Part shown: piece by piece, positions 1 to 64,000 of the stretch
How positions within the stretch are numbered: the first letter of the stretch is position 1
Layout: every line of letters begins with the position of its first letter
Sequence record: AP018399.1
DNA: 64,000 bases
Direction: 5' to 3' (one strand)
Notes under the pieces: model-generated
Database searches by the model: none
Told to the model about the DNA's origin: nothing
The model's input: only the letters and a program-made list of their open reading frames with translations
Translations under genes and position numbers: made by a program

Positions 1-91
1 AGCCATCGGGGTAGGGTGCTTTTATTTTCAAATAAAAAGTAACTCATTTAATTCCCAAACTTGTTTTGGGTATAGGCTTGTGGTATACTGG

Positions 92-325
92 TCAGTCATC
101 CTCAGTATCTTCGTCGTCCTCTTCCTCGCTGTCATCCTCTGCATCAGCAGCAGCGTCGAACATACCTTCGATGCGTGCAGTACGCTCGGCATTGATACGC
201 TCACGCTCTGCATCGCTCAGGGCATCCCATGCCTGTTGTTCCTTGGCAAGCTCAGCCTGTGCCTGTGCAGCACGCTCCTGCTCTACCTCATTGAACATAT
301 CGTCAAGGCTCATGGTCTTACGCAT
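92..325 (-). CDS. hypothetical protein, acidic C-terminus
   Basis: ORF downstream of a TTGACA-17-TATGCT promoter. Confidence 0.7.
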   Translation of the reverse strand: MRKTMSLDDMFNEVEQERAAQAQAELAKEQQAWDALSDAERERINAERTARIEGMFDAAADAEDDSEEEDDEDTEDD

Positions 326-355
326 TGCGTGTATCTCTATTGAGTTAGTGTGTAC

Positions 356-384
356 AGCATAGCACTACTAACTTATAATGTCAA
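356..384 (-). promoter_or_regulatory. sigma70-type early promoter (representative of dozens)
   Basis: TTGACA-17-TATGCT. Confidence 0.8.
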
Positions 385-749
385 GCGGCTTCCCTATCTT
401 CCCACGCCTGCCTGTCGTTGTACTCCATCAGGTCATACTCATTGCGGATGCCGTTACGCTCTGCCCATTCGGTGAGGCCGAGGGAGGCGATACGCTCACG
501 GAAGGCAGCGTCACGGGCCTCGTCTGCTGCGATGGATGCATCCACGTCATAGGCGAGGGAAGAGAACATGCTGACCCACTGCTCAGCGGTGTAGGTGTTG
601 CCATAGACCCAGCGGGCCTTGATACCGTGGGCATCCTTGTAGTGTTCGCAGTAGGAGTCGAACAGGTCGGCGGTGTCGCCCGAGTTGACGGCGTTGGTGA
701 TGTTGGCGATGACTGCTTCGGTGATGGAGGGGTGCAGGTTCATGGTCAT
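381..749 (-). CDS. hypothetical protein
   Basis: ORF with its own promoter; start trimmed to the ATG after an SD-like AGG. Confidence 0.7.
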   Translation of the reverse strand: MTMNLHPSITEAVIANITNAVNSGDTADLFDSYCEHYKDAHGIKARWVYGNTYTAEQWVSMFSSLAYDVDASIAADEARDAAFRERIASLGLTEWAERNGIRNEYDLMEYNDRQAWEDREAA

Positions 750-828
750 CGCCTTGCGTAGTTGGTATGTGTGTAGAATACAAAAGGGGCTGACAAATGT
801 CAACCCCTAATGTATGTTGGTTGTGGTG

Positions 829-1218
829 TTACAGGGTGACCACGATGTAGGGCAGGCCACCGGGGAAGGCTCCCCACATGGGCCGGGGCAGGACGGGCTT
901 GGCGAGGCCGAGGGCTTGGCCCAGCATGAAGAGGCCATCCGCGTCGCGTTGTTCGCCGTACTGCGTGCCGTCCTTGGTGACGACCATGTTCAGCATGGAC
1001 ATGCCACCGCCCTTGTCGTGCATGAAGTCGTCGGCGAGTTGGCCGAGCATGGAGCGAACGTCTTCCCGGTGGGATTCCAGTCGGCCCGGATGGAAACCGA
1101 CTTGCATCATGACGCCTTGGGCGGCGACGTAATCGGTCGGGGGTCCGTTGGCGACTTCCTCGTCCTTGAACAGACAGTCATGGATGACGGACTTGATGTT
1201 GGCAGCGGTGAGTTCCAT
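829..1218 (-). CDS. hypothetical phage protein
   Basis: ORF with AAGGA SD and phage-typical codon use. Confidence 0.75.
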   Translation of the reverse strand: MELTAANIKSVIHDCLFKDEEVANGPPTDYVAAQGVMMQVGFHPGRLESHREDVRSMLGQLADDFMHDKGGGMSMLNMVVTKDGTQYGEQRDADGLFMLGQALGLAKPVLPRPMWGAFPGGLPYIVVTL

Positions 1219-1226
1219 GTGGTTCC

Positions 1227-1409
1227 TTAGTTCGGGAAGATGATGGCCTTGAGTTCCGCCTGCGTGTTGGCGTAGCCCATGAGTTGGTAGCCGTTCGGAA
1301 TCTTGTTGTCCTTGCGACGGTTGCGGATGGGGAAGCCGGTATGCGTGGCACCGTTGGAGCGGATGACCATGTACTTGGCCTGACGGTTGGTGTGTGCGGC
1401 GAGGGCCAT
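1227..1409 (-). CDS. hypothetical protein
   Basis: ORF with AAGGAAG SD and promoter. Confidence 0.65.
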   Translation of the reverse strand: MALAAHTNRQAKYMVIRSNGATHTGFPIRNRRKDNKIPNGYQLMGYANTQAELKAIIFPN

Positions 1410-1468
1410 GCTTGCGCTTCCTTGTGAGTGTGCGTTTATTATAGCGGCTTAACTTGGAATGTCAAGCT

Positions 1469-1852
1469 TTAATCGCTACCATTATCCATGCCGAGTAGTA
1501 CCATTGTCAGTCGGGATTCATCGCCGCCATGATGGCGCAGGAATTCCACATGGAATCCGAATACGTTGTCCCGGTCGGGCTGGACGCTCTGCACCATTTC
1601 ACGGGTGCCTGCATCTACGGGGAGCTTGCCACGGTTGCGCAGGTAGATGGCATGACCGGCACAACGCGGAGAGGATTCGATTTGCTCTTGCCAATCCGGC
1701 TGCTCATAGTCGATGAAGATATGGCAGGGCATCCGGGGAGCGAATTCCGCTTGTGAGAGGAATTCCAGCGTTGTGCTGTTGCCGAGGTAGCCCGGAGCGC
1801 TTGTGCGACGCCACGGGCATTGTGCGCAGGGTGTGGTGTGCTGCTTGCACAT
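1469..1852 (-). CDS. Cys-rich putative metal-binding protein (CxxCPW family)
   Basis: PCAQCPW plus later CH and CAGH motifs. Confidence 0.6.
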   Translation of the reverse strand: MCKQHTTPCAQCPWRRTSAPGYLGNSTTLEFLSQAEFAPRMPCHIFIDYEQPDWQEQIESSPRCAGHAIYLRNRGKLPVDAGTREMVQSVQPDRDNVFGFHVEFLRHHGGDESRLTMVLLGMDNGSD

Positions 1853-2193
1853 GGTTACAACCCTTCCACTGCTTCACGGGGAATGACGATGGGGTCTTCG
1901 GTTCCGGTGTAGGACAGGACGATGTGGGCATCCGTGACGTATTCGGACACGTCCTCATTACCGATGTACGGAATGAGGATATCGCCGGGATTCAGGCCGA
2001 GTTGTTCGGCGACGGGATGGTCGGTAACGACGTAGCGACGGGCCATTACAGTTCCACCACTTCCAGCACCCACGGGCGCTCATCGGCGGGCAGGGAGTTG
2101 ATGGCCTCTTCCTTGGAATTGGCGTTGACGTTGTGCTGACCGCCTGCGACGATGATGAGGTAATTCTTCATTGTCATTCCCTGCTGTTGGTTG

Positions 2194-2478
2194 GTGTGTT
2201 TATTATAGGCGATTGAGTTGGATTGTCAAGCTTTAGATGATGAGATTTACCAGAGACAGGGAAACGAGGGCCGTATATGCGCAAATCCAGTTGATTCGGC
2301 CGTTTCGTTCCTCTTCGGAAAAATTGCCGGTGATGAGGGTGAGAATACGCTTCATGGTCATGGCCGAGAAGACCACAAACATGATGGTAGAGAAGAGGGT
2401 GAAAAGCCCGGTAATCATGGGTATTATTCGCCGATGTAGTGTGTTTATTATAGGCGATTGAGTTGGATTGTCAAGCTT
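2194..2478. repeat. 40-bp perfect direct repeat (2194-2233, 2439-2478) containing an early promoter
   Basis: GTGTGTTTATTATAGGCGATTGAGTTGGATTGTCAAGCTT occurs twice. Confidence 0.9.
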
Positions 2479-2860
2479 CCAAATCGAAATAGATTTCGTC
2501 ATCATCGCCGCGATAGATGCGACCAGCATAGCGACCGGCGTTGCATCCTTCCTCATATTCCTTCCACCATGCCTCATCCGGATTGCTGGGCATGTCGCAT
2601 TCCCGCATGTCACCGGCAATCCATTGCAGGATGAGGGCATCCACCATTGCATCGGTGTAGTCTGCGATTTCTTCCGCCGTGTAGTCGGAAGAATTGATGA
2701 TGAAATGTTCCTTGTCCTGTCGGGCGATTTCGGGCAGCAGGTTGGTCGCATCGGCCACCGCCTGACACCACGTAATCTGACCAGCGCTCAGACCGAGTTC
2801 GGCTTGGCTGGCCGAGTAGGAGCGGGGATTGATGGCAGCGACCAGCTTCGTGATGTTCAT
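2471..2860 (-). CDS. hypothetical protein
   Basis: ORF with its own TTGCAT/TATAAT promoter. Confidence 0.7.
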   Translation of the reverse strand: MNITKLVAAINPRSYSASQAELGLSAGQITWCQAVADATNLLPEIARQDKEHFIINSSDYTAEEIADYTDAMVDALILQWIAGDMRECDMPSNPDEAWWKEYEEGCNAGRYAGRIYRGDDDEIYFDLEA

Positions 2861-2898
2861 GGCTTGATGCCCTTGTGTGGTGTGTTTATTATACACAC

Positions 2899-3186
2899 TT
2901 AGATGGCAGATGCAACATGCTTGCGCAGCAGTTCCGCGATTTCCACGGCCATTGCATCCGGCTCTTCGCTGTTCTCTTCGCGAAGGTCATTGATGTGGTC
3001 ATAGAAGCTCAGCAGAATGCAGACCATCGTGTGATGCACGTTGACGGTCGCGCCATAGCCATTATTGAAGCCCCGGTACAGGGTATAGATGATATCGCGG
3101 GAACGATTCGACCAGAACTTGGTGTGCGTATCCTCATAGATGCGCTCGGCCTGCTCATAGGTGAATTCGATGGTGTAGATGTTCAT
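2899..3186 (-). CDS. hypothetical protein
   Basis: ORF with AAGGGA SD and promoter. Confidence 0.7.
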   Translation of the reverse strand: MNIYTIEFTYEQAERIYEDTHTKFWSNRSRDIIYTLYRGFNNGYGATVNVHHTMVCILLSFYDHINDLREENSEEPDAMAVEIAELLRKHVASAI

Positions 3187-3244
3187 CGTATGGTTCCCTT
3201 GTATGTGGGTGTCATTATACACAAATAAATTAAGCCGTCAAGTG

Positions 3245-3288
3245 TTGACATTATAATTTAGTTGCTGTAAAATGGATGGCAGGCCGGG
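3245..3288 (+). repeat. dispersed promoter-GGATGGCAGGCCGGG element, copy 1
   Basis: TTGACA-17-TAAAAT-GGATGGCAGGCCGGG. Confidence 0.9.
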
Positions 3289-3337
3289 ACTACAGCGCGC
3301 GGACAAAAAGAAAGGGAGCCAATCGGCCCCCTTCCTG

Positions 3338-3574
3338 TTACACTGCCCCGATGTACTTGGGGGCGGGTTCCATGTTGTGGAATCCCAGCTTGATGATGGT
3401 ATGCTCTTTGTACTTGATGAAGTGGAAGATGAAGAACAGGCGGAAACAGATATCGCCTTCATCATCCACATTCCACTTGAAAAGCATGTGCGGAATGTGG
3501 TAGCGATTCCACGCCCACCAGTATTGCAGTTTGATGCGGGCCTTGTACCACAGCGCGCGAATCTTCCAGCGCAT
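3338..3574 (-). CDS. hypothetical aromatic-rich protein
   Basis: ORF coupled to the upstream stop and followed by a terminator. Confidence 0.55.
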   Translation of the reverse strand: MRWKIRALWYKARIKLQYWWAWNRYHIPHMLFKWNVDDEGDICFRLFFIFHFIKYKEHTIIKLGFHNMEPAPKYIGAV

Positions 3575-3575
3575 G

Positions 3576-4250
3576 TTAGACCCCCATCGCTTCGCGGACT
3601 TCGGCGGGCAGCAGGGCGAAGCGTTCGGCGTTGATTGCATTGTAATCGTAACCGTCTTCCTTCGTGTCCATCCAATGCAGCATCCACATGAAGGGAGTTT
3701 TCGGCCACTTCTTGACGAATTCGCCGGTTTCCTTCATCCGGGTCAGCTTGTACACGAACGCTTCGCGGATATCGTAGTCGCCGACGAACGTGTAATCGCC
3801 GCGTTCGCCTTCGCAGCCACCGGAACAGCCGGACGGGTAGACGTTGTTTTGGTCGTTCGCCTTCCATGCGAAATAGACCTTGCCCATGTTCAGCGACGTG
3901 GTGCGGTAGGTTTCCATCGTCAGCAGGGCCGACAGTTCCGGATTCCAGTAGATGCGCTTTTCCTCGTCGCTCGGCTCTTCCGTATCGTCCCACGGATTGC
4001 CCTTGAACGCGACGGTTGCCAGCAGTTGGAAGCCCTGAGCCTCCACGATGGCGACAGCCTCGGCGAAGGTGATGTTGTAGTGCGTATCACGGGCAGCGCT
4101 GAGAGCATTGCGCTTGAGTTCGTTGTGACGCATGGCGAGAGCGAGGCCCAGCAGGTTGCTTTCCTCGGTCCGACGCTCGCCGGTCAGGCGTTCGGCCACG
4201 TCGATGGGGTCGAAGTCGAGGATGGTTTCCAGCGTGCTATTCTGCGGCAT
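3576..4250 (-). CDS. hypothetical phage protein
   Basis: 224-aa ORF with its own promoter. Confidence 0.8.
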   Translation of the reverse strand: MPQNSTLETILDFDPIDVAERLTGERRTEESNLLGLALAMRHNELKRNALSAARDTHYNITFAEAVAIVEAQGFQLLATVAFKGNPWDDTEEPSDEEKRIYWNPELSALLTMETYRTTSLNMGKVYFAWKANDQNNVYPSGCSGGCEGERGDYTFVGDYDIREAFVYKLTRMKETGEFVKKWPKTPFMWMLHWMDTKEDGYDYNAINAERFALLPAEVREAMGV

Positions 4251-4302
4251 TTGCCTTGTCCCGTGTGAGTGTGTGATGATTATACCGAATTAACTTGAAA
4301 TG

Positions 4303-4704
4303 TCAATCGGTCAAATCAAAATATTTCGACGTGTTGATGGTGTGCGTCTTCTTGTCGGCGTACACTGCATTGCGCAGGCCGAAATAGTAGTTGTGGAACT
4401 TCTCGTTTTGGTCGTCGCTCATGCGGTCGGTGTACTGGTTCCAATACCAGTTGACCAGCAGACAGGTGAAGGCAGCGGAGACGGTCAGGCGGTCGGCCGT
4501 CACGTCGTTGTAAGCTGCGCTCATGGTCAGTTCATCGCCATCGCACGGCAGCAGCAGGATGGTCAGGCCGTCGATGTTGGCGGTGCCCCACTGTCCACCG
4601 TTGAAGTCGCGGACCTTCTTGCGAGCCACAGCCTGAGCGTAGGCATCGAAGTGGAAGCCCTGAATCGGGTCCAGACCGAATTGCTTGATGAAGTCGATAT
4701 CCAT
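4303..4704 (-). CDS. ArdB/KlcA-like antirestriction protein
   Basis: Pattern (DFNGGQW ... AAFTCLLVN ... HNYYFGLRN) and size resemble the recalled Antirestrict family. Confidence 0.5.
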   Translation of the reverse strand: MDIDFIKQFGLDPIQGFHFDAYAQAVARKKVRDFNGGQWGTANIDGLTILLLPCDGDELTMSAAYNDVTADRLTVSAAFTCLLVNWYWNQYTDRMSDDQNEKFHNYYFGLRNAVYADKKTHTINTSKYFDLTD

Positions 4705-4756
4705 GACTGCCTCACTTCGTTGATGTGTGGTTATAATACCACACTTAAATTATATG

Positions 4757-5155
4757 TCAAGCCTCTTCGCGGAAAAGAATTCGCAGCGCGCGGGATAGCC
4801 AAAAGCCACCGACTGCGCTAGCCTTCTCCCGGTTGAACATGACTTGTCCATCCCGGAACGTCACCACGTCGTCATCCTCGCCCGTTTCGTAGGCCACGAC
4901 GTAGAAGCCTGCCCGGTCAGCCTCACGGGGAAAGCGGCAGAATGAGGCCATCATTTCAAGCGAATTCCACGCGAAGACGAATTCACGGCACCACAGGCGA
5001 TTGTTTACCGTCTGGTAATCGTGCGATGCGTGACCCTTGCGGGCCAATTCGGTGGGTTCCTCATGGGCCATGATGTTGTGCGAAATGCTCGGGCACTTGG
5101 AACGGCCGGTCAGCGGACCCAATCCATCCCTGTCTTCCAGTCGATAAACGAGCAT
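4757..5155 (-). CDS. hypothetical protein
   Basis: ORF with promoter. Confidence 0.7.
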   Translation of the reverse strand: MLVYRLEDRDGLGPLTGRSKCPSISHNIMAHEEPTELARKGHASHDYQTVNNRLWCREFVFAWNSLEMMASFCRFPREADRAGFYVVAYETGEDDDVVTFRDGQVMFNREKASAVGGFWLSRALRILFREEA

Positions 5156-5221
5156 TGCATTTCCCCGTGAGTATGTGTTAAGTATACACGAAAGAAATTG
5201 AATGTCAACAATAATTTAGAC

Positions 5222-5265
5222 TTGACAGGGTTATAATTTAGGTGTAAAATGGATGGCAGGCCGGG
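5222..5265 (+). repeat. dispersed element, copy 2
   Basis: Same consensus. Confidence 0.9.
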
Positions 5266-5347
5266 GATGTGTATCCCATGAGAAACATTGTAAACAATAA
5301 GCAACAAAAAGCCCCGACTTTCGCCGGGGCTTTTCGTGTGGTAGGGT

Positions 5348-5647
5348 TCAGGAAACCGTCTTGAGGGATTCGCGCTTGTCGATGTATCCCTTTTCGACCA
5401 GCGTATCGAACAGGGCGCAAAGGCCGTTGTTGCGATTCTTGACGGTCATGCGACCGGGGATGTTCTGGCGAACCTGACGGTCTTGGAAGATGATGGTTTC
5501 GAAGCTGCGGACCGAACCGTCTTCACGACGCTCCACCTTGCCTTCCACGGCCATCGCGTAACCCGGACGGCCATCCGGCTTGTGGGTGTAGAGATTCCAG
5601 TGGTAGCCTTCCTGCGTGGACGGAATGTACTGGCTGTCGCTGCTCAT
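5348..5647 (-). CDS. hypothetical protein
   Basis: ORF with promoter and terminator. Confidence 0.7.
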   Translation of the reverse strand: MSSDSQYIPSTQEGYHWNLYTHKPDGRPGYAMAVEGKVERREDGSVRSFETIIFQDRQVRQNIPGRMTVKNRNNGLCALFDTLVEKGYIDKRESLKTVS

Positions 5648-5694
5648 CTTGTGGCCCTTGTTGGTTGGTGTGAGTTGATTATACACCTATTGTT

Positions 5695-6039
5695 TTAATT
5701 TGCAATAGGCAATTCACCAGCCGCTTCATCCTGTCGCCACTTGGGCACCGGGACATTCTGCATTGCTTCCATGACACCACCTTCCGCACTCTTGGCTGCG
5801 GTGATAGCATCGTGATACAGACGCTTGCCGAGGAAGTGATAGCCGTTCAGGGCTTCCGGCATGTTCTTGGTGAGTTCGTTCACGGCGAACCACATGCGGG
5901 AATTGAAATTGTCTTCCGTGAATTCGGCCTTGATGCCTTCACCGATTGCGCGGAAGATGGCGTCACGTTCGGCCGCATGGAAATGGCTCATGTGGTTGCG
6001 GATGTAGCGAGCGACCCACCAGCGAATCAGACGACGCAT
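5695..6039 (-). CDS. hypothetical protein
   Basis: ORF coupled to the upstream gene. Confidence 0.65.
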   Translation of the reverse strand: MRRLIRWWVARYIRNHMSHFHAAERDAIFRAIGEGIKAEFTEDNFNSRMWFAVNELTKNMPEALNGYHFLGKRLYHDAITAAKSAEGGVMEAMQNVPVPKWRQDEAAGELPIAN

Positions 6040-6040
6040 G

Positions 6041-6244
6041 TTAGCGGCCCTTGAATGAGTTGTGTTCGGCGACGATGGTTTCCGCCAGTGCCAGCCCGTA
6101 GACGGTTGCCACAACGTCCGCTTCCGTGTCACCGTTGGGCGTGCCGTTGTCGATGCGAATCGTCCAGTTGCCATGTGCATCGGGACATTCGTCCACAATC
6201 CACTTCTTCTTGATGCGGTTGAGTTCGCTGTCGAGCTTGTTCAT
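6041..6244 (-). CDS. hypothetical protein
   Basis: ORF with promoter. Confidence 0.6.
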   Translation of the reverse strand: MNKLDSELNRIKKKWIVDECPDAHGNWTIRIDNGTPNGDTEADVVATVYGLALAETIVAEHNSFKGR

Positions 6245-6295
6245 GGTGGCGATTCCGTTGAGTGTGTAATAATTATACACACTCAAATGAAATTG

Positions 6296-6514
6296 TCAAC
6301 CCTTCTTTTTATTTTCGTCTCGGGCTTGACGGAAGCCGCGCAGCTTGTCAAGCTTGCGCCACACGTCCCGCTGCACCAGCTTGTATTCTGGGGCGTTCAG
6401 GGCGTCGAGGCGCTGGCTCAGGTCTTCGTAGTAGCTCAGCAGTAGATTGAGGTTCGCATCACTCAATGCGTCCCCATTGTCCAGCGCTTCGTTAGCCGCT
6501 CGCAGTTTGTTCAT
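6296..6514 (-). CDS. hypothetical helical protein
   Basis: ORF. Confidence 0.6.
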   Translation of the reverse strand: MNKLRAANEALDNGDALSDANLNLLLSYYEDLSQRLDALNAPEYKLVQRDVWRKLDKLRGFRQARDENKKKG

Positions 6515-6715
6515 GCGATGCGGCCTTCATAGGGATTGCCCGCCTTCCACGATTCCGGCGAACAGGTATCGGAATGGCGGGACGTGTGGTTGGTCCAGTA
6601 GACCTTGCCATCTTCCACCTTGACCAGCGTGTACGTCGAGCCACGCCACTTGACTTCGTTCGGGAGATTTTCGCTCACGGCCTTGCCTCTTTGATGATGT
6701 GTTTATTATAACACG

Positions 6716-7009
6716 TCAAAAGTATTTGTCAATATCCTGTTGCATCTTGACAATGCCAACGGGATTGGCAGAATGGACACGGACCACAGCCGGAACGGTC
6801 GCACCTTCCAGCTTGCGCATGATGATGTATTGCAGCACGTCCCAGCCCGTCATTTCCTTGTTTCCGTAGAATGACGCGATATCGTGGTCTAGCGAAACTT
6901 CATCGTATTCGCCAGAGTCGAGCATGACGATGGCTTGATGAAAGTTGCGGGCCACGTCCCAGCCTTCGGGGCATGGCCGCAAATCATCCACGTACAGCCT
7001 GCGGCTCAT
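6716..7009 (-). CDS. cyclic-phosphate-processing receiver (REC)-like domain protein
   Basis: LYVDDLR ... VSLDHDI ... TGWDVL ... VHSANPVG motifs. Confidence 0.7.
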   Translation of the reverse strand: MSRRLYVDDLRPCPEGWDVARNFHQAIVMLDSGEYDEVSLDHDIASFYGNKEMTGWDVLQYIIMRKLEGATVPAVVRVHSANPVGIVKMQQDIDKYF

Positions 7010-7203
7010 TCGACTTTGCCCGTGCCGTGGCAGTAGGTGCAACGCTCTTCGTAGTTTTCCACTTTGGTAGACGGGAAATAACCCATCCCCAGCGCGGCAC
7101 CCATGATGACGCCCATCGCCATATCCGGGACAACACGGGTTTGCGTGCGGGTGCCCTTGCCGTAGCAGAAACTACAATTGCGCTTCTCTTTCTTGTCGCT
7201 CAT
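7006..7203 (-). CDS. DnaJ-type zinc-finger small protein
   Basis: CSFCYGKG and CTYCHGTG repeats. Confidence 0.65.
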   Translation of the reverse strand: MSDKKEKRNCSFCYGKGTRTQTRVVPDMAMGVIMGAALGMGYFPSTKVENYEERCTYCHGTGKVE

Positions 7204-7529
7204 TACAGCTTTTCCTTGAGTTGACGCATGATTTCCAGCGAATCATTGCGGTACAGCTTCATCGTGTGGTGAATGTCTTCCACGTCCAGCACGATGTAAA
7301 ATGAATCATCGTTGTGGTCTTCATCCCAATCAGCCACAGCGAAGTTTTCACGCGGGAAGATGATGATTGAATCATTGTCTTCACCGACGTAGAAAATGAT
7401 TTGGTCGGTTGCGTCGGAATAGCCAACGCTCTCCACCAGCGTTGCACCGTTGACGATGATGGTCACGGAAGCGAGTAGCAGGGCAATCGCTCGGCCGGAT
7501 TCGATGGGGTTTGCAGGCTGGAAAGGCAT
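7203..7529 (-). CDS. hypothetical protein
   Basis: ORF with AAGGA SD. Confidence 0.7.
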   Translation of the reverse strand: MPFQPANPIESGRAIALLLASVTIIVNGATLVESVGYSDATDQIIFYVGEDNDSIIIFPRENFAVADWDEDHNDDSFYIVLDVEDIHHTMKLYRNDSLEIMRQLKEKL

Positions 7530-7559
7530 TGTATGTTCCTTAGTTGAGAAAGGCCGGGA

Positions 7560-7673
7560 TTACTCCCAGCCCTTCTTTGCGTGCTTCTCTTTGCGCTTGT
7601 AGTCGTTCTTACGGTCGCGATGGGTAGCGGCCTTGTTGAACTTGTGGGCGTTCTTGGCGACCGGGTTGTTCAT
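7560..7673 (-). CDS. small basic protein (MNNPVAKNAHKFNKAA...)
   Basis: GGAG SD; resembles a recalled small conserved T4-like phage protein. Confidence 0.6.
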   Translation of the reverse strand: MNNPVAKNAHKFNKAATHRDRKNDYKRKEKHAKKGWE

Positions 7674-7732
7674 AGCACTAGCTCCGTAGTTGATGTGTGC
7701 TAGTATACTTATAATTTTCCCGGTGTCAAGCG

Positions 7733-8127
7733 TTATTTGTTCGCTTCGATGATTTTTTCTGCGAACTCCACGACTTCCCACATGGCATTGCGAACTTCAC
7801 CGTATCCGGCAGAATGCCCATCATCGTATGCCTTGGAATAGCAGGCATTGAACGTGGCATCATTCAGATGGGAATGCTCGCCGCGCAGCTTTTCCTTCCA
7901 GATGCCTTCCAGCACGGAACGCTGATGGCGGTAGATGCGTTCGGCGTCCGCGTAGGCCACCATATCGCGCTCATGGGCTTCCAGTGCATCGGCATGGGCA
8001 CGGAAGTCGGCCGGGTCTTGTCGCGGCCCAGCGTGGAAATGCTCGGCTTCTGCGGACGGCTCGGGTAGGGCAGTTCACGCAGGGCGGTTTCGATTTCGGC
8101 GAACGTGTTGTCGGTCGTGATGTTCAT
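7733..8127 (-). pseudogene. frameshifted hypothetical protein (one-base shift near 8017)
   Basis: N-terminal ORF has the promoter and start; the -1 frame continues as DPADFRAHADALEAHERDMVAY... with natural codon use. Confidence 0.55.
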
Positions 8128-8157
8128 GTGTTTATTATAGTCCCTTATCTTGAAATG

Positions 8158-8388
8158 TCAAGTGGGTTGACGTTCTTTCATGCGCTGTTGGATGATGCGC
8201 AAGCGCTGCTCTTCGGCCGTGGTCGGCGGCAGATGGTCGCGGTAGCTCTTGACCACTTCGTCAACGTGCCACGACGAAATCATGCCCTTGTCGTCCAGCT
8301 TATCGCCGTGTGCGAACTGCACGAAAGCTTCGAAGCTTTCCGGTTCCAGCAGACGGGATTCCGCGACTTTCTTGAGGTCGTGCCACAT
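8158..8388 (-). CDS. hypothetical protein
   Basis: ORF with GGAGG SD. Confidence 0.65.
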   Translation of the reverse strand: MWHDLKKVAESRLLEPESFEAFVQFAHGDKLDDKGMISSWHVDEVVKSYRDHLPPTTAEEQRLRIIQQRMKERQPT

Positions 8389-8620
8389 GATTACTTCCCT
8401 CCGATGAGGAACAGGGCCAGCGAACCGAGGAACCACAGCGCGGCGATGGTGGCGATGCTGTTGAACTTCGGACGGTACCAGTTGTTCTTGTAGGCTTCGA
8501 CCAGCGTCAGGATGATGAGGACGATGCTGATGAGGTTCCAGAGAATCATGCGGGCCGTTCCGTAGTGGGTATGTGTGTAGAATATAGGGGTTAACTTCTC
8601 TTGTCAACCCCTATTTTCAA

Positions 8621-8886
8621 TTAAAATCCCTTCGACCAATCCTCAACGCCCAAGATTTCGAACAGGCGTTCGCGGGTGACCACTTCGATAGCCTTCATAT
8701 CGCGTTCGGCCATGATTCGATTGGCCTGCCGGACCGCACCATGCATGGTCGTGTAGGCAAAGTTTTTGCGCAGGTAGGCCGCATCGAAGTCACGGGTGAA
8801 GTATCCCGGCTTATGTGATTCGCGGGCTTGCGCATCCACACATTGAACATGGGGGCATTCGGGTCAATGATGTAGAACGTGTCCAT
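8621..8886 (-). pseudogene. frameshifted hypothetical protein (extra TG at 8836-8844)
   Basis: MDTFYIIDPNAPMFNV joins DAQARESHK... if one TG of TGTGTGG is removed. Confidence 0.5.
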
Positions 8887-8958
8887 TTCGGCACCGAGTT
8901 GGAGTATGTGTGTAAGCATACGCCATCCAATCCCGGTTGTCAAGTGCTTTACACAAAT

Positions 8959-8990
8959 AAAAACGCCGACTAGGATTGCGCTAGTCGGCG
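8959..8990 (-). terminator. intrinsic terminator
   Basis: CGCCGACTAG/CTAGTCGGCG plus U-tract. Confidence 0.85.
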
Positions 8991-9406
8991 GTGAATCTCT
9001 CAAAACCCCTATTTCGGCAACAATCGGGGGCCGGGGTGTGCATCCCCTCTCAAATCCCTTCACGTTGAATGTATGCACCATTCAACCTATAGAAGCGCCG
9101 TCCGCTCTTCCGGGTTCACTGTCACGGCTCCGCAACGTCCCGACTTCTCTAGGGATACATTCCCTACTGTTTCGACATGCAATAAGGTCATAACTCCCTA
9201 TCGTCTCACATGCCAGCGTCAGGCTTGAACAGTTGTCAATCTTTTAAATTAGTCAAAAGTTTAAGCGTCTCAAGATGAAATTAGGTCATGGTATTAGAAG
9301 GCACTACCCTCCTTTTCACTATTTAATTTATCAGTTCACTTAGGGCCGGACTGGTTACCGGGAGAGATTGCAGGTTATCATACCTGCATCATTTGTCAAG
9401 CGGTTT

Positions 9407-9640
9407 TTACTGCTTGAAACCGTAAGCAATGAAACCGCCACGGGTGTCGCCGTCAATCTTGTCCGTGCCCACCTTGTAGGAGCGGCCAAAGATATCGAAC
9501 AGTTCCGTTTCCGGGGCCAGCGTGGCAAGCTCTTCCGGAGTGATGAGGGACAGTTCGGTCCCTTCGGCCAGCACCGGTTCCCGGTCTTCGTTACCCCACT
9601 TGAACGTCGGGTGGTTGACAGTCCACTTTGCGCGATTCAT
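9407..9640 (-). CDS. hypothetical protein
   Basis: ORF with AAGGA SD and promoter. Confidence 0.7.
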   Translation of the reverse strand: MNRAKWTVNHPTFKWGNEDREPVLAEGTELSLITPEELATLAPETELFDIFGRSYKVGTDKIDGDTRGGFIAYGFKQ

Positions 9641-9688
9641 TGCATATCCTTGTGTTGGTGGTTTATTATACCACGTCGAAACGGATTG

Positions 9689-10008
9689 TCAACGTCGTCC
9701 GGCAAATGCCATTGCACGCATTGACCGCTCATCGCTCGCCCGGTTCCAATACCGGTCCTTGCAGTTGTTCCGCCCCTTGTTCGAACAGAACGCTTGCTGA
9801 TACGATTTCTTCTTGAACGTGTTGCCACAGCCCGGACACTTGCATTCGCTGCCGGTCTTGGTTGCCTTGGCGACTTCGTACAGGTTCAGGCTTCGCAGCT
9901 TGGCGATTTCACGGGCTTTGCGTTCCCGCTCTTCCTCTTCGGCTGTCCACCCGTCTTCCAGTAGGTCAGACAGGTATTCACCTTCGCTGATTTCGTTCGG
10001 GTCATGCA
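9689..10008 (-). CDS. zinc-finger-like protein
   Basis: CPGC ... FCS ... C motifs; start trimmed to MHDPNE. Confidence 0.6.
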
Positions 10009-10615
10009 TTAGCGGTACTGCCTCCGGCGTAGTTCCTCGTCCAGTGCCGCCCGCCATTCCCAGCCGTAGAAGTCGCCGGTTTCGTCGCCACGGGAGAATG
10101 CGTCTTCCTTTGCCAGCTTGGCATCGGTCCATCGCCGCATGTTCTTTGCAACGCGACGGCGGTACTGCTTGCGGTCTTCGTGTGCCATTAGTCGGTTTCT
10201 TCGTTGGGGTAATCGAAAAACGTACCATCATTTCCGATGGCAATAAGTTCGCTTTTCAGCGATTCATCGGGGACAAGTTCCGACAATACGGTGTCCACCG
10301 ACCCACGAATCATGTTCCCCGTGTCACACTCATCCAGAATATCCAAGAGAGTGTAATTTTCCAGCTTGTCGTCGTCGGTATGATACACGACGAATTGCAG
10401 AACGCTCTTACGCACATTACTCATACTTCTTCCTCCATTTCTTCCAGTTCTTCGGAGTCCATGTGGCAGTCGAGGCCGCACGCACGGCAACGCAGATGGG
10501 TGGTGTTGCCCAGAGTGCCCAGCAGGGTGAAGTTGTAGCTGCCGCAACCGTCGCACTGCATCGTCTTGACTCCTGATTGATTGTGTGTGAATTATAGCTC
10601 AGGTCTGGGTGGCTG

Positions 10616-11224
10616 TCAAGTCCAGCCCATCGACTTGATGAACTCGGCTTGGCGTGCTTCCGCTTCCTTACGCTTCTTGCGTTGCGCATTGAGGAAACGA
10701 TTATACTTCTGTTTCATACCCTTGACGATAGCAGCAGCATCGTGGCGAATGCTGACAGCCGTTTCCACGTCGTTGATGGTGTTGGCATAGTCGCAGCGGT
10801 GGTCCAGAGACAACGCATAGCGAACGGAATGGAACGGGATTTCGATTTTGAAAAACGCCGTGATTGCCTTGAGAACTTCCAGCGCAGTTGTACCGGACGA
10901 AATGAAGTCGTCGCAGATAATCCACACGGGCTTACGGTCGCCGAGGATGATGCGGGAATGTTCGATAGAGCTACCGTGGCTCTTTTCGTTCTTCTTGCGA
11001 ACGTACACCGTGCCAAAATCCACGGTATCGGTCTTGGTGATGAACATGCTGATAGCAGTCGCAGCAGTCGTGCCCGACATGCCACGATAAACGAGAATGG
11101 GGAACTTGCCGTCTGCAATGAGAGCGTCAACTTCCTTGGCGATTGTCCGGCCCCATTCCGCCATGTAGTGCGGATTCATGGAGCTACCATAGTGACTCTT
11201 GCGGTTTTCGTTCAGTCGGCTCAT
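10616..11224 (-). CDS. type I phosphoribosyltransferase-like protein
   Basis: PRPP-binding motif VWIICDDFISSGTT. Confidence 0.7.
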   Translation of the reverse strand: MSRLNENRKSHYGSSMNPHYMAEWGRTIAKEVDALIADGKFPILVYRGMSGTTAATAISMFITKTDTVDFGTVYVRKKNEKSHGSSIEHSRIILGDRKPVWIICDDFISSGTTALEVLKAITAFFKIEIPFHSVRYALSLDHRCDYANTINDVETAVSIRHDAAAIVKGMKQKYNRFLNAQRKKRKEAEARQAEFIKSMGWT

Positions 11225-11324
11225 GTGTGTAGCATACCACTATAATTTACAATGTCAACACTTATTTTCTAGCTTTTTGCACTATGGACATTTCGCAAAT
11301 AGCCGATTTTTCGTCGCGTGGTTC

Positions 11325-11368
11325 CCCGGCCTCCCAGCCATTTTATTATAATTAAGTTCTCTTGTCAA
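11325..11368 (-). repeat. dispersed element, copy 3 (GGCTGGGAGGCCGGG variant)
   Basis: Same consensus, minus strand. Confidence 0.85.
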
Positions 11369-11435
11369 CTATTGCAGACAAAGAAAAGCCCGGATATGCT
11401 CCGGGCTTTCCGCATTCCCCGTTGTGGGGGTTGGG

Positions 11436-11711
11436 TTACTTGCGGGCGATGGAGAAGGCGAACCCGCCCACGTTGCCCGACACGTCCCCGGCCGTCTTCG
11501 GCAGCTTGACGCCACCGGCCAGCTTGGCAGCGCTGCGCACGCGGTCGGCGTTGATGCGGGCGGTGGTCTTCGGCGAGCGGTACAGGCCAGCACGGACCGG
11601 CTTGGCGATGCTGTCGGCGAAGGCGGCGACGCCAGCCTTGACGATGTTCTTGGCGGCTTCGAAGCTCGTGGTGTCGGTGGACTGGCCGTTGACGGTGACG
11701 TTGTAGGACAT
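11436..11711 (-). CDS. hypothetical basic protein
   Basis: ORF with AAGGA SD and terminator. Confidence 0.7.
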   Translation of the reverse strand: MSYNVTVNGQSTDTTSFEAAKNIVKAGVAAFADSIAKPVRAGLYRSPKTTARINADRVRSAAKLAGGVKLPKTAGDVSGNVGGFAFSIARK

Positions 11712-11891
11712 TGGCTTGATTCCTTGTGTTTGGAGTTGGTTTTGGTGGTGTGGGTTGTGCGTTACAGCACTTCGAAATCGTCGTCGTTGCCGTACATCAC
11801 GGCGTCGAGGTCCGCCATGTCTTCGGCGTAGCGTTGGGCGTCGTAAGCGGAGAAATCGAACTCGTCCATTTGTTGCCTCGGTGTTGTTGGT

Positions 11892-12269
11892 TGGTATGGG
11901 TGCTACTATACACCCTTAAATTATATTGTCAACACTTTTTTCAAATTATTTTTCTGCTTGCATGTCGCACCAGCTACCGTCAAGCGTTTTCGACGGCTTC
12001 CAGCTTCACCGTTACACCATCCTTGGTAAACACCATCGGACGGCCCGCCATCACGTTGAGTAGAATCAGGTCAACGCGGGAATCTTCCATGCCACGGCGC
12101 AGCAGCTTTTCCGCTTCATCCTTGGGGAGAACGACAACCGGCTTGCCGTAAGTGGAAAACTTGATATTCATGATGATTCCCTGTGGTATGGGTGCTACTA
12201 TACCCCCTTAAATTATATTGTCAACACCTTTTTTCAAATTATTTTTCCGCTTGCATGTCGCACCAGCTA
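11892..12269. repeat. ~85-bp direct repeat (11892-11976, 12184-12269)
   Basis: Near-identical copies spanning a gene 3' end and a promoter. Confidence 0.9.
11980..12171 (-). CDS. hypothetical protein between 85-bp direct repeats
   Basis: ORF with promoter inside the duplicated segment. Confidence 0.65.
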   Translation of the reverse strand: MNIKFSTYGKPVVVLPKDEAEKLLRRGMEDSRVDLILLNVMAGRPMVFTKDGVTVKLEAVENA

Positions 12270-12814
12270 ATGGCATCTTCCACGCTGGCAGCGTCATAGA
12301 CCACGTTAGCCGGTTCACCAGCGAACACGACCACGCTGGGGCTGGAATAGATGGCGGTCATGCTGATGATGTAGCCGCGATACTGGAAGCCTGCACCAGC
12401 GGCCACATGGTTGCCTTGTGCATCCATGATGCCAAAGCGCTTGGAATTGAGGTTGTCGCTCATGGGCATATCAGTAGTCTCCCGAATCGTACATGCCGTA
12501 ATCTTCATCGGTTCCGAAGCCAGCGGACGCCAGTGCATAGCCGTCATCGGAATCGTCGCAGTCGATATCGTCGCAGTCGATATCTTCCTCACCTTCATCC
12601 TCATCGGACTCCGGATGCGGGACCGGCTCGCCAGTGTAAAACGGATTGGCGACCCACGTATCGGAATCATGCAACAGCCACGCCAGATGCGGGCACTCGC
12701 GGCCAACGTTGCGGGCGAACTCGTTCAGAGCATCATTGTTGGTTGCGTAGGTCATCGTTATGCTCCGTTGATTTGTGTGGTCATTATACACAAACAAATT
12801 CAACATGCAAGGGG

Positions 12815-12858
12815 TTGACGTGACCTAAATTATAGTGTAAAATGGATGGCAGGCCGGG
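12815..12858 (+). repeat. dispersed element, copy 4
   Basis: TTGACG-17-TAAAAT plus motif. Confidence 0.9.
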
Positions 12859-12916
12859 ACAGTATGCGGGGCCAACAAAAAGCCCGGATTGCTCCGGGCT
12901 TTCGATTCTGCTAGGG

Positions 12917-13427
12917 TCAGCGGTATTCGTTGGGGTACTTGGCGAGGATGGCGTACAGGCTGGCGAATTGGGCCGGAATCAGCACGGAATTGATGCGTTC
13001 CCATTCGGCCGGATTCTTGAGCAATTCCGCATCCGGGTTGGTGGTGAAGTGCGAGCCGCCCAGATGGTACAGGTCGGCAGTCTTGCGCAGCGTGTAGATG
13101 GTCTGCACAATCTCGCAGAACTTCCACAGGTCGCGGTCGTCGGTGATGGTCAGCGTATCGCCGAAATGCAGTTTGAGTTGGTCATACAGATTCTTATTCT
13201 GCATTTCCTTATTCTGCCAGTCCATGACGTGCAGGCTGTCCAGATGGTAATGGCAATCGCGATTGCCGAGGTAGCCGAAGCCCCAATACCAGTTGCAATC
13301 GAACGACGGGCGACGGAACAGGATGCCACGGCCATGCACGGAACCGAGACGGAAGTTTGCCGGGAACGCCGCAACCTTGGCATTCAGGTCATTGGAGAAG
13401 GCGTTAGGCTGGGTCCGCATCATCTTA
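12917..13427 (-). CDS. hypothetical phage protein
   Basis: ORF (CNWYWGFGY motif) with promoter and terminator; start approximate. Confidence 0.7.
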
Positions 13428-13479
13428 ATCCGTTGTGGTGTGTGGTCATTATACACACTTAAAAGAAATACGCAACTAC

Positions 13480-13523
13480 TTGCGCAAAAGAAAATTATAG
13501 TGTAAAATGGATGGCAGGCCGGG
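13480..13523 (+). repeat. dispersed element, copy 5
   Basis: TTGCGC-17-TAAAAT plus motif. Confidence 0.9.
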
Positions 13524-13574
13524 AGAGTATGCGGGGCCAAAGAAAAGGAGCCTTGCGGCCCCTTCGCTTTTTAG

Positions 13575-13793
13575 TTAGATTGCCCATTCCAGTGCGGCAT
13601 GGAGGCATTCTTTCGGCGTCCCGCACTTGATGGTGCGAATGCAGCGATTGGTGATGCTGCTGTATTCGTCCAGACCGGTGTAACCGTTGCGGCCTTGGGC
13701 TTCCAGATAGGTGACCTTCCCGCGTTCCTTGGCGACTTCGTTGATGCCCTTGAGGTCATTCCGGAGGTCTTCGCGCATGTAACGGGCCATTTC
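13575..13793 (-). CDS. hypothetical protein
   Basis: ORF with promoter and terminator. Confidence 0.6.
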   Translation of the reverse strand, partial: EMARYMREDLRNDLKGINEVAKERGKVTYLEAQGRNGYTGLDEYSSITNRCIRTIKCGTPKECLHAALEWAI

Positions 13794-13910
13794 GTTCTCG
13801 CCTATCGTGTTGGTGTGTGGGTCATTATACACACTTAAAAGAAATGTGCAATACCCAAATACAAAAAAATCCCCCTATTTCTAGGGGGATTCTTGTGGTA
13901 CCCTTGGCGG

Positions 13911-14654
13911 TTAGCCGTTCAGGATATCGGCCGGGATGCTCGCCACGTCTTCCGGCAGGTAGGACTTGCGGGCGACGATGAGGCGTTCGAAGTTGCCTTC
14001 CTTGAGGCTCAGAAACTTGAGGCCCACGGAGCGCTTGTTCAGCGCCTTGGAAATGGCGTTCGACATGAGGACCGGAGCGCCCGACTTGACGACCTTGTAT
14101 TCGCCCGGTTCGCGCACGTTGCGGTTCAGTTCCAGACAGGCGACCATGATGCTCGCCACGGTCGGCAGGCCATCGGTCAGCACCGGCTGCATGATGCCTT
14201 CGACCTTTTCCGTCACGAAATGGACCTTGATGCCATCGGCGACGCGGGCATAGCAGCGGTCATGGCCCTGACGGTGGGCGTCGCTGCGGTCGCCGGTCAG
14301 CGTGGTATTCATGCTGTCCACTTCCTTCGCCTTGCGGGTGTTGAAGATGGTCAGCAGTTCGGTTTCCGGGAGCTTCGACAGAACCGGGTCGGCGTCGATG
14401 AATTCCTTCACGTCGCTGAAACGCAGGTCCGACAGAGCGGCCATCTTGCGCTTGTACAGGTTTTCGACGCTGAAACGGGTGATGAGTTGCGCATCGTACA
14501 CGGTCGGCTTCACGCGGTCGCTGGTGGCGACGTAGCCGTACACGGTGGCGATACCGCCCTGACGGGCAACGCTCAGGCTTTCCAGCGCTTCGGCCTGTTC
14601 GGCAGTGGCGCGGAACTTCTGGCCGTTCAGGTCGGTGAGAATCAGGTGGGTCAT
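13911..14654 (-). CDS. hypothetical phage protein
   Basis: 247-aa ORF with AAGGA SD and terminator. Confidence 0.8.
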   Translation of the reverse strand: MTHLILTDLNGQKFRATAEQAEALESLSVARQGGIATVYGYVATSDRVKPTVYDAQLITRFSVENLYKRKMAALSDLRFSDVKEFIDADPVLSKLPETELLTIFNTRKAKEVDSMNTTLTGDRSDAHRQGHDRCYARVADGIKVHFVTEKVEGIMQPVLTDGLPTVASIMVACLELNRNVREPGEYKVVKSGAPVLMSNAISKALNKRSVGLKFLSLKEGNFERLIVARKSYLPEDVASIPADILNG

Positions 14655-14992
14655 TGCCGTTCCTTGTTGGTTGGTATGGGTGAATTATACACGACCCGTC
14701 GAGGTTGTCAACAGGTTTTTTCAATTTATTTTAGTGGAAGTGTGCCCGGATTTGCTTTTCGGCCTGATACAATGTCCAGCACAGACGGCCGTTCACTTCG
14801 ACATAGTTGCAGTCGCTACGGGCGAAATGACGTTCACACATACGCATCGCGTAGTCCGGGCCAATCATGTTGGCGGGGTCATACGAACGGGTGCGGGTGT
14901 GGCGGACGATGGTGACGGGTTGCGTAGCCATTTCATTTCCTCGCCTTAACTTATGTGTCCATTATACACACTTAAATTATTTGTGCAAGGGG

Positions 14993-15035
14993 TTGACAAA
15001 AGAAAATTATAGTGTAAAATGGATGGCAGGCCGGG
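14993..15035 (+). repeat. dispersed element, copy 6
   Basis: TTGACA-16-TAAAAT plus motif. Confidence 0.9.
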
Positions 15036-15171
15036 ACTATAGCCCGGACAGAATGAAACCCCAGCCTTGCGACCGGGGTTTCGGAAAGGATTCGCCGTCT
15101 GTCCAGTTATTTCGCTGGCGGGTTCAACCTGTAGACATAATGCCACAGGTTGTTATACTTGTCAAGCGATT

Positions 15172-15504
15172 TTAGCGCTTGATGTACAGGCCGGAACCGT
15201 ACAGGTCGCACGGCTTGCCATTGCCCACGTCGAGGCCATCATTCCAGATGGAACCGCGCTTGCCCTTGGCGGGCTTCTTCCAGCCATCGGCCTTGAGAAT
15301 GTCGCCATTGCTCAGGTCGATGAAGCAATAGACCATGCGCTGCGAATCCTGATTCACGATGCGAGCGAATTTCTGGCCGTATTCCACTTCGAACGTGCCC
15401 TTGAACGGCAGGTAGCCGCGATTCGGCAGTTCCAGCATGTAATACTTTTGCAGTTCCCCCACGAACAGGGTAATGCGGTCTTCGATGCCAGCTTGACGTG
15501 CCAT
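15172..15504 (-). CDS. conserved phage protein (ILKADGWKKPAKGKRGSI motif)
   Basis: Motif recalled from a widespread phage family. Confidence 0.7.
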   Translation of the reverse strand: MARQAGIEDRITLFVGELQKYYMLELPNRGYLPFKGTFEVEYGQKFARIVNQDSQRMVYCFIDLSNGDILKADGWKKPAKGKRGSIWNDGLDVGNGKPCDLYGSGLYIKR

Positions 15505-15565
15505 TGCGTAGCTCCCTTGTGTATGCGACTAGTATACTGACTTAAATTGCAATGTCAAGTATAAT

Positions 15566-15933
15566 TTAGTCGATTCGCGTTTCCACGTTGCAGGGGATGC
15601 CACGTTCCCGCAGTTCAGCAGCGAAGGCATTGAGGCAACGGGCACGATAGTCCATGCTCTGCCACATGCCATCGGCCTTGACCATATCGGCCGACATGCT
15701 GAAATAGTAATGCTTCCGGTAGTCATCCCAGCGCCAGTTATGCGCTTTCAGCACGTTGGCGAGGCGATGATTCTTGCGAATCTTGATGCAGGCCCACGCG
15801 AAGCCGCAGGGATACCAATGCGGCTCGGCAATCAGCGATTGCTCATTGAGCTTCACCATGCCCGCGCTGATTGCCAGCAGCAGGGCTTCATTGGTAACGG
15901 TAACGTACTGGTCGGGCTTCTTGCCGGTCATGT
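15566..15933 (-). CDS. hypothetical protein
   Basis: ORF with promoter. Confidence 0.65.
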
Positions 15934-15995
15934 TGGCGATTCCGCTTGAGTGTGTGGTCATTATACACACTTAAAAGAAATGTGCAAGCTTTATT

Positions 15996-16511
15996 TTAGC
16001 CAATCGTGCGACGCTGGCCCGTCCAGTCATTGCGATTGAATACCTGTCCCGAACGGTTGCGGATGCCCGCGATGCTGCAACGTTGCATGGCCGCATGATG
16101 CTTCGGACCGGCCCACGTTTCGGCCCCGTTCGCATTGCGGTACAGATATTCATTCTTGACACGGCCACGCTTGACCGTGATACCGTATTGCGAACAACGG
16201 GTGCCGGTGCCGCCCAGCGAGCGATGAATCGCCTTCCAGATGCGGTCATGGCCCGAACGCCCACGCAACGCATAGTCAACCATGTGCGCAATTTCATGCG
16301 ACACAGTATTGCGGAATTCTTCCGGAACCTGCGAAGCGTTATGGGTATTGAACTGTACTTCCCAGCTACCTTGCTTCGCCCAGCCATTCATGCGGCCCTT
16401 CGCGAAGAATGACACCTTCGGAACGGGACGGGCAGCGTAAGCCGGATACAGGGCACGGGCCTTCGCATCGTACTCGTGGAAATAACCCATGATGGTGGCT
16501 TCGATGCTCAT
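15996..16511 (-). CDS. SprT-like zinc metalloprotease
   Basis: HEIAH, GHDRIWK and CS motifs. Confidence 0.8.
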   Translation of the reverse strand: MSIEATIMGYFHEYDAKARALYPAYAARPVPKVSFFAKGRMNGWAKQGSWEVQFNTHNASQVPEEFRNTVSHEIAHMVDYALRGRSGHDRIWKAIHRSLGGTGTRCSQYGITVKRGRVKNEYLYRNANGAETWAGPKHHAAMQRCSIAGIRNRSGQVFNRNDWTGQRRTIG

Positions 16512-16902
16512 TGTCTGTTTCCTGTTTGTGTGTGCCCATTATACACACTTAAATTATTAGTGCAACCCCTTTTACCAATCTTTTTCATTGATGATAATGG
16601 GACGGCTGTCGGAAAACTCCGGAAGGCGGGACAGGCTGATTTTCAGCGTTTCATGGTCCACGCTACCGGCTTCCCATGTGACCACGCGGGGCTGATTCGC
16701 CCAACCCATGTAACGGGATTCGCGGATGCGCTTTGCGCCAAGCTGGCGCAGCATGGATTTGTACATTTCCGCGTCATACGGGAATGCATCGAATTGGGAA
16801 GACTGGTGCAGGTATTCACGCATGACGGTATTCCCTTGGGGTGTGTGACCATTATACACAAACAAATGAGGGTGTCAACTACAAATTTCAATCTTTTTAG
16901 GC

Positions 16903-16945
16903 TTGACATTCCTATAATTTAGTGTAAAATGGATGGCAGGCCGGG
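16903..16945 (+). repeat. dispersed element, copy 7
   Basis: TTGACA-16-TAAAAT plus motif. Confidence 0.9.
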
Positions 16946-16987
16946 GATATAGCGAGGCAAAAAGAAAGGGGCCGTAGCCCCTTTCCC

Positions 16988-17254
16988 TTAGCGGATGATG
17001 GTGGACTCACAGGTCGGGGAGTTGGTAGCATCCGGGGCCGGCTGCACCACGTCCGGATTGGCCCGGACCATCCAACCCATGCGGCCCATCTTGAGGCCAC
17101 GGGCGACCACTTCGCCGCAGTCGCGGACGATGACGGTATCACCATCGGCCTCGACCGAGTAACCGGCCTTCTTCATGCTCTTCTTGAAGCCGGTCATCCA
17201 CGTATTCGGGGCGAAGCGGGCGACGGTCTTGAAGTGGGCTTCGTTCTGGCGCAT
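16988..17254 (-). CDS. hypothetical protein
   Basis: ORF with GGAG SD and terminator. Confidence 0.7.
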   Translation of the reverse strand: MRQNEAHFKTVARFAPNTWMTGFKKSMKKAGYSVEADGDTVIVRDCGEVVARGLKMGRMGWMVRANPDVVQPAPDATNSPTCESTIIR

Positions 17255-17360
17255 CGGTGTGTCTCCGTGGTTGATGTGTGTACTATACTCCCTTAAATTT
17301 ATTTGTCAACACCTTTTTTCAAATATTTTTAGGGGTTGACAGGATTCGGTGGGCTAGTCT

Positions 17361-17403
17361 CCCGGCCTGCCATCCATTTTACACTTATAATTTAGAAAGT
17401 CAA
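17361..17403 (-). repeat. dispersed element, copy 8
   Basis: TTGACT-16-TAAAAT plus motif. Confidence 0.9.
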
Positions 17404-18335
17404 GTATTGCAGACAAAGAAAAGCCCGGATATGCTCCGGGCTTTCCTGTTTACATTGCTCGGCGGCTGATTGCATCGCCGGTGAAGGCTTCCCACACGTC
17501 ATACGGCATGGAAAGGCGGATAACCCCTTCACCATCGAAAACGTGTACCTGTCCGTCATCGTCCATTTCGGCGATGAATTCGTCAGCTTGGGCGAGGATG
17601 GTCACCCCATCGGACCGACTGCAATCGCATTCGGCCATCGGGTGTATACGGCGAGAACAGCCGTCGTCGCAGGCACGGTCAGGGCGTTCGGGCATTGGCA
17701 TTCTCCATTAGGTTCGGGTCCACGTCATGTACTGGCGTTCGGTGATTTCGCCATTCTTGTGGAGGGAATCGGTCCAGTCATTGAACGCGGTGTCCAGCGT
17801 CGCACGACCTTGGTCCGGGAGCTTCGGGGCGATTTCGTCTTTGAAGAACTTGCGGGCTTCACGAAGGGTCATGGCGGCGTTCCGTTGTGGTATGGGTGCC
17901 ATTATACTCAATTAAATTGAGTTGTCAACACCTAGTTTTTGTTCGGTGGGAAGGTATAATGCCGCTTTGACACAGGCGAACCGCAATGCTTGCAGCGCCC
18001 GTGCATGATGTAGTAGCGTTCGGTTAGTTGATTCGTGAAACGGTTTGTGCTTTCCCAGCCGTCACCCTGTACCCAGCGGTCAACCTCATGCACGTCGCTT
18101 TTGCAACGCATGGTGATGGCCTCGACCTTGGCCCGTGCGATGGTCACTTCACGTTGCGTTTCCGCTTCGATTGCCTTCGCATTGGCCTCGGCGGCTTTCG
18201 TCTGAGCCGCTAGGATTTGGATATCTTGACGGCGTGCGATGTAGCAATGCACGATGGTCCAGAGAGGGCCGAAAATGCCCTTGAATTGACGTGTGGCGCT
18301 CACATGGGTGAACACCACGTCGATTGGTTCCTGAC

Positions 18336-18566
18336 TCATGCCGCAGCCTTTTCCTCGCTGTAGAAGTCTTCCGGGCTGTAATCGCTGGTAACGCCATCGG
18401 TCCAGAACAGGCCAACATAGTTGGGATTCCGCGACCACGGCTGCCACGCGATGTACCACTGGCCGTACAGGTCAACCCCGACGACATAGCCCGCATTCTT
18501 CCAATGCACCTTGCGGCCAGCCTTCACGGCTTCCTGAATCTCGGCGAGGGTATTGAACTGAGCCAT
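18336..18566 (-). CDS. hypothetical protein
   Basis: ORF with promoter. Confidence 0.65.
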   Translation of the reverse strand: MAQFNTLAEIQEAVKAGRKVHWKNAGYVVGVDLYGQWYIAWQPWSRNPNYVGLFWTDGVTSDYSPEDFYSEEKAAA

Positions 18567-18736
18567 TTGCGTGTCCCGTGTTGGTATGGGTGTAGAATAT
18601 CACACTTGAATTATATGTCAACCCCTTGCCTTAAAATAATTCATGGGTATAATGCTTGGCGCAAAAGAAAAGCCCCCAGCATTGCTAGGGGCTTTTCACA
18701 CCACGGGTTAGGGCACCACCCCTAACCCCACCATGC

Positions 18737-18994
18737 TTAGCGGCGGTTGACGACCATCGCCGGGTTGTGCAGCGGGATGCGGTAGATGACCGGAGCCGGA
18801 CCGCGCTTGCCTTCCGGACGCTCGGCGACACCGACTTCCGTCGCGAGGCCGAGACGGGCCAGCGTGGACAGGTCGGGCTGCTTGACGCGCTTGCCGTTGA
18901 TGCTCAGACGCGAGTCCTTGCCACGGCCGATGATATCGGCGACGGTACCCTCGATGTAGTCCGGGGTCTGGTTGAAAGTGGTCTTGTTTGCCAT
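18737..18994 (-). CDS. putative winged-helix-like small protein
   Basis: LSTLARLGLATEVG ... GPAPVIY pattern; GAGGA SD. Confidence 0.5.
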   Translation of the reverse strand: MANKTTFNQTPDYIEGTVADIIGRGKDSRLSINGKRVKQPDLSTLARLGLATEVGVAERPEGKRGPAPVIYRIPLHNPAMVVNRR

Positions 18995-19297
18995 GTTCGT
19001 TTTCCTCAGAGTGGATTTGATTTGAAGGGTTTGTTTCTACAACGTGGATAGTCTATCTAACTTATAACAGCTTGTCAACTACTTTCTTGAAATAAGTCCT
19101 AACGCAAGCGTTAAGACAGGTACGGCAGGACGGCACCCACGAAAGCGGTAGCGTCCGGGGTAGCGGTGAAGTGGTTCACCAGCTTGATGACAGCCCATGC
19201 CAGCAGCGCAAGGCCACCGATGGACACCAGCAGGCCGACGATGAAGGCCAGCAGCCACAGCTTGCCGAAATGCTTGAAGATGAATTCCATGTTTGCC

Positions 19298-19639
19298 TCA
19301 GTAGAGAGTGGTATACTGCTTGTCGGACTTGGGGAACATCACAACGGACAGGATGGGGAAGTCCAGCTTGTCATTGGGCTTCACAACCTTGCCATTGAAA
19401 CGAATTGCACCCTGCTCAATGAAACGTCGCAGAGTCGAATTGGATGCGGCCTTCTTCTCGGCCACGTCCCAGAAACCTTCCTTGCCCAGCCCCAGAAGCC
19501 ATTCATAGGCCGTCTTGTTGGGGATGAAGGCATCGGATACACGACACCAGTTGCGGACCAGCTTGAACTTCACGAGGGGCAAATCCTCATGGATTTCAAG
19601 GACTTCGATGGTATGGCCGTTGAGTTCGATGCTTTCCAT
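19298..19639 (-). CDS. S4-like RNA-binding domain protein
   Basis: SNSTLRRFIEQGAIRFNG resembles the S4 motif of the TyrRS C-terminus. Confidence 0.6.
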   Translation of the reverse strand: MESIELNGHTIEVLEIHEDLPLVKFKLVRNWCRVSDAFIPNKTAYEWLLGLGKEGFWDVAEKKAASNSTLRRFIEQGAIRFNGKVVKPNDKLDFPILSVVMFPKSDKQYTTLY

Positions 19640-19863
19640 GTGCTAAATTATACACACTTAAGTTGTGGTGTCAACTACTTCCGTATAAAGCCAGTTCTTC
19701 GGGTCCATACGATTCCAGCGCGCGAGTTCGGCGAGGAAGATGCCCCGATGGGCGCATTCGATTTCACGAATCCATGAACGATTCGTGGGGATATGCTTGG
19801 CCCTATACTTGTACTTGGTCGGGATGACCGGAGGATTCTTCCACCATGCGTCCATTGAAACCC

Positions 19864-20172
19864 TCAGACATTGGTCATCTTCACGAATGTTGCGACGGCC
19901 GCGATTGCACCCGCATACAGGCACAGGTATTGGCCGAAATGGTTGCGAAGGTCGCTCCACATGCGAGCCAGAGGACCACGCTTCTCCGCATTGTAGGAGC
20001 GGTAGACGGAGCGGACGAAGTTGCCGGTGAAATACGACTGCACCTTGGCGACCAGCACGACCACCACGACGGCGACCACAGCCGACACCATGATGGGGAA
20101 CAGCACGTTGCTGTTGTACAACTGGTATTCCAGCGGGTTGCGGTAGACGATGAATTCCTGCGGCTGGCTCAC
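19864..20172 (-). CDS. putative membrane protein
   Basis: Two hydrophobic segments. Confidence 0.55.
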   Translation of the reverse strand: MSQPQEFIVYRNPLEYQLYNSNVLFPIMVSAVVAVVVVVLVAKVQSYFTGNFVRSVYRSYNAEKRGPLARMWSDLRNHFGQYLCLYAGAIAAVATFVKMTNV

Positions 20173-20559
20173 GTTGTCAGTCTCAGTTAGTGGAATGAGA
20201 TATAATTTACCTCATTCCACATAGGTTGTCAAGCGGTTTTATCGCTTGGATTTGCGCTTTGCAATGCGGGCCTTTGCACGCTGGGCACGGGCTGCGTTAT
20301 GCTTGCCGGTACGGGTCCGCGACCACTGGCTGAATAGCTGCTGCATACGCAACTGGTTCAGGTAGTCATCCGCTGCCTTCTGTAGCTCAGCGCTGTCGAT
20401 TTCTTTGCCTTCGGCGGTCAGGTCGGTTACGAGTTCGTCACTGGTTTGCATTTGTTATCCTAAGTTAGACGGCTAGGATAGCAAATAGATGACTCAAGTT
20501 CAATACTTGACTTTGAGTGTAGAAGATGAGATAAATACGGTATATCCCGGAATCTCATC

Positions 20560-20967
20560 ATGCTACTAGAAGACCTACGCCCACAAGTAAGACGCGACCA
20601 GTCCGCAGAACGCCTATACCATCGTGAAAAGGGCTTCCCGCAGGACGTGAACCTACCTCGCGGCTTCTCCCCGGTTGTTCGCCTACGCTACGGCGGACAC
20701 GCTCGACAGGAAGCAATGGCTGACCGCTATGGCAATTTGAAGCTGCCTGATGCAATCGACGTGCGTAAGGGTGATATCTTTGAGATTGGTGTCACCGGGA
20801 ACACCGTCACCAAGATGGCAGTTCGTATGCCATACAATGACAAAATCGACTTGGTTGTGGTCTTCATGCCCGCTGATGGCTTCGTAAAGACCGTGTGGGC
20901 GAACACCAAGGGCGACACCCACAAGACCCTAGACCTATCGAAGTACGCTGACCCGAAGCGCCATTAA
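20560..20967 (+). CDS. hypothetical protein behind a late-type promoter
   Basis: ATAAATA at 20531; lone plus-strand gene in this block. Confidence 0.7.
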   Translation: MLLEDLRPQVRRDQSAERLYHREKGFPQDVNLPRGFSPVVRLRYGGHARQEAMADRYGNLKLPDAIDVRKGDIFEIGVTGNTVTKMAVRMPYNDKIDLVVVFMPADGFVKTVWANTKGDTHKTLDLSKYADPKRH

Positions 20968-21269
20968 ACCTCTTTGTTGGCGATTCGGGCCAACTGACCC
21001 GCATACTTGACCATCTTCTTGCGGATGAGCGCAATCTGACGCGGCGACAGGAAGCCGTTGGTGCGCTTGTACTGGTTGACCAAATCGGTCAGGATGTTGG
21101 CGTCAACGCCATTGAAACCGATACCATTCTGCTCTTTCGTGGTTTCGGTTGCCTTCTCTTCTTCCGTCTGGCGAGCATGGATTGCCAGCAGGCCACGGAC
21201 CAGCCACTTGTCGTCCGATTCCAGCTTGGCCTTGACTTCTTCCTTCGTCCACTTCTTGTCGGTCATGGC
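20964..21269 (-). CDS. conserved phage protein (GIGFNGVDA motif)
   Basis: ORF with promoter. Confidence 0.7.
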   Translation of the reverse strand, partial: AMTDKKWTKEEVKAKLESDDKWLVRGLLAIHARQTEEEKATETTKEQNGIGFNGVDANILTDLVNQYKRTNGFLSPRQIALIRKKMVKYAGQLARIANKEV

Positions 21270-21743
21270 TTTGACTCCCGGTGTGTGGGAGTCATTATAC
21301 ACTTATAATTTCGACCGTCAAGCCCTTATTGCTTGAATTTTCGCAATTCGGGCAGAAGTTTTTCCAGATATTCGGCCACGGCTTTGGCTTCGTAGTAGTC
21401 TTCACGATAGCTCGGGCCACAGTCATCATAGTGGCCGAACATGGATAGACTACTCTGGGCAGACTTGAGGTTTTGCCTCGCCTTGCCCAATTCGTCTTCC
21501 ATCACGCGGATGACGCTACCGTTTCGCGCCCGCTGCTCCTTGTCGCTCACAGTAGCGCCAGCCAGCCCAGCGACTTGACCGCGTGATAGGTCAGCAGGCT
21601 TCCGAGAATGAAGGGGATGGCCTTGAAGAACACGGCGCTCTTGAAGTTCGACGTGTGCATCAGACACAGGCTCAGCAGGTACAGACCCGCAATCAGGATG
21701 ATGTAGGGCATTACGTTGCTCCGTTGAATGAGCCGTCAATGTA

Positions 21744-22127
21744 CTAAATTATATTACGTCTGTCAACAGGTGGACCGACTAATTTACACAAATAGTCGAT
21801 AAGTCTTTGAGTGTAAAAGAATTCCGTCAAATCTATTGACGTGCCGCCCTTGATGTGCGACCATAGTTCAGCGAATCGGTGTACTTCTTCACGGGTAGGA
21901 AGGTCGCTGTCCTTCTTCCGGTTGCATTTGGCACATGATAGAACCATGTTGCCGGTTAGCGTGTTACCCCATGAACGGGGGAAGAAATGGTCACGGGTGT
22001 AACCGTGTGGATTCTTCTTGTCGTGGCCTACGGGGTCCAGCTTCTTGCTGCAATAGAAACATGCGTATTGTTGCAAGTTCAGCATAAGGGAATATGAGAA
22101 CTGCGGTCGTGTATTGGGAGTCATCAC
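21744..22127 (-). CDS. HNH endonuclease
   Basis: CFYC ... TRDHFFPRS ... N ... CAKCNRKK. Confidence 0.8.
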   Translation of the reverse strand: MMTPNTRPQFSYSLMLNLQQYACFYCSKKLDPVGHDKKNPHGYTRDHFFPRSWGNTLTGNMVLSCAKCNRKKDSDLPTREEVHRFAELWSHIKGGTSIDLTEFFYTQRLIDYLCKLVGPPVDRRNII

Positions 22128-22457
22128 CCAATATTTATTTGACTTTTCCCAGCCCTTGCAATGCCAGCCACGACGTATAGAAATAGCCGTAAACGTCCGG
22201 AACAGCGAGGCTTCCCACGAAATACTGAACCAATGGAAGCTTGCCGTTGCTGTCCTTGTATAGCTCTTTACACCACGTTGACCATTCCTGCATTACCTCG
22301 ACAGGCAATTGCTCAGTCAGCGGCTTGAACTGAATGAATAGATGGTATGGGATTTGTACTGGAATAACAAGTACGGGCTGCATCTTCGTTCCTTTGATGA
22401 TGCCACTATATCCAATGGACAACCTCGTGTCAAGCGTGTATTGTGGCCGCTCAGTTC

Positions 22458-22501
22458 CCCGGCCTCCCAGCCATTTTACACTATAATTTAGAAGCTGTCA
22501 A
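22458..22501 (-). repeat. dispersed element, copy 9 (GGCTGGGAGGCCGGG variant)
   Basis: TTGACA-17-TAAAAT plus motif. Confidence 0.85.
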
Positions 22502-22558
22502 CACTTGCAATTAAATTAATTCGTGATATGATGGCGTTATCTTCACTGGTCAAAACGT

Positions 22559-23008
22559 ATGGCTATCACCATCGTTTCATATCAGCGGTTCGCCGACATG
22601 CCACGCGCATTGCATAGTGCGTGCTGTATCATGGGCGACCATAGCGGGCACATGCGCAGGCTCGCGGAGAACCTGTATCTACGGAACGGGGAGCCACACT
22701 TCACCCTGCGGGAAGCGCTGGTGATGTACGACGGTGGCGAGGTAGTCGGCTGGGCTGCACTGTACGATGAATGGGGACTAGACCACCCGTGTGCCAGCGT
22801 GTGGATATGGCCTCACATGAGGGGACAGGGCTACGGCTCTCGACTCATGAAGGACATGCACGAACGTTGGCACAAAGCCAAGCCGGAAGTATTCAATTCA
22901 GTTGTGAAGGTATGGCGTGAACTGGATGAGGGCAGGGCCACCCCTACTCAAATAAGTCCTAACGCAAGCGTTACTATGGTACCCCTATATACAGGGTATG
23001 CTAGTTAA
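22559..23008 (+). CDS. GNAT-family acetyltransferase-like protein
   Basis: VWIWPHMRGQGYGSRLM acetyl-CoA motif A. Confidence 0.75.
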   Translation: MAITIVSYQRFADMPRALHSACCIMGDHSGHMRRLAENLYLRNGEPHFTLREALVMYDGGEVVGWAALYDEWGLDHPCASVWIWPHMRGQGYGSRLMKDMHERWHKAKPEVFNSVVKVWRELDEGRATPTQISPNASVTMVPLYTGYAS

Positions 23009-23256
23009 AGTCGCCATCATCCCACCCAACAAAGATTACATTGTACTGCGTCAACAGGACGGACAAGAAGGTCGGTTCCCTCGTCAGTTCGCAAGGCATG
23101 TTTCAACTAACGATATCTGTTTGATGACAGAGTATCGCGGTCGTCCTCAACTCAAATTGTTGACAGATGACGATGAAGTCGTTATAATGAATACCACGCA
23201 ACGGTTCGGGCCACCGCCTAAACCACCTGAACCGATTCCAACTCCTTGAGGGATAT

Positions 23257-23778
23257 ATGAAAAAGCTTCTCCTGTTCACCTTGCTGACCCTGTTCAGCTT
23301 CGCAGCCTCGGCTCAGTCCTATTCAGGCCGTGGCGTCACCACGTCTACCTACCCCGTCTTCGACCGCGTGTACGAGCCTGCAACGCAGGTATGCCGCGAG
23401 GTCGTGGTGGACTCGGGCTACAACGCTGGTGGCGCTGCTGTCGGTGCTGTGGTCGGCTACGTGCTGGGCCGTGAAATCGACCGCGACTCCCGCAGCTACT
23501 ACGGTGGCTATTACGGTGGGCGTGGCTACGGCCATCGTGGCGGCTACTACAATGACCGCCGTGGGTATTACGGTGGCGTGTACGAAAGCCGTGTGGGCCG
23601 CTACGGCGGTGCTGTGGCCGGTGCTGTCATCGGTGGCAATGCTGGCCGCTCGGCTGGTGTGACGACGGTGTGTGAGGAACAGCGCAACGGCTATGCCCGT
23701 GAAGTGCTGGTCGGCTACCGCATCGTGACCCGCTATCCGGATGGCACCACCCGCGAACGCTTCGAACCGACCCGTTGA
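23257..23778 (+). CDS. glycine-zipper envelope protein
   Basis: Signal peptide and GAAVGAVVG / GAVAGAVIG repeats. Confidence 0.7.
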   Translation: MKKLLLFTLLTLFSFAASAQSYSGRGVTTSTYPVFDRVYEPATQVCREVVVDSGYNAGGAAVGAVVGYVLGREIDRDSRSYYGGYYGGRGYGHRGGYYNDRRGYYGGVYESRVGRYGGAVAGAVIGGNAGRSAGVTTVCEEQRNGYAREVLVGYRIVTRYPDGTTRERFEPTR

Positions 23779-23826
23779 CAGATTAAAGTTCAATAGCTAT
23801 ACTAATCTCTCAACACTAGGAATCCC

Positions 23827-24075
23827 ATGAAGCGTATCCTCCTGCTCGCCGTTCTGGCCCTGTCCCTCACTGGCTGCTACAACGGCAACGATGCCCGCAA
23901 GGCGCTGGAAGCCCAAGGCTTTACCGATATCGAAATCACCGGCCATTCGTGGTTCGCGTGCAGCGAAGACGACACGTATTCTACGGGATTCGTCGCTACC
24001 AATCCGCAGGGCAAGCGAGTCAAGGGCACTGTCTGCTCTGGCTTCCTGTTCAAGAACGCTACCATTCGCTGGTAA
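23827..24075 (+). CDS. lipoprotein
   Basis: Lipobox LTGC. Confidence 0.75.
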   Translation: MKRILLLAVLALSLTGCYNGNDARKALEAQGFTDIEITGHSWFACSEDDTYSTGFVATNPQGKRVKGTVCSGFLFKNATIRW

Positions 24076-24821
24076 TGGCCTGCGACTGCGAGACGTGCAA
24101 GTATTTGGCCGAGTTTCAGACTCGGCTTAATGCTATTCCGGAAGAACACCGGGCATTCTTCGATGACCTGATGCAGCGTTATGAAGGCGCTTGCACTGAC
24201 CGGGATGTGAATGCGTCCATTCTAGACGGGTCATGGCCGTCCGCAAAAGGCTACATTGAACATGCCGCACAAACTTTAGGGTTCAAGTTGGTCCCTATTG
24301 ACAAGGCGTGAAGATGTGTTAACATATTGGTCTAAACATTTAGGCCCAATATGACACCGCAAGAAGCCGCACAAGAAGAAGTCCCGAGCAATGTGATTTA
24401 CATGGCCGAATTCCTCATGAGACGCAGGAATCAGGCTGTCACCGAAGCCAATGCCATGTTCGCAAAGGCTCAAAAGCTCTCCAAGAACCCCGACCCACGT
24501 CAAGACCCGTTCGCTGGCGTCCTGATGAAGAAGGTTGATGCACTCGCCGAAAAGGCGGAAGCCCTTGAGAAACATATCAAGTTCATCGTTCGCGGTGGAC
24601 GTGGGTCCATGATTCCGTCTCCGGGTTACAGCACGGCATACGGCCAGCCTTCGCCGCCCCCTCCGGTGAACATTAGCGTGACATTTCCCGCCCCTATCAA
24701 GTAAAAAACTTACTCATTCAGCCAGAAATTTGACGTTTCTGGCTGAATTTGTTATTGACAAGCTTTAAAGAACTGGTATATACTTTGTCTGTAGTACCAC
24801 AAAACCACTGAGGACACTCCG

Positions 24822-25187
24822 ATGAATGAAACTGATTTGGTCAATGCTGACCTGCACGACGAAGCCGATGGAATTGGCGAAAGTGCGGCAGTAGTGGCCG
24901 CTGCTCCGGTGGCTCCCGCTGCCGATGAAGTACAGACCCCGGCCGCTGCTGTCGTGACCGATGCCGTTACCAAGGCTCGCTCTGGCGCTGGTCGCAAGGT
25001 TGACACCACTGGCACCACGGCTCTGGGAACCGCTCGCATCCTGTATGCAGCGAATCCGGGCTTGGGCACCAAGGAACTCCGCGCTCTGTTCGTGGAAAAG
25101 CTCGGCCCGAAGTTCGGCACCACCGAATCGGTTGCCCAGACCTACGTCAGTCTGGTGCGCAAGCCGAAGGCGAAGAAGGCCGCGTAA
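24822..25187 (+). CDS. hypothetical protein with basic tail, possibly nucleic-acid binding
   Basis: GAGGA SD and promoter. Confidence 0.7.
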   Translation: MNETDLVNADLHDEADGIGESAAVVAAAPVAPAADEVQTPAAAVVTDAVTKARSGAGRKVDTTGTTALGTARILYAANPGLGTKELRALFVEKLGPKFGTTESVAQTYVSLVRKPKAKKAA

Positions 25188-25314
25188 GCAATACAGCTTA
25201 AAGCAAATAAGATTGCGTGTCAATGACAAATTGGCACGCAATCTTTAAAAATTGTTGTTGACAATCCGTGATGATGTCTTATAATTAACGCATCGAATCA
25301 CTAGGGAGTCACCA

Positions 25315-26067
25315 ATGAACAAGTCGCCGAAGCTTCTCTCTGTCGCCGCCGATGCAAAGACGGTGAAGGGTCAGAAGATGGGGTACCTCACTGGCGTTCT
25401 GTACCTCGCTCCCCATACCATTTCCGGCTATCAGGTGTGCCCGAAGGCGTCGGAAGGTTGCCGTCTGGCCTGCCTGTATACCGCTGGCCGTGGCATCTAT
25501 ACCAATACGCAAAATGCCCGCATCGCCAAAACCAAGCGCTTCCATGAGGACCGCGACGGTTTCATGGCGCAGCTTGTCGATGAAGTGGAAGCGCTGATTC
25601 GCAAGGCAAAGCGTGAAAGCCTGATTCCCGTGGTCCGTCTCAATGGCACGTCTGATTTGCCGTGGGAGAAAATCAAGTGCAATCGTAACGGCGTCGCCTA
25701 TGCGTCCATCATGGAAGCGTTCGCGGACGTGCAATTCTACGATTACACTAAGGTTCTGGGGCGTTCTAAGGCGCTTTCTCTGCCTAACTACTCGCTCACT
25801 TTCTCTCTGGCGGAAGACAATGACGCTGCTGCAATGAAGGCATTGCAGGAGGGTTTCAACGTCGCCGTTGTGATGAAGGTAGGCCGCAAAGAAGACAAGC
25901 CCGCGAATTGGGGCGGCTTTCCGGTAGTCAATGGCGATGAAACCGACTTGCGCTTTCTGGACCCGCAGGGCGGTCACATTGTCGGCCTGTTCCCCAAGGG
26001 CAAGGCCGGTAAGGATACGCTGGGATTCGTCCGGGCAAAGGATAGCGGCTTCGCAAGAGCCGCTTGA
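25315..26067 (+). CDS. Gp88-like conserved phage protein
   Basis: LYLAP ... CPKASEGCRLACL ... VRLNGTSD motifs. Confidence 0.75.
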   Translation: MNKSPKLLSVAADAKTVKGQKMGYLTGVLYLAPHTISGYQVCPKASEGCRLACLYTAGRGIYTNTQNARIAKTKRFHEDRDGFMAQLVDEVEALIRKAKRESLIPVVRLNGTSDLPWEKIKCNRNGVAYASIMEAFADVQFYDYTKVLGRSKALSLPNYSLTFSLAEDNDAAAMKALQEGFNVAVVMKVGRKEDKPANWGGFPVVNGDETDLRFLDPQGGHIVGLFPKGKAGKDTLGFVRAKDSGFARAA

Positions 26068-26115
26068 TAATTACAAGTAGATAAGCTAAAGTCATCCTAG
26101 TAGATACATACTAGG

Positions 26116-26622
26116 ATGACCAGCAAGAATGTAAGCCGCCATACGATTGACGTAAAGACTTTCCGGGACAGACGCAAAAGCGACGTTCCGACTTTGCTCA
26201 ATGCGGTTGAATTTTTTCTTGACGAATTACTAAAACGCTGTACAATAGCGTACAAGTTAAACATTAAAGTCACGCTCAAGAACGGACCCGTTAAGGGTGA
26301 CGACAAGAGCCTGAATGATGGACTAGCTTGGGAACACGAATCCGGGACAGGGGTCAAGTGGTTTCATATCCACTTGAATGATAACGTTCCGTTCCTAGAA
26401 CTGCTCTCCACTTTGGCTCATGAGACAGTCCATGTCGTGCAATTTGCGACTGGCAGACTTCGAATCGAAGATGAGGATTGGATTTGGGAAGGCAAGAACT
26501 ACGGACCAAAGCCCTATATTGGGAAAGAAGTTGACAATCAACTTCCGTGGGAGTATGATGCGTACTCCAAGGAACCTGAACTCGCTCGGAAATTCGTTAA
26601 ACAATACTATTCCATCTGGTAA
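26116..26622 (+). CDS. putative zinc metallopeptidase
   Basis: LAHETVHVVQ and LPWEYDAY. Confidence 0.7.
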   Translation: MTSKNVSRHTIDVKTFRDRRKSDVPTLLNAVEFFLDELLKRCTIAYKLNIKVTLKNGPVKGDDKSLNDGLAWEHESGTGVKWFHIHLNDNVPFLELLSTLAHETVHVVQFATGRLRIEDEDWIWEGKNYGPKPYIGKEVDNQLPWEYDAYSKEPELARKFVKQYYSIW

Positions 26623-26868
26623 ACCCATCAAATGAGCAACATTGCAAACCTTTCTCGTCAGATTGCCAAGCTCAGCGCCCAGCTTACGGACGCCAAGGCA
26701 AAGGGTGATATCGACCTCGCTGAACAGCTTGAGGACGAACTGAACGACCTTGAAGACCAGTTGGAAGACGAGGAAGAGGCCAACCGCGATGGCGGCTTTG
26801 GCTGGTCCTAATAAGTCCTAACGCTCGCGTTAACCCCTCCATTTCTCCTTTACAAACAAGGATTTACA

Positions 26869-27306
26869 ATGTGTCTTGATATTGACGTGCGGTATCACCC
26901 GAACTACGGCAAGAAGGGTTCGGCGTTCATCGCCCAGCAGCCCATCCTCGTCTACAAGCGCCTGAACTGCGCTGACAAGACCGGTGGCAAGGCTCCCTAT
27001 CAGGGAACCCGCTGGGACTTCGGTGTCGAGCAGCGTGTCCCCCGGTTCGGCTATTGGGGTCAGAACCGCCGCGAAATCGACGTGGGCCTCCATGCGTTCT
27101 TCACCAAGGACGCCAACCGTTGCTACGGTGACGTGTTCCCGGCTGTGATTCCGGCCGGTGCCCGCTTCTTCCTCGGCACGAATGGTGAAGTGGTTTCCAC
27201 GGCTCTGACCGTGTACCGTACCCAGAAGGAAATGCTGGCCGCATTCGGTGCAAAGGCTGTCGGTCCGGCCATCAAGCGCCATACCCTGACCAAGCGGGCA
27301 CGCTAA
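26869..27306 (+). CDS. hypothetical protein
   Basis: AAGGA SD; coupled to the next gene. Confidence 0.7.
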   Translation: MCLDIDVRYHPNYGKKGSAFIAQQPILVYKRLNCADKTGGKAPYQGTRWDFGVEQRVPRFGYWGQNRREIDVGLHAFFTKDANRCYGDVFPAVIPAGARFFLGTNGEVVSTALTVYRTQKEMLAAFGAKAVGPAIKRHTLTKRAR

Positions 27307-27887
27307 TGTTCGGTCCGGCCGTCTCCCCAACTCCGCTGCGCACCTTCAACACCGATGACGCTCTGGCCTTCGTGGAAGGCCGGGGTGTGGATGCCGCTGG
27401 TCGCACCATCGAAGACTATTTCAAGTTCGATGCGGACAAGTGGGAAGAGTGCCACAACCATGTGCAGTGGGCGTTCCCCAGCCACATCATGTCGCGCTTC
27501 AATCTGGAAGCGCCCGTGGTGGACATGGAAGACTTCGCCAACCGGCTGACCGCACAGGGCCACATCAATATCAAGCGATTGATGGGCAACTACCTGACCT
27601 CGCTTGGCTGGTTCGAAGACAAGGGCGGCTGGCACGCTGACCTCAAGCACGAGCGTGCGGGACTGTGGCTGTCGCCGTACAACCACAACTATCAGCGCAT
27701 TTCGCGACTGCTGAACCTGCTGTCGTGGATTGATTCCAATCTGGCAATCGAACTGCTGAACGAATTCCTGACCGTCGCACAGGAAGCTTCGAAGTGGGTG
27801 ATGGAAGACCATTTCAAGCGTCCTATGGCTGTCATCAATGCCGAGACTGTGGTATACTGGTCTAAAGCCGCCATCGGAAAACTTTAA
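27306..27887 (+). CDS. OGFr N-terminal-like domain protein
   Basis: WEECHNHVQWAFP ... SRFN and HNYQRISRLL motifs. Confidence 0.7.
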   Translation: MFGPAVSPTPLRTFNTDDALAFVEGRGVDAAGRTIEDYFKFDADKWEECHNHVQWAFPSHIMSRFNLEAPVVDMEDFANRLTAQGHINIKRLMGNYLTSLGWFEDKGGWHADLKHERAGLWLSPYNHNYQRISRLLNLLSWIDSNLAIELLNEFLTVAQEASKWVMEDHFKRPMAVINAETVVYWSKAAIGKL

Positions 27888-28636
27888 AATGTTGCAGAAG
27901 ACTATCTCCGCTCTGTTCTCTGGCATGGAAACCCAACCGGTTGCCTTCAAGCCGTCCGAAGTGAATGATGCCTACCGCAAGGTGGACCGCATTCTGGACA
28001 CGGCATTCCTGCCGGAGCATGTGGACACTGCCGAACGCATGTTCACCAACCTGCTGAACCGCTTTGCGTTCAGTGCGGAACATCGCACGTCTCCGCTGGT
28101 GGTCGGAATGCAGGACCGTATCAATACCCGACGTGCGGAAGTCATCGCACAGTGGGAAGCAATGAATGGAACACGGGTGGCGGCATAAGCCACCCAGCTT
28201 TACGTTGTACTAGGAAAATTACTTGAATACCGAAATCAGTCTGGCCGACCGCAAGACGGCCCTAAATGAAAAGCTTGCGGGATTGCAGAACATCGCCATT
28301 GATGAGTCTGCCAACTTCAAGTTCATGAATCTGTTGCGCTCGCGGTTGACGGAAGAAGGTATCCCGTTGGAAGCTGCAACCCAAATCGTCGCCAATATCG
28401 ACTATGATATGTCGGCCGTCAATGAAGACGACGACTACATCGGTGACGTGGCTCTGGCCTATGCGGAGTTTGCAGCGCGCGTATACGACAAGCTCAAGGC
28501 TGGCAACTGGCATCGTAACATGACGGACTCTGTTGTCCGCAAGTATTTCGCTCATTTCAAGATTACTCTTGATGTTCCGGAACGAAATCGTCAGTTGGCT
28601 CTTGACTTTAACGGTCAAGGTGCTTAAACTATAAGC

Positions 28637-29275
28637 ATGAACCTCATTCCTGCCACTGTCACCGTTCCGGACTTCATCCTCAACAACGACCTGTTCCTGC
28701 GTGCGGCGAACTTCGCCCACAAGCACCATGATGCGGTCGGACAGAAGCGGGAAGGCTCTGGCGAACCCTACATCGTCCATCCGCTGGAAGTGGCCGGTCT
28801 GGCTCACGCGATGGGCCATGAGTTCGACTATCCGAGCGAATGGATTGAAGTGGCTGTCGTCGCGGCGCTGCTGCACGACACCATCGAAGACACCAAATGC
28901 ACCTACAACGAAATCGAAGCTGAGTTCGGGGCTGTCGTTCGCGACACCGTGTTCTGGCTGACGGACGTGGTGGAGAAGGCCAAGGGCAATCGCCGGGTGC
29001 GCAAGGAACTGGAACGTGTGCGTCTCATGGCTGCACCGGGCCGGGTCAAGTTCATCAAGTGCTGCGATATCATCGCCAATGCCCGCTGCATCCTCAAGGA
29101 CAAGCCGGGTTCGGCTCAGTTGTTCCTCACCGAGAAGATGAGCGTGCTGGATACGTTCGTCCACTACAACCGGATGCACAAGGGCACCGATAACATCGGC
29201 AAGTTGGATAAACAAATGCTTGCCAAGTGCCGTGCGGTTCTGGTAGAATTCATGGACACTATCAGCAAGCCCTAA
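28637..29275 (+). CDS. HD-domain (p)ppGpp hydrolase-like protein (small alarmone hydrolase)
   Basis: H..GQKREGSGEPYIVHP ... ALLHDTIEDT, the RelA/SpoT HD signature. Confidence 0.8.
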   Translation: MNLIPATVTVPDFILNNDLFLRAANFAHKHHDAVGQKREGSGEPYIVHPLEVAGLAHAMGHEFDYPSEWIEVAVVAALLHDTIEDTKCTYNEIEAEFGAVVRDTVFWLTDVVEKAKGNRRVRKELERVRLMAAPGRVKFIKCCDIIANARCILKDKPGSAQLFLTEKMSVLDTFVHYNRMHKGTDNIGKLDKQMLAKCRAVLVEFMDTISKP

Positions 29276-29280
29276 AGGCC

Positions 29281-29934
29281 ATGACCAACATTCCGCTGTC
29301 TCAGGAACTTCTCGACTCGCAGACCGCATTGGATGCACTGCGGGCCGAGTACCGAATCATCCATGACAAGCTGATTCCGGCTGCTACGGCTCATCGGGAA
29401 CTGTTTGCCAAGTTCGCTCTGGAAGCCTTCGAAGCTGCCGAGGACAAGCTGGCACACATCCTGTCGCCGCAGTTCTATGACGTGAGCGTGGACCATCTAC
29501 GGGCTACCGATGCGTTCCTGTGGGACCGCTACGGGGCACGTACCAGCGGTCACAACTCGCTGACCTATCAGCGTCTTCCGCAGTTGACGTTCTACAAGAA
29601 CAGCGACGGGGCACACAACGCGAAGATGGTGCGTCTGATTGAAGATGCACTGCCGCACATGCTGCCGTTCACTGCGGACATGAAGGACCACTACGGCCGG
29701 GAAATCGACTCGCAGTTGCACGGCTTCTGCCTGTTCGGGACTCTGGAAAGTGGCCTGTCGGAACATGCCCGCATCAGTCTGTACGTTTCGCACGAGAAGA
29801 AGGTTCTGGTGTCGGCCACTCGCTATTCGCGTACTACGTACACGAAGGTGATGGAATTCGATGAAGGTATTGACTACTTCATTGAAAACCACTACTATGA
29901 GGACTTGTCGCAGCACGAACGCGACGATGACTAA
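29281..29934 (+). CDS. hypothetical protein
   Basis: ORF. Confidence 0.75.
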   Translation: MTNIPLSQELLDSQTALDALRAEYRIIHDKLIPAATAHRELFAKFALEAFEAAEDKLAHILSPQFYDVSVDHLRATDAFLWDRYGARTSGHNSLTYQRLPQLTFYKNSDGAHNAKMVRLIEDALPHMLPFTADMKDHYGREIDSQLHGFCLFGTLESGLSEHARISLYVSHEKKVLVSATRYSRTTYTKVMEFDEGIDYFIENHYYEDLSQHERDDD

Positions 29935-29947
29935 ATAAAGACCTAAT

Positions 29948-30037
29948 GGAAGCGTGGCCGAGTGGTTTAAGGCAACGGTCTTGAAAACCGTCGGCCCCGG
30001 AAGGGGTCCGTGAGTTCGAATCTCACCGCTTCCGCCA
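29948..30037 (+). tRNA. tRNA-Ser(UGA)
   Basis: Class II cloverleaf with CCA. Confidence 0.95.
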
Positions 30038-30281
30038 AATTCAAATGAGCAAACGACTACAAAAGAAGATTGCCAAGAAGGGTACCGAGAATATCAAGCA
30101 TCTTGGTAAGCGGTACAAAGAAATGCGTGCAATGTTCTTCGCAATGGAAGAACACCGCAATGAACTGGTTGGGAAAGAATGGGTAGCCCTCAAGCGAGCC
30201 ATGAAGGCCGAGAAACAAGTAGAGAAATTGAAGAAACAACTACTTGACAACGGCATCCAACCAGAGTAATATACACAAATC

Positions 30282-30390
30282 GGGAATGTAGCTCAGAGGA
30301 CAGAGCGCAGGGCGAGGAAGGGACTGGTTTTCCACCAGTAAACCCATCCAATCTCAGAAGTCAGTGGTTCGAATCCATTCATTCCCACCA
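30282..30390 (+). ncRNA. tRNA-like RNA with extended anticodon arm (109 nt)
   Basis: Acceptor GGGAATG/CATTCCC-ACCA, normal D and T arms, ~33 extra nt. Confidence 0.75.
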
Positions 30391-30562
30391 TTTTCGCAAC
30401 ACAATTGCACAGACACTAAATACCGTTATGAACAAACCATATTACAAACGATATTACGCCAAAGCCTAACAGGGCCGTATACGTTTGTGTGCGGTTCTGC
30501 AACGGAACCGTAGTACAGTGGTTATCTGATTCATAAATTCCCCTTAGTTTTACAAACAATTT

Positions 30563-30651
30563 GGACTCGTTCCCATAGCTGGCCGAATGGAGCGGACTCT
30601 TAATCCGACAGCGAAAGCTCATCGTAGGTTCGAATCCTACCGGGTCCACCA
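30563..30651 (+). tRNA. tRNA-Lys(CUU) with long variable arm
   Basis: Loop CTCTTAA; V-arm AGCGAAAGCT; CCA. Confidence 0.85.
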
Positions 30652-30691
30652 AATTTTACGCACTGGCGCTTGCGCCGTGTGACACGTCTAA

Positions 30692-30768
30692 GGGACGGTA
30701 GCTCAACGGTCTAGAGCAATCGGCTTTTAACCGATAGGTTGTGGGTTCGAATCCCACCCGTCTCACCA
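30692..30768 (+). tRNA. tRNA-Lys(UUU)
   Basis: Cloverleaf with CCA. Confidence 0.95.
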
Positions 30769-30773
30769 ACAAC

Positions 30774-30860
30774 GGATAGGTATGCAAGCGGTCAACGCAA
30801 TCGGATTGTAAATCCGCCGCCTTAAGGGCTTCGAAGGTTCGAATCCTTCTCTATCCACCA
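30774..30860 (+). tRNA. tRNA-Tyr(GUA)
   Basis: Class II cloverleaf with CCA. Confidence 0.95.
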
Positions 30861-30864
30861 ATTT

Positions 30865-30936
30865 GGGCTTCACAATCTATAGTGAGAACGCCGTAACTCG
30901 GCGCAGTCGGCGACTAGGTATCGCCAAAGTCCACCA
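30865..30936 (+). ncRNA. divergent tRNA-like RNA with G3.U70 and ACCA end
   Basis: GGGCTT/AAGTCC acceptor and three hairpins; no TTCR loop. Confidence 0.55.
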
Positions 30937-30941
30937 TCTTC

Positions 30942-31042
30942 GTCAACTAGTAGCTTAATAGGAAAGCGGCCGGGAGCGCCCGGTAATAGCACGAAACCCT
31001 TGTGGGTTAGCGATGTGGGCTGCGATACCCACCTAGTTGACA
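30942..31042 (+). ncRNA. tRNA-like RNA with 8-9 bp acceptor stem
   Basis: GTCAACTAG/CTAGTTGAC, D-like arm, T-like GTGGG/CCCAC; no CCA. Confidence 0.5.
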
Positions 31043-31114
31043 ATCTCTTCATCTTCCCCTACAATTTGCCTCGTTGTTTTAACCCTTTCATTTTAACCAA
31101 CCAAGGAAATTACT

Positions 31115-32026
31115 TTGAAGAAGATTTTTACCCTGCTGTTTGCGTCCATCATGGCCCTGAGCCTGTCGGCCTGTCGTGGTGAACTGGTGGAAGTCCCGCC
31201 TGCCCACGTCGGCAAAATCATGACCAAGGACGGCTACCGCGAAGGCGTCATCGGTACCTCCAAGTTCCGCCTCGACGTGTGCTACAACTACTGCGACAAG
31301 CTGGTTCTGCTGCCGGTCGCTGACCAAGCGAACATCGAAACCCTCGACATTTTCATGCCGCAGGACAAGCTCAAGCTCAAGGTCACCATCCGCACCAACC
31401 TGACCATCACCGACAAGAAGCAGATGGACTCGCTGTTCAACAGCGTTGCTCCTACCGAGTCGGAAGAGAGCCAGAAGGTTGCCCGCATCGGCCGCGATAT
31501 CGTCTACAAGACCTATGCGCAGCAGATTATCCAGACCGAAGCTCGCGAATACCTGAGCCAGTTCACCATCGCCGAAGTCGCAAGTTCGATGGAGAAGGTG
31601 AATGCTGACCTGTCGGCCCGTCTGTCGAAGGCCATCAAGGAACGCACCCCGTTCAACGTTCGCTACGTCGGCATCACTGGTATCGAATACCCGGCCATCA
31701 TCACCGAAGCGCAGGAAAATGCTGCGAAGCGTCGTGAAATGATTGAGCAGGAAAATGCGCAGAAGCAGGTTGACCAAGTGAAGCTGGAACGCCAGTTGAA
31801 CGAAGCTCAGTTGCAGCGCAAGATTGACGTGGAAAAGGCGGAAGCCGATGCCGAAGCTGACCGCATTCGTGCCGTCGCTGCCAACAACCCGGCCGTCATC
31901 AAGCTGCGTGAACTGGAAAATGAGCGTGCATGGATTGACGCTTGGAAGGCTGGTGGTTCGCAAGTCCCAAGCGTCGTGACCGGTGAGCAGGGCAGTAACT
32001 TCCTGATGCAGATGCCGAAGAAGTAA
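31115..32026 (+). CDS. SPFH/band-7 family lipoprotein
   Basis: Lipobox LSAC, SPFH-like core and C-terminal coiled coil. Confidence 0.75.
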   Translation: MKKIFTLLFASIMALSLSACRGELVEVPPAHVGKIMTKDGYREGVIGTSKFRLDVCYNYCDKLVLLPVADQANIETLDIFMPQDKLKLKVTIRTNLTITDKKQMDSLFNSVAPTESEESQKVARIGRDIVYKTYAQQIIQTEAREYLSQFTIAEVASSMEKVNADLSARLSKAIKERTPFNVRYVGITGIEYPAIITEAQENAAKRREMIEQENAQKQVDQVKLERQLNEAQLQRKIDVEKAEADAEADRIRAVAANNPAVIKLRELENERAWIDAWKAGGSQVPSVVTGEQGSNFLMQMPKK

Positions 32027-32045
32027 TCCCGCACAGGGGAATGCA

Positions 32046-32074
32046 GAAAAGGGAGCCGAAAGGTTCCCTTTTTT
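32046..32074 (+). terminator. intrinsic terminator
   Basis: GGGAGCC-GAAA-GGTTCCC-TTTTTT. Confidence 0.85.
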
Positions 32075-32133
32075 GTTGACACAAGTTCTACATCTGGTAT
32101 AATTCCCTCATCATCAACGGAGAAGTTCAACAC

Positions 32134-32553
32134 ATGGTTCTGTTCCTCAATTACCTGCCGTACCTCATCATCGCTCTGGGTCTGTTCCTCTGCTACCGTG
32201 CCAGCGTCAAGCACAAGGGCACCGACAAGGTTGGCAAGAGAATCGTCCTCTGGCTGGCCCTGACCATCGTCGCTCTCATCGCCCTGCGTGCAGTGAGCAA
32301 TGGATATCTCGGCAAGGCTGTCGGTGCGAAGCTGGAAACCCCGACCGTGGAAGAACTGGCTACCGAAGCCGAAGAAGCCGCCCCCATCAAGGACGTGCTG
32401 CGCAAGCCTGACCGAACGGCCGAAGAGTCCGACAAGCACTTCGCTGCTCTGACCGACTGGCGAGCCGACAAGGCAGCGCGGGAGAACCCGCCGAAGCCGG
32501 AACCGGAAGCCACTACGGAAACGCAGGAACTTCCACTCCCCGCCAAGCAGTAA
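32134..32553 (+). CDS. membrane protein
   Basis: Two TM segments. Confidence 0.7.
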   Translation: MVLFLNYLPYLIIALGLFLCYRASVKHKGTDKVGKRIVLWLALTIVALIALRAVSNGYLGKAVGAKLETPTVEELATEAEEAAPIKDVLRKPDRTAEESDKHFAALTDWRADKAARENPPKPEPEATTETQELPLPAKQ

Positions 32554-32637
32554 AAATGAAGAGTCAAGTATCGAAAGGTACTTGACTCTTTCATTATGAA
32601 CGGTTATAATTTCGGCCTACTCCAACGGAACACCGAA

Positions 32638-34299
32638 ATGACCGACCAGATTGACGACACCGCCGAACGCATCAAGAAGCTGCTGATTTCGTTGGTGGAA
32701 AGGCTCGGCCCGGATGCTGACCCGGATATGGTCGCCGAGATTCAGATGATGCGTGCGGCCGACATTATCAAGTCGCACCTGACCGATATCACCAAGGCCC
32801 GTACCATCGTGCTGACTGGCGATACGTCGCACCTGTCGGTTCGCAGCATCATCCAGCGCCTTGCGGATATCGACAAGCCGAAGCGGTACGACTTCCAAGA
32901 CGACAACGTTCACGAACAGGAATTCCTGCGTGGCCTGCTGCATTGCGTCCCCAGCTACATCATGCGTGGCGACGTGACCAAGGAACAGGTCATGAATGCC
33001 ATCGACGGCAAGGAATGGCTGGAACTGCCGGAAGGTCGTGAGTACAAGTGCTACGACTGTGCCCAGCCGCTCAAGGTGGCGTTCAAGGGCAATGAAGTCC
33101 GTATCACTGCCGAGAAGGTGTGCGAACACAATCACACGTTCACCATCGAAGTGGATTTCCCCACGGGTGAAGTCGTGTTCGATGACTGGCCGGCTCGTTT
33201 CTCGGAAGCCCGTGATGCTGGTTTCATCACCGAAACCGATGATGGCGAATCCATCAACTACCTCAAGGGCCAGCGTCAGAGTACGGACAACTATGCCAGT
33301 CAGCAGATTGTCCATCACAGCGTCGGCAACACCTGTCCCACGTTCTTTGTGAACAAGGAAACGGGTGCCATCCAGATTGGTAGCCGCTGGGATGATGAGC
33401 AGGACGAACACGTCACTCCGGAAGGCATGGAGGATGTTGGTTCCTTCTGCACGGACCTGTGGTGGGTGACCATGCTCGACCGCAAGTTCTACGACACCAT
33501 CGTGGGCAAGCTGCCGCAGCAGAAGTCGAAGAAGTATTACGACAAGGAACTGCACATCGCGCACATTCCTCCGGGCCGCTATCGCTTTACCTGCTATGGC
33601 CGCACGGAAGAAGACATGGATATGTTCATGACCGGTGAACGTATCGGCGATGCCAGCGATTTCATGCCGCCGTTCGACGTGCTGGCTTCGAAGCGTCTCA
33701 TGACTCTGGACGAAGCCACGTTCAAGTACCTGTCGATGTGGGGTAAGCCGCGAGGCAATCCGCTGTCCGCTCGTTTCCGCTTCCTCGACTACGTGTTCAA
33801 CACCATCGGCAATGGCCTGCGTTCGAAGGGCGAACTGTTCAACGCTTACAGCATCGCCAATGATGCCGTGGGTGATGTGATTCCGCCTTCGGATGACCCG
33901 CTGGACAAGAAGAATCCCTATCCGAATTTCAAGAAAGAATACAGCACCATCTACAGCGTACCGCTGAAAGACATGCCTACGGATTGGCTGGAAGGCGTCT
34001 TGTGGTATTACGAAGAATGCAAGACCTACTTCGAAAATGGTGCGGAGGGCTATAGCTATGCCTACCCGTCAAAGCAAAACCGGGACGACGAACTCGCCAA
34101 GCACTTCGAAAAGTATCGCAAGGACGGACAAAGCGAAGAAGAATACTTCGCTGCGGTGTCCAAAGCATACGAATGTGAATTCCGGGGTGACATTCCGGAT
34201 TTCCAAACCCGACGCTGGGAAAAGGAAAAGGCTCGCATCCTTGCTTTCATCAGCGACACCATGAAGTACATCAAGGAAGAGCTTGACACGCGAGGTTGA
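32638..34299 (+). CDS. large hypothetical phage protein
   Basis: ~550-aa ORF; CYDC and CEHNH motifs. Confidence 0.8.
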   Translation: MTDQIDDTAERIKKLLISLVERLGPDADPDMVAEIQMMRAADIIKSHLTDITKARTIVLTGDTSHLSVRSIIQRLADIDKPKRYDFQDDNVHEQEFLRGLLHCVPSYIMRGDVTKEQVMNAIDGKEWLELPEGREYKCYDCAQPLKVAFKGNEVRITAEKVCEHNHTFTIEVDFPTGEVVFDDWPARFSEARDAGFITETDDGESINYLKGQRQSTDNYASQQIVHHSVGNTCPTFFVNKETGAIQIGSRWDDEQDEHVTPEGMEDVGSFCTDLWWVTMLDRKFYDTIVGKLPQQKSKKYYDKELHIAHIPPGRYRFTCYGRTEEDMDMFMTGERIGDASDFMPPFDVLASKRLMTLDEATFKYLSMWGKPRGNPLSARFRFLDYVFNTIGNGLRSKGELFNAYSIANDAVGDVIPPSDDPLDKKNPYPNFKKEYSTIYSVPLKDMPTDWLEGVLWYYEECKTYFENGAEGYSYAYPSKQNRDDELAKHFEKYRKDGQSEEEYFAAVSKAYECEFRGDIPDFQTRRWEKEKARILAFISDTMKYIKEELDTRG

Positions 34300-35500
34300 T
34301 GGGTTATAATAAACCCATGACCTACACCGTCCAATACGCAGACAAGAGTCGGCTTCCGACTCTTGTCGCTGCCTACCAACTGGTTGACCAAGCTCTCAAG
34401 GGCTTGGCAATCACGAAGGATTGCGCGGTTACGCTCAATCGCTTCTACTACGACAATGAATTCTTCCTCTTCAACTTCTCCGTGACGTTGAAGGGGACCA
34501 AGCCCTGCATGTACCTGCTTTCCATCCCCAATGACAGTGCGATGGGCATGATGGGCTGGACTATCCGCAGCAACAAGTGGAATGGTCAGCGGGAGCCAAT
34601 CGACTCGCCTGCGTTGTCATTCGGCCACTTCATCCGCAAGACGGACCACGACAAGAACAAGAAGAAGAAATGAACATCAACGAATACAAGAAGCGCAAGT
34701 TCCGTGAACTCAAGGCCAAGAAGAAGGCATTCGGCTTCGAACTATCGGTGCATGACCCGGCTTCCATCATCGCTGCCGCCAAGGCAATCGAAATGGCCGA
34801 ATGGATGGACAAGGGCGTTCTGGTCGAATTCAAGACCGATTACAACGCGCGTGAACTGAAAATCTATACCGATAACCCGGCTTTGGCTGGTGAAATGCGT
34901 CTTCTGTGTTGACAAATCATTGCCAGTATGATTAAATACTGGTAATGACAAACGAAAAAGACATAGCTACAAGGGTAGCTGAAAAAGAAGCTGAGATTGA
35001 ACGTTACAAAGAAATCCTCCACCGGTACCTAACCGGACCCTCACGAACCACTCGCTGGTACAACAACGGCAAGGTTCATCTGGAAGAGCTAGAAGCAGAA
35101 CTAGCTGAACTCAAAAAAGAACTTGACTCTCCAAGTTAATCTGCTATAATTACCCAATCTTCCCAACAGGAACACTTCAATGCCTTGCAGTGATGGTGGT
35201 GTGGCGTATCCCCCGAGCAAAGAAGAACTGGCCGAGCGCGCTTTCATCAAGCGTGCCCCCGGTATGCTCTGCTCGGCCTGTCGTGCGCTGGAATCGTTCG
35301 GCTACGACTTCGACCTGAACCCGGAACTCGCCGACTGGTGGGCCAAGCACAAGGCCGAAGATGCCGAGCGTGAGCGCAAGGAACACGCCAAGCGACTGGA
35401 ACTGGAACAGGTGAACGAAATCATCAAGAAGCCGTTCAAGAACCTGACGGCCGAAGAAAAGCGTCTGCTCAAGAAGCACAACTACCTCTAAGGAACCAAC

Positions 35501-36040
35501 ATGAAATACATTCTCCTGATTCTCGCTCTGATGTTCTCGGCTCCGGTCTTCGCACAGCAGACCGAACAGCGCACTCCGAGCGAACAACTGAACGCTGAAA
35601 TCGCTCAGATGAGCGATGCACAGAAGGCCGAAGCTCTCAAGGCCATCCATGCCGGTCAGTCCGATACTGCGGCCAAGGCTCGCGAGTGGATTGATATCGG
35701 CAATGGCCTCGGTGCTGGTCTGGCCGCTACCGCTGAAAAGCTGGGCGTGGTTGCCAACGACTTCGCCAAGTCTCCGGTCGGCAAGCTGGCAATGGTTCTC
35801 ATCATCTGGAATTACATGGGTGATGACCTGTTGGGCGTCATCATCGGCTTCCCGATGCTGTTCCTCGGTGGCCTGATGTTCGTCTACCAGATGCGCAAGA
35901 CCTATGGCATCTACAACGAAAAGGGCAAGTTCATTCAGTACGACGTGGTTGCTCTGAATGACAGCCGTTGTGGCCCCGGTGTGTTCATGAGCATCGTGTT
36001 CGTCATCTACACCATTGTGTCGATTGTCGTCATCTGCTAA
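35501..36040 (+). CDS. exported/membrane protein
   Basis: Signal peptide and TM helices. Confidence 0.75.
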   Translation: MKYILLILALMFSAPVFAQQTEQRTPSEQLNAEIAQMSDAQKAEALKAIHAGQSDTAAKAREWIDIGNGLGAGLAATAEKLGVVANDFAKSPVGKLAMVLIIWNYMGDDLLGVIIGFPMLFLGGLMFVYQMRKTYGIYNEKGKFIQYDVVALNDSRCGPGVFMSIVFVIYTIVSIVVIC

Positions 36041-36046
36041 GATAAC

Positions 36047-36122
36047 GGCCCGTTAGCTCAGCGGTCAGAGCAAGAGCCTCTAAAACTCCGGGTCGTGGGT
36101 TCGAATCCCACACGGGCCACCA
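36047..36122 (+). tRNA. amber-reading tRNA (CUA), A73
   Basis: 76-nt cloverleaf, loop CT-CTA-AA, CCA. Confidence 0.85.
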
Positions 36123-36129
36123 ATCAAAT

Positions 36130-36205
36130 GCTTTCGTAGCTCAGCGGTCAGAGCAAGAGCCTCTAAAACTCCGGGTCGTGGGTTCGAATCCCACCGAAAG
36201 CGCCA
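36130..36205 (+). tRNA. amber-reading tRNA (CUA), G73
   Basis: Same D/AC/T arms as the previous tRNA but a different acceptor stem. Confidence 0.85.
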
Positions 36206-36245
36206 AGTTGTTGACAAACTCCCATCACTAAATTATACTTGTGCC

Positions 36246-36560
36246 ATGAACGAAATCATCCAGAAGATGTTCCCCACTGGCACTCTCAATGGCCGTGGTG
36301 GTACCGAAGTGAACGGTCTGACCAAGGGCACGGTTCCGGCTGGTACCATTCTCAAGAGTGGACAGGACAAGTTCGACAACAAGGGCCGTCGTGAATTCTA
36401 CGCGGTCGAACTGGATGGGCATGTCGCGTACCTGCGAGTGTGCGAAGCATATCCGGGTAGTGGCTATGACGAATTCGCGGTTATACATCGCGTCGTCAAA
36501 GCCGAAGAGACGGAAGAAGTGAATGAAATTCTCAACACCGTTTCTCGTATGACCAGCTAA
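36246..36560 (+). CDS. hypothetical protein
   Basis: ORF with promoter. Confidence 0.65.
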   Translation: MNEIIQKMFPTGTLNGRGGTEVNGLTKGTVPAGTILKSGQDKFDNKGRREFYAVELDGHVAYLRVCEAYPGSGYDEFAVIHRVVKAEETEEVNEILNTVSRMTS

Positions 36561-36630
36561 AAAGTAGTTGACAAGTTCGATTTTTGTAGTAAAGTATCAA
36601 TCTCGGTGACGGCATAGAGGCCACTCACTG

Positions 36631-36660
36631 GTTCTTTAACAACTTGAGCGGAAACAAGTT
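36631..36660 (+). promoter_or_regulatory. boxA (GTTCTTTAACAA) plus hairpin AACTTG-AGCGGAAA-CAAGTT
   Basis: Matches the rrn/nut boxA consensus, downstream of TTGACA at 36568. Confidence 0.65.
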
Positions 36661-36851
36661 CATAGACTGAACATGCCTCGGTAGGTCAGTATGGTGGCAA
36701 CACCATCTGGGGATGAGGACATGCTAGGAACCAATATGCTTTGGATACGCAGTGGTCGTTCACTAGCCACGACTACGGTATACGCTATCAGCACACAATA
36801 TGCATTGAATGTGCGGCGATTTGAAAGCTAGAGGCGTGTTCAATCTATGAA
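36659..36851 (+). ncRNA. unknown ~190-nt structured RNA
   Basis: 21-bp terminal helix and an internal GNRA hairpin ATGGTG-GCAA-CACCAT. Confidence 0.6.
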
Positions 36852-36855
36852 TTTT

Positions 36856-36980
36856 TGGTAGGTAAGCAAGTGGGCAACGTAAGACGGCAATGGTGTAGGT
36901 ATCCGTGAGGTATCAGAGTACGGTTGAGTCTCCCAGAAACCGTTTCAACTTCGTGAGTTCGAATCTCACCCTACCAGCCA
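36856..36980 (+). ncRNA. tRNA-like RNA (Tyr-like body) with large central insertion
   Basis: TGGTAGG/CCTACCA-GCCA; T arm GTGAG-TTCGAAT-CTCAC. Confidence 0.7.
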
Positions 36981-36987
36981 ATTCTAT

Positions 36988-37052
36988 GCACAGGTTACTT
37001 GGAAGCATCCGGTTGCGCACCGTGATGGGTGGTTCGATACCACTTCTGTGCC
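36988..37052 (+). ncRNA. D-arm-reduced tRNA-like RNA (loop TTGCGCA)
   Basis: GCACAGG/TCTGTGC and a T arm; no CCA. Confidence 0.5.
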
Positions 37053-37066
37053 GCGATTCGTATAGT

Positions 37067-37213
37067 ATTCTGATGGCGAAATAGGTAGACGCGGGGGTCT
37101 AGGCCAATATGGAGAAGGGAGCTAAACATTCCCTCTGCTGCTCATGGTCGGAAACTGCTGTGAAAGCGTTGCAGCAAAACGCTGACCGTGTGGGTTCGAC
37201 TCCCACTCAGAAA
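37067..37213 (+). ncRNA. tRNA-like RNA (Leu-like body) with extended anticodon arm
   Basis: Leu-type D loop GGCGAAATAGGTAGACGC, V arm and T arm; ~60 extra nt. Confidence 0.65.
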
Positions 37214-37224
37214 TTACTATATAA

Positions 37225-37620
37225 CAGTATGGTCGTAATCCCTTTAAAATGAAGGGCGTTCGGACGCGGGTTCGATTCCCGCCACGTCCACCACATGCAT
37301 CTTATAGCCAGAACTGAATCTGGTAAGAGGTAGTCAGCCACATTGAACCTTTCAGTAGAGCGCTGACCTAAGTCGCATGTAGTAACCCGCTTTAGGGTGC
37401 AAGTGATGGGCGTGCCAAGGTTTCGACGGGCGAAGATAGTGGAGAAGGCGACTAGCCAGAGTAGGCTCTAAAACTAAAACCTAAAGTAACTGCCAACGCA
37501 AATACTTTCGATTACGCACTAGCTGCCTAATCCCAAGCACATCCAGCACTTGGTCACCGAACGCTGGGCAATAGCAGTCCTTGGACTGTCTATTGTGAAA
37601 CATCTTCTGGTTCAGCCAGC
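37225..37620 (+). ncRNA. ssrA: circularly permuted (two-piece) tmRNA; tag ANANTFDYALAA
   Basis: Acceptor piece ending CACGTCCACCA (37293) precedes the 5' GGGCGTG (37408); G3.U70; tag 37492-37530; outer ends approximate. Confidence 0.85.
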
Positions 37621-37637
37621 CTAGGCAAAAGACGCAT

Positions 37638-37727
37638 GGCGGTATGGCACTCCGCATACAGAGGGTGTATTCACAATATGCAGTTCGTTATTGAGAGGAA
37701 ATGTAGGTTCGATTCCTACGGTCGCCG
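37638..37727 (+). ncRNA. degenerate tRNA-like element
   Basis: T arm GTAGG-TTCGATT-CCTAC and weak acceptor GGCGGT/GGTCGCC. Confidence 0.35.
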
Positions 37728-37857
37728 CAGACCCCACTATGCTGGTCTGTGAAAAACAGTCGATATGGGTTAATATGGAAAACGCCTCTCATCTTTCAAA
37801 TAGGAGTTGACAATGAGCATTGTTTTTGCTACTATGTCGGCTTCTGTAACAAGCTAC

Positions 37858-38051
37858 GCCCTTGAGTAAGACAGTCAGGGAGTAAGCTCTTAATGTGAGC
37901 ATGGTCGCCCCCACCTTTTGATAGGCTAGCCGGGGAGAGGTTCGAATCCTCTAAGCACCGTTAGGCTGAGACGAAAGGACTACGTTGCGAAGCATTGCAC
38001 GCCAATTCCGGAAACGGCTGGTAGTGTTAGCATCCGACTACAAGGGCACCA
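37858..38051 (+). ncRNA. 194-nt tRNA-like RNA with ~88-nt insert between T arm and acceptor 3' strand
   Basis: GCCCTTG/CAAGGGC-ACCA; internal AGAGG-TTCGAAT-CCTCT. Confidence 0.65.
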
Positions 38052-38104
38052 AATTAGGTGTTGACAAACGAAGAAAGTATGGTAATATGTACTTCTTCAC
38101 CGGT

Positions 38105-38192
38105 AACCACTGACGATTGGCCCACCGCAAAAGGGCCGAAACAGAGAGACACAAGCGAGTTTACCTCCTTCCTCGCCGTCTCCTGTCTGGTT
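38105..38192 (+). ncRNA. hammerhead ribozyme-like RNA (type I), predicted cleavage after GUC at 38187
   Basis: CUGACGA, stem II GGCCC/GGGCC, GAAA, stem III ACAG/CTGT, stem I AACCA/TGGTT; extra UU after A9. Confidence 0.7.
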
Positions 38193-38214
38193 TGACAACT
38201 TGAGTGCGGAAACA

Positions 38215-38995
38215 ATCTCAAGGTGGAATAGCGTACAGTGATGTGCGTAAAGTGTGGCCCGCTCAGGCTGCGCACCATGCAAATGGCTCCATCAAACAAG
38301 CACCGACTCCGGGGCACGCCAAAAGTGTGTCACGGCCCTTGTGAAGAACCACGAGGGAACTTGGAAAAGGTGCCCGACAAGCTAGTCTTGGGACAACTGA
38401 GACAGTTTCCACCCGCAAAGTGGATTAGGGATGCAACACGGATACCAAGCACTAGTCAAGGTGTAGAACATAAGCATGAGGCTGCAACCAAGTGCGATGT
38501 TCAGTGAAGTGGGACTGTTTAACAGGCAGAACCGCATATACAATCCGAGTAGCCGCAAGCGAAAGGATACAGGGGCGTGTTGTATTTGGTACTTCAAAAG
38601 GGTATCGAGCAACGGCAACACACGTCCTGAGCAACAAAACAACTTCATAGGTTAATGAAATTAATTAAACGCAAAGTTGTTGCCGGTGCATGATGAAAGT
38701 GACGTAATGCTTGACACGCAAGTGAATCAAGCCATTCCGAGGCTCGCAAGGCAGAGGGGTGTTGTGGGAAAGTCGCACGTTTGGGGTCGAACCCTTTACT
38801 GCTCGCAAGGCAGGCGGTAGACAGAACCATGAATAGTCATGCACGACAGTGGAAATGCCACCACTTTAATCTAGGCCGTCATGGTTGCTACTCACATGAG
38901 TGAGTGGATAACGGTAGAAACTTCGCTCGCAAGCGGAGTATAATGACCGGAAAGGTAACCAATCAATGCTGTAATCTCAGGCAGGCTTTTCCAAT
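38215..38995 (+). ncRNA. giant ornate ncRNA, GOLLD-like (~780 nt)
   Basis: No credible ORF, many GNRA hairpins, tRNA context, GGCGTGTTGTA..CAAAAGG and GTAATCTCAG motifs recalled from GOLLD. Confidence 0.6.
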
Positions 38996-39052
38996 AAATT
39001 CAAGACCTTGCAGCTTTAAGCGCAATCACACTAAATAGATTTACATTTCTAT

Positions 39053-39138
39053 GCGGGTGTGGCCGAGTGGTCGATGGCACTAGTCTTCCAAACTAGACTC
39101 AGAAATGGGCGCGAGTTCGAATCTCGCCACCCGCTCCA
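39053..39138 (+). tRNA. tRNA-Gly(UCC) with long variable arm
   Basis: Loop CTTCCAA, U73, V arm CTCAGAAATGGG. Confidence 0.85.
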
Positions 39139-39263
39139 AATTCAAAGAATTCAAGACAGATGTACACTGGACTGAATCGTCATTAGCGCCCAAGGGTGCA
39201 GAGAGTTCCGCTAGTATCTCGCTGCAACGACGTTAATGAATGTTCGACTAGCTCCAAATTTGA

Positions 39264-39342
39264 CGCGCGGTACAATCAATATCGGCAGATGGGCACCCTC
39301 ATAAGGTGTCGGTTGGGAGTTCAAGTCTCCCCTGCGCTACCA
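39264..39342 (+). tRNA. tRNA(CAU), initiator-like C1 mismatch
   Basis: C1.U72; lacks the three anticodon-stem G-C pairs. Confidence 0.75.
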
Positions 39343-39443
39343 AACCCGGATAGGGTAGCTCCCTATCCTTCGTAGGTGTGACCGGCTCTCATGAGGCTTG
39401 TCGGTTCTTGACTGAGCAACCTACAACCAATTCGTAGTACAAT

Positions 39444-39528
39444 GGGCGTGTGGCGGAATTGGCAGACGCACTAGATTTAGGTTCTAGCGCCGCAAGGCGT
39501 GTGGGTTCGACTCCCACCTAGCCCACCA
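39444..39528 (+). tRNA. tRNA-Leu(UAG)
   Basis: Class II cloverleaf. Confidence 0.95.
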
Positions 39529-39704
39529 AACGTCGGTCGGTACCTTAAGCAAGTACCGCCAAGTTATCAGTGATTTGCCTAGTTTAAGCTGATGGCTCGC
39601 CGTGAAACAGTCGGATATTAAAACGGGTAGGGTGTCGCCGATAGACTAGTGAATCAGCTTGCTAAGGGCTGGGAATCGAAACTGCTACTTAGCTTCCATT
39701 CTAT

Positions 39705-39779
39705 GGAGCATTCGTCTATCGGTTAGGACGCTAGACTTTCACTCTGGAAAGAGGGGTTCGACTCCCCTATGCTCTACCA
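39705..39779 (+). tRNA. tRNA-Glu(UUC)
   Basis: Cloverleaf with CCA. Confidence 0.95.
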
Positions 39780-39783
39780 ACAC

Positions 39784-39813
39784 AGAAGCCCGCCTAGTGC
39801 GGGCTTTTCTTTT
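39784..39813 (+). terminator. intrinsic terminator ending the RNA island
   Basis: AGAAGCCCGC-CTAGT-GCGGGCTTTT-CTTTT. Confidence 0.85.
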
Positions 39814-40540
39814 TGCTATATAATAATTGGAACATAGGATTTCAAATGGAATTATCCCCAATCCACCAATTATTGATTCTGGGAACGCTGACGCTCATCG
39901 CCGTAGTCTCGGTGGTTTCGCTCGCCTATCAGATGTACTTCCTGCCCAAGAAGCGCAAAGCCTTCCTCATTAAAGAAATGGGACATTGCTTGCTGACTCG
40001 TGAGCAAATTTACGGTGCGGAACTCATCAACCACTGCCGAACCATCCTGCATAATATCGACATACATTGCAGTATGAGAGAAGGATTCAAGATGGTCTAC
40101 ACATACGGCAAGTATGAGATAGGCGTCAACTGGTATCCTGTCAATGGATTGTTTGAGTTCACCTTCCCGGTCAAGTACGAAACGATTGCGAAAATTTACT
40201 ATCCGACTTGACAAACGAAGTTGATGGGTCTATAATTCTCATCATCAAGTCAGGACACACAATGACCACTTACAACGAAGAGTCGAGAGCGAAGATTTAC
40301 GAGCAGTATCCGCAGAAGCCCCGTGAGCAGAAGCGCATCGGTGGCCTCATCGAAAACTGGTCGCTGGTTCCGTTCAATGGCGATGACAAGAAGCTGGTCA
40401 TCGTGGGGTCGCTGAGTGGCGACAACTATTGGGACAAAGGCCCAATCCGTACTTCGCTCATCATGAGCATCAATGAAGATGAGACTGAGGCCGAAACCCT
40501 CAATACCATCTACAAGCTGGGCGTCAAGGCTTCGGCCTAA

Positions 40541-40830
40541 CGCCTAGGGTGGGGAGAGTCACTTTTCGCAGGTTATGGCTCCCCACAAGAATGAAATCTG
40601 CCAGTTTACCGCCCCAAGCTCGTGCTGTGGCATGGTCACCGTATTTGACCGGTCTACCACTACAGCCGGACCGACACACTAGGACAACTCTCACTAATCC
40701 TAGGTAAAGCGGTCGCCCTGTGAGAAGGGAAAGGATGTACCGACAAGTAGCGGCTCCCTCGTGGAGTTTCATGGTTGCGAAGCCATGATACTAATGAAGC
40801 GCGAAATCAGGTACAGCCCGAGCTAGGTGG
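40541..40830. ncRNA. unknown structured intergenic RNA
   Basis: AGCTCG-T-GCTGT/ACAGC-C-CGAGCT closing helix with several inner hairpins. Confidence 0.5.
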
Positions 40831-40884
40831 CTTGCATTTGACCTTCTGGTTTGTTATAATCAAGACCAATCCAGAGGTACCGAC

Positions 40885-41613
40885 ATGAAAATCACATCAA
40901 CGTGGCTCCTTACATCCGCTGCCCAAGTCGTCATCACGATTGCTGTGGGCGCGTTCATGCTGGTCAATGCCGCAGTGATTGGCTTCTATGTCATTGAAGG
41001 ATATGGGAATTATCAGAAGAAGGAATCTGCGGACGTAATCCTCACCGGTCGCGTTCACACGTTCTCGTCTCTGGAATTCACCACGAATCCGGCCGGTACC
41101 ATGCGTACCTGCGTCGGGGTGACCGCTAGCAACGGTCGGATGGTGGTTCGCGAACTCGGTGATTGGGAAGGAAACCTTCCGGCCGGTGACTTCTGTGGGC
41201 AGCTTTTCAGCGCCAGCAACCTCACCAACTGGAAGCATATGGCACCAACATCCAACGGCACCAGTGTGCTTGAGAAGGTGTTGTGGTCCATTGCTTTCTT
41301 CGTCGTGTTCATGAGTGGTGCGTATCTGGTGGCGTCGATTCCTGCCAATCTGGTGGCTATCGCATTGCCGGGACTGGCTCCGATTGCCAAGTTGATGGCG
41401 TTGGCGTTCACGCTTCCTGTGCTGCTGTTCTGGGCAGTGTTCGTCACCAGTGCATGGCAGTACCATCCGTCGTATTGGAAGTCGCCTGACGGCTATGTGG
41501 TCGAGACTGAGAAGGTCTTCATCACGCGAGACAAGCGAGTGTTCACCGCTCCGGAAACGTTGTTCGGATGGACCTCAAGCAATACGATGCAAGAACGAAA
41601 GGTGTTCGAATGA
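40885..41613 (+). CDS. multi-pass membrane protein
   Basis: GAGG SD and hydrophobic helices. Confidence 0.7.
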   Translation: MKITSTWLLTSAAQVVITIAVGAFMLVNAAVIGFYVIEGYGNYQKKESADVILTGRVHTFSSLEFTTNPAGTMRTCVGVTASNGRMVVRELGDWEGNLPAGDFCGQLFSASNLTNWKHMAPTSNGTSVLEKVLWSIAFFVVFMSGAYLVASIPANLVAIALPGLAPIAKLMALAFTLPVLLFWAVFVTSAWQYHPSYWKSPDGYVVETEKVFITRDKRVFTAPETLFGWTSSNTMQERKVFE

Positions 41614-41796
41614 GTTTCTTCAAGTGGTATGACCGGCATCCGAAGAATCGGTTCTGGTTCACCATCGGTGTCATCGCATTCGTCCTGATTCCTCCTGTAG
41701 TGACATGGACGGCTCCGAAATCACTGACGTGGATTGCGATTCTGCTGAATGCTGGCATTGCAGTGCTGCATATGCATAACTGGATGAAGTTGAAGC

Positions 41797-42198
41797 GTGG
41801 TTCCAAGTCGTAGAGAACAGCGCTTCTACAAGAAGGCCAGAGAAGCAAGCAGTCGTTCAAATCACTACAAGGCCAAGATTGGTGCGGTAATTGTCACAGG
41901 GAACTATGTCCTTTCAGAAGGGTGCAGCCGTGAGAAGAGCCATACAAGACAACACCGGTACGACCGTAGGATGAAGTACCACGGTGGTCAGTCGAAGCTT
42001 CATGCTGAGATTGACGCCCTTGTGTCATCTGGCCGTGTCGATTTGACTGGTGCCGAAATCTACATCTACAGGGAAGACAAGAAGGGTAATCTTGCCAACT
42101 GTAGACCTTGCGTTAGTTGTACACAGGCGTTGAAGGACGCTGGTGTGCGTCACATCTACTACACCCACAAAGAGGGGTTTGCTTATGAGCAGTTCTGA
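41797..42198 (+). CDS. CMP/dCMP-type zinc deaminase-like protein
   Basis: HAE and PCVSC motifs. Confidence 0.8.
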   Translation: MVPSRREQRFYKKAREASSRSNHYKAKIGAVIVTGNYVLSEGCSREKSHTRQHRYDRRMKYHGGQSKLHAEIDALVSSGRVDLTGAEIYIYREDKKGNLANCRPCVSCTQALKDAGVRHIYYTHKEGFAYEQF

Positions 42199-42341
42199 TG
42201 CAGCGTTCCGTGAGAAGTTCATGAAGTTGATGCAATCACGGAAAGAAATGTCGCCGGAACAGTTGACAAGCGAAGATGAGTTCGATAATATGGTCGAACT
42301 TGGTGATGCAACTGAGTGATTTCACTCTAATTGCAACCACA

Positions 42342-42348
42342 CTAAATA
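42342..42348 (+). promoter_or_regulatory. T4-type late-promoter-like CTAAATA (also 29931, 30416, 39031, 45061, 45733, 46091, 53690)
   Basis: Recurrent motif, in four cases 10-16 nt before a tRNA 5' end. Confidence 0.6.
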
Positions 42349-42360
42349 GTTTTACAATAT

Positions 42361-42437
42361 CCGGGTGTAGCGCAGTCTGGTAGCGCACTTGCTTTGGGAG
42401 CATGGGGTCGCAGGTTCGAATCCTGCCGTCCGGACCA
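42361..42437 (+). tRNA. tRNA-Pro(UGG)
   Basis: Cloverleaf, G37. Confidence 0.95.
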
Positions 42438-42448
42438 AATTCATAGTT

Positions 42449-42525
42449 CAGGGTGTAGCGCAGTCTGGTAGCGTGGCCGGTTTGGAGCCGGGCGGTCGTA
42501 GGTTCAAATCCTACCATCCTGACCA
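42449..42525 (+). tRNA. tRNA-Pro(UGG), A37 variant
   Basis: Loop TT-TGG-AG. Confidence 0.85.
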
Positions 42526-42568
42526 AAATTAAGGTATGTGTACCGGAACTACACATATGACGAACAAT

Positions 42569-42659
42569 GCCACTTTGCCTGAGTCCGGTCGATAGGAACT
42601 GCCTTGTAAGCAGTCGGGATAATACCCCATCGCAGGTTCAAATCCTGTGGGTGGCACCA
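42569..42659 (+). tRNA. tRNA-Thr(UGU) with long variable arm
   Basis: Loop CTTGTAA; V arm GGGATAATACCCC. Confidence 0.85.
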
Positions 42660-42667
42660 AATTCTAC

Positions 42668-42744
42668 AGGTCGGTAGTTCCAACGGCTAGAACGATGGAC
42701 TCCAAATCCATGCGATGGGGGTTCGAATCCCTCCCGGCCTGCCA
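42668..42744 (+). tRNA. tRNA-Trp(CCA)
   Basis: Cloverleaf, G73. Confidence 0.95.
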
Positions 42745-42942
42745 ATTTCTCATGACGCTAAAGTTCTGGTTCAAATGGAATGCACAGAAGGTCGCTGACC
42801 AACTGAACGAGCAATATCGTCAGTATGAGGACAACTGCTTTCCGTGGGAAGTACAGCGACAAGGTATTCGGTACTTGATTTTAAAGAAGTACCATGCTAA
42901 TGTATCTGGAACGTACACAATAGCAGCATCAAAACGACATAT

Positions 42943-43017
42943 AGGGGCGTAGTACAGCGGTTAGTGCGCTTGACTCTGACTCATGAAACGGTGGTTCGAA
43001 TCCATCCGCCCCTGCCA
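42943..43017 (+). tRNA. tRNA-Gln(CUG)
   Basis: Cloverleaf. Confidence 0.9.
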
Positions 43018-43303
43018 ATTCGGATGACTACAATGAAATTTGAAGTTTCCAAGCGTTTCACTATCTACGGTCTGAATGCACATGAACGAGAATTCATGTG
43101 TAATCTTCTCACCAAAGGCCAATACAACTGGTCCAATTGGGATAATGATACGTTCGCGGTCATCTTCCATGAAGGTTCGTTGCATACCATCCCCGAAGAT
43201 GATGTGGTGAAGTTCCTGAACATTCTTGACCATCGTCGGAAGGTTCATATATACTTCGAATACACTGGCGACGGACGCTTCAACATCATCGTCAAGTAAC
43301 AAT

Positions 43304-43379
43304 AGGGGTTTAGCCAAGTGGTTAAGGCATGGGCCTTTGACTCCCAGACCGGTAGGTTCGATTCCTCCAACCCCTGCCA
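43304..43379 (+). tRNA. tRNA-Gln(UUG)
   Basis: Cloverleaf. Confidence 0.9.
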
Positions 43380-43419
43380 AACCAGTTGACAAATGAACTT
43401 GATGGGTTATAATTAATCC

Positions 43420-43626
43420 ATGAACATACATTCGTTGACCCATGCAGTATCGGTGACCAGCACCAAGGCGGATTGTCTGGACTTCCTTGGCCTTGACCAC
43501 TCCACGCGGAACTTCCGGCTCATGTCGGATGCCATCAAGAAGCACGGCATCGACACCAGCCACTTCGTAGGAATCAAGGCTTCGGAGTACGTGGCACGCT
43601 TCAAACCAGTTGACAATCAGTTTTAA
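43420..43626 (+). pseudogene. N-terminal remnant of an HNH homing-endonuclease-like gene
   Basis: LGL ... N ... IKKHGIDTSHF N-terminal motif without the HNH domain; flanked by a 14-bp repeat. Confidence 0.5.
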
Positions 43627-44110
43627 TCTGGTAAGATAACATCATCACATCGGGTAAGCCCTTCACTGACCAGTGAGTCCGAGGAAGGGAGAGAAAGCAG
43701 GCCGGGTTGTTGGGGGCGCTGCCGAAAAGAGGGAGAGACAGTGGCACGAATGAAGCAAATGCATCTGGATATCATCGAAAGCCAAGAGGCTGACGAGGAA
43801 GGTATCATCAATGCGGTGCCAACTCCGGTTCCGTCTCCCGCACGGGAGGTCGCAAATGCCGAAGTATCTCCTGATTGATTCCACTTCGGTTTTCATTCCG
43901 GGCGACGAGCGTTCACGCACGAATCCCGGTCACGGATACCCCGAGCGGACGGAAACGTACCCGGTGTTGAAGTGGTTCGATACCGAGCAGCAAGTGCTGG
44001 AATATCTGGAAACGTGGGGTCGTAACATCAAAGACCCGCAGATATGGGAACTCGCTGGTAAAGTCAAACTGGAAGTGAAGACTACCTTGTCACTTTCCAA
44101 GTAATATTCC

Positions 44111-44197
44111 GGGCATGTGGCGGAATTGGTAGACGCGGCAGACTCAAAATCTGTTGGTAGAAATACCGTGTCGGTTCGATTCCGACCTTGCCCACCA
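44111..44197 (+). tRNA. tRNA-Leu(CAA)
   Basis: Class II cloverleaf. Confidence 0.95.
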
Positions 44198-44601
44198 AAC
44201 AAGAGAACGCAATGAAGATTTCCTTCCGTACTGCTGTCATGATTGCCATCGCTGTTGGTGTCGCGGGAAGCCTGCTTCTCCCCGTCAATGCGAAGGCTCA
44301 GGATGTTATCAGCCAGACCAACGCCACCATGATGGCGTTCCAGCCTGCGATGACTGCCGACACCAGTTCCAGCAAGCCCACAACGCCGCCTCCGGCCAAG
44401 CTGTACCGTGAGCGCGTACCGGGTAAGCCGGAAGAAGGATTCGTTCCTGTGACGGCTCCGGTGAAGAAGAACTACCAGTACACGAGGGTGGACTATCCCT
44501 ACGGTGAAGTTCTCATCTTCGAAGACTTCGTTCGTCGCAATGTGTGCTACATCACCATCAATAACGGTCGAATCTCGGAATCCTGTGTTCCCATGAAGTA
44601 A
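44188..44601 (+). CDS. exported hypothetical protein
   Basis: Signal peptide. Confidence 0.65.
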   Translation: MPTKQENAMKISFRTAVMIAIAVGVAGSLLLPVNAKAQDVISQTNATMMAFQPAMTADTSSSKPTTPPPAKLYRERVPGKPEEGFVPVTAPVKKNYQYTRVDYPYGEVLIFEDFVRRNVCYITINNGRISESCVPMK

Positions 44602-44983
44602 GGAAAACAAATGAAAACTGCACTAAAGGTTCTGGGTATTCTGGCTCTGGTTTTCTTCTTGCTGGTCGGCGGCTGCACTATGCTGGTCATGATGACACCA
44701 AAAAAGCCGGTTGTAGCCGAAGTAAAGAAGGATGCCATCGACCAAACTCGTGATATCGTGAATTTCACGTACAGTGCTGCCAAGCAGTGTGAAAAATACG
44801 GCGATGGGTCTAGCTCATGTAGTCTGTTTAAGAACCAAACACGTAATCGGGTAATTCGTGATATCATCTATGCTCCGGCTGTTCCGGGTGAAGTGATGGC
44901 TGAATTCAATAAGCGCGGATACTTCACCGAATATACCGAACAAATGTTGTATATTGAAGCTGTCGATAAACATCTTCGATAAC

Positions 44984-45058
44984 GGGCCGGTAGCATATGG
45001 GTAAATGCGTCCGACTCATAATCGGTTGAGCAAGGTTCGATTCCTTGACGGCCCACCA
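44984..45058 (+). tRNA. tRNA(CAU), Ile2 or Met
   Basis: Loop CTCATAA. Confidence 0.9.
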
Positions 45059-45076
45059 AACTAAATAGGTTTACAC

Positions 45077-45153
45077 GGTAATATAACTCAGCCCGGTAGA
45101 GTAGCGCCCTCATAAGGCGTTTGTCGCAGGTTCGAATCCCGCTATTACCACCA
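45077..45153 (+). tRNA. tRNA(CAU), Met or Ile2
   Basis: Loop CTCATAA. Confidence 0.9.
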
Positions 45154-45201
45154 AGATTTATCTTGACAGCCTCAAATGAGGCTGTTATAGTTTTAGAACA
45201 T

Positions 45202-45290
45202 GACGCGGTGCCGGAGTCTGGTTGAACGGGATGGACTGCAAATCCATAAGCGAAAGCTCATCACAGGTTCAAATCCTGTTCGCGTCTCCA
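45202..45290 (+). tRNA. tRNA-Cys(GCA) with long variable arm
   Basis: U73; V arm AGCGAAAGCT. Confidence 0.85.
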
Positions 45291-45295
45291 AATAC

Positions 45296-45445
45296 GGGGT
45301 GTTAGGGAATTGGAAAACTCGCCGGAAGTAATCCGGTAGCTTGTGATAAGGTTGCAACCACCGAAATCGACTGCATTCTAGAACGTAGTCACTAGTAGGT
45401 ATCATGATAGCTTGACTTTGGTTCGAATCCAGAGACACCCCACCA
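45296..45445 (+). ncRNA. 150-nt tRNA-like RNA with ~80-nt variable-arm domain
   Basis: GGGGTGT/ACACCCC-ACCA, AC arm GCCGG-AAGTAAT-CCGGT, T arm. Confidence 0.75.
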
Positions 45446-45978
45446 ATTCACAACAAAGGAAGTAAGATGTTCGCTCTACTGAGAAAGAAGTTCGGCACTG
45501 CTGCTTTCGTGTTCCCGCTGATGGCGCTCATGGGCATCGTCTTCCATGTGGAGCCGAAGGATATCCTGCTGGGTTCCGTCCTGATGTACATCGTTACGCT
45601 CGCTCTGCTGATGCTGGACGACGTGTTCGTGTTTGAATTCGCGGACAATGGCGCGCTTCTGAGCGAGGAAGAGCTTGTCGAATTTGACAAGCTGGTTTCA
45701 CCTGTACAAGTTACAGTGGAAGTGCAATACAACTAAATAGCTTTACAAGGTGGGATATGAAGAAAATCAAGGGGTTGTTCGGGAAGTATCCCGTCGCTGC
45801 TAACTCTTCATCGTATTTCGCCGCAACATTCGTTGGAACCGGTGCAGTAGCTACCGTATTCAATCGACCGATAGAAGAAGCAATCTTCATATCAGTCATC
45901 ATGGCCGTAACGGGCGGTGTAATTGGATGGGTAAAAACTGTTGACAAAGACGGTGAAAGCGAATAAGATACAAACTTC

Positions 45979-46067
45979 GGGTCGGTCGCATAGTGGCCGA
46001 GTGCAACGGGCTGTTAACCCGTCGAGTTAATACTCCATCGCTGGTTCGAATCCAGCCCGGTCCGCCA
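45979..46067 (+). tRNA. tRNA-Asn(GUU) with long variable arm and G3.U70
   Basis: Loop CTGTTAA; acceptor GGGTCGG/CCGGTCC; G73. Confidence 0.85.
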
Positions 46068-46261
46068 AATTCACAAACGTTACAACCATACTAAATAGTT
46101 TTTATGAACGCTATCCATATTGACAACCGAGCCGACCGATTTATCAGCATTATTGCTGATGATAGCGTCAGCGCGCGTGTGGATAGTTTTAGTGTTGTAG
46201 CAGTAGATTCAAGTAACAAGCAAGAGTAAGGCCAAGGAATCATTCTCGGTCTTACAGACAC

Positions 46262-46340
46262 GGGAATGTAGCTCAGTTTTTGGTAGAGCAGTAGCCTGAA
46301 AAGCTTCGTGTCGTAGGTTCGATTCCTATCATTCCCACCA
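46262..46340 (+). tRNA. tRNA-Phe(GAA)
   Basis: Cloverleaf. Confidence 0.9.
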
Positions 46341-46373
46341 AATTTCGATGTGCGCAGCAATGCGTTCGTCAAC

Positions 46374-46448
46374 GGTGAGTTCGTTTAACGGTTAGGATTC
46401 CGGCCTGTCACGCCGGGGACACGGGTTCGATTCCCGTACTCACCGCCA
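46374..46448 (+). tRNA. tRNA-Asp(GUC)
   Basis: Cloverleaf, G73. Confidence 0.95.
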
Positions 46449-46454
46449 ATCTTT

Positions 46455-46538
46455 GGGGTCATGGTGTAAAAAAGCATTGCGCCCTGTCTGGGCGTAGATG
46501 ATGGAGAGGTAGCGCTGCCTGCCCATCTGGCCCCGCCA
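46455..46538 (+). ncRNA. Asp-like tRNA mimic with T loop replaced by a hairpin
   Basis: GGGGTCA/TGGCCCC-GCCA, loop CTGTCTG, T stem GATGG/CCATC around 18 nt. Confidence 0.65.
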
Positions 46539-46608
46539 ATTTGAAGTAGGTGACAGCGGAAGGTTTTACTTGCCAAGGATGGCAATAGGTGTTAAGATTT
46601 ACAAATGA

Positions 46609-46684
46609 TGGACCGTAGCTCAGTTGGTAGAGCAAACGACCGATAATCGTTTGGTCGCTGGTTCAAATCCAGCCGGTCCAACCA
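46609..46684 (+). tRNA. tRNA-Ile(GAU), C33 variant
   Basis: Loop CC-GAT-AA. Confidence 0.9.
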
Positions 46685-46704
46685 AACAACCAGAAAGGAC
46701 TTAA

Positions 46705-47115
46705 ATGAAAAAGATTCTTGCAGTTGCAGTGATGTTCATGGTAGCATTCAGCGCCGCAGCCGGTGACTTCGATACGAAGACCATCCAGCGCGATGACGGA
46801 AGCGTCCAGCATGTGATTCCAGTCACCGAGCAGACGTGCGACTTGCAGAACAAGTCCAATCTGGGCAATGCAGCCATCGGTGCTGGTGTCGGTTACGCAA
46901 CCGGACGTGTCATCAGTGGTCGCAGTCGCAACAGTGGCATGTGGGGTCTGGCAGGTGCAGCCGCAGGCGCACTCATCGGTGCCAACACGCAGAAGTCGCA
47001 GGAGTGCCGTTACAAGACGGTGTTGAAGGGCCACAAGGTCATCACCATCAGCAAGGACGGCAAGATGAAGGAAGATTTCGTTCCTTACGTCGGACCTGAG
47101 AAGGTTAAGCTGTAA
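46705..47115 (+). CDS. glycine-zipper envelope protein
   Basis: Signal peptide and GAAIGAGVG / GAAAGALIG. Confidence 0.7.
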   Translation: MKKILAVAVMFMVAFSAAAGDFDTKTIQRDDGSVQHVIPVTEQTCDLQNKSNLGNAAIGAGVGYATGRVISGRSRNSGMWGLAGAAAGALIGANTQKSQECRYKTVLKGHKVITISKDGKMKEDFVPYVGPEKVKL

Positions 47116-47789
47116 TGCGCAAGTTCGAAGTGATTACGAAGCCGACCAACACGGTCAAGCTCACTATCGCGAAAGACCGCGTTACCGTGAAGCTCCCGGA
47201 GTCAATCACTCTGGTGAATGCCGAACGAATCGTGAAGTTCTTCAAGAAGGTGGCTGACAAGAATCCTTCGCCGGAATTCACGTTGCGCGGTAATGGTACA
47301 CCGGAGAATGTCATGCGACACGGCATTGCGATGTACTCTGGGATTCGTCCCGGTCGTAAGCCGGTCAACGAAGGTTCGTACAAGTTTGAAGAGTAAGACG
47401 TTCTCGGACGTAAACCGAGTGGTGGAGGGCCGGGAAGCCGACCCCTAAAAGCAAGACGGCAACGACTAGACTGACCGCCGAAATATGCATAGAAGAGTCA
47501 AACTAGTGACAGCAAGAGAGAATGCACAGAATTCAATTGATTAGAGAGAACGATGAAGATTTTTGCACGACCCAAGGCTTCAACCGCAGAGCGTAACAGC
47601 AAGATGGGATTTTCCCAGCGTATGAGTCCGAGGTATGCGTATGAAATTGAGCGCGTCTTCGAAGATAAGGATGGAGTGAAGCGTGTTGCGCTGTCTGGTT
47701 ACAGCAAGGCGCATACGATGAACTACACCGCCGAGGACTACACGTTCGAAGATGCCATCAAGCGTCCTGTCGTCGTCTAAGCAATATAT

Positions 47790-47869
47790 ACGGGTGTAAC
47801 CACCGTGCCTACGAAGCACGAGTAAGGTAATGGATGAAAATGCAGGTTCGACCCCTGTCGCCCGTGCCA
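47790..47869 (+). tRNA. D-armless tRNA-Arg(ACG)-like RNA
   Basis: Acceptor ACGGGTG/CGCCCGT-GCCA, perfect AC arm, 7-nt D replacement, 21-nt variable region. Confidence 0.7.
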
Positions 47870-47943
47870 ACTTAAGAGGTAACTAAAATGAAAATGTATC
47901 AGGAGGCCAATCATGCTTTAGGTTAAAATAGGAGAACCTAATC

Positions 47944-48630
47944 ATGAAAGGCAAGACTGTAGAGACTGTTCCGTTCGCATTTCGTTTCTTTCTGGTGAAT
48001 CGCTTCACCAAGGAACGTTTCGGACCCTTCGACAGCATTGAGGAAGCGAAGAGCTTCCGTTACGAGAAGTACCGCTGGCACTATTGGGCCACTGAACTCT
48101 ACTCGGATGCGCTGCCGCTGGACCGTCGCGAACGTGAAAAGGTTTGGCTTGACAGCCTGCGCAGCAATGCAGAACGTCGCTACGAGCGTCCGTTTTGCAT
48201 CGTGACTCATCTGGGTGATGTTGTTCACCCGGACGAAATCAAAGCTGCCAGCGGTGGATACGTCTACCGTAACAACGGCTGGGAAGCACGCAACAAGAAG
48301 CGCAACACCATCGAAGTTGGATTGGTGAAGCGCAAGGGTGATGGCAACAAGATTAAGAGCGATTGGGCGTACCGGCAATACTGGAACAACTACTCGCAGG
48401 AAATCGACTTCACCAACGATTCGTTCGGATACTTCCGTCGAATCAGTACCACGGCTGAGCATCGTGCTAACGCGGGATGCGATGCTGATTACGGCCAAGG
48501 CTTCGTTCGCGGTGCCCGTCGCGGTCACAATCTCCCGACCTCATGGGATGACGTGAACTGCGGTGCATACGGACTGAGTGCTTGTTGGAAGCATAACAGC
48601 AAGCGTCGTAAGCAGTGGAAGCCTAAGTAA
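47944..48630 (+). CDS. conserved hypothetical phage protein
   Basis: GGAG SD; LPTSWDD ... WKHNSKRRKQW motif. Confidence 0.75.
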   Translation: MKGKTVETVPFAFRFFLVNRFTKERFGPFDSIEEAKSFRYEKYRWHYWATELYSDALPLDRREREKVWLDSLRSNAERRYERPFCIVTHLGDVVHPDEIKAASGGYVYRNNGWEARNKKRNTIEVGLVKRKGDGNKIKSDWAYRQYWNNYSQEIDFTNDSFGYFRRISTTAEHRANAGCDADYGQGFVRGARRGHNLPTSWDDVNCGAYGLSACWKHNSKRRKQWKPK

Positions 48631-48635
48631 GATAC

Positions 48636-48711
48636 GGGGCCAAGGTGTTGACGGGTGGCATACTAGCTTTGCAAGCTTGGGGACTGGGTTCAATTCCCAG
48701 TGGCTCCACCA
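48636..48711 (+). tRNA. tRNA-Ala(UGC)
   Basis: G3.U70. Confidence 0.95.
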
Positions 48712-48730
48712 AATTAAAACAAGTAGATAT

Positions 48731-48805
48731 GGGAAGTTAGCTCAGGGGTAGAGCGGCTCCCTTACAAGGAGCGGGTCGGGGGTTCGAAACCCTCACTTCC
48801 TACCA
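48731..48805 (+). tRNA. tRNA-Val(UAC)
   Basis: Cloverleaf. Confidence 0.95.
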
Positions 48806-48817
48806 TATTACTACGAT

Positions 48818-48894
48818 GGGGACGGTAGCTCAACGGTTAGAGTGCTGCACTGTGAATGCGGTGATAGCGGGTTCGATTCCCCTCCGTCCCCCCA
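48818..48894 (+). tRNA. tRNA-His(GUG), encoded G-1
   Basis: G-1:C73. Confidence 0.9.
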
Positions 48895-48897
48895 AAC

Positions 48898-48989
48898 GGA
48901 AGCGTGTCCGAGTGGCTTATGGTAGCTCTTTGCTAAAGAGCCGACCCCTTAAACGGGGTCCGCAGGTTCGAATCCTGCCGCTTCCGCCA
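48898..48989 (+). tRNA. tRNA-Ser(GCU)
   Basis: Class II cloverleaf. Confidence 0.95.
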
Positions 48990-49321
48990 TATTCAGCATC
49001 ATCACCATCTTTACACGTCATCTTCATTGGTGTATAGTGACCTCATTATGAAGGACTACCGAATCAAGATGGTGACCAAGGACGGGTGCCTAGTCCAGAA
49101 CAGGGTAGGCAAACGCGACTTCTGGCTGCGCCCTGACGGCAAGCTTGACGAGCATTTCGCCCATATCAGCCTGACCTCTGATGCCCGTGAAAAGGGCGTG
49201 CGGCTTCTCTCTTACACCCATGACCAAGACGGCGTTCAGGCCGTAGTCGAGTGGCTTTGATACACTCCCGGCTGGTGCATTGTAGCACGACCGGCGTCAA
49301 GGTTCCATAAACAAATCATTC

Positions 49322-49398
49322 CCGTCTATAGCTCAACTGGACAGAGCAGTGGTGTTCTAGGCCATTGGTTGGGGGTTCGAATCCCTCTGGGCGGGCCA
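49322..49398 (+). tRNA. tRNA-Arg(UCU)
   Basis: Cloverleaf; unusual G32/G38. Confidence 0.9.
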
Positions 49399-50039
49399 AT
49401 TTTGCCCATTCACGTCACTATACGGGCACGTATCTGACCTTCCGCGTCACCCTGAACGATAGCTAAACGTTACCTGTCCGATACCAGCCCCGATGTAAAA
49501 AACCTGTGGACGCCCCGTGGAGGATGTGTCAATATTGATACACGGTCGCAGCAGCACAACAGGCCGTATCACTCAGGGGTTATAAATGGACGCGGGCGTC
49601 AGAGAATTCGCAGTAGCACTACAGGAAGTCATCAAGCAAAACCGAGCGGCAACAGAAGTAGATACCGGGGACGAAGTAGCAGACGAAGCATTCGCTCATG
49701 GGGTCCAGACAGTTCTTTGCGACCTTGAACAAATGCTGAACGACTTGGGGCAAGGGTTCGACGTGTACCGTTCAGAGCGACCGTTCATCCCGTTGGGCTT
49801 CAAGATACACGCTGTCGTAACTCATTGATTCGGCAGTAGATTTTTCCTTAACTCCAAAACTATAAAGCACTTTCTTCGTGATTGAAGAAAGTGCTTGACT
49901 TCGTGTGTTCGTTTGCCTATAGTATTTCCAACGCGGCGGGAAATTGACGGCTGACCCCGACAACCGACCTAAGCGTTATCTCATCGGAGAGACTTAGACA
50001 ACAACTCACACACAACAGCAACTTTTGGAGTAACGCAAC

Positions 50040-50420
50040 ATGACACAGTATCAGTTCTCGGACCTCAACACGGACCGTACCGTCAGCAACATCCCGCCCA
50101 AGACCCGCACGGTCAAGAAGTCGCCGCTGGCGGCTCGGATGGAGAAGCTGAAAATCAATGAAGCCTTCGTCATCAACGACGCCCAGATGGCTTCTGTCGC
50201 CGCCAATGTCTACGCAACCGCCAAGCGCATCGGCGTGAAGGTCACCCTTCGCCAGTTGCCGGAAGGCGTGGGCGTGTGGCGTGTCCGCAATACCAACGCC
50301 TCGCAGACCGACACCGAACGCAAGAACGAAACGCAGAACGGCGCACCCGCCAAGAAGCGTCTCGTGAAGGCCAACGCTGCACAGTCGCAGGGGCGAGGCC
50401 GTGGTCGTAAAGCGGCTTAA
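50040..50420 (+). CDS. small DNA-binding-like protein
   Basis: KLKINEAF ... GVKVTLR ... VGVWRV pattern. Confidence 0.55.
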   Translation: MTQYQFSDLNTDRTVSNIPPKTRTVKKSPLAARMEKLKINEAFVINDAQMASVAANVYATAKRIGVKVTLRQLPEGVGVWRVRNTNASQTDTERKNETQNGAPAKKRLVKANAAQSQGRGRGRKAA

Positions 50421-50588
50421 CTCACAGACCAGCATCGCACCTTGCGATAGAAGAGTGGCCCGGTCTGACCACCGGGCTAACTCTAGGGTTACTACTTTTG
50501 GAGTGCGCCCATAGTACAGGTATGTGATGAGTCTGTCAAGGGGTAGTGCGAAGAAATTTCACTCTTGACAGTTATAGATGACGGCACT

Positions 50589-51215
50589 ATAATTAGTGCC
50601 ATGACCATCCATGACGAAATCATCAAGCTTCGGGACTCGGCCAGCAACAGCCTGCGTCGGGTGGAAAACTTCCCCAAGCTGACACCATACGGGTCCATAT
50701 ACACCGCCACGCTAGTCGCTGGCGGTATTGCCCTGTCCGAAGTCTTCAAGTTCAACCCGCACACCTACGCGGGTGAAGACATGGATGGCATCATCAAGCG
50801 TCTGGTCGAGCGGGCCGGACTGGTGGAAGGGACGCTGGGCTACGTCGAATGCACCGAAGGCGTGCTGGACTATCTGCTGGTCCCGTCTGAGGATGAGTCC
50901 TACCAGAAGAAGTTCTACAATGGCGTGTCCGCATCCCGCGACCGCAAGAACGTCACCATCCCCGGCACTGGCATTCGCTACACCGTGAAGAAGCCGGAAG
51001 CGAAGCGCAACGTCTACAGCGATTGGAAGACTCTGGACGCATCCGTCCTAGTGGTCATCAATGCCGTGGGCGAATGGAAAGACGAAAAGGCCGACGAAGA
51101 GAACAAGAAGAAGGTCGAAGACTGGCTTGTTTCTACGGCCGGTGACGTGACCAAGGCGCTGGAATATCTCACTGCACTGGACAAGTTGGTCGGGAAGGCT
51201 ATGACTCATAAATAA
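50589..51215 (+). CDS. hypothetical protein
   Basis: ORF with promoter. Confidence 0.7.
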   Translation: MISAMTIHDEIIKLRDSASNSLRRVENFPKLTPYGSIYTATLVAGGIALSEVFKFNPHTYAGEDMDGIIKRLVERAGLVEGTLGYVECTEGVLDYLLVPSEDESYQKKFYNGVSASRDRKNVTIPGTGIRYTVKKPEAKRNVYSDWKTLDASVLVVINAVGEWKDEKADEENKKKVEDWLVSTAGDVTKALEYLTALDKLVGKAMTHK

Positions 51216-51690
51216 GTTCATCAACCGAGCTTATTTGCAATGAGACTAGACCTTTTCAACCCGTGGCGTGACCTAACAACTTGGTCAGGCTTGACTCTAC
51301 AGTACCAGACTTCCAAGAAGGGCGACACTTGGACTACCTACATTCGTGAGAAGGATAGCAAGCAGCCTATCACGTTTGGTATCTCACGCAATTCTAAGGA
51401 AGAGTCCCTACAGCGCGCGGACCAGAATCTTAAGCGAATTGGCATCGAAGGCGTTCAGAAGGCGATGGCTACCGGCCAGATGATTCGCCCTAACGAAGCG
51501 CTCCCCCAGCAGGAACCACGCAAGGAAATCGAATGGCGTGATGGAGCTAACCACCGCTTCAAGGCCCAGCGTGATATCGTTGACGGCAAACCTCAACGCT
51601 AATCTTCAAAAATAATCTTCTCAATCTATTGACAACGCCAAATGATGGGCTTATAATTTAGCCCATCCTATCCACTCATGGAGAAACAAT

Positions 51691-52290
51691 ATGACCCTCA
51701 CCGGTCGTCTTGCTACCCTGATTGCTGCACTAGGCGTGTCAATCGTCGCTTTCAACCACTTCAACAAGCCCGAAGTCGTTGATATCTCTCACATCCAGCC
51801 TGTCGAAGTCCTTCCGGACCCCATTCCGGAAGCTGAAAGCGTGCTGGTTCAGCTTGACCAAGCCGAATTCGAATGTATGCGTGCCAATATGTACTATGAG
51901 GCCCGCAATCAGCGTTCGGATGAAGCCTACATCGCAGTTGGCTACACCGTTCTCAATCGCGTCGCTTCCAAGCGCTACCCTGACTCCATCTGCGGTGTCA
52001 TTTCGCAGGCACGTCGCGATTCGAAGGGCAATCCCATCCGCCACAAGTGTCAGTTTTCGTGGTACTGCGATGGCAAGCCGGACGTTCCGAATCTGAACAA
52101 TGTTTTGGAACGTCGTGCTTGGGAGCGTGCAACCGAACTTGCCGCACAAGTGATGCGGAATGAAGTTGACAATCCGATTGGAAACGCTACAATGTACCAC
52201 GCTACTTACGTCAACCCGCACTGGAAGCGTGCCTATCACAAGGTCGCGACCATCGAAACCCACATCTTCTACTCCCAAACCAAGGCTTAA
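51691..52290 (+). CDS. SleB-like cell wall hydrolase (Hydrolase_2)
   Basis: CMRANMYYEAR ... VLNRV ... CQFSWYCDGK ... YHA. Confidence 0.9.
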   Translation: MTLTGRLATLIAALGVSIVAFNHFNKPEVVDISHIQPVEVLPDPIPEAESVLVQLDQAEFECMRANMYYEARNQRSDEAYIAVGYTVLNRVASKRYPDSICGVISQARRDSKGNPIRHKCQFSWYCDGKPDVPNLNNVLERRAWERATELAAQVMRNEVDNPIGNATMYHATYVNPHWKRAYHKVATIETHIFYSQTKA

Positions 52291-52294
52291 TCAA

Positions 52295-52909
52295 ATGCTG
52301 ACTCTGAATTTCGATACGTGGTTCATGCGCAAGTTCCTCAACTACAGCGGTCGCTACGCTGAACCGCCGAAGACCATCTGTGAACTCGGTCGCGTCATCC
52401 TCGGCATGACCTTCCTGTGGCTGGTCGGTATCACTGTCGTGCTGGCTGTCGTGTCCCTGTACCTCACTGGCCTGTTCGGCGTGTTCTACGTGATGTTCAC
52501 CGATACCACGCTGGCCGAATTCTTCGACTTCGCCACGAAGGAAGCAACGTGGACCGGCATGGCTTGGCTGTTCTTCATTCTGGGCAACATCGCTCTGGCT
52601 GTGGCCGCTGGCATCTTCGGCTTCAAGTTCGCCAAGGAATACCGGGACGAAAAGCAACATGAACGTGCCCGCCTGAACTTCGAAAAGACTGGCGTGTGGG
52701 AAGTGCCGAAGGCTGCACCGTCGCCCATCAAGGAATTCTTCAAGGGTGTCTGGGCGCGATTCCACGACAAGACTTGCACGATGATTCAGTGGGAGAACGA
52801 CCCGGCCACCCTGCGCCAGCGCGAGCGTGAAAAGGAAGAGCGCGAGTGGGAAGAGCGTCGTGCAAAGCTCATCGCTGAAACAATCTCTGATTCAGAAAAC
52901 AACGCTTGA
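52295..52909 (+). CDS. membrane protein
   Basis: TM helices. Confidence 0.7.
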   Translation: MLTLNFDTWFMRKFLNYSGRYAEPPKTICELGRVILGMTFLWLVGITVVLAVVSLYLTGLFGVFYVMFTDTTLAEFFDFATKEATWTGMAWLFFILGNIALAVAAGIFGFKFAKEYRDEKQHERARLNFEKTGVWEVPKAAPSPIKEFFKGVWARFHDKTCTMIQWENDPATLRQREREKEEREWEERRAKLIAETISDSENNA

Positions 52910-52973
52910 CATAGTAATCACATCGCTGTAATCTAACCTCACTTTCCAACCACTACCTCAAAGGTAAGCAATA

Positions 52974-53399
52974 ATGTCCCAGCCGGTTCGTTTCACCCAC
53001 AACACCCGCAACCCGCGTCTGCGCTACACCGTGGCGTACTCGTTCGAAAAGAATGCCGATGGCACCCTCGACGTGACCTACGGCATCGCACAGTGCCGCA
53101 AGGGCGACTCGTTCTCCCGTTCGGAAGGCCGCAAGATGGCCGAAGCCCGTCTCAACAAGGCTCGCAAGGGCAAGCAGGCTGCGGTGGTCGATGCCGAGTC
53201 CGGCGAAGCTCTGGTCCCGCTGTACGGCGTCCTGTCGGTGCAGGACCATGCTGGCCTGAGCGTCGGCAAGTTCGTCTCCGAGACGTTCGAAGCTGACCGC
53301 CAGAAGACGCTGGCCTACAACTCGCAGAACTCGCTGGGCGCAATCGCCGCTCAGGTGTTCGGCCCGTCGCTGTCGAAGGCTCTGGGTTTCAGCTTCTAA
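52974..53399 (+). CDS. conserved phage protein
   Basis: GIAQCRKGDSFSRSEGRKMA motif. Confidence 0.7.
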   Translation: MSQPVRFTHNTRNPRLRYTVAYSFEKNADGTLDVTYGIAQCRKGDSFSRSEGRKMAEARLNKARKGKQAAVVDAESGEALVPLYGVLSVQDHAGLSVGKFVSETFEADRQKTLAYNSQNSLGAIAAQVFGPSLSKALGFSF

Positions 53400-53926
53400 G
53401 TAAAAAAGAACCCGCGTTAGGTGTTTCGCCTCCTTGGCATCTAACGCGGGTTTCTTCTTCTCAAGGGGTATTTGGTAACAAAACTGGAAACACAAATGAT
53501 TAACAAGAAGACCCTTTTCTTCACCCTCGTCTCTGACGGTACCCCGCACCAGTTCGAAGCTTTCAAGAGCATCATCTGCCCTTACGAAAAGAAGAAGAGA
53601 TACCAGCTTGACGTGTATCGCGACATGGTGGCATTCCGCAACTCTCCCCGCGTCTACATCCTCGACAACACAGGCAATATCCTCCCGGTCTAAATAAGAC
53701 CACACCGAATCTTAAGGGGGATACATGCTTTCGTTTCGTAACCAACTGCTACAGACCTTCGGCATCGAACGTGACTTCGCTGCCATCGTCAACTCTGACA
53801 TTCAGATTCAGCATTCCGACGAATGTGAACCGTTTGCAGAAATCGTGACTGATAAGGCCGGACACACAACCCTTAGAGTCGGGAGACTCCAACCTAACAG
53901 GGTGCCGGTCATCAAGATTCGGTAAG

Positions 53927-54760
53927 TCAAATCTGGGATTGAACTAGGCGGTGGAATTCCTTCACCGCCTTTTTCCATTTCTGGGGATTCTTCTTAAAAA
54001 CTGACGCAAAGAACGGATAAGCCCCAGCGTTACGTCGCGGGTCAACTGCATCATAGAATGCCGATTGAATCTTCTCACGGTCTTTCACTCCACGAATCGA
54101 ATTGATAAAATCTGAGGCCGCTGTGGTAATCTGTGGTCCGAATTCTTCCTGACTGTTGTAGTACAGGTCTGAGTCTTCCTGACCAGCTAGACGTGCTGCG
54201 TTGGTACCCGTCTGTGATGGGTGTAGCTTCCCTAGCGCAACGTCCTGAACCATGTGCTGCAACTCGTGGTCAACAATACCTTCAAGCGAGTGAAGCTGTT
54301 GTGGAATCAAGTTAGGATTATAAACGGCTCGGTCAGGTTTCACCGACGCCACGTTGACATTGATAGCTGACGGGTCACCCTTCGACTTCTGGAAGTATTC
54401 GCCATCGTTCGTATTACCTGCTGCTCGTGGACCAGCATAGAGCTTGAGTACGAAATCTTTTGTACGTATATTCTTTCTGTAGCGTTCCGGTAGCTCACTG
54501 GTACGGAATGCCACCTTGCCGCGTAGAGCCGGGTTGTTGCGGTCTAGGTTATGCAATTCAAAATCGCCGTACTTGGCTCGTGCATCCTGTAGAGCCTTTT
54601 CGAACTCTGGACCCGGTTCCTCTCCGTCCACACGATACAAACGTGCTAGATGACTGAAATAGGCCGCTGCAACAATGCTCATGGCCTGTTGATACGTGGT
54701 AGGCGGAATCTGAATCTTGGACTCGGCTAGGAATTGGCGGAATGAAGTCTTCATCCCCAT
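53927..54760 (-). CDS. putative virion-internal protein with HExxH motif
   Basis: FRQFLAES N-terminus, DHELQH; ATAAATA just upstream. Confidence 0.55.
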   Translation of the reverse strand: MGMKTSFRQFLAESKIQIPPTTYQQAMSIVAAAYFSHLARLYRVDGEEPGPEFEKALQDARAKYGDFELHNLDRNNPALRGKVAFRTSELPERYRKNIRTKDFVLKLYAGPRAAGNTNDGEYFQKSKGDPSAINVNVASVKPDRAVYNPNLIPQQLHSLEGIVDHELQHMVQDVALGKLHPSQTGTNAARLAGQEDSDLYYNSQEEFGPQITTAASDFINSIRGVKDREKIQSAFYDAVDPRRNAGAYPFFASVFKKNPQKWKKAVKEFHRLVQSQI

Positions 54761-54767
54761 ATTTATT

Positions 54768-54811
54768 CCCGGCCTGCCATCCATTTTACACTATAAATTA
54801 TAAAGTGTCAA
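54768..54811 (-). repeat. dispersed element, copy 10
   Basis: TTGACA-17-TAAAAT plus motif, directly upstream of a CDS. Confidence 0.9.
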
Positions 54812-54865
54812 CAAAAAAATACCCCTTGCATTGAGGGATGCAAGGGGCTATAATTTACTTTCTTC

Positions 54866-55600
54866 TTACTTTGAAGCGATTGCAGTGAAGTAGCGGATTG
54901 GGTTCAGTAGCTTTCCGTCTCGTCTGATTTCGACGTGGACGTGAACGCCAGTGCTGATTCCCGTTCTACCAGCTTTTGCAATTTCCATACCTGCTGTCAC
55001 AATGTCACCGGCCTTGACAAGCAAGCGTGAGTTGTGAGCTAGTAGCGTCGTATAACCATTCTCATGGTCAATCTCAACTACATTCCCGTATCCGTTTCGG
55101 ACGCCTGAGAAGACGACACGACCGGCTGCGGGGGCCAGAACAGGTGTACCTAGCTTGGCGGCTAGGTCGATTCCGTCGTGATGACGAACTCGTCCCCTGA
55201 CTGGATGCTTTCGCCATCCGAAGGCAGAGGTAATGATGCCAGTGAGAGAAGGGATGCGGGAAGAGGCTTGCGAGTCATCTTGTGGTTCCTCGCCCAGAAT
55301 GTTTTCTGGCTTCCGAATGAAGGATGCTAGAGGGTCTTCATCTAGCGTTGGCACATCAAATGGTGTCTGGTACACCGGTTTTGGTAGATTCAAAAAATCG
55401 CTCACGCGAGCGTTAGGACTTAGTGGTTCTACCAGTTGGGTTGCGGCAATCATCCCGGCTGTCTGCCCATGTTCAGCGGCAGATGCAGTTTGCGTGATGC
55501 TTCCGATTACCATCAGTGGTATCAGAAGGAATATCGCTGCTGCTTTCTTAATTACGGACGGTCTGTACAAGCTCCCATCCTTGGTTAGTAGTTCATGCAT
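54866..55600 (-). CDS. M23 family peptidase
   Basis: HDGIDL ... GYGN ... HNS ... STGVHVHVE. Confidence 0.9.
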   Translation of the reverse strand: MHELLTKDGSLYRPSVIKKAAAIFLLIPLMVIGSITQTASAAEHGQTAGMIAATQLVEPLSPNARVSDFLNLPKPVYQTPFDVPTLDEDPLASFIRKPENILGEEPQDDSQASSRIPSLTGIITSAFGWRKHPVRGRVRHHDGIDLAAKLGTPVLAPAAGRVVFSGVRNGYGNVVEIDHENGYTTLLAHNSRLLVKAGDIVTAGMEIAKAGRTGISTGVHVHVEIRRDGKLLNPIRYFTAIASK

Positions 55601-55718
55601 AGAGTTTTCCTTTAACGTTTGTCTAGCTTATAATTTTTCCCTCAAAGAAAGTATTTAGTAACGAAAGAAGCCCTAGTGTACGTCACTAGGGCTTCTGTGT
55701 CAATGCTATGTTCAGGTT

Positions 55719-56585
55719 TTAAAGCAAACCAGTAATGTGTGCATTCTCGACTGGCGGGGCACCAGCGAAGATAAACGAGGACTTCCCACCCTTGCGAATG
55801 TCCGCTTCTTCCGTAGGACTCAGCACCTTGCTGGAATCGAATTCAATTACTACCAGCTTCTTGTAGGCCAGAACGTTGTACCATCCGTAGTTCGTCTTCG
55901 TCACGAACAGGAAGAATTCATCATCACTCGGTCCAATCGGACCGGGACGGCTGGGGAAGCGACGGGACAGATTGACCTTTTCCTTACCCATGTACCAGCC
56001 GGATGCACCATTCTTAAGTGTAATCCACTGGCCCTTCTGGTAACCACTTACCAGCTTGGCACTGGCCTTCTTCTCGCGGGTTGCCATGTCGGTATTCATC
56101 TGGTCCCAGAGGTCAGTGCCTTCCGGAATCAGGATGTTGTTCGAACCGAGGCGACCAATCACGCAACGACCATTGATGACGCCACCAGCAGAGATACCAG
56201 TCTGCGTGATAATCTGGGCGAGGTTGGCCGAGGGGATTTCCCATTCGAAGCCACGCGGGTCTTCGATACGCCACACCACGTTGCCAGAGTTCCAACCGCC
56301 AGTACGCTTCACGGACTTGGCAATCTTGAAACCGGCCAGCGGTTCATTCTTGACGTTGATGGGGTCGGGCTGCTTGTCGTATTCGTACTTGCCGTTGACA
56401 TAGCGACCATAGCCGCGAGTCCACGTATCCACCGTTTCCTTGCGCTTCTTGAAAGCAGCCGTGGTATCGAACGGAGTCAGGAATGCCAGTGGAAGGTCGG
56501 ACGTGTCCTTATGCTGGCTCTTGAAACCAACATAGAATTCGTCAATACGCTTGATGAGTTCGCTCATCTGAACAGTGTGCCCCAT
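55719..56585 (-). CDS. conserved hypothetical phage protein
   Basis: WRIEDPRGFEWEI motif. Confidence 0.75.
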   Translation of the reverse strand: MGHTVQMSELIKRIDEFYVGFKSQHKDTSDLPLAFLTPFDTTAAFKKRKETVDTWTRGYGRYVNGKYEYDKQPDPINVKNEPLAGFKIAKSVKRTGGWNSGNVVWRIEDPRGFEWEIPSANLAQIITQTGISAGGVINGRCVIGRLGSNNILIPEGTDLWDQMNTDMATREKKASAKLVSGYQKGQWITLKNGASGWYMGKEKVNLSRRFPSRPGPIGPSDDEFFLFVTKTNYGWYNVLAYKKLVVIEFDSSKVLSPTEEADIRKGGKSSFIFAGAPPVENAHITGLL

Positions 56586-56775
56586 GAAAGGTTGCCGGAA
56601 GGAAGTATCGTTGCATATTCAACGTCGCGATGCGTAATCAACTCATCATCAACGAACGTACAACGTACCGTGATGGGTTTATTATAACGCTTCGCTTCTT
56701 CCTTTGCAAGCAAAAGAACACGGTCTGCCCCATCATAGGGCAGACCGTTGAGGTAGAACGTAAAGTTTCCTCTGG

Positions 56776-58083
56776 TCACTCGGAAGCCGCAGATTCCAAG
56801 TCAACCACGTCCTTGTCCAGCAGCGCAGTTTCGTGCGCGAGGAACAGCGGAGACTTCGCCTTCGTGATGGTCGGCGACACCGCTTCGCACTCCACGATAC
56901 GCAGGCATACGCCTTCGTCCACGGTCTTTGCGTCGCTCAGCGGAACCGGCATATCGGTGAAAGCCGAATGGCCGCTCATCACGTCGTCGTAGTAGCGACG
57001 GTCCATCAGGGCTTCGATACGGCCAGAAGCTACCAAGTCCGCCTTACGACCACGGAAGAATTCCGGGGTGTGCATGATGCCGTTGTCCACACAGAAGCGC
57101 TTCACCGCATCCCACGACAGTTCCACATGACGGCCGTCGTTGGTGATGACCATGATACGATAGACGTACAGGTCAGCACGGCCCTGCGGCACGTTGTAGG
57201 TGTAACCCGACTGGATAGCCGCACCGTCGCCGGTCCAGCCAATCAGTTCCGCGTACAGGATGAAGTTCTGCGGCACGATGGCATCGTACTTCTTGCCTTC
57301 GGTAGACCAGATATCGTCCTTGTAGAAGTGGACCTGATTCGGGTTGTTCGCATCCTTGATGACGCGACGCGAACCGTACACATGGTCATACGCCGTGGTC
57401 TGCACCTTGACGCCGAAGAACTTGGCAACCTTTTCCTTCCACGTCGGCTGCACGTTCACCGGCACATGGCCGATACGGATAGACGTACCGTGGAGCTTCT
57501 GGGTCACGATGACTTCGGCATCATCCGGAATCGAATCCAACTGGCGGAACCAGTGGGAAGTCGCCAGATGTTCCGGCAGGAACTTGTTGTCGATACGCTT
57601 GAACTTCTCTTCCTTGAAGGAAGTCTTCTGCACACCGGCCTTGCGAGCCACTTCGTACTTGCGGCAGATTTCGATGCCCGCGATTTCATCGAAGGTATCG
57701 CCTTCCTTGAGCTTCGACACGTCGATGCCCGTGAAGGCCAGCGAATCCACCGGCATCACCAGCGCATCCGAACGATGACCACGGAACTTGATTGCACGCA
57801 CGCGACGGTTCGCTTCGATGTAACCCTTCTTTTCCGGGTCAGCATTCAGCGTGGTATCGCGGTACAGGTTGTTCGCCTTGGTGTATTCGTCGGACAACTG
57901 CGTCTCTGCCGTGAACACCAGCACGAGGTCGCCGACCTTCGTATCCTTGCCCACGATGGCCTGATAGCCGAACAGCGGAGCGCCAACCACGTTATCGCAG
58001 TTCGGCAGCACGTTGATGTGGCGAATCGTCGTGACCACAGCCACGTAGTTCGCGTTCTTCGGTTCCTTGAAAGTCAGAGACAT
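56776..58083 (-). CDS. ATP-dependent RNA ligase with N-terminal OB-like domain (DRB0094-like)
   Basis: Motif I TQKLHGT, motif IV DEGVC and motif V KAKS. Confidence 0.8.
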   Translation of the reverse strand: MSLTFKEPKNANYVAVVTTIRHINVLPNCDNVVGAPLFGYQAIVGKDTKVGDLVLVFTAETQLSDEYTKANNLYRDTTLNADPEKKGYIEANRRVRAIKFRGHRSDALVMPVDSLAFTGIDVSKLKEGDTFDEIAGIEICRKYEVARKAGVQKTSFKEEKFKRIDNKFLPEHLATSHWFRQLDSIPDDAEVIVTQKLHGTSIRIGHVPVNVQPTWKEKVAKFFGVKVQTTAYDHVYGSRRVIKDANNPNQVHFYKDDIWSTEGKKYDAIVPQNFILYAELIGWTGDGAAIQSGYTYNVPQGRADLYVYRIMVITNDGRHVELSWDAVKRFCVDNGIMHTPEFFRGRKADLVASGRIEALMDRRYYDDVMSGHSAFTDMPVPLSDAKTVDEGVCLRIVECEAVSPTITKAKSPLFLAHETALLDKDVVDLESAASE

Positions 58084-58196
58084 TGTTGTCGCCTTGTTGA
58101 TTGAATGTAGGAGTAAACTATAAACCAAAAAAGAAGCCGTGTCAACACTTGACACGGCCTCTTCATCAATGTTGTAACTAGTGTTTTATTTTTGTA

Positions 58197-59198
58197 TTAC
58201 TTGACGTGCGTGTAGGTTTCGCCGTCGCGGATGCGAGCCACCGAGCGGGCAGACGTGCCGTAGGTCTTCGCGATGGTGGACAGCGGCCAGCCTTCGCTCA
58301 ACGCCTGACGGATATCGCGAACCTGCTGGTCGGTCAGCGTGGTGGTACCAACCGCAGTCTGCTTGGAAGCGAGGCCGGAGGTCGGGGCCAGCGGAGCCGA
58401 CTTCACATCAGCGGCCAGCGGAGCCGGAGCAGCCGGGGTCGCCTTCGTGTCGAACTTGGTGTCGAAGTTCGCCACCAGCTTTTCGATTTCGCTGCGGTCT
58501 TCGTTGTACTTCAATTCGCCGACGACGAGGTAGCGGCAGGCACGGCCCTTCGCGTTGTTGTAGTCGGTCGGAATCGAAACCACGTCTGCCGGGTTAATCT
58601 TCACCACGACGATGCGGGCACCGCCGAAGTGCGACAGGTACGATTCAGAGCAGAAGTGCAGGCCGGTCGAGCAGGTTTCGTCCTTGTTGTCGTTGACAGC
58701 GTTGCGCGGCATTTCCACGACGAGGCCGATGTTGTTCTTGGTCTTGCCATCGTGAACCGAAGTGTAGTCCGCGTTGACCTTCTTGTACGCGAGGAAATGG
58801 CCGTCCGTGGTAATCGGCAGGTCGCACGCTTCCATGAAGCCGTACAGTTCGGTGATGGCGCGATGCGACGGGTTCTGCATCAGGTTGTCGAGGAACAGCA
58901 GCAGCGGGGCAGCGTTGCCAGCTTCCTTCACGACCGTGAGGATGCGGCTCACCAGAGCGCCGTGCAGCGGACGACCATCGTACTTGAGAACGGTACCGTC
59001 CAGTTCAATCTTGCCCTGCGACAGCTTGACCACGGCCTGACGGACTTCGACAGCATCCTTCACGCCCTGAACGTCACCGGCTTCGATTGCCTTGATAACG
59101 AGGTCATACTGCGGAGTGCCGGTGGGGACGATATGCTGTTCGCCATCGACGTAGACGGTGACGTTCTTGCTGGAAATGACGTGCGGGATGAATGACAT
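58197..59198 (-). CDS. rIIB: rIIB-like protein
   Basis: DGHFLAYKKV, CSTGLHFCS and KGRACRY; adjacent to rIIA. Confidence 0.9.
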   Translation of the reverse strand: MSFIPHVISSKNVTVYVDGEQHIVPTGTPQYDLVIKAIEAGDVQGVKDAVEVRQAVVKLSQGKIELDGTVLKYDGRPLHGALVSRILTVVKEAGNAAPLLLFLDNLMQNPSHRAITELYGFMEACDLPITTDGHFLAYKKVNADYTSVHDGKTKNNIGLVVEMPRNAVNDNKDETCSTGLHFCSESYLSHFGGARIVVVKINPADVVSIPTDYNNAKGRACRYLVVGELKYNEDRSEIEKLVANFDTKFDTKATPAAPAPLAADVKSAPLAPTSGLASKQTAVGTTTLTDQQVRDIRQALSEGWPLSTIAKTYGTSARSVARIRDGETYTHVK

Positions 59199-59263
59199 TG
59201 AGAGAATTCCTTTAAGGTTTGAACTTGGTAGGTCTATATAGTAGCACTATTTGAGGCAGAGCG

Positions 59264-61471
59264 TCAAGCGCAGTTGTGGCACATATTGATGTATTCCACA
59301 ACATGCTCCGCTTCCTTGCCCGTGATAGCGCCGTAGCCGTGACGGGCCGCGTACTGCATCATGGGAGCCTTGTCGAACACAGTCTTGGTCGCGTTGCGGG
59401 TTGCAGCCAGAGCCGGATGCTGGTCAGCGTTGTAGCCAGCGATACGCAGCATGTAACCGTTCACGTCCGCCTTCGAAGCCACGGCCTGAGCCTTCGCATT
59501 CAGACGCATGAGACGGGCCAGCTTCGAACGCGGGTGCAAGCCCTGCAATTCGGAGAAGCGATATCCCAGAGCCGAATGAATCAGTTCGTGGATGCTGTTG
59601 GCGATAGTATAACGCTTAATCTTCGGATTAGCAATGATTTCCGCACGCTTTTCCTTAACGTAATCTTCCAACTTCACCCACTCAATGCCCGTCTCGGCCA
59701 GCTTGTCAACGTCATTGGCACGGATGCCATAGAGCGGCAAGTCAACCACGCCAGCATTGCAGAGTTCGTTAAACTGGCCCTTCACGTTGTAACCGATGCT
59801 TTCGGTACGCTGGCGGTCCACAACAATGTAGACGGCCTTTTCAACGTCGTCGCCGTTGTCGTCGGTCAGTTCGCCCAGCTTGTCGTATTCGCGCTTCCAG
59901 TTCGCAACCGAATCCATATCATCGCGGCCATTGCCGTTCGCACGGTAAGCGGTCGGACGGCTGTAGTCGGTACGGGTGCGGTCATACGCAGTACGCGGCG
60001 GGTCGGCCATCTGGGAAACCATGTGAATTTCCGCGAAGCCGCCCAAGTGGTCACTCAGCGCCTTGATGAAAGCCGCATCCATCTTGATGCTATCGAAGTT
60101 CGCAGTCAGAGACAGCATCGTTTCAAGGTTCTTTTCCTTGAAAAAATGACGCATCTTCGCAACCGGAGTCTTCGAAGTATCGCGCAGGACGATAGCAACG
60201 CGCTCACCCTTGGTAGGCTGCAACGTGGCATCATCGCTGGAATTGCGAGAGCCGGTGAAGCCGTTCATGCCGTTACGGGTGTACTTGGTAATCGACACGC
60301 CGTTGACGGTCTTCTTTACCTTGTTGCCATTGATATCTTCGCGTTCCACTTCCGTCTTGAACGCATCGCAGGTACCCAACTGGAAAGAGTAGGTGCCGTG
60401 GTGATGCTTGGTCGCCGGGGACAAATCCATTTTGATTCCCGCGATGATGCTGCGGAAAGTCTGATTGTCATTGATGAAGCGTGCCTTTTCATACACGTTC
60501 GGCAGCGTGGCAATCTGGGTTTCAATCCACTTCACCACGTCAGCGTGAGCTTCGGCCACACGCTTCTTAAGTGAATCCAGCGTCACGCCCTTGTACTCGA
60601 CACCTTCACGGCTGGCGGTCACGCCAATCTCGCCGATGTTGAAATACAGGTTCGCACCGATTTCATTGATGGTACGGAGGAACTGGCCGTCTTCCGACGA
60701 CAGGTGCGGCAGCACTTGCGTCACGTCCAGCGGATAGCCGACCGGACCCTGAATGATGTGCATCGACGCACGACCATAGGCTTTCGAACGGAAAATCTTG
60801 ATGGTCGCAGTTTCGAACAGCGCTTCGCCTTCCTCTTCGAAGTCGAACTTCGCACCGTTGCGGAAGTTCACGACTTCCGGCTTCACCGGGAAGAAACGCA
60901 ACTGAGTTTGCGCAGCCTTGATGAAAGCGCCAAAATCCTTCGGTTCGACACCGATTTTGATTTCGACACCGTTGTGTTCGTCGCTGGCGGTTTCAGCCAT
61001 AAGCTGAATTTCCGGGATGCCCTCGCCATTGATGAAGGCCGAGTACATATACTTGCGACCGTTGTAAATCGAAGTAACATTGAACTGGTCGGTGTACGAG
61101 AACGGAGTCTTCGCACCGAGGCCGAATGCGCCCACGGCATCATTCGACTGGTCCTTGGTGGACTGGAAGTAGACGCAGAATACGGTCTGCACGGCATCCG
61201 GCGACAGGCCGATACCGTAATCGCGGAAGGAAACCCACGGCTCAAATGCGTCCGGCAGGTGCAGGGTGAACGCCTTTTCCGGCGTACCGGCCATGACGTG
61301 CGAGTCCAAGCAATTGCACGAGATTTCGCGCATGATGGAACCAATCTTGTCCTGATACATGGTATCGGAAAGGACGCGGAACGCCTTACCGTTCATGGCG
61401 ATGGAGAACTGGCCGGACTGACCGGCAGCGCCAGAGGACTTGACCGGACCGTTATGCTGCTGAATCTGCAT
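59264..61471 (-). CDS. rIIA: rIIA-like protein (GHKL/HSP90-like N-terminus)
   Basis: REISCNCLDSH, RDYGIGLS, STK and GAFGLGAK. Confidence 0.9.
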   Translation of the reverse strand: MQIQQHNGPVKSSGAAGQSGQFSIAMNGKAFRVLSDTMYQDKIGSIMREISCNCLDSHVMAGTPEKAFTLHLPDAFEPWVSFRDYGIGLSPDAVQTVFCVYFQSTKDQSNDAVGAFGLGAKTPFSYTDQFNVTSIYNGRKYMYSAFINGEGIPEIQLMAETASDEHNGVEIKIGVEPKDFGAFIKAAQTQLRFFPVKPEVVNFRNGAKFDFEEEGEALFETATIKIFRSKAYGRASMHIIQGPVGYPLDVTQVLPHLSSEDGQFLRTINEIGANLYFNIGEIGVTASREGVEYKGVTLDSLKKRVAEAHADVVKWIETQIATLPNVYEKARFINDNQTFRSIIAGIKMDLSPATKHHHGTYSFQLGTCDAFKTEVEREDINGNKVKKTVNGVSITKYTRNGMNGFTGSRNSSDDATLQPTKGERVAIVLRDTSKTPVAKMRHFFKEKNLETMLSLTANFDSIKMDAAFIKALSDHLGGFAEIHMVSQMADPPRTAYDRTRTDYSRPTAYRANGNGRDDMDSVANWKREYDKLGELTDDNGDDVEKAVYIVVDRQRTESIGYNVKGQFNELCNAGVVDLPLYGIRANDVDKLAETGIEWVKLEDYVKEKRAEIIANPKIKRYTIANSIHELIHSALGYRFSELQGLHPRSKLARLMRLNAKAQAVASKADVNGYMLRIAGYNADQHPALAATRNATKTVFDKAPMMQYAARHGYGAITGKEAEHVVEYINMCHNCA

Positions 61472-61615
61472 GTGAAGAGTATCCTTGATGAAGTAAGTGC
61501 GAGAATTATAGGCCGACAAAATTACAATGTCAACCCTCATTCTGGAATTCGTTGGCGGCGATGTGCGTCAACTGATGGCGACAAGTATAAGGATTAAAAT
61601 CAATCCGTCAAGGGG

Positions 61616-61659
61616 TTGACAGGCAATAAATTATAGGGTAAAATGGATGGTAGGCCGGG
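61616..61659 (+). repeat. dispersed element, copy 11 (GGATGGTAGGCCGGG)
   Basis: TTGACA-17-TAAAAT plus motif. Confidence 0.9.
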
Positions 61660-62302
61660 GGTATACACTGGCCCAAAAGAAAAGCCCCGCTTGGACGGGG
61701 CTTCTCAACGCAGCGAGCTTTCGCTCTTCCGGCAGGGTACAATTAGCGGATGCTTTCGCCAGCCCAACGGTCAAAGATGCCGTAGTTCGACGGGTTGTTC
61801 TGGTCGCGCTTGTATTCGCGAGCAGCTTCACGAGTCTGGGTGTTCTTTAGCGGCTTCTGGGTCTTGCTGTTCTTGCTGTAAACGTAGTAACGAGAATTTG
61901 ACATTGTTTGATTTCCTTTATAAAGACCGCCATGTCACTAGCAGTATGGGGTCAGTATACGGATATCAAATTGGATTGTCAAGTCCTTCGCGTGCTTCCA
62001 ATTCCGCTTCCGCCTTGCGGACAGTAAGGATGCGACAGGTCATGCCCGGTTCCGGGGTCACAAACATATCTTCACCTAGGAAGACAATGCTACCCTCCAC
62101 ACGCGGCTTCTTGTCCGTCTGTAGCAGAACTTCCTTCTTGCCGTGGAGACTGGAACAGCCCAAGTACCACGGACCCTCATCACGGATGCGAGTATAACCC
62201 ACATAGATTAGACCAGCAACCAGAATGACGGAAGCAATCTTCAACTGCTTCCACTCGGCAGAGTTCGCAGCCCGTTCGCGTTTGATTTCTTCCCGCAGCT
62301 TC

Positions 62303-63052
62303 TTAAACCAACGCAACTTCGGCCTCCGGCTCTTCTTGTTTTTCTATGTGCAAGCCCACGTACTCACGCATTTGCGAGAAGACAGGGATGTGTACATCAA
62401 CCTGCTTCGAAATGCTATTGTAGCACAGACCACGCTTTTTGTGAATCGCAATGTCGTTCCAGTTCACCGGAACATCCATCTGCATCAGCAAGTCCTGAAC
62501 CTGCTGATTGTTCAGGCCATGACACTTCTTATGGCCTAGGTAGTGCGTAGCCACAGAGCGGATACTGTTACGCACAGCATCGTTCTGTCGCCAAATGAAA
62601 TAATTTACAATCTCATCCTTCGGCAGCGAGAAGACACGCGAATCGAAGAATGCCAGCGGCTTGTCTTCGAAGGCATCAGCAGCCAGCTTGTTGAACATGC
62701 CAGTCGCCAGAGACGCGGACACGCTCACCATCTTCTGGACATTGCCATCGAACCATGCATCGGTCGTCAGGTTGTCGTAGTCACGTAGCAGGATGGAGAT
62801 TTCATCCGACTGGCAGTAAGCGAAAACTGCACCTTGGATATTCTCACATAGAAACTTCATGGTGTTCGCCATGATAGCGATGAACGTATCATCGTGGGGA
62901 CGGTCAAGTCCCTTCGTCCATGTGTGGAATGCCTTACCGTCCAGACGGATGATTGCGGGCGTGCGTCGCATCAACTTGATACGATTCACGTCCTCATACT
63001 TCTTCATGCGGTCGCCGAGACTATCGCCGCCCTTGGGTGCAGATTTCGCCAT
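62303..63052 (-). CDS. tRNA-His guanylyltransferase (Thg1)-like protein
   Basis: RMKKYE, IRLDGKAFHTWT, QSDEISI, FDSRVF, YFIWRQNDA. Confidence 0.9.
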   Translation of the reverse strand: MAKSAPKGGDSLGDRMKKYEDVNRIKLMRRTPAIIRLDGKAFHTWTKGLDRPHDDTFIAIMANTMKFLCENIQGAVFAYCQSDEISILLRDYDNLTTDAWFDGNVQKMVSVSASLATGMFNKLAADAFEDKPLAFFDSRVFSLPKDEIVNYFIWRQNDAVRNSIRSVATHYLGHKKCHGLNNQQVQDLLMQMDVPVNWNDIAIHKKRGLCYNSISKQVDVHIPVFSQMREYVGLHIEKQEEPEAEVALV

Positions 63053-63588
63053 TACTTTTTCTTCCGAAGTTTGATATTCAACTCTGTTTCCAGTGTATCA
63101 TAGAACGCTGGTCGAGCCAAATACTTTTTGTGTTCGCGAAGCGTAATGGCTGCACGTCGCTTGATTTGTTCGAAGATTCGGTCCCATACCGCTTCGGATA
63201 GCTCCGGAGCCATCGCAGCCTGAACCATGCGACCGCTATCCAGTGTGATGTTATGGCGACCACACCATGCACCGTCGTAGTCAAAACTGACCCGGTATTC
63301 CTTCATGGTCGGCAGCTTGTTGCGTGAGTAGGAATCGTAAGGACAGACCTTGATTTCCCAGCCCTGACCCAAGTTCAGTTCCCAGCCCTCATCCACGCTG
63401 TACTTCTTCTCCGGAATGTATTTGTAATCATTCGGAGTGAACTGCATGATATCGAAAGGCTGGCCGTACAGCTTTTCGAACAACGGCCAGCCCTTCGGGG
63501 CAAGTCTCAGGAAGTCGAACAACTGAATGGCTGCATCAGCCGCTTCAATGTTCGACATGGATGGGATAGGAGGGGAAGCGATGGTCAT
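63052..63588 (-). CDS. hypothetical protein
   Basis: Coupled ORF. Confidence 0.7.
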   Translation of the reverse strand: MTIASPPIPSMSNIEAADAAIQLFDFLRLAPKGWPLFEKLYGQPFDIMQFTPNDYKYIPEKKYSVDEGWELNLGQGWEIKVCPYDSYSRNKLPTMKEYRVSFDYDGAWCGRHNITLDSGRMVQAAMAPELSEAVWDRIFEQIKRRAAITLREHKKYLARPAFYDTLETELNIKLRKKK

Positions 63589-63851
63589 TAGAATTGAATA
63601 TTGTAAAGGCGTGTCAGGTGTTCCGTGATGCGCTCCCGAATGTGTGCCTTCACACGCTTCAACTCGGTAGCCTCATCTTCCGATTCAAACTTCCAGTCAG
63701 CATTGCTCCACACCAACTGGTCCATGAATGTGATATGCACATTGTAACCGTCCGTGGTCCCAAACAACATGGGGACAGTACGGCCCGGCATCCCCTCATT
63801 CACCATGAGGTTCATCTGGTCGTTCAGTTCGCGGACGATATCGAAGAGCAT
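63588..63851 (-). CDS. hypothetical protein
   Basis: Coupled ORF. Confidence 0.7.
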   Translation of the reverse strand: MLFDIVRELNDQMNLMVNEGMPGRTVPMLFGTTDGYNVHITFMDQLVWSNADWKFESEDEATELKRVKAHIRERITEHLTRLYNIQF

Positions 63852-64000
63852 GACTGCATTCCTGCTTTGTGAGCCTTAATTATAGCACACAAAGTCAGCT
63901 TGTCAACTACTTCCCACGGGAGTTCGCTATCATCTTCCCTAGGACGAAAAGAATCAGGGCAGTCGGCCAGAAGGTTCCGTAGACTATGGAGTTCGTGACA

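What the first reader, a model, noticed from the sequence alone, without database searches (positions are those of the whole stretch)
3245..61659. Eleven-copy element: sigma70-like promoter driving a conserved G-rich 15-mer, then a variable hairpin
Seen: 11 copies of TTGACA-like-N16/17-TAAAAT-GG(A/C)TGG(C/G/T)AGGCCGGG (3245, 5222, 11325, 12815, 13480, 14993, 16903, 17361, 22458, 54768, 61616). Seven point against the local gene direction, several back-to-back with an early promoter, and run into the neighbour's terminator, which would give ~50-100-nt non-coding transcripts. Three point at another promoter and one leads a CDS. The 15-20 nt after the motif vary but often pair back with it (CCGGG/CCCGG at 15031, GGCCG/CGGCC in copy 9, GGCCGG/CTGGCC at 61653, GGGAT/ATCCC at 5264). 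Inference, three options: (a) a family of small RNAs with a constant 5' handle and variable cargo, (b) R-loop-forming G-rich transcripts priming replication or recombination, like T4 ori transcripts, or (c) a phage regulator binding site. The closest known analogue is the promoter/stem-loop (PeSL) cassettes of RB49-like phages, but those do not explain the conserved transcribed 15-mer.
Basis: partly seen in the sequence, partly recalled or inferred. Interest (0 to 1): 0.85.

Follow-up and report, generated by a model that had tools for sequence, protein, structure and literature searches.

The report
Conserved non-coding early phage promoter family
The eleven repeats are copies of one special host-type promoter of the jumbo Xanthomonas phage XacN1, mostly aimed backwards at the neighbouring gene's terminator to make ~50-nt non-coding RNAs. 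The promoter is kept almost letter-perfect in related phages, but the purpose of these RNAs is not known.

Summary
The window is nt 1-64000 of Xanthomonas jumbo phage XacN1, inside its 66-kb terminal repeat. It holds 11 copies of TTGACA-N16/17-TAAAAT-GG(A/C)TGG(C/G/T)AGGCCGGG, against 0 expected by chance. A 12th copy lies at 65502, outside the window.

The element ("B type") recurs in Xoo-sp13, Stenotrophomonas phage RAS14 and many metagenome contigs, giving 58 unique copies. Its core is 94-100% identical between XacN1 and Xoo-sp13, while the orthologous genes compared are 66-72% identical.

The 15-mer straddles the predicted start site. GGATGGC is the untranscribed discriminator, the invariant A is +1, and the RNA begins AGGCCGGG.

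In XacN1 1-22.4 kb every strong antisense-strand promoter is B type (5/5, versus 2/34 on the gene strand). Ordinary "A-type" early promoters instead carry a CA-rich leader with a ribosome-binding site.

All 7 antisense copies run into the neighbour's bidirectional terminator, whose hairpin ends at +49 to +54 (one at +76). Sense copies sit behind a terminator and, in three of four, upstream of an A promoter.

The "variable hairpin" is barely above shuffled controls. R-loop, G-quadruplex and toxin-antitoxin readings are disfavoured.

Best reading: an RNA-polymerase-optimised, possibly escape-limited sigma70 promoter dedicated to short cis-antisense or insulating transcription. Its biological role is unproven.

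A near-identical core occurs in PBSX-like Bacillales prophages.

The parts
3245..3288 (+). B-type promoter copy 1 (-35 TTGACA, 17-nt spacer, TAAAAT, GGATGGCAGGCCGGG). Predicted TSS A3281. Antisense to ORF011.
3309..3336 (.). Bidirectional terminator hairpin of ORF011, reached by the copy-1 transcript (hairpin +32 to +53).
3214..3241 (-). A-type early promoter (TTGACG-16-TATAAT) back-to-back with copy 1 (3 bp between -35 elements). Drives ORF010.
5222..5265 (+). B copy 2. Predicted TSS A5258. Antisense to ORF015. Hairpin at +51 to +76 (5304-5337).
5181..5208 (-). A-type partner promoter of copy 2 (13 bp between -35 elements).
11325..11368 (-). B copy 3 (variant GGCTGGGAGGCCGGG), sense orientation. 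It directly follows terminator 11383-11411 and lies upstream of the A-type promoter 11231-11258 of ORF033.
12815..12858 (+). B copy 4. Predicted TSS A12851. Antisense to ORF039. Hairpin at about 12878-12903.
13480..13523 (+). B copy 5 (weak -35, TTGCGC). Predicted TSS A13516. Antisense to ORF040. Hairpin at about 13545-13564.
14993..15035 (+). B copy 6. Predicted TSS A15028. Antisense to ORF043. Hairpin at about 15056-15081.
16903..16945 (+). B copy 7. Predicted TSS A16938. Antisense to ORF047. Hairpin at 16963-16986. A-type partner promoter at 16851-16878 (24 bp between -35 elements).
17361..17403 (-). B copy 8, sense orientation. It follows the same terminator sequence as copy 3 and lies upstream of the A-type promoter 17282-17309 of ORF047.
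22458..22501 (-). B copy 9 (variant GGCTGGGAGGCCGGG) at the divergence point. In tandem with a TTGACA-17-TATAGT promoter ahead of ORF063. A candidate TTGCAA-type promoter facing ORF064 lies back-to-back with it (seen by eye only).
54768..54811 (-). B copy 10, the only copy that directly leads a CDS (ORF117, start 54754). It follows the ORF118 terminator. The same arrangement is present in Xoo-sp13.
61616..61659 (+). B copy 11 (variant GGATGGTAGGCCGGG). Predicted TSS A61652. Antisense to ORF124. Hairpin at about 61680-61705. Back-to-back (4 bp) with the promoter of rIIA. The same position and orientation are kept in Xoo-sp13.

Best explanation
The repeats are one class ('B type') of host sigma70-dependent early promoter of XacN1-like jumbo phages, specialised for non-coding transcription.

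Promoter anatomy. From -35 to about +3 the conserved sequence is what RNA polymerase itself reads:
- a TTGACA -35 element;
- an AT-rich 16/17-nt spacer ending in TG;
- TAAAAT as the -10 element;
- a purine-rich GG(A/G)-type discriminator;
- a pyrimidine at -1, the invariant A at +1 and G at +2.

The RNA therefore starts AGGCCGGG (AGGACGGG in Xoo-sp13). The invariant C+5/G+6 step, combined with near-consensus promoter contacts, is inferred to make escape slow or paused. The promoter would then be heavily occupied.

Placement. The element sits between the terminator of one early gene and the ordinary (A-type) promoter of the next.
- In the commoner orientation it fires back into the neighbour's bidirectional terminator. 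This gives an RNA whose terminator hairpin ends about 50-55 nt from the start and which is complementary to the neighbour's 3' end.
- In the other orientation it acts as an upstream tandem promoter.

Inferred function. It gives cis control of neighbouring early cassettes. Convergent transcription and an occupied polymerase would block read-through (insulation). The antisense RNA could affect the neighbour's mRNA 3' end, as lambda OOP RNA does.

Shown versus inferred. Shown: the sequence anatomy, its conservation, the orientation bias and the terminator geometry. Inferred: the start site, the pausing, the existence of the RNAs and the biological effect.
For: The repeat is real and the window is XacN1 1-64000, inside the 65,875-bp terminal repeat.

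Conservation. The core is 94-100% identical between XacN1 and Xoo-sp13, where the orthologous genes compared are 66-72% identical. Fifty-eight unique copies exist in relatives, including Stenotrophomonas phage RAS14. In the 51-copy logo the positions G1, G2, G5, G6, A8, G9, G10, C12, G13 and G14 are invariant, and conservation spans -25 to +14.

Promoter-class separation. Among promoter-like sites in XacN1 1-22.4 kb, 5 of 5 on the antisense strand are B type, against 2 of 34 on the gene strand (hypergeometric p about 4e-5). The same bias holds in Xoo-sp13. In RAS14 a loose motif scan found two B-like copies, both on the antisense strand. A-type promoters carry a CA-rich leader with a ribosome-binding site, so the two classes differ exactly in the transcribed start.

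Terminator geometry. All 7 antisense window copies, and 4 of 6 in Xoo-sp13, have a GC hairpin ending at +49 to +54 or +76. No sense copy has a genuine terminator-like hairpin.

Placement. Orthologous placement and orientation are kept in Xoo-sp13 for the copy upstream of rIIA and for the leader of the ORF117 homologue. Where a partner promoter was detected, the gaps between back-to-back -35 elements cluster at 3-4, 13-14 and 23-24 bp.

Literature. PMC5730371 reports that a GGG discriminator places the start 7 bp after the -10, with pyrimidine at -1, purine at +1 and G at +2 preferred. PMC5961368 reports that (T/C)G steps at +5/+6 slow escape through initial pausing. PMC10914365 documents phage antisense RNAs with defined start sites.

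Independent lineage. PBSX-like Bacillales prophages carry TAAAAT-GGRAGGC-AGG-N-CGG at a sigmaA-type promoter. This fits the view that the core is addressed to the polymerase, the obvious machine these hosts share.
Against: - There are no transcript data. The start site and pausing are extrapolated from E. coli rules to Xanthomonas polymerase.
- Conservation of +4 to +8 and of A+12/T+13/A+14 is not explained by known polymerase contacts.
- On the B strand the U-tracts after the hairpins are short (0-5 T in 8 nt). Termination may be leaky, so long antisense transcripts are possible.
- Only about 7 of roughly 35 intergenic spacers carry the element, so it is not a general insulator.
- A function that works in both orientations is hard to reconcile with a single RNA-based mechanism.
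- The copies are related by descent and perhaps by gene conversion, so the counts are not independent.
- The cross-phylum match was found with a pattern that fixed about 17 of 21 positions in very large databases, where chance hits are expected.
Confidence: 0.5

Rival explanations
1. A family of trans-acting small RNAs. The constant 5' end AGGCCGGG would be a seed, or a protein-binding handle, and the 15-20 variable nucleotides would give specificity. The terminator hairpin serves as the 3' module.
For: The predicted unit has a nearly constant size, with the hairpin ending at +49 to +54. The 5' end is invariant. An A-rich linker plus a terminator resembles Hfq-type sRNA architecture.
Against: - No enrichment of the complementary CCCGGCCT outside the motif itself in the window.
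- The A-rich linker and the hairpin are simply the reverse of the neighbour's terminator.
- Sense-oriented copies make a quite different RNA.
- Variable segments are not conserved at orthologous positions: upstream of rIIA, XacN1 has GGTATACACTGGCCC and Xoo-sp13 has AGCATAGGATGCTTC.
- No Rfam family matches.
Confidence: 0.15
2. The downstream conserved block (-7 to +14) is the operator of a phage or host DNA-binding regulator that switches this promoter class on or off.
For: Conservation extends beyond known polymerase contacts, to +8 and to ATA at +12 to +14. It is far above the gene background. The class is sharply distinct from A-type promoters.
Against: The block has no dyad symmetry. No candidate regulator was identified. 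The same core appears in Bacillales prophages that share no detectable regulator with XacN1 in the regions held.
Confidence: 0.15
3. A poised late-switch promoter of the lambda PR'/Q kind. Polymerase waits at the start until a phage antiterminator loads, then reads through the terminator. From the plus-strand copies it would run antisense across the early block towards the rightward tRNA and middle genes.
For: The layout is a strong promoter followed by a terminator about 50 nt downstream. In PBSX-like prophages the same core overlaps or closely follows the stop codon of a sigma-region-4-like regulator gene, and in the one locus read in full (L114) it precedes a terminator ahead of xpf and the terminase genes. 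The plus-strand copies point towards the rightward gene block that starts at 22.5 kb.
Against: - A sigma-dependent pause element needs a -10-like hexamer with its final T. The T equivalent at +16 is present in only 5 of 51 copies.
- No Q-like or homologous regulator was found in the held XacN1, Xoo-sp13 or RAS14 regions.
- Up to about 19 kb of antisense transcription would be costly.
Confidence: 0.1
4. A G-rich non-template strand forms a G-quadruplex or R-loop that primes replication or recombination in the terminal repeat.
For: The sequence fits GG-NN-GG-NN-GG-NN-GG. All eight tract Gs are invariant, while five other positions vary. If variation fell at random, the chance of it missing all eight is about 0.007.
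Against: - Only two tetrads are possible, with a predicted energy of -1.36 kcal/mol.
- The predicted start site splits the tracts, so the RNA cannot contain them.
- G-richness ends at +8 and an A-rich tract follows.
- A8 and C12 are also invariant, which a quadruplex does not need.
- The G positions are equally explained by discriminator, +2 and YG contacts.
Confidence: 0.05

Closest known systems
Lambda OOP RNA and other phage cis-antisense RNAs (for example the PAK_P3 and phiKZ antisense RNAs mapped by ONT-cappable-seq, PMC10914365)
   Same: A host-type promoter lies convergent to a phage gene. It makes a short terminated non-coding RNA complementary to the neighbour's 3' end.
   Different: Here there are many copies per genome (12 per terminal repeat) sharing one near-identical promoter and start sequence. 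The overlap is largely limited to the shared terminator. Some copies are in sense orientation. No RNase III or expression data exist. The details of OOP are recalled from my own knowledge, not from a tool.
PeSL (promoter-early stem-loop) cassettes of T4-type phages
   Same: Repeated early-promoter-plus-hairpin modules lie between small early ORFs in a plastic region. Identical copies occur at several sites, for example the terminator-plus-B block at both 11345 and 17381.
   Different: PeSL promoters point at the ORFs they serve. Most B copies point away from coding sequence, and the hairpin belongs to the neighbour. B has a conserved discriminator and start that PeSL is not known for. This comparison rests on my own knowledge.
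Strong coliphage early promoters with conserved transcribed starts (T5 N25 family) and lambda PR (GATAAT-GGTTGC-A)
   Same: A consensus-like -35 and -10, a GG right after the -10, and sequence information downstream of +1 that affects escape (Kammerer et al., cited in PMC5961368).
   Different: The B start is GC-rich and invariant across phage genera. The class is used for antisense rather than coding transcription.
Lambda PR'-6S RNA-tR' module with the Q antiterminator
   Same: A constitutive strong promoter gives a short terminated transcript. In the Bacillales relatives it lies just after a regulator gene and ahead of late genes.
   Different: No -10-like pause element with a conserved final T is present, and no Q-like gene was found.
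Type I toxin-antitoxin pairs with 3'-overlapping antisense RNA (txpA/RatA, bsrG/SR4)
   Same: Convergent transcription with a shared bidirectional terminator.
   Different: The convergent genes here are not small hydrophobic peptides. The maximum 19-residue hydropathy is 1.25 or less.

Membership tests
sigma70/sigmaA-type promoter | -35 TTGACA-like and -10 TAnnnT hexamers 16-18 bp apart | tested here: met
   Ten of 11 copies score at least 10 of 12 in the consensus scan or by eye. Spacing is 16 or 17 nt.
sigma70/sigmaA-type promoter | Experimentally mapped start site and dependence on host holoenzyme | not testable with these tools
   The start is predicted only, at the invariant A 8 nt after TAAAAT, from the rules in PMC5730371.
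Phage cis-antisense RNA (OOP-like) | Promoter convergent with a gene, and a short transcript ended by an intrinsic terminator | tested here: met
   Seven of 7 antisense window copies have a GC hairpin ending at +49 to +54 or +76. Orientation was checked against the annotation.
Phage cis-antisense RNA (OOP-like) | Antisense RNA lowers or processes the target mRNA | not testable with these tools
   No transcriptome or genetic data exist for XacN1. The genome paper does not mention promoters.
PeSL cassettes of T4-type phages | Early promoter plus stem-loop oriented towards, and flanking, the small ORF it serves | tested here: not met
   Seven of 11 copies point against the genes. The hairpin is the neighbour's terminator.
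Known RNA family (Rfam 15) | Match at gathering score at the copies | tested here: not met
   The window scan found tRNAs, tmRNA and GOLLD only, with nothing at any B copy. Nothing was found at the Bacillales copies either.
G-quadruplex element | Four G-tracts able to form stable tetrads in the strand that is single-stranded or transcribed | tested here: inconclusive
   Four GG tracts are invariant. Only two tiers are possible (-1.36 kcal/mol with RNA parameters), and the predicted start splits them.
R-loop origin transcripts (T4 oriF/oriG, ColE1 RNA II type) | Extended G-rich transcript, or an unwinding element downstream that holds a persistent hybrid | tested here: not met
   G-richness ends at +8. 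Positions +23 to +33 are A-rich and are followed by a terminator hairpin.
Lambda PR'/Q-type antitermination promoter | A -10-like sigma-dependent pause element in the early transcribed region, with its A and final T | tested here: not met
   A+12, T+13 and A+14 are conserved, but T at the final position (+16) is present in only 5 of 51 copies.
Lambda PR'/Q-type antitermination promoter | An antiterminator gene in the phage | tested here: inconclusive
   No relative of the Bacillales sigma-region-4 proteins was found in the XacN1, Xoo-sp13 or RAS14 regions held. The rest of the genomes was not searched.
Type I toxin-antitoxin (3'-overlap class) | The convergent gene encodes a small hydrophobic toxin | tested here: not met
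   ORF011, 015, 039, 040, 043, 047 and 124 are hydrophilic, with no transmembrane-like segment.

The most novel reading that the evidence does not exclude
The 16-21-nt core TAAAAT-GG(R)(W)GG(C)-A+1GG-N-C+5G+6G may be a factor-independent 'polymerase-poising' module. Near-optimal -10, discriminator and +2 contacts would combine with an early YG pause. It would be used in phages and prophages of both Proteobacteria (XacN1-like jumbo phages) and Firmicutes (PBSX-like elements).

In XacN1-like phages it would be placed, in either orientation, between a terminator and the next promoter. There it would act as an occupied barrier or antisense switch. A timed signal could release it to flip transcription across the early block. 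Candidates for that signal are a phage factor, or the alarmone made by the phage's own RelA/SpoT-like enzyme ORF077.
Probability: 0.15. Interest if true: 0.75.

Novelty: new variant of a known kind. Interest (0 to 1): 0.55.

Why it matters
Early regions of jumbo phages are mostly unannotated, and nothing is known of how XacN1-like phages schedule transcription. The XacN1 genome paper does not mention promoters.

This element splits the early promoters into two sharply different classes: a coding class with a translation leader, and a non-coding class that is mostly antisense. That gives a concrete, testable handle on early-gene control, on insulation of tightly packed promoter-gene-terminator cassettes, and on phage antisense RNAs.

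The extreme conservation of the discriminator and start offers a natural test case for how sequence downstream of the -10 sets open-complex stability, start-site choice and escape. So does its recurrence in Bacillales prophages.

The element is also a practical annotation marker for this phage group in metagenomes.

Tried and rejected
- 5' hairpin as a defining feature: folding +1 to +30 of 57 copies against 200 shuffles each gave a mean z of only -0.39. Many copies have no hairpin.
- Type I toxin-antitoxin reading: the convergent ORFs are not hydrophobic.
- Constant 5' end as a seed with repeated targets: CCCGGCCT is not enriched outside the motif.
- Host mimicry: the pattern hit no Xanthomonadaceae genome among one representative per species.
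- Known RNA family: no Rfam match.
- Shared regulator with the Bacillales prophages: tblastn of the 153-aa and 227-aa sigma-like proteins against the held XacN1, Xoo-sp13 and RAS14 DNA found nothing.
- Published description: full-text search for the 15-mer and its complement found no paper.
- Relatives of the Bacillales locus among isolated phages: none.
- Mini-ORF starting at the ATG in TAAAATGG: TA at +13/+14 would make a stop codon in only about half the copies, and the ATG lies upstream of the predicted start.
- Not done: I did not fetch the 250-kb unique part of XacN1. BLAST reports 22 places in the record, consistent with copies only in the two terminal repeats, but this is not proof.

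Full report
**Identity of the window.** The first 24 kb match Xanthomonas phage XacN1 (AP018399.1) positions 1-24000 at 100% identity. XacN1 is a 384,670-bp jumbo myovirus whose ends are 65,875-bp direct terminal repeats (PMC5852040). The whole window therefore lies in the left repeat. The genome paper does not mention promoters or terminators. A full-text search for the 15-mer found no paper.

**The observation.** TAAAATGGMTGGNAGGCCGGG occurs 11 times with no mismatch; none is expected by chance. The aligned copies show a longer unit:
- a TTGACA-like -35 element;
- a 16/17-nt AT-rich spacer, either (C)TAAATTATAGTG or its partial inverse TATAATTTAGTG;
- TAAAAT;
- the 15-mer.

Genes from 1 to 22.4 kb and from 53.9 to 65.4 kb are on the minus strand. 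So seven copies (3268, 5245, 12838, 13503, 15015, 16925, 61639) are antisense. Three (11345, 17381, 22478) are followed by a second promoter before the gene. One (54788) leads ORF117 directly. A 12th copy lies at 65502-, just beyond the window at the inner end of the repeat. BLAST reports 22 places in the XacN1 record, consistent with copies confined to the two repeats.

**Conservation.** Megablast of the 24-kb early region against 50,697 phage records hit only XacN1 itself and, in Xoo-sp13, essentially nothing but the motif.
- Xoo-sp13 is syntenic (rIIA, rIIB, M23 peptidase, tRNA-His guanylyltransferase). It has at least 11 copies, mostly GGATGGCAGGACGGG.
- The orthologous genes compared are 66-72% identical at nucleotide level, whereas the B core is 94-100% identical.
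- Pattern scans added Stenotrophomonas jumbo phages RAS14 and CM1 and many soil, rhizosphere and freshwater contigs, several with 2-5 copies. In all there are 58 unique copies.
- The 51-sequence logo shows a conserved block from about -25 to +14, counting the invariant A of the 15-mer as +1.
- Within the 15-mer, G1, G2, G5, G6, A8, G9, G10, C12, G13 and G14 never vary. Positions 3, 4, 7, 11 and 15 do.

**What the 15-mer is.** PMC5730371 gives the rules for start-site choice. A GGG discriminator places the start 7 bp after the -10. A pyrimidine is preferred at -1, a purine at +1 and a G at +2. In the B element the seventh base is C/T/G, the eighth is the invariant A and the ninth is an invariant G. 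The first seven bases (GGATGGC) are therefore the untranscribed discriminator, and the RNA should begin AGGCCGGG.

The invariant C+5/G+6 is the kind of (T/C)G step that PMC5961368 associates with initial-transcription pausing and slow escape. Together with near-consensus contacts, this suggests a heavily occupied, escape-limited promoter. That is an inference. Conservation of +4 to +8, of R+9 and of A+12/T+13/A+14 is not explained by known contacts.

**Two promoter classes.** In 1-20 kb there are 60 promoter-like sites against 15 expected, most of them TTGACA-16-TATAAT on the gene strand.
- With a stricter pattern, 5 of 5 antisense-strand sites in 1-22.4 kb are B type, against 2 of 34 on the gene strand. 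The hypergeometric probability is about 4e-5.
- Xoo-sp13 shows 5 of 9 against 0 of 34.
- In RAS14 a loose motif scan found two B-like copies, both on the antisense strand.
- The ordinary A-type promoters are followed by a CA-rich leader and a ribosome-binding site. This is clearest in RAS14, where the leader is ACACACATCAACCACGGAG-N-ATG.

The two classes therefore differ exactly where coding and non-coding transcripts would differ.

**Geometry.**
- Every antisense copy in the window, and 4 of 6 in Xoo-sp13, is followed by a GC-rich hairpin ending at +49 to +54 (one at +76). No sense copy has a terminator-like hairpin; the single script hit, at copy 22478, is weak and lies over the ORF063 start region.
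- The hairpin is the neighbour's terminator, with the A-run on the B strand and a strong T-run on the gene strand. On the B strand only 0-5 T follow it, so termination may be partial.
- Two sense copies (11345, 17381), and relatives in six contigs, share an identical upstream terminator, GCCCGGAGCATATCCGGGC.
- Apart from the copies at divergence points, the element lies between one gene's terminator and the next gene's A promoter, in either orientation.
- Where a divergent partner promoter was detected, the gap between the two -35 hexamers is 3-4 bp (10 cases), 13-14 bp (10 cases) or 23-24 bp (4 cases). These steps of about one helical turn come with two outliers (11 and 56 bp) and the caveat that many copies are orthologous.

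**The hairpin claim.** Folding +1 to +30 of 57 copies against 200 shuffles of each variable part gives a mean z of -0.39. Many copies are essentially unstructured. A 5' hairpin is not a defining feature in this phage group.

**Rival readings.**
- R-loop or G-quadruplex. The GG-NN periodicity is real and the variable positions avoid the G tracts. But only a two-tier quadruplex is possible (-1.36 kcal/mol), the start site splits it, and an A-rich stretch follows +8.
- Trans-acting sRNA family. No repeated complement to the constant 5' end exists in the window. The variable part is not conserved at orthologous sites. The linker and hairpin are by-products of the neighbour's terminator.
- Regulator operator. 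This is not excluded, but the block has no dyad symmetry and there is no candidate protein.
- PR'/Q-like. The promoter-then-terminator layout fits. However, the -10-like element lacks its final T (5 of 51 at +16), and no antiterminator was found in the DNA held.
- Type I toxin-antitoxin. The convergent ORFs are hydrophilic.

**An unexpected relative.** The pattern TAAAATGGNNGGNAGGMCGGG also hit about 45 Bacillales prophage contigs of roughly 40 kb, with one copy each.
- Fetching 77 loci through the neighbouring protein showed the natural variation there: TAAAAT-GG(A/G)AGG(C/G)-AGG-(A/T/AT)-CGG.
- The core is followed by a 5'-proximal hairpin whose two arms differ together between subfamilies, for example GGGGAGG...UUCCCGC against GGCGCGG...CCUGCGUC.
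- The promoter overlaps or closely follows the stop codon of a 153-aa sigma-region-4-like protein. It lies about 560 nt upstream of a 'positive control sigma-like factor' (NF005385, the Xpf type) and the terminase genes. These are therefore PBSX-like elements.
- The pattern fixed about 17 of 21 positions, and chance hits are expected in databases of this size (for example tRNA 3' ends in Kiritimatiellia). Yet the unfixed positions (A3, A/T4, C7, and the GTG before TAAAAT) also agree.
- The simplest reading is convergence on what bacterial RNA polymerase prefers from -13 to +7. This supports the view that most of the '15-mer' is addressed to the polymerase. Common descent or a shared factor cannot be excluded.

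**Verdict.** The repeat is real, strongly selected and previously undescribed. It is best understood as a distinct, polymerase-optimised sigma70 promoter class used for non-coding transcription, mostly cis-antisense, between early gene cassettes of XacN1-like jumbo phages. What the transcription achieves is not settled: insulation, antisense control, or a switch are all possible. Phage antisense RNAs with defined start sites are a known kind (PMC10914365). The novelty lies in three things: the multi-copy, near-invariant promoter and start; its strict association with non-coding orientation; and its recurrence across phyla.

Noticed in passing
window 38570-38983 (+): A full-length GOLLD RNA (Rfam RF02032, 227 bits against a gathering score of 150). 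It lies in a stretch with no annotated feature in AP018399.1 (36561-39052), next to the tRNA clusters.
   Followed up: no
window 37177-37621 (+): A phage-encoded permuted (two-piece type) tmRNA. ARAGORN predicts the tag ANANTFDYALAA, and Rfam tmRNA_permuted scores 123 bits. It is not annotated in the record, and the genome paper does not mention tmRNA.
   Followed up: partly
window 36047-36122 and 36130-36205 (+); also 30282-30387 and 39265-39337: Two tandem amber-suppressor (CUA) tRNAs, already noted by the genome paper. Rfam also finds two extra tRNA-like hits that ARAGORN did not list: a 106-nt hit at 30282 that may be a tRNA with an insert, and a weak one at 39265.
   Followed up: no
XacN1 65482-65525 (L002; outside the window): A 12th copy of the element (variant GGGAGGCAGGCCGGG), on the minus strand at the inner end of the terminal repeat. 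It is followed by a second promoter. Xoo-sp13 has the equivalent copy at its divergence point (L005 20027+).
   Followed up: partly
L007-L051, L107-L131, L133-L209 (Bacillales prophage contigs): PBSX-like prophages carry TAAAAT-GGRAGGC-AGG-N-CGG at a sigmaA-type promoter. It overlaps or closely follows the stop codon of a 153-aa sigma-region-4 protein and lies upstream of an xpf-like sigma gene and the terminase genes. The RNA start there forms a hairpin whose arms change together between subfamilies.
   Followed up: partly
L114 about 1697-1860: Downstream of the Bacillus promoter and a strong terminator lies a sequence with a class-II-tRNA-like D-arm (GGCGGAATAGGTAGACGC) and a T-arm and acceptor end (GGTGCAAATCCTTGCCCGCAT). 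They are separated by an insert of about 110 nt. ARAGORN and Rfam do not call it.
   Followed up: partly
window, upstream of copies at 3245, 5222, 16903, 61616; relatives: The -35 hexamers of the B element and its divergent partner form an inverted repeat (for example GTCAAGGGGTTGAC). Gaps cluster at 3-4, 13-14 and 23-24 bp, about one helical turn apart.
   Followed up: partly
window, spacers of all copies (for example 12821-12837 versus 16909-16924): The spacer motif occurs in both orientations (TAAATTATAG or CTATAATTTA). A perfect TATAAT therefore lies in the spacer on one strand or the other, without a matching -35. A-type promoters have a similar AT-rich spacer ending in GTG.
   Followed up: no
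window 11383-11411 and about 17419-17447 (-): The same terminator plus B-promoter block, about 90 bp and nearly identical, occurs twice in the window. It recurs in six metagenome contigs, which suggests it moves or is homogenised as a cassette.
   Followed up: no
window 28637-29275 (ORF077): The terminal repeat encodes a RelA/SpoT-like 'GTP pyrophosphokinase'. A phage-made alarmone could affect the two promoter classes differently, because they differ in the discriminator. This is pure speculation.
   Followed up: no

Follow-up and report, generated by a model that had tools for sequence, protein, structure and literature searches.

What are the tRNA-like RNAs with large inserted domains that lie among the tRNA genes of the Xanthomonas jumbo phage XacN1? 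The window, 100% identical to positions 1-64000 of its genome (64,000 nucleotides of AP018399.1, within the 66-kb terminal repeat), carries a one-directional stable-RNA island composed of 28 tRNAs, a permuted tmRNA, a GOLLD RNA and the elements considered here. About ten XacN1 RNAs, all unannotated, combine a tRNA frame with large added folded domains: the six that the original prediction had singled out (E1-E6) and four more of the same kind outside it (X1-X4). On balance, we lean towards reading them as tRNA-derived, non-decoding structured RNAs that would be expressed together with the phage tRNAs and whose added domain is functional. Conservation of several of them in related phages makes it probable that they are working RNAs and not broken tRNA genes.

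30244..30272, plus strand: sigma-70-like promoter (TTGACA-17-TAATAT), ending 9 nt 5′ of E1
30282..30390, plus strand: E1, tRNA-like gene of 109 nt (Rfam tRNA, 45.6 bits)
36568..36595, plus strand: predicted promoter of the ncRNA operon (leader RNA, E2, X1, E3, tmRNA, X2)
36631..36651, plus strand: rrn-boxA-like element GTTCTTTAACAACTTGAGCGG in the leader of the ncRNA operon
36856..36980, plus strand: E2, tRNA-like RNA of 125 nt ending in GCCA, with five orthologs
36988..37055, plus strand: X1, D-armless mini tRNA-like RNA with a canonical T arm, loop UUGCGCA and no CCA
37067..37213, plus strand: E3, large internal domain added to a tRNA-Leu-like D region and a T arm, no CCA
37231..37530, plus strand: permuted (two-piece) tmRNA (123 bits), given as context
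37638..37735, plus strand: X2, weak tRNA-like element with T arm GTAGG-TTCGATT-CCTAC
37807..37835, plus strand: predicted promoter dedicated to E4
37858..38051, plus strand: E4, conserved multi-helix RNA of ~190 nt with nine orthologs
38061..38983, plus strand: GOLLD RNA with its own promoter (Rfam match 38570-38983), given as context
39264..39342, plus strand: X3, noncanonical tRNA(CAU) that reaches the tRNA threshold (31.3 bits)
45163..45191, plus strand: predicted promoter of the unit formed by tRNA-Cys and E5
45296..45445, plus strand: E5, cloverleaf with a variable-arm domain, ending in ACCA, with seven orthologs
46455..46538, plus strand: E6, tRNA-like RNA directly after tRNA-Asp, ending in GCCA (fold z -3.2)
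47790..47869, plus strand: X4, D-armless tRNA-like RNA with the invariant loop CUACGAA (ACG triplet)

Direct reading and folding recovered all six predicted elements where they had been placed, with an NCCA end in five (all but E3) and a canonical T arm in five (all but E6). Specifically, E1 has the acceptor GGGAATG/CATTCCC followed by ACCA, a D arm and the T arm AGTGG-TTCGAAT-CCATT, with an irregular hairpin of ~50 nt in place of the anticodon arm. E2 (acceptor TGGTAGG/CCTACCA plus GCCA, T arm GTGAG-TTCGAAT-CTCAC) carries a Y-shaped two-hairpin domain instead of the anticodon loop, and E3 pairs TTCTGA with TCAGAA around a T arm GTGGG-TTCGACT-CCCAC. E5 is a full cloverleaf (GGGGTGT/ACACCCC) with a three-way-junction domain of ~75 nt at the variable-arm position. 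E6 (GGGGTCA/TGGCCCC, with a seven-nucleotide loop CUGUCUG containing GUC) retains its T stem, the T loop being replaced by a 17-nt hairpin-bearing insert, and lacks the D-loop GG. E1 shares identical ends with tRNA-Phe (46262), E2 is tRNA-Tyr-like over its 5′ third, and E3 is tRNA-Leu-like in its D region. These differing frames contradict the proposal that the elements form one family: judged by such resemblances, they are not homologous as a group, and E1, E2, E3, E5 and E6 would each have arisen separately from a different tRNA gene, E4 instead being a larger RNA with a T-arm-like module inside it.

Such frames do not recur by chance. A strict T-arm pattern matches the window 36 times on the plus strand and never on the minus strand, whereas first-order Markov random sequences sharing the window's base-transition frequencies average 0.26 matches and never exceed 2. 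Nine of the 36 matches fall outside ARAGORN calls and are located in E1-E5 and four further elements. Among E1-E6, only E1 reaches the Rfam tRNA threshold; for E2-E6 the tRNA model gave no match with E-value cut-offs relaxed to as much as 5-10, and no Rfam motif was found within any insert. The gaps between elements and neighbouring tRNAs (3-11 nt) are the same as those between canonical tRNAs of the array.

Covariation in relatives, which the original prediction had set as a test, could be assessed in orthologs from related phages and metagenome contigs (2-9 relatives per element, themselves related). Frame and insert alike show compensatory base changes at 36856-36980 (E2), 37858-38051 (E4) and 45296-45445 (E5), whereas E1, E3 and E6 are patchy or hypervariable. 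Across the five E2 orthologs, 95% of cells are paired, 12 of 28 pairs show a compensatory change, including pairs of both inner hairpins of the insert, and NCCA is always retained. The seven E5 orthologs are 98.3% paired and all keep ACCA, with D-stem pairs swapping between GC and UA and between GC and CG; their covariation score, 0.265, is matched by none of 500 shuffles, which give 0.152, and sliding the pairs leaves at most 0.04, although shuffle controls overstate significance because the relatives are few and related. The ~75-nt cargo of E5 is nearly invariant and more conserved than the element's own tRNA frame. These comparisons support the maintenance of both the tRNA frame (acceptor, D, T and NCCA) and the inserted domain in E2 and E5, and E5 is the best 'scaffold plus cargo' case.

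The same data bear on the idea that the elements are decaying tRNA paralogs or insertion-hit tRNA genes, neutral passengers in a fast-turnover tRNA array, which we consider unlikely. Decay does occur in the region: positions 30500-30545 hold a truncated tRNA-Lys remnant, of which relative L010 has an intact copy. The anticodon-arm insert of E1 differs in every relative, its hairpin being specific to XacN1, and L022 carries a chimeric or truncated copy of the element. E3 is known only from XacN1 and Xoo-sp13 (its sole ortholog, 81% identity), E6 was found in 3 of about 6 relatives (including L020 and, as a variant, L012) and was absent from L017, L019 and Xoo-sp13, and X2 has no conserved counterpart in the closest relative. 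Single-sequence folds are only weakly better than shuffles (z -0.3 to -3.2). Relatives also carry a shared 24-26-nt palindromic hairpin inserted in tRNAs and in a tmRNA, so insertions into RNA genes do occur in this clade. Neutral decay nevertheless fails to account for the compensatory changes by which E2, E4 and E5 preserve their frames and inserts, for a cargo better conserved than its frame in E5, for the conservation of E4 between Xanthomonas and Stenotrophomonas phages, or for E1 itself, whose frame is retained in L021, L010 and Xoo-sp13, with acceptor, D, T and CCA all kept and compensatory acceptor changes across four phages. Thus, the earlier arguments that the inserts are base-paired and not simple decay hold on comparative evidence for E2, E4 and E5, at least three of the six.

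E4 was described as a tRNA-scaffolded RNA with its insert placed between the T arm and the acceptor. The ~88-nt spacing between its T-arm-like hairpin (AGAGG-TTCGAAT-CCTCT) and 3′ closing strand is real, but the description overstates its likeness to tRNA: the CCA end is found in only two of nine orthologs. E4 is better read as a multi-helix RNA consisting of a closing stem (GCCCTTG/CAAGGGC plus ACCA), a long-range AGUC/GACU helix, the T-arm-like hairpin as an internal module and a long covarying 3′ hairpin. Its nine orthologs range from Xanthomonas to Stenotrophomonas phages (including Stenotrophomonas phage CM1) and are 93.6% paired, with compensatory double changes in 13 pairs where shuffles give 3.7 (0 of 500), a contrast subject to the same overstatement. 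In L013, L026 and CM1, the closing stem has a wholly different sequence and is still paired. Recognition of E4 by RNase P in the manner of a tRNA is doubtful because NCCA is rare and the T-arm-like hairpin does not lie beside the closing stem.

Outside the original six, X1, X3 and X4 behave in the same way as the supported elements. The six X1 orthologs are 90-100% identical with two compensatory pairs; X3 combines an invariant odd D region with a conserved C1-U72 mismatch; and the seven X4 orthologs, including Xoo-sp13 and CM1, are 98% paired with a 4-bp stem swap. The seven-nucleotide apical loops ending in CA to which attention had been drawn are all present, each read as U-first and A-last; those of E1 and X1 fold to 5-nt loops, and only CUAAACA (E3) and UUGCGCA (X1) are conserved across relatives.

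Could these RNAs simply be working, aminoacylatable tRNAs with expanded arms, their extra domains tolerated or protective, for example against anticodon nucleases? We judge this distinctly improbable. Class-II-like long variable arms are already found in canonical XacN1 tRNAs, those for Lys(CUU), Gly, Thr, Cys and Asn (with AGCGAAAGCU identical in tRNA-Lys and tRNA-Cys), E2 and E5 conserve NCCA, X4 has an invariant loop, X3 has a CAU loop and a tRNA-level score, and E6 presents a seven-nucleotide loop with GUC following U33 and a G73-CCA end. Yet E1-E3 lack a normally shaped anticodon stem-loop, E6 lacks the T loop and D-loop GG, E3 and X1 lack CCA, and E2-E6 escape the tRNA model. The anticodon loop of E5 measures 7, 8 or 9 nt and is unconserved across orthologs; it is clearly free of decoding constraint, and E5 is unlikely to decode because this loop is not maintained.

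Alternatively, the inserts could be introns whose removal yields canonical tRNAs. In relatives, tRNA-Lys(UUU) and tRNA-Leu(UAA) contain a 31-34-nt hairpin exactly between nucleotides 34 and 35, and its excision restores a perfect anticodon loop; the phage also encodes PNKP/Hen1 and three Rnl2 ligases, along with a CCA-adding enzyme and two Thg1-like enzymes (PMC5852040, PMC7824862). That hairpin motif was not found in the window, however, and the inserts occupy four different positions. Splicing to canonical tRNAs is unlikely, and we give it very little credence, because Rfam detected no group I intron or ribozyme family and removing the inserts from E1-E6 restores no canonical arms.

The transcriptional context is equally one-sided: sigma-70-like promoter matches at 10 or more of 12 positions number 19 on the plus strand and 0 on the minus strand of the window, and predicted promoters lie directly 5′ of E1, the E2 operon, E4 and tRNA-Cys/E5. 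The operon promoter (36568..36595) is kept in Xoo-sp13 and CM1, and the leader element GTTCTTTAACAACTTGAGCGG at 36631..36651 resembles E. coli rrn boxA, TGCTCTTTAACAA. E2, X1, E3, tmRNA and X2 are contiguous in this one promoter-driven unit, with E3 inserted in the loop of a hairpin immediately 5′ of the tmRNA acceptor piece, and E4 lies directly 5′ of GOLLD in five lineages. This arrangement, together with the missing CCA of X1, E3 and most E4 orthologs, would suit folds kept only as processing punctuation, that is, as RNase P or 3′ endonuclease cut sites releasing tmRNA pieces, GOLLD and tRNAs. An established precedent exists in the t-elements of plant mitochondria (PMC1920247), tRNA-like folds that act as RNase P/RNase Z cut sites in longer transcripts. 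We nonetheless find this reading quite unlikely: an acceptor/T minihelix would suffice for cutting, leaving unexplained the E5 cargo and the inner hairpins that covary in E2 and E4; E1 and E4 have promoters of their own; the tmRNA occurs without E3 in L019, L012, L010, L017, L022 and L026; and E4 persists without GOLLD in L012, L017 and L010.

Our preferred reading of the elements as non-decoding structured RNAs with a functional added domain suggests the following course of events. Strong sigma-70-like promoters would transcribe the elements, one operon lying behind the rrn-boxA-like leader, E1 and E4 using their own promoters, and E5 and E6 lying a few nucleotides 3′ of tRNA-Cys and tRNA-Asp, respectively. 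The retained acceptor/T-arm helix, D/T elbow and encoded NCCA may serve as handles by which host RNase P, 3′ trimming enzymes and a host or phage CCA-adding enzyme excise and stabilise the RNAs in tRNA-like fashion. The added domain, in the anticodon or variable-arm position, would be the functional part and most likely binds or titrates a tRNA-recognising factor, candidates being host defence nucleases directed at tRNAs, modification enzymes, synthetases and ribosome-associated factors; the phage's CCA-adding, Thg1-like, PNKP/Hen1 and Rnl2 set points to a tRNA-centred conflict. Alternatively, the domain may link to neighbouring phage RNAs (tmRNA, GOLLD); complementarity of the elements to other plus-strand transcripts of the window was not above chance, and no target was found. 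What the analysis shows directly is the structures, their non-random occurrence, the promoter matches, conservation with compensatory changes and, in E5, the loss of decoding constraint; that the RNAs are transcribed, matured like tRNAs and stable, and whatever is said of targets or decoy activity, is what we infer.

Among known systems, t-elements suggest what X1, E3 and X2 might do around the tmRNA and leave the conserved covarying inserts unaccounted for. Class II tRNAs, allo-tRNAs and aptamer-tagged tRNAs tolerate an extra helix at the variable-arm position (PMC5389517, PMC7590224). E5 stands at the extreme of the class-II-like series of XacN1 and differs in that its arm is a three-way junction rather than a single hairpin and its anticodon loop is not maintained. 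Bacterial Y-RNA-like YrlA, with a T-arm/D-arm mimic within a larger non-coding RNA, comes nearest to the architecture of E4; permissive thresholds gave no Rfam family match here, and no Ro-binding helix was recognised. Phage T4 species 1 and 2 (rnaC, rnaD) are stable non-tRNA RNAs of unknown function that are encoded among the T4 tRNA genes and cut out by the enzymes that process tRNAs; by description they match the setting of the XacN1 elements, and to our knowledge they have not been described as cloverleaves with inserted domains. In the tRNA-miRNAs (TMERs) of murine gammaherpesvirus 68, a viral tRNA-like element expresses and processes attached hairpin RNAs. That system is eukaryotic (Pol III, RNase Z) and has its cargo 3′ of the tRNA-like part, whereas the XacN1 cargo lies inside the frame. 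Like tmRNA, E1, E2 and E3 keep an acceptor stem and T arm (and, in E1 and E2, the CCA) with a structured region replacing the anticodon arm, and E2 and E3 adjoin the phage's own permuted tmRNA. Unlike tmRNA, they have no tag reading frame or pseudoknot ring and span only 109-147 nt; direct reading found no G3-U70 in the elements, and beyond the tmRNA gene itself this stretch gives just one tmRNA-family match, of 17 nt and 8.7 bits, on the X2 T arm.

A further parallel is the engineered tRNA scaffold for recombinant RNA (Ponchon and Dardel 2007), in which cargo is placed in the anticodon arm of a tRNA that retains its acceptor, D and T arms, for processing and stabilisation by the cell. The XacN1 elements may be processed and stabilised in like manner. 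The original proposal of a natural version is partly supported: E2 and E5 maintain both frame and insert and the E5 loop is free of decoding constraint, whereas E4 is less tRNA-like than described. E1, E2 and E3 share the engineered layout; the XacN1 elements are natural and place inserts also at the variable arm (E5) and T loop (E6).

The window corresponds, at 100% identity, to positions 1-64000 of the genome of Xanthomonas phage XacN1 (AP018399.1), a jumbo myovirus of 384,670 bp with a direct terminal repeat of 65,875 bp (PMC5852040). It lies inside this repeat, and every feature is therefore present twice per genome. ARAGORN predicts 28 tRNAs and a permuted tmRNA in the window, and Rfam both confirms the tmRNA (37231-37530) and detects a GOLLD RNA at 38570-38983 (227 bits). 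Direct reading and folding confirmed that the six tRNA-framed RNAs with inserts put forward in the original prediction (E1-E6) are all present, at the positions and with the anatomy attributed to them.

tRNA-framed RNAs of the window (closing stem, 3' end, T arm, insert)
30282-30390, + strand: E1, GGGAATG/CATTCCC, ACCA, canonical T arm, ~50-nt hairpin in place of the anticodon arm
36856-36980, + strand: E2, TGGTAGG/CCTACCA, GCCA, canonical T arm, Y-shaped domain in the anticodon position
37067-37213, + strand: E3, TTCTGA/TCAGAA, no 3' CCA, canonical T arm, large internal domain
37858-38051, + strand: E4, GCCCTTG/CAAGGGC, ACCA, T-arm-like hairpin, ~88 nt from this hairpin to the 3' strand
45296-45445, + strand: E5, GGGGTGT/ACACCCC, ACCA, canonical T arm, ~75 nt in the variable-arm position
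46455-46538, + strand: E6, GGGGTCA/TGGCCCC, GCCA, T stem only, 17-nt hairpin-bearing insert in place of the T loop

The + strand has 36 matches to a strict T-arm pattern (stem of 5 bp, TTCRANN loop, closing pair G-C) and the - strand has none; composition-matched random sequences average 0.26 matches and reach 2 at most. Nine of the 36 matches fall outside ARAGORN calls, and these correspond to E1-E5 and to four further tRNA-framed RNAs, X1-X4.

Further tRNA-framed RNAs of the window
36988-37055, + strand: X1, 90-100% identical in six phages
about 37638-37735, + strand: X2, T-arm pattern match
39264-39342, + strand: X3, noncanonical tRNA(CAU)
47790-47869, + strand: X4, D-armless tRNA-like RNA

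The GenBank record of XacN1 carries no annotation for E1-E6, the tmRNA or GOLLD, and 36560-39053 is a 2.5-kb gap without annotation. The description of the phage reports 29 'tRNA-like sequences' per repeat, one of them a pseudogene, and does not mention the remaining RNAs, including the tmRNA and GOLLD (PMC5852040). Promoter-like sites, defined by a match to at least 10 of 12 consensus positions, are confined to the + strand between 29.9 and 49.5 kb (19, versus 0 on the - strand), and several directly precede the elements.

Promoter-like sites preceding non-coding RNAs
30244-30272, + strand: E1, ending 9 nt upstream of it
36568, + strand: non-coding RNA operon (leader RNA, then E2, X1, E3, tmRNA and X2)
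37807-37835, + strand: E4 alone
38061, + strand: GOLLD
45163, + strand: tRNA-Cys and E5

E5 begins 5 nt after the CCA of tRNA-Cys and E6 6 nt after that of tRNA-Asp, a spacing equal to that among the canonical tRNAs of the array. Downstream of the 36568 promoter, a hairpin is followed by the leader box GTTCTTTAACAACTTGAGCGG (36631-36651), which we take to resemble the rrn antitermination boxA and which is kept in Xanthomonas phage Xoo-sp13 and Stenotrophomonas phage CM1; a similar box occurs in the 5' part of GOLLD, at about 38195. In this leader region (36600-36850), an RNA of ~250 nt between the box and E2 is conserved in Xoo-sp13, CM1 and three related contigs (L010, L012 and L019). Together, the boxA-like sequence, the hairpin and this conserved leader suggest phage non-coding RNA operons with rRNA-style antitermination. 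The two-piece tmRNA spans 37231-37621 with the tag ANANTFDYALAA and is found in every relative examined but CM1; GOLLD is found only in some. Two tandem amber-suppressor tRNAs (36047-36205; anticodon CUA, labelled Pyl by ARAGORN) are conserved in all relatives, in one or two copies.

The elements largely escape the known RNA classes. Canonical tRNAs were defined by the Rfam RF00005 gathering threshold (29 bits) or an ARAGORN call. The Rfam threshold is passed only by E1 (45.6 bits) and X3 (31.3 bits); E2-E6 have no tRNA match at the gathering score, E2-E4 none at E values up to 5, and E5 and E6 none up to 10. At permissive Rfam thresholds, the only match among E1-E6 to any family is tRNA for E1, and ARAGORN calls none of the six a tRNA. 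A 7-bp acceptor stem with discriminator base and CCA is present in E1, E2, E5 and E6 and, in XacN1 only, in E4; E3 has a 6-bp stem and lacks CCA. A normal anticodon arm is absent from E1, E2 and E3, and only E6 keeps a 7-nt loop (GUC). Neither ARAGORN nor Rfam calls any of E1-E6 a tmRNA, the calls belonging to the neighbouring gene. Both the call by ARAGORN (37201-37621) and the match to beta_tmRNA (37177-37596) begin within the 3' end of E3, and the sole other match to a tmRNA family is a 17-nt stretch of X2 (8.7 bits). That E3 is part of the tmRNA was rejected, since the start of the tmRNA model lies downstream of it and E3 is missing from close relatives that do have the tmRNA. Assignment to GOLLD (RF02032) was likewise rejected, GOLLD being a separate gene (38570-38983) with its own promoter. 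No element matched YrlA or another bacterial Y RNA in Rfam at the thresholds used, and Pfam searches of the ten neighbouring ORFs detected neither a TROVE domain nor any RNA-binding or processing protein.

If the inserts were introns, their removal should restore a tRNA. They are 17-88 nt long and occupy four positions, their excision leaves non-canonical arms, and Rfam matched none of the elements to Intron_gpI or a ribozyme. Intron-like hairpins do occur in relatives, in which a tRNA-Lys(UUU) and a tRNA-Leu(UAA), otherwise perfect cloverleaves, carry a 31-34-nt hairpin exactly between anticodon nucleotides 34 and 35 (L026:11038-11147 and L022:18427-18545); without it, the loops read CUUUUAA and CUUAAAA. 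The spacer of a permuted tmRNA (L017:2720-2745) is a hairpin that shares these ends (AAGUAYC...GRUACUU), and this hairpin may be a mini-intron, a processing hairpin or a small palindromic mobile insert. The motif is absent from the XacN1 window, and the intron explanation was rejected there, fitting none of its elements. E1-E6 stand outside tmRNA and GOLLD and are other than group I introns. Nor are they copies of each other. Complementarity to other + strand sequence of the window is at chance level, as are 11-mer complementarity and repeats against the rest of the window, barring the sharing of E1 and E3 with tRNA-Phe and tRNA-Leu.

The original prediction also held that the inserts are base-paired. 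Folding energies of single sequences are only modestly better than those of shuffles (z from -0.3 to -3.2), and because thermodynamics alone is insufficient, the pairing claim draws its support from comparison with relatives. These comprised, from GenBank, Xoo-sp13 and the Stenotrophomonas phages CM1 (L003) and RAS14, together with about a dozen metagenome or Logan contigs of the same clade (50-100% identity) retrieved by way of three small neighbouring ORFs and their homologs. In all relatives the tRNA array keeps its order. IMG/VR searches anchored on the ORF088 protein or on an exact pattern for the E4 insert returned no relatives and no match, respectively, and a boxA-leader pattern returned three contigs, all without tRNAs or Rfam matches and irrelevant to the elements.

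Judged from its orthologous sequences, E5 is the best case of scaffold plus cargo. Across seven orthologs, 98.3% of cells in its cloverleaf are paired, and the covariation score (0.265) exceeds that of shuffles (0.152; 0 of 500 reach it) and drops to at most 0.04 when partners are slid. The acceptor covaries, the D stem shows GC/UA and GC/CG swaps, and ACCA is kept in 7/7. The domain of ~75 nt at the variable-arm position is almost invariant, and its rare changes preserve pairing (U-A replaced by A-U or G-U, and A-U exchanged with G-C at the base). The anticodon loop varies among 7, 8 and 9 nt, with no conservation of sequence. Given the nearly invariant cargo, the covarying frame with its ACCA and the drifting anticodon loop, selection acts on both frame and cargo but not on decoding. 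E2, the 5' third of which resembles the tRNA-Tyr of the phage, shows 95% pairing in five orthologs (XacN1, L019, L010, L021 and Xoo-sp13), with compensatory changes in 12 of 28 pairs. These pairs lie in the acceptor and T stems, in the insert's outer stem and in each of its two inner hairpins, and all five orthologs retain NCCA. The covariation among relatives that was anticipated for these RNAs is therefore seen in E2 and E5, in frame and insert alike. Maintenance of both, our working analogy for a tRNA scaffold rather than the mark of a curated family, was found in these two; E1 keeps the frame but not the insert, and E3 and E6 have few orthologs.

E4 tells a different story in its frame. 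Among nine orthologs, including CM1, pairing reaches 93.6% and double-change pairs number 13 versus 3.7 in shuffles, counts in which the closing and T stems, misregistered in the MAFFT alignment of distant orthologs and judged by eye, are absent or partial. A long-range helix (AGUC/GACU) surrounds the T-arm-like hairpin and becomes AGCC/GGCU in L026, and the 3' hairpin of the insert covaries at 7/10 pairs. The closing stem is paired and wholly unlike that of XacN1 in L013 (UGUCUGAA/UUCAGACA), L026 (AGUCUGUUA/UAACAGACU) and CM1 (UCUGAG/CUCAGA), and of the orthologs only XacN1 and L019 carry an ACCA tail, the others ending in AUCA, ACUA, AAAU, ACCC, UUCA, CUUU or CGAA. Covariation, closing-stem turnover and the non-conserved tail identify E4 as a conserved multi-helix RNA of ~190 nt: a covarying, paired insert is upheld, but not the portrayal as a tRNA with an insert, the T-arm-like module being internal and ACCA restricted to two orthologs. 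E4 precedes GOLLD in XacN1, L019, L022, L013 and CM1 and is retained without it in L012, L017 and L010.

X1, X3 and X4 strengthen, on the same comparative footing, the picture drawn from the E elements. Seven phages, among them Xoo-sp13 and CM1, retain X4, with 98% pairing; a stem of 4 bp is swapped completely (GUGC/GCAC to AACG/CGUU), and the 7-nt loop CUACGAA, the loop sequence of tRNA-Arg(ACG), is invariant. The only canonical tRNA-Arg of XacN1 has the anticodon UCU. X3, which ARAGORN misses in XacN1 owing to two extra nucleotides in its D loop, has in five phages an invariant atypical D region, a conserved C1-U72 mismatch and covarying stems, and the invariance and covariation led us to reject a decayed tRNA-Met. 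That some elements are unusual but working tRNAs fits a subset, namely X3, X4 and E6. The last shares 96% identity with its copy in L020, where one anticodon-stem change is compensatory, and has a larger variant in L012 that retains the GUC loop; L017, L019 and Xoo-sp13 lack E6. Neutral decay, too, fits a subset (E1, E6 and X2). The frame of E1 (acceptor, D arm, T arm and NCCA), whose ends are identical to those of tRNA-Phe, is kept with compensatory acceptor changes in XacN1, L021, L010 and Xoo-sp13; between D and T, each phage has an arm of its own length and sequence (84-109 nt in all), and the copy in L022 is chimeric. A truncated 5' remnant of tRNA-Lys(CUU) at 30500-30545, intact at the same place in L010 (619-696), indicates that tRNA genes decay and are rapidly gained and lost in the array. 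Processing punctuation fits yet another subset (X1, E3 and X2). E3, which shares its D region and T arm with tRNA-Leu, has a single ortholog (Xoo-sp13, 81% identity), in which the closing stem and one hairpin show compensatory changes; the closest relative, L019, has at this site a plain hairpin (TATAGCA-TTCG-TGCTATA), so that E3 is a module in the loop of that hairpin with a patchy distribution.

Alongside hairpin-interrupted anticodons, the clade holds other odd tRNAs. Long variable arms in bacteria normally belong to Leu, Ser and Tyr tRNAs. Five canonical XacN1 tRNAs of 86-91 nt have class-II-like long variable arms, Lys(CUU) (30563-30651), Gly(UCC) (39053-39138), Thr(UGU) (42569-42659), Cys(GCA) (45202-45290) and Asn(GUU) (45979-46067), with ordinary orthologs (72-77 nt) in some relatives; the arm AGCGAAAGCU is identical in Lys and Cys. 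A noncanonical tRNA-like gene lacking in XacN1 occupies the interval between tRNA-Cys and the E5 ortholog (L012:9425-9525 and L029:360-455; acceptor GTCGTGC/GCACGAC, T arm AGGGG-TTCGACT-CCCTG). In CM1 (L003:22963-23099), a 134-nt tRNA-like gene (Rfam tRNA, 39 bits), the 'tRNA-OTHER' of RAS14, has a ~60-nt insert after the D arm, extending inserted tRNA-like genes beyond the closest relatives of XacN1.

The best-supported reading of the structures, promoters, conservation and covariation observed here is that the elements derive from tRNAs and are stable RNAs that do not decode. On this view they would be produced along with the tRNAs and mature via the tRNA pathway through the retained acceptor/T-arm helix and NCCA, and their function would be located in the added domains; we infer their transcription, release by RNase P, stability and any target. 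XacN1 encodes a CCA-adding enzyme, two Thg1-like enzymes, PNKP/Hen1 and three Rnl2 ligases (PMC5852040, PMC7824862). These tRNA-handling enzymes fit a tRNA-centred conflict, which makes a decoy or sponge role a plausible candidate. The full proposition, that XacN1-like jumbo phages keep tRNA-chassis RNAs whose evolved inserts or altered arms are decoys or sponges for tRNA-directed immunity or tRNA-handling enzymes, is one we advance as a rather unlikely possibility. The prevailing view of phage tRNA arrays is now that they counter host defences by which tRNAs are cut or depleted; should tRNA-shaped RNAs have swapped decoding for a conserved extra domain, they would represent an RNA-only layer in phage-host conflict.

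Such genes are missed by tRNA finders and Rfam, and the tRNA islands of jumbo phages are thus under-annotated. If our reading is true, at least four new structured RNA families (E2, E4, E5 and X4) neighbour the permuted tmRNA and GOLLD, both enigmatic phage RNAs. tRNA-like non-coding RNAs are already known, among them tmRNA, YrlA, the T4 species 1 and 2 RNAs and viral tRNA-like elements. In Rfam 15 and the literature searched, we found no description of the present families, nor of any phage cloverleaf with a large conserved domain in place of its variable arm. The design of RNA expression scaffolds could draw on insertion points that evolution has optimised within a tRNA frame, and if the decoy or sponge reading is true, these RNAs would be the natural equivalent of the engineered tRNA scaffold, as the original prediction proposed, and would also make up a new class of counter-defence based on RNA.

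Follow-up and report, generated by a model that had tools for sequence, protein, structure and literature searches.

In textbook accounts, an extra hairpin arm belongs only to the tRNAs for serine, leucine and tyrosine. Several described systems depart from this division. The nev-tRNAs of nematodes and other eukaryotic noncanonical tRNAs with variable arms combine a class II body with a class I anticodon (Gly, Ile), yet they keep leucine identity and are charged with leucine (PMC3333845). The allo-tRNAs and the selC* tRNA-Cys, which are of bacterial or phage origin, likewise join long variable arms to unexpected anticodons, with the allo-tRNAs displaying 8/4 or 9/3 branches and serine identity (PMC5389517). 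Phages also carry anti-defence tRNAs, which are copies of isoacceptors destroyed by nucleases (Lys, Thr(UGU) and Asn): the T5 tRNAs for Lys, Thr and Asn act against PARIS, and the tRNA-Tyr of T5 and SP15 against retron-Eco7 or Septu PtuAB (PMC12409363, PMC12673091, PMC13096335). In the anti-defence tRNA-Tyr, resistance has been mapped to an altered variable loop, while the T5 tRNAs for Lys, Thr and Asn do not exceed ordinary length and escape through point changes around positions 39-41 and 16. The tRNAs considered here differ from these in having gained a whole arm, a change in class I tRNAs that is not described before among anti-defence tRNAs; indeed, we found no paper that describes phage long-arm class I tRNAs.

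The window analysed here comprises positions 1-64000 of the jumbo Xanthomonas phage XacN1 (AP018399.1), a 64,000-nucleotide stretch lying inside its 66-kb terminal repeat. The initial annotation had marked in it five normally class I tRNAs of 86-91 nt with paired variable arms. ARAGORN recovers all five in the same places (Table 1), the encoded CCA being counted in these lengths, and predicts for each a cloverleaf with a 7/5 acceptor/T branch. All score above the 29-bit gathering score of the Rfam tRNA model RF00005, and the extra hairpin forms in the minimum-energy fold of every one of the five sequences taken alone. By the Rfam and ARAGORN predictions, they further share the features of functional elongator tRNAs, namely a 7-bp acceptor stem, a 5-bp T stem, a GTTCRA T loop and a 7-nt anticodon loop with U33.

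Table 1. Long-arm tRNA genes of the XacN1 window, their extra hairpins and the remnant of an ordinary gene
Feature	Position	Strand	Description
Ordinary tRNA-Lys(CUU) stub	30504..30532	+	Acceptor 5' strand, D arm, start of anticodon stem
Long-arm tRNA-Lys(CUU)	30563..30651	+	89 nt; ARAGORN, Rfam 32.4 bits
Lys(CUU) extra hairpin	30610-30619		AGC/GAAA/GCT
Lys(CUU) unpaired spacer	30620-30623		CATC
Long-arm tRNA-Gly(UCC)	39053..39138	+	86 nt; ARAGORN, Rfam 63.8 bits
Gly(UCC) extra hairpin	39098-39109		4 bp, GAAA loop; single unpaired base on 3' side
Long-arm tRNA-Thr(UGU)	42569..42659	+	91 nt; ARAGORN, Rfam 46.9 bits
Thr(UGU) extra hairpin	42616-42627		3 bp, 6-nt loop (ATAATA)
Thr(UGU) unpaired spacer	42628-42631		CATC
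Long-arm tRNA-Cys(GCA)	45202..45290	+	89 nt; ARAGORN, Rfam 54.4 bits
Cys(GCA) extra hairpin	45249-45258		Same as Lys hairpin (3 bp, GAAA loop)
Cys(GCA) unpaired spacer	45259-45262		CATC
Long-arm tRNA-Asn(GUU)	45979..46067	+	89 nt; ARAGORN, Rfam 53.2 bits
Asn(GUU) extra hairpin	46024-46035		4 bp, TAAT loop
Asn(GUU) unpaired spacer	46036-46039		CATC

The variable regions (14-17 nt, with stems of 3-4 bp) and the extended D loop conform to class II architecture, i.e., a variable region of more than 10 nt with a stem-loop. The closest likeness is to bacterial class II tRNAs, above all tRNA-Tyr, with which the five share the paired long variable arm, a D loop that is longer after G18G19, a position 9 other than A and the 7/5 branch; moreover, four of the five show the tRNA-Tyr geometry of one base, a hairpin of 3-4 bp and then 3-4 unpaired bases. 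They differ from class II tRNAs in that they bear the anticodons, discriminators and acceptor pairs of Lys, Asn, Thr, Cys and Gly rather than of Ser, Leu or Tyr, in the conserved CAYC of the 3' spacer of the class to which they belong, and in the concentration of that class in phages and mobile-type tRNA arrays. The segment that had been noticed in both the Lys and Cys genes is the 14-mer AGCGAAAGCTCATC, present in exactly two copies in the window, one in each gene, and the variable arms of Thr and Asn do both terminate in CCATC. Among individual departures, the Lys gene has three bases between acceptor and D stem, the D stem of Cys holds a G13:A22 mismatch, and Gly combines a tRNA-Ser-like D arm with an acceptor and T arm typical of tRNA-Gly.

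The five genes are members of a long-arm class that is widespread and found mainly in phages. In this class, a hairpin of 3-4 bp, usually with a GNRA loop, is inserted into a variable loop that is otherwise normal, separating nucleotides 44 and 45 (one base, the hairpin, then CAYC). The D arm differs as well: position 9 is a base other than A, and G18G19 is followed by about four bases, most often four across the family, as opposed to two in ordinary copies. Anticodon, discriminator and the acceptor/T-arm half remain cognate. Lys, Cys, Thr and Asn of XacN1 fit this type fully (one base, 3-4 bp hairpin, CAYC/CAC spacer, class II-like D arm, cognate discriminator, place in a phage tRNA array), and Gly(UCC) is a variant with a single 3' base. 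A pattern search that required a GNRA loop and left the stem positions free, with no pairing demanded, retrieved 94 viral stretches, whereas 596 Gb of prokaryotic genomes gave 21, for the most part situated in dense tRNA arrays. All three stem positions are nonetheless paired in 83 of 87 distinct matches (shuffles: mean 11, maximum 21), and since the search had left the stem free, the extra arm goes beyond chance. Every stem position shows all four Watson-Crick pair types among the 87, and when 46 homologues are analysed with RNAalifold, the three stem pairs show 15, 25 and 13 double changes, with none broken. Long Gly(UCC) occurs in 67 viral stretches, with 53 distinct genes in IMG/VR contigs, and the coliphage long Asn has full-length matches in 15 phage records and none among 5,426 complete E. 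coli genomes. The hosts are diverse, the phages infecting Caulobacter, Pseudomonas, Cellulophaga, Microcystis and enterobacteria. Such tRNAs are common across many phage groups, which corresponds to one half of the condition named at the outset as speaking against a special function, namely that they be common and normally charged in this phage group. The contigs that stem from RNA libraries may themselves be DNA.

Among the arms, GNRA tetraloops, a frequent type of docking element, predominate (GAAA 48, GCAA 18 and GTAA 13 of the 87 matches, under a search pattern that itself required GNRA). The arm might be a handle by which a phage factor, such as a modification enzyme, the repair pair Pnkp-Hen1, a CCA-adding enzyme or the GOLLD RNA nearby, tells phage from host tRNAs. 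Genes for Pnkp-Hen1, a CCA-adding enzyme and Thg1 are present in XacN1, and 70 nt separate the long Gly gene from a GOLLD RNA upstream of it. However, the class is found in very different phages in which we identified no shared partner gene, a given phage bears the arm on just some of its isoacceptors, and the Thr and Asn loops of XacN1 are not GNRA; hence, we regard a role as such a handle as rather improbable.

Judged by the E. coli identity rules (PMC9976931), each of the five keeps its cognate identity set: G1-C72, C2-G71, G3-C70, U73 and C35C36 in Gly(UCC), G1-C72, C2-G71 and G35U36 in Thr(UGU), U73 and the GCA anticodon in Cys, G73 and the GUU anticodon in Asn, and A73 and U35 in Lys(CUU). 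The discriminators had been called cognate for Gly, Cys and Asn, which holds, as it does for Lys and for Thr (A73). Across the family, Asn retains G73 in 36/45 genes, Cys U73 in 7/7 and Thr GCC/GGC in 4/5. In 27 orthologue pairs with a relative, the residues opposite the codons AAG, AAC, ACA, TGC and GGA are mostly K, N, T, C and G, as they are for the synonymous codons, and no shifted meaning appears in the 4,465 aligned codons. The long-arm tRNAs serve phage-preferred codons, and those for Asn, Thr, Cys and Gly are the sole XacN1 tRNAs for these four amino acids. In the long Asn of Salmonella phage 7t3, the 28-nt T-arm and acceptor 3' end is identical to that of the ordinary tRNA-Asn of T5, which works in vivo (PMC12409363). 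As the acceptor/T-arm half, discriminator and anticodon stay cognate, we infer that the host LysRS, AsnRS, ThrRS, CysRS and GlyRS very probably charge the five, which would then decode normally.

The initial annotation had entertained deliberate mischarging, whereby SerRS, LeuRS or TyrRS would charge these tRNAs via the arm and the Lys, Asn, Thr, Cys and Gly codons would partly be read otherwise. The leucine-charged nev-tRNAs offer a precedent (PMC3333845), the anticodon is ignored by SerRS and E. coli LeuRS, and G1-C72, G2-C71, A3-U70, C11-G24 and A73 of the XacN1 Lys(CUU) resemble the Ser acceptor set with the Leu/Tyr discriminator. It had also been pointed out that a long variable arm is the main SerRS determinant; this is correct, but the determinant concerns the size and orientation of the arm, which are different in XacN1. 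tRNA-Ser is marked by a 5-7 bp arm, 0-1 unpaired 3' base, G1-C72, G2-C71 and G73, and the Ser tRNAs of the phage itself carry 6-bp arms followed by a single 3' base. In Lys, Cys, Thr and Asn, by contrast, the arm counts 3-4 bp and is followed by four 3' bases; Gly resembles Ser in its lone 3' base but has C2-G71 and U73, and G73 occurs in Asn alone. Gly and Cys U73, Asn G73 and the C2-G71 of Gly and Thr depart from the Ser, Leu and Tyr sets alike. In four of the five, the arm is of Tyr rather than Ser type, and TyrRS needs G34, U35 and A73. Leucine or nev-tRNA identity (A73, an A15-U48 Levitt pair and a Leu-type D loop; PMC9976931) is equally absent: A73 is missing in Gly, Cys and Asn, and G15 and C48, the last spacer base, are found in 5/5. 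Given the retained identity elements and the codon alignments, together with the role of these genes as sole tRNAs for preferred codons, deliberate mischarging is very improbable. Some misacylation is conceivable for lysine, as U73 takes the place of A73 in about 40% of the long-arm Lys genes outside XacN1 and many, that of XacN1 included, begin with G1-C72, G2-C71, A3-U70 like tRNA-Ser. Identity with the allo-tRNAs was rejected, the 7/5 branch of all five standing against the 8/4 or 9/3 branch that this would require. The XacN1 type further differs from nev-tRNAs in its cognate identity, unchanged codon meaning and phage-borne state.

Comparison with the syntenic relative Xoo-sp13 reveals ordinary Lys(CUU), Gly and Thr genes at the sites of the long ones of XacN1. 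The ordinary 75-nt Gly(UCC) gene and the ordinary 77-nt Thr(UGU) gene, the latter between tRNA-Pro and tRNA-Trp, are swapped for long ones exactly at the gene borders, and 30 nt upstream of the long Lys gene lies the stub of an ordinary Lys(CUU). In Xoo-sp13, an intact 76-nt gene occupies the syntenic site, and the stub can be aligned with its 5' half. The Cys and Asn orthologues in Xoo-sp13 are likewise long, with a compensated stem in Cys (GGA/TCC versus AGC/GCT in XacN1) and a different paired stem in Asn (GAC/GTC). The long Lys(CUU) of XacN1 is 91% identical to that of the unrelated Xanthomonas phage X1, the unit common to the two being the gene plus about 7 nt. XacN1 has acquired long-arm alleles at the loci of ordinary ones, and this replacement in situ, with the Lys stub, counts for selection of the long allele. 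The same precise swaps, the stub directly upstream of its long counterpart and the small unit shared with X1 could instead reflect selfish gene replacement, in which the DNA hairpin destroys the target of endonucleases that cleave ordinary tRNA genes and immune long alleles spread by homing-like repair, the arm being neutral for translation. HNH genes do occur in the T5 tRNA region, but Pfam detects no HNH or GIY-YIG domain in the 20 ORFs flanking the XacN1 tRNAs or in the 7 ORFs beside the long genes of X1 and Xoo-sp13. Homing would also leave unexplained why the RNA stem covaries, why GNRA loops are preferred, why the D loop changes along with the arm and why the arm is specific to certain anticodons. 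Hence, we hold selfish replacement to be unlikely as the reason for the arm, although homing could be its route of spread without being that reason.

The specificity is marked. Long arms occur with the anticodons of Lys, Asn, Thr(UGU), Cys, Gly(UCC) and Ile(UAU) and not with those of Thr(GGU), Gly(GCC), Ala, Val or Phe, save for a single exception in our census among Thr(GGU) and Thr(CGU). The arm is present in 11/36 Thr(UGU) genes as against 1/44 when Thr(GGU) and Thr(CGU) are pooled (Fisher p = 0.0008), and in 0/38 Gly(GCC) and 0/42 Phe genes. This pattern bears on the proposal that the arm confers structural robustness, stabilising the core when host modification enzymes become limiting late in infection, or is a product of neutral drift or hitch-hiking in tRNA arrays. 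A class II build is acceptable to EF-Tu and the ribosome, and since position 46 is an A in the CAYC spacer, m7G46 is not needed. Yet a stability benefit should extend to all isoacceptors, and drift yields neither covariation nor repeated allele replacement, restriction to few anticodons or strong phage enrichment, which makes both distinctly improbable.

Nuclease evasion appears to us the best reading, because the affected isoacceptors largely match the targets of two nucleases that cut beside the insertion. The targets of PARIS AriB are Lys(UUU), Thr(UGU) and Asn(GUU), which it cleaves at the junction of nucleotides 40 and 41, contacting U16-U17 of the D loop; P2 OLD cuts Thr(UGU) first and then Lys, Asn and others, with sites between 28 and 29 and between 40 and 41. 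XacN1 Lys, Thr(UGU) and Asn(GUU) are among these target isoacceptors, in which they resemble the phage anti-defence tRNAs, and the site between 40 and 41 adjoins that of the arm. We posit that the arm, jutting out three or four nucleotides from this cut, would together with the remodelled D loop block docking of the nuclease, so that the phage tRNA pool would survive when host tRNAs are destroyed. The initial proposal of a nuclease-evading redesign accordingly fits the phage enrichment, the anticodon specificity and the target overlap, all of which is circumstantial. Protection from bacterial tRNA-cutting defence nucleases is a serious possibility, to which we give slightly less than an even chance, and the account as a whole, of functional phage tRNAs on a class II-type core with cognate charging and protection combined, strikes us as evenly poised.

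Certain observations count against evasion: in XacN1 the arm is found on Lys(CUU), whereas Lys(UUU), the foremost target of both PARIS and PrrC, is ordinary, Gly(UCC) has no reported nuclease, Cys is listed as a target only on the older P2 OLD list, and T5 escapes PARIS by point changes with no arm. More tentatively still, long arms might be a general structural counter-defence of phages, with a class II core sterically unreadable to anticodon-stem cutters of the Toprim/OLD/PARIS type and their relatives, and still accepted by cognate synthetases, EF-Tu and the ribosome. If so, the list of long-armed anticodons of a phage would reveal the tRNAs attacked by host defences, including new targets such as Gly(UCC) and Ile(UAU). 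As PtuAB cuts inside a long variable arm, the arm may also be a liability. On the other side, a nuclease link is favoured by the tRNA repair pair Pnkp-Hen1 that XacN1 encodes and by a phage tRNA-Tyr that resists PtuAB through its variable loop.

The segment 30000-46500 of the window is 100% identical by megablast to positions 30000-46500 of Xanthomonas phage XacN1 (AP018399.1, 384,670 bp). The window thus covers the opening 64 kb of the direct terminal repeat of XacN1, which is 65.9 kb long and bears all the tRNA genes of the phage (PMC5852040); the words 'variable', 'tmRNA' and 'GOLLD' are absent from the phage paper. ARAGORN detected 28 tRNA genes and one tmRNA in the window, to which Rfam added a GOLLD RNA, a permuted tmRNA and two weak tRNA-like matches (see the table). 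Five of the tRNA genes, those for Lys(CUU), Gly(UCC), Thr(UGU), Cys(GCA) and Asn(GUU), measure 86-91 nt with the encoded CCA counted, and display a paired extra arm together with a normal 7/5 acceptor/T branch. Long variable arms in bacteria are, by the textbook account, limited to the tRNAs for Ser, Leu, Tyr and Sec. The 14-mer common to Lys and Cys, the CCATC of Thr and Asn, and the discriminators are all as the initial annotation had described them. The long-arm genes are the sole tRNAs of XacN1 for Asn, Thr, Cys and Gly, while its Lys pair comprises an ordinary UUU gene and the long CUU gene. The variable region of Lys, Cys, Thr and Asn consists of one base, a 3-4 bp hairpin and an unpaired CATC, and that of Gly(UCC) of one base, a 4-bp hairpin and one base. 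As the final spacer base is C48, facing G15, the region resembles a normal variable loop of five bases that has received a hairpin between 44 and 45. An intron or processing insert was ruled out, given that bulge-helix-bulge and group I features are lacking and the hairpin is kept as a paired arm.

Features of the tRNA region of XacN1 (positions in the window)
Feature	Positions	Remarks
tRNA-like gene	30282-30387	106 nt; large anticodon-region insertion; Rfam 45.6 bits
Stub of ordinary tRNA-Lys	30504-30532	decayed 5' part, upstream of long tRNA-Lys
Long-arm tRNA-Lys(CUU)	30563-30651	
Tandem amber-suppressor tRNAs (CUA)	36047-36122; 36130-36205	
Circularly permuted two-piece tmRNA	37177-37621	tag ANANTFDYALAA; Rfam tmRNA_permuted, 123 bits; unannotated in GenBank record and phage paper
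GOLLD RNA	38570-38983	Rfam 227 bits; 70 nt upstream of long-arm tRNA-Gly; unannotated in record
Long-arm tRNA-Gly(UCC)	39053-39138	
Weak tRNA-like sequence	39265-39337	CAU anticodon loop; between tRNA-Gly and tRNA-Leu; Rfam 31.3 bits
ORF093	41971-42198	75 aa
Long-arm tRNA-Thr(UGU)	42569-42659	
ORF095	42695-42952	annotated; overlaps tRNA-Trp and tRNA-Gln
Long-arm tRNA-Cys(GCA)	45202-45290	
Long-arm tRNA-Asn(GUU)	45979-46067	
Motif ACTAAATA	29930; 30415; 39030; 42341; 45060; 45732; 46090	seven places

Viral contigs of IMG/VR were searched with a pattern that joined the Lys/Asn anticodon loop, six stem positions left as N, a GNRA loop, a CAYC spacer and the T arm, and 94 stretches matched. Among the 87 distinct matches, with viral and genome hits pooled, 83 are fully paired at the three stem positions, as against a mean of 11 and a maximum of 21 when stem partners were shuffled, and each stem position displays all four Watson-Crick pair types. 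RNAalifold likewise predicted the stem from 46 long Lys and Asn genes: both partners are altered in 15, 25 and 13 sequences at the three pairs, and no sequence disrupts a pair; this set had been picked by the ARAGORN stem call, and the pairing among the pattern matches is therefore the unbiased test. Compensatory changes also separate the stems of the long Cys and Asn genes of Xoo-sp13, a syntenic relative of XacN1, from their XacN1 counterparts. Judged by this covariation, the extra arm is a selected RNA structure. The D arm differs as well: among 183 long-arm genes and 200 ordinary ones of matching isoacceptors, TA occupies positions 8-9 in 28 of the former versus 120 of the latter, and the commonest stretch after G18G19 is 4 nt in long genes, which is also the pattern of Ser, Leu and Tyr tRNAs, versus 2 nt in ordinary ones. 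As the D arm is altered along with the variable arm, these are true class II cores and not accidental insertions. We regard robustness or drift as a very unlikely account of the arm.

In all, about 160 viral stretches with the long-arm design were retrieved, from phages of many hosts. Across 596 Gb of prokaryotic genomes representing 185,579 species, the Lys/Asn pattern matched just 21 stretches; tRNAs are present in 17 of the 21 corresponding 8-kb loci, 13 of which carry 6-20 tRNA genes by ARAGORN. These genome-side loci are tRNA arrays, mostly on metagenome-assembled contigs. By blastn, the XacN1 Lys(CUU) gene has matches in 67 phage records, including the Xanthomonas phages X1 and BUDD at 90-91% identity, and Mesorhizobium, Ruegeria, Rhodobacter, Microcystis, Cellulophaga, phiKZ-like and phiCbK-like phages. 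Cys is long in Xoo-sp13 and in Pseudomonas phage RVTF4, and the sequence of Salmonella phage 7t3 contains a long Asn gene. Full-length matches of 89-92 nt indicate a long Asn gene also in the coliphages Av-05, 4MG and TH18 and in Cronobacter phage GAP31, and the 7t3-type gene has zero matches across 5,426 complete E. coli genomes. Long Gly(UCC) was missing from the sample of the first pattern. A fixed-length pattern of the XacN1 type gave no viral matches for it, and a looser one anchored on the Gly acceptor recovered 67 viral stretches, from which ARAGORN confirmed 53 distinct genes. The best blastn match of the XacN1 Gly gene, in RVTF4, proved to be a tRNA-Ser adjoining the long-arm Cys gene and was set aside, and the Thr(UGU) gene matched XacN1 alone among phage records. 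Contigs of a 95-99% relative from four wastewater RNA-library runs span the Cys gene and neighboring ORFs; as such contigs reveal no transcripts, ends or levels, and DNA is possibly present, we make no claim of expression from them.

The order of tRNA genes is alike in Xoo-sp13 and XacN1; for Lys(CUU), Gly(UCC) and Thr(UGU), Xoo-sp13 has ordinary genes of 75-77 nt, unrelated in sequence to the long genes at the same places in XacN1. Thr and Gly have been swapped precisely from the first base to the CCA, with the flanks still alignable, and the stub upstream of the XacN1 long Lys gene aligns with the Xoo-sp13 gene as far as the anticodon stem. X1, which is unrelated to XacN1, is a 200-kb phage that likewise has a Xanthomonas host; its long Lys gene shares 91% identity with that of XacN1, and the homology stops about 7 nt beyond the gene. 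X1 retains an intact ordinary Lys(CUU) gene just upstream of its long one. Taken together, the likeness to X1, the in-situ swaps and the stub imply that long alleles move between phages, and that XacN1 kept the long copy and lost the ordinary one. In X1, ordinary and long-arm copies adjoin each other for both Asn(GUU) and Lys(CUU) (19279-19446 and 19873-20089), and a second, 91-nt tRNA-Tyr-like gene adjoins the normal tRNA-Tyr. Such replacement could reflect selfish spread of long-arm genes immune to endonucleases that cut tRNA genes, to which the stub beside the long Lys gene would lend itself; this is unlikely, as no endonuclease gene lies near the long-arm genes among the scanned ORFs. Pfam detected no HNH or GIY-YIG domain in 20 XacN1 ORFs and seven X1 and Xoo-sp13 ORFs in their vicinity, and a homing-endonuclease cassette was rejected on this count. 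Because of the Lys stub, homing is retained, though just as a mode of spread.

By the E. coli identity rules compiled in PMC9976931, each of the five tRNAs retains its own identity set: G1-C72, C2-G71, G3-C70, U73 and C35C36 in Gly; G1-C72, C2-G71 and G35U36 in Thr; U73, GCA and a 13:22 mismatch in Cys; GUU and G73 in Asn; and U35 and A73 in Lys. Cognate discriminators are family-wide for Asn, Cys, His, Ile and Gly. Moreover, the long Asn gene of 7t3 equals the ordinary tRNA-Asn of T5, which is active in vivo (PMC12409363), over the 28 nt of the T arm and acceptor 3' strand, including G73, with differences confined to the D arm, anticodon stem and variable region. The pair resembles a modular swap of the tRNA core; the feature coordinates listed in the T5 record are off by 68 nt relative to ARAGORN. 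Across the 4,465 codons aligned in 27 pairs of orthologous proteins from the window and Xoo-sp13, those read by the five tRNAs align with their standard residues at shares (AAG-K 103/212, AAC-N 56/126, ACA-T 12/26, TGC-C 22/36, GGA-G 20/33) that equal those of synonymous codons read by other tRNAs. Recoding was rejected on this tally, which reveals no shifted meaning, although mistranslation at a low level may occur. Against cognate charging, U73 is present in some 40% of the long-arm Lys genes of other phages or contigs, and many long-arm Lys genes, including that of XacN1, have a tRNA-Ser-like GGA/TCC start. Nevertheless, the identity elements argue that the five tRNAs are probably charged with the cognate amino acid, and deliberate mischarging, one of the two readings offered by the initial annotation, is highly improbable given the unshifted codons.

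Long-arm fractions per anticodon were counted solely on isoacceptors outside the selection of the search pattern. Long genes account for 11/36 of Thr(UGU), 6/30 of Cys and 5/14 of Ile(UAU), and in the Gly-selected set for 3/6 of Asn and 5/25 of Lys. Conversely, Thr(GGU) and Thr(CGU) pooled yield 1/44 (Fisher p = 0.0008 versus Thr(UGU)), none are long among 38 Gly(GCC) and 42 Phe genes, and long genes hardly ever occur for Ala, Arg and Val. The separation of Thr(UGU) from Thr(GGU) is what a role at the anticodon arm would produce, and an amino-acid or synthetase role would not. That the arm is a handle for a phage factor seems to us quite unlikely. AriB of the PARIS defense cuts at 40|41 in Lys(UUU), Thr(UGU) and Asn(GUU), with its second subunit modelled on U16-U17 of the D-loop, and T5 requires its own Lys, Thr and Asn tRNAs for escape from PARIS; retron-Eco7 and Septu PtuAB cut within the variable arm of tRNA-Tyr, and a phage tRNA-Tyr escapes them via a different variable loop whose deletion or swap abolishes escape (PMC12409363, PMC12673091, PMC13096335). 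P2 OLD has cleavage sites at 28|29 and 40|41; its first target is Thr(UGU), and Lys, Asn and further tRNAs are cut as well. The long-arm spectrum (Lys, Asn and Thr(UGU), without Thr(GGU)) overlaps the target lists of AriB and P2 OLD, and the insertion point of the hairpin lies three to four nucleotides beyond the 40|41 cut on its 3' side, with the D loop remodelled too. Hence, we posit that the arm might block tRNA-cutting defense nucleases near 40|41. XacN1 also encodes a Pnkp-Hen1 tRNA repair pair, which suggests pressure from tRNA-cutting enzymes. Against evasion, T5 escapes without such an arm, by point mutations. The Lys(UUU) gene of XacN1 is, moreover, ordinary. We also know of no nuclease directed at Gly(UCC). 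Nuclease evasion, the other reading of the initial annotation, is put forward tentatively, at somewhat under even chances, and the combined proposition of a long-arm phage class that is cognately charged and evades nucleases we hold to be evenly balanced.

If the arm does block defense nucleases, it would constitute a new structural mode of counter-defense beside the point mutations of T5, and the set of long-armed anticodons would reveal the tRNAs targeted by host defenses. The long-arm Asn genes of coliphages 4MG and Av-05, recognized by match, make the idea directly accessible in E. coli K-12 with PARIS or P2 OLD. The long-arm tRNAs would also be natural cases of class I identities tolerating a class II core, of use in work on synthetase recognition and in building orthogonal or nuclease-resistant tRNAs. 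No earlier description of the long-arm class was found in the full-text literature searched, which took in reviews of non-canonical tRNAs and articles on evasion by phage tRNAs; subscription journals lie mostly outside this body, and an older mention may exist. The present analysis adds five isoacceptors found together in a single phage, a Gly(UCC) branch, the exchange of genes in place with the stub it left, long-arm counts by anticodon, a control against E. coli genomes, a check of codon meaning and the link to PARIS and OLD targets.

The tRNA region holds several further elements. The tandem amber-suppressor tRNAs have identical D, anticodon and T arms and differ in the acceptor stem and discriminator (A73 versus G73); Xoo-sp13 has a single CUA tRNA. 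The 106-nt tRNA-like gene has a 96-nt counterpart at the syntenic place in Xoo-sp13 (5056-5151) and is hence conserved, not a dead pseudogene; the weak tRNA-like sequence has no counterpart in the aligned Xoo-sp13 stretch. At most of its seven places, the motif ACTAAATA precedes G-N-TTTAC or a near variant, some 20-30 nt ahead of a tRNA gene or tRNA block; it is conserved at the Lys and Gly sites of Xoo-sp13, and could be a phage promoter or processing signal. In close relatives known from wastewater contigs, 42745 is joined to 41 and 43020 to 43300-43302, which leaves them without the ORF095 and ORF096 spacers. Finally, ORF093 matches cytidine/dCMP deaminases solely in their C-terminal zinc-binding part (Pfam PF00383, E = 1e-6), and its product may be a fragment or a mini-domain.
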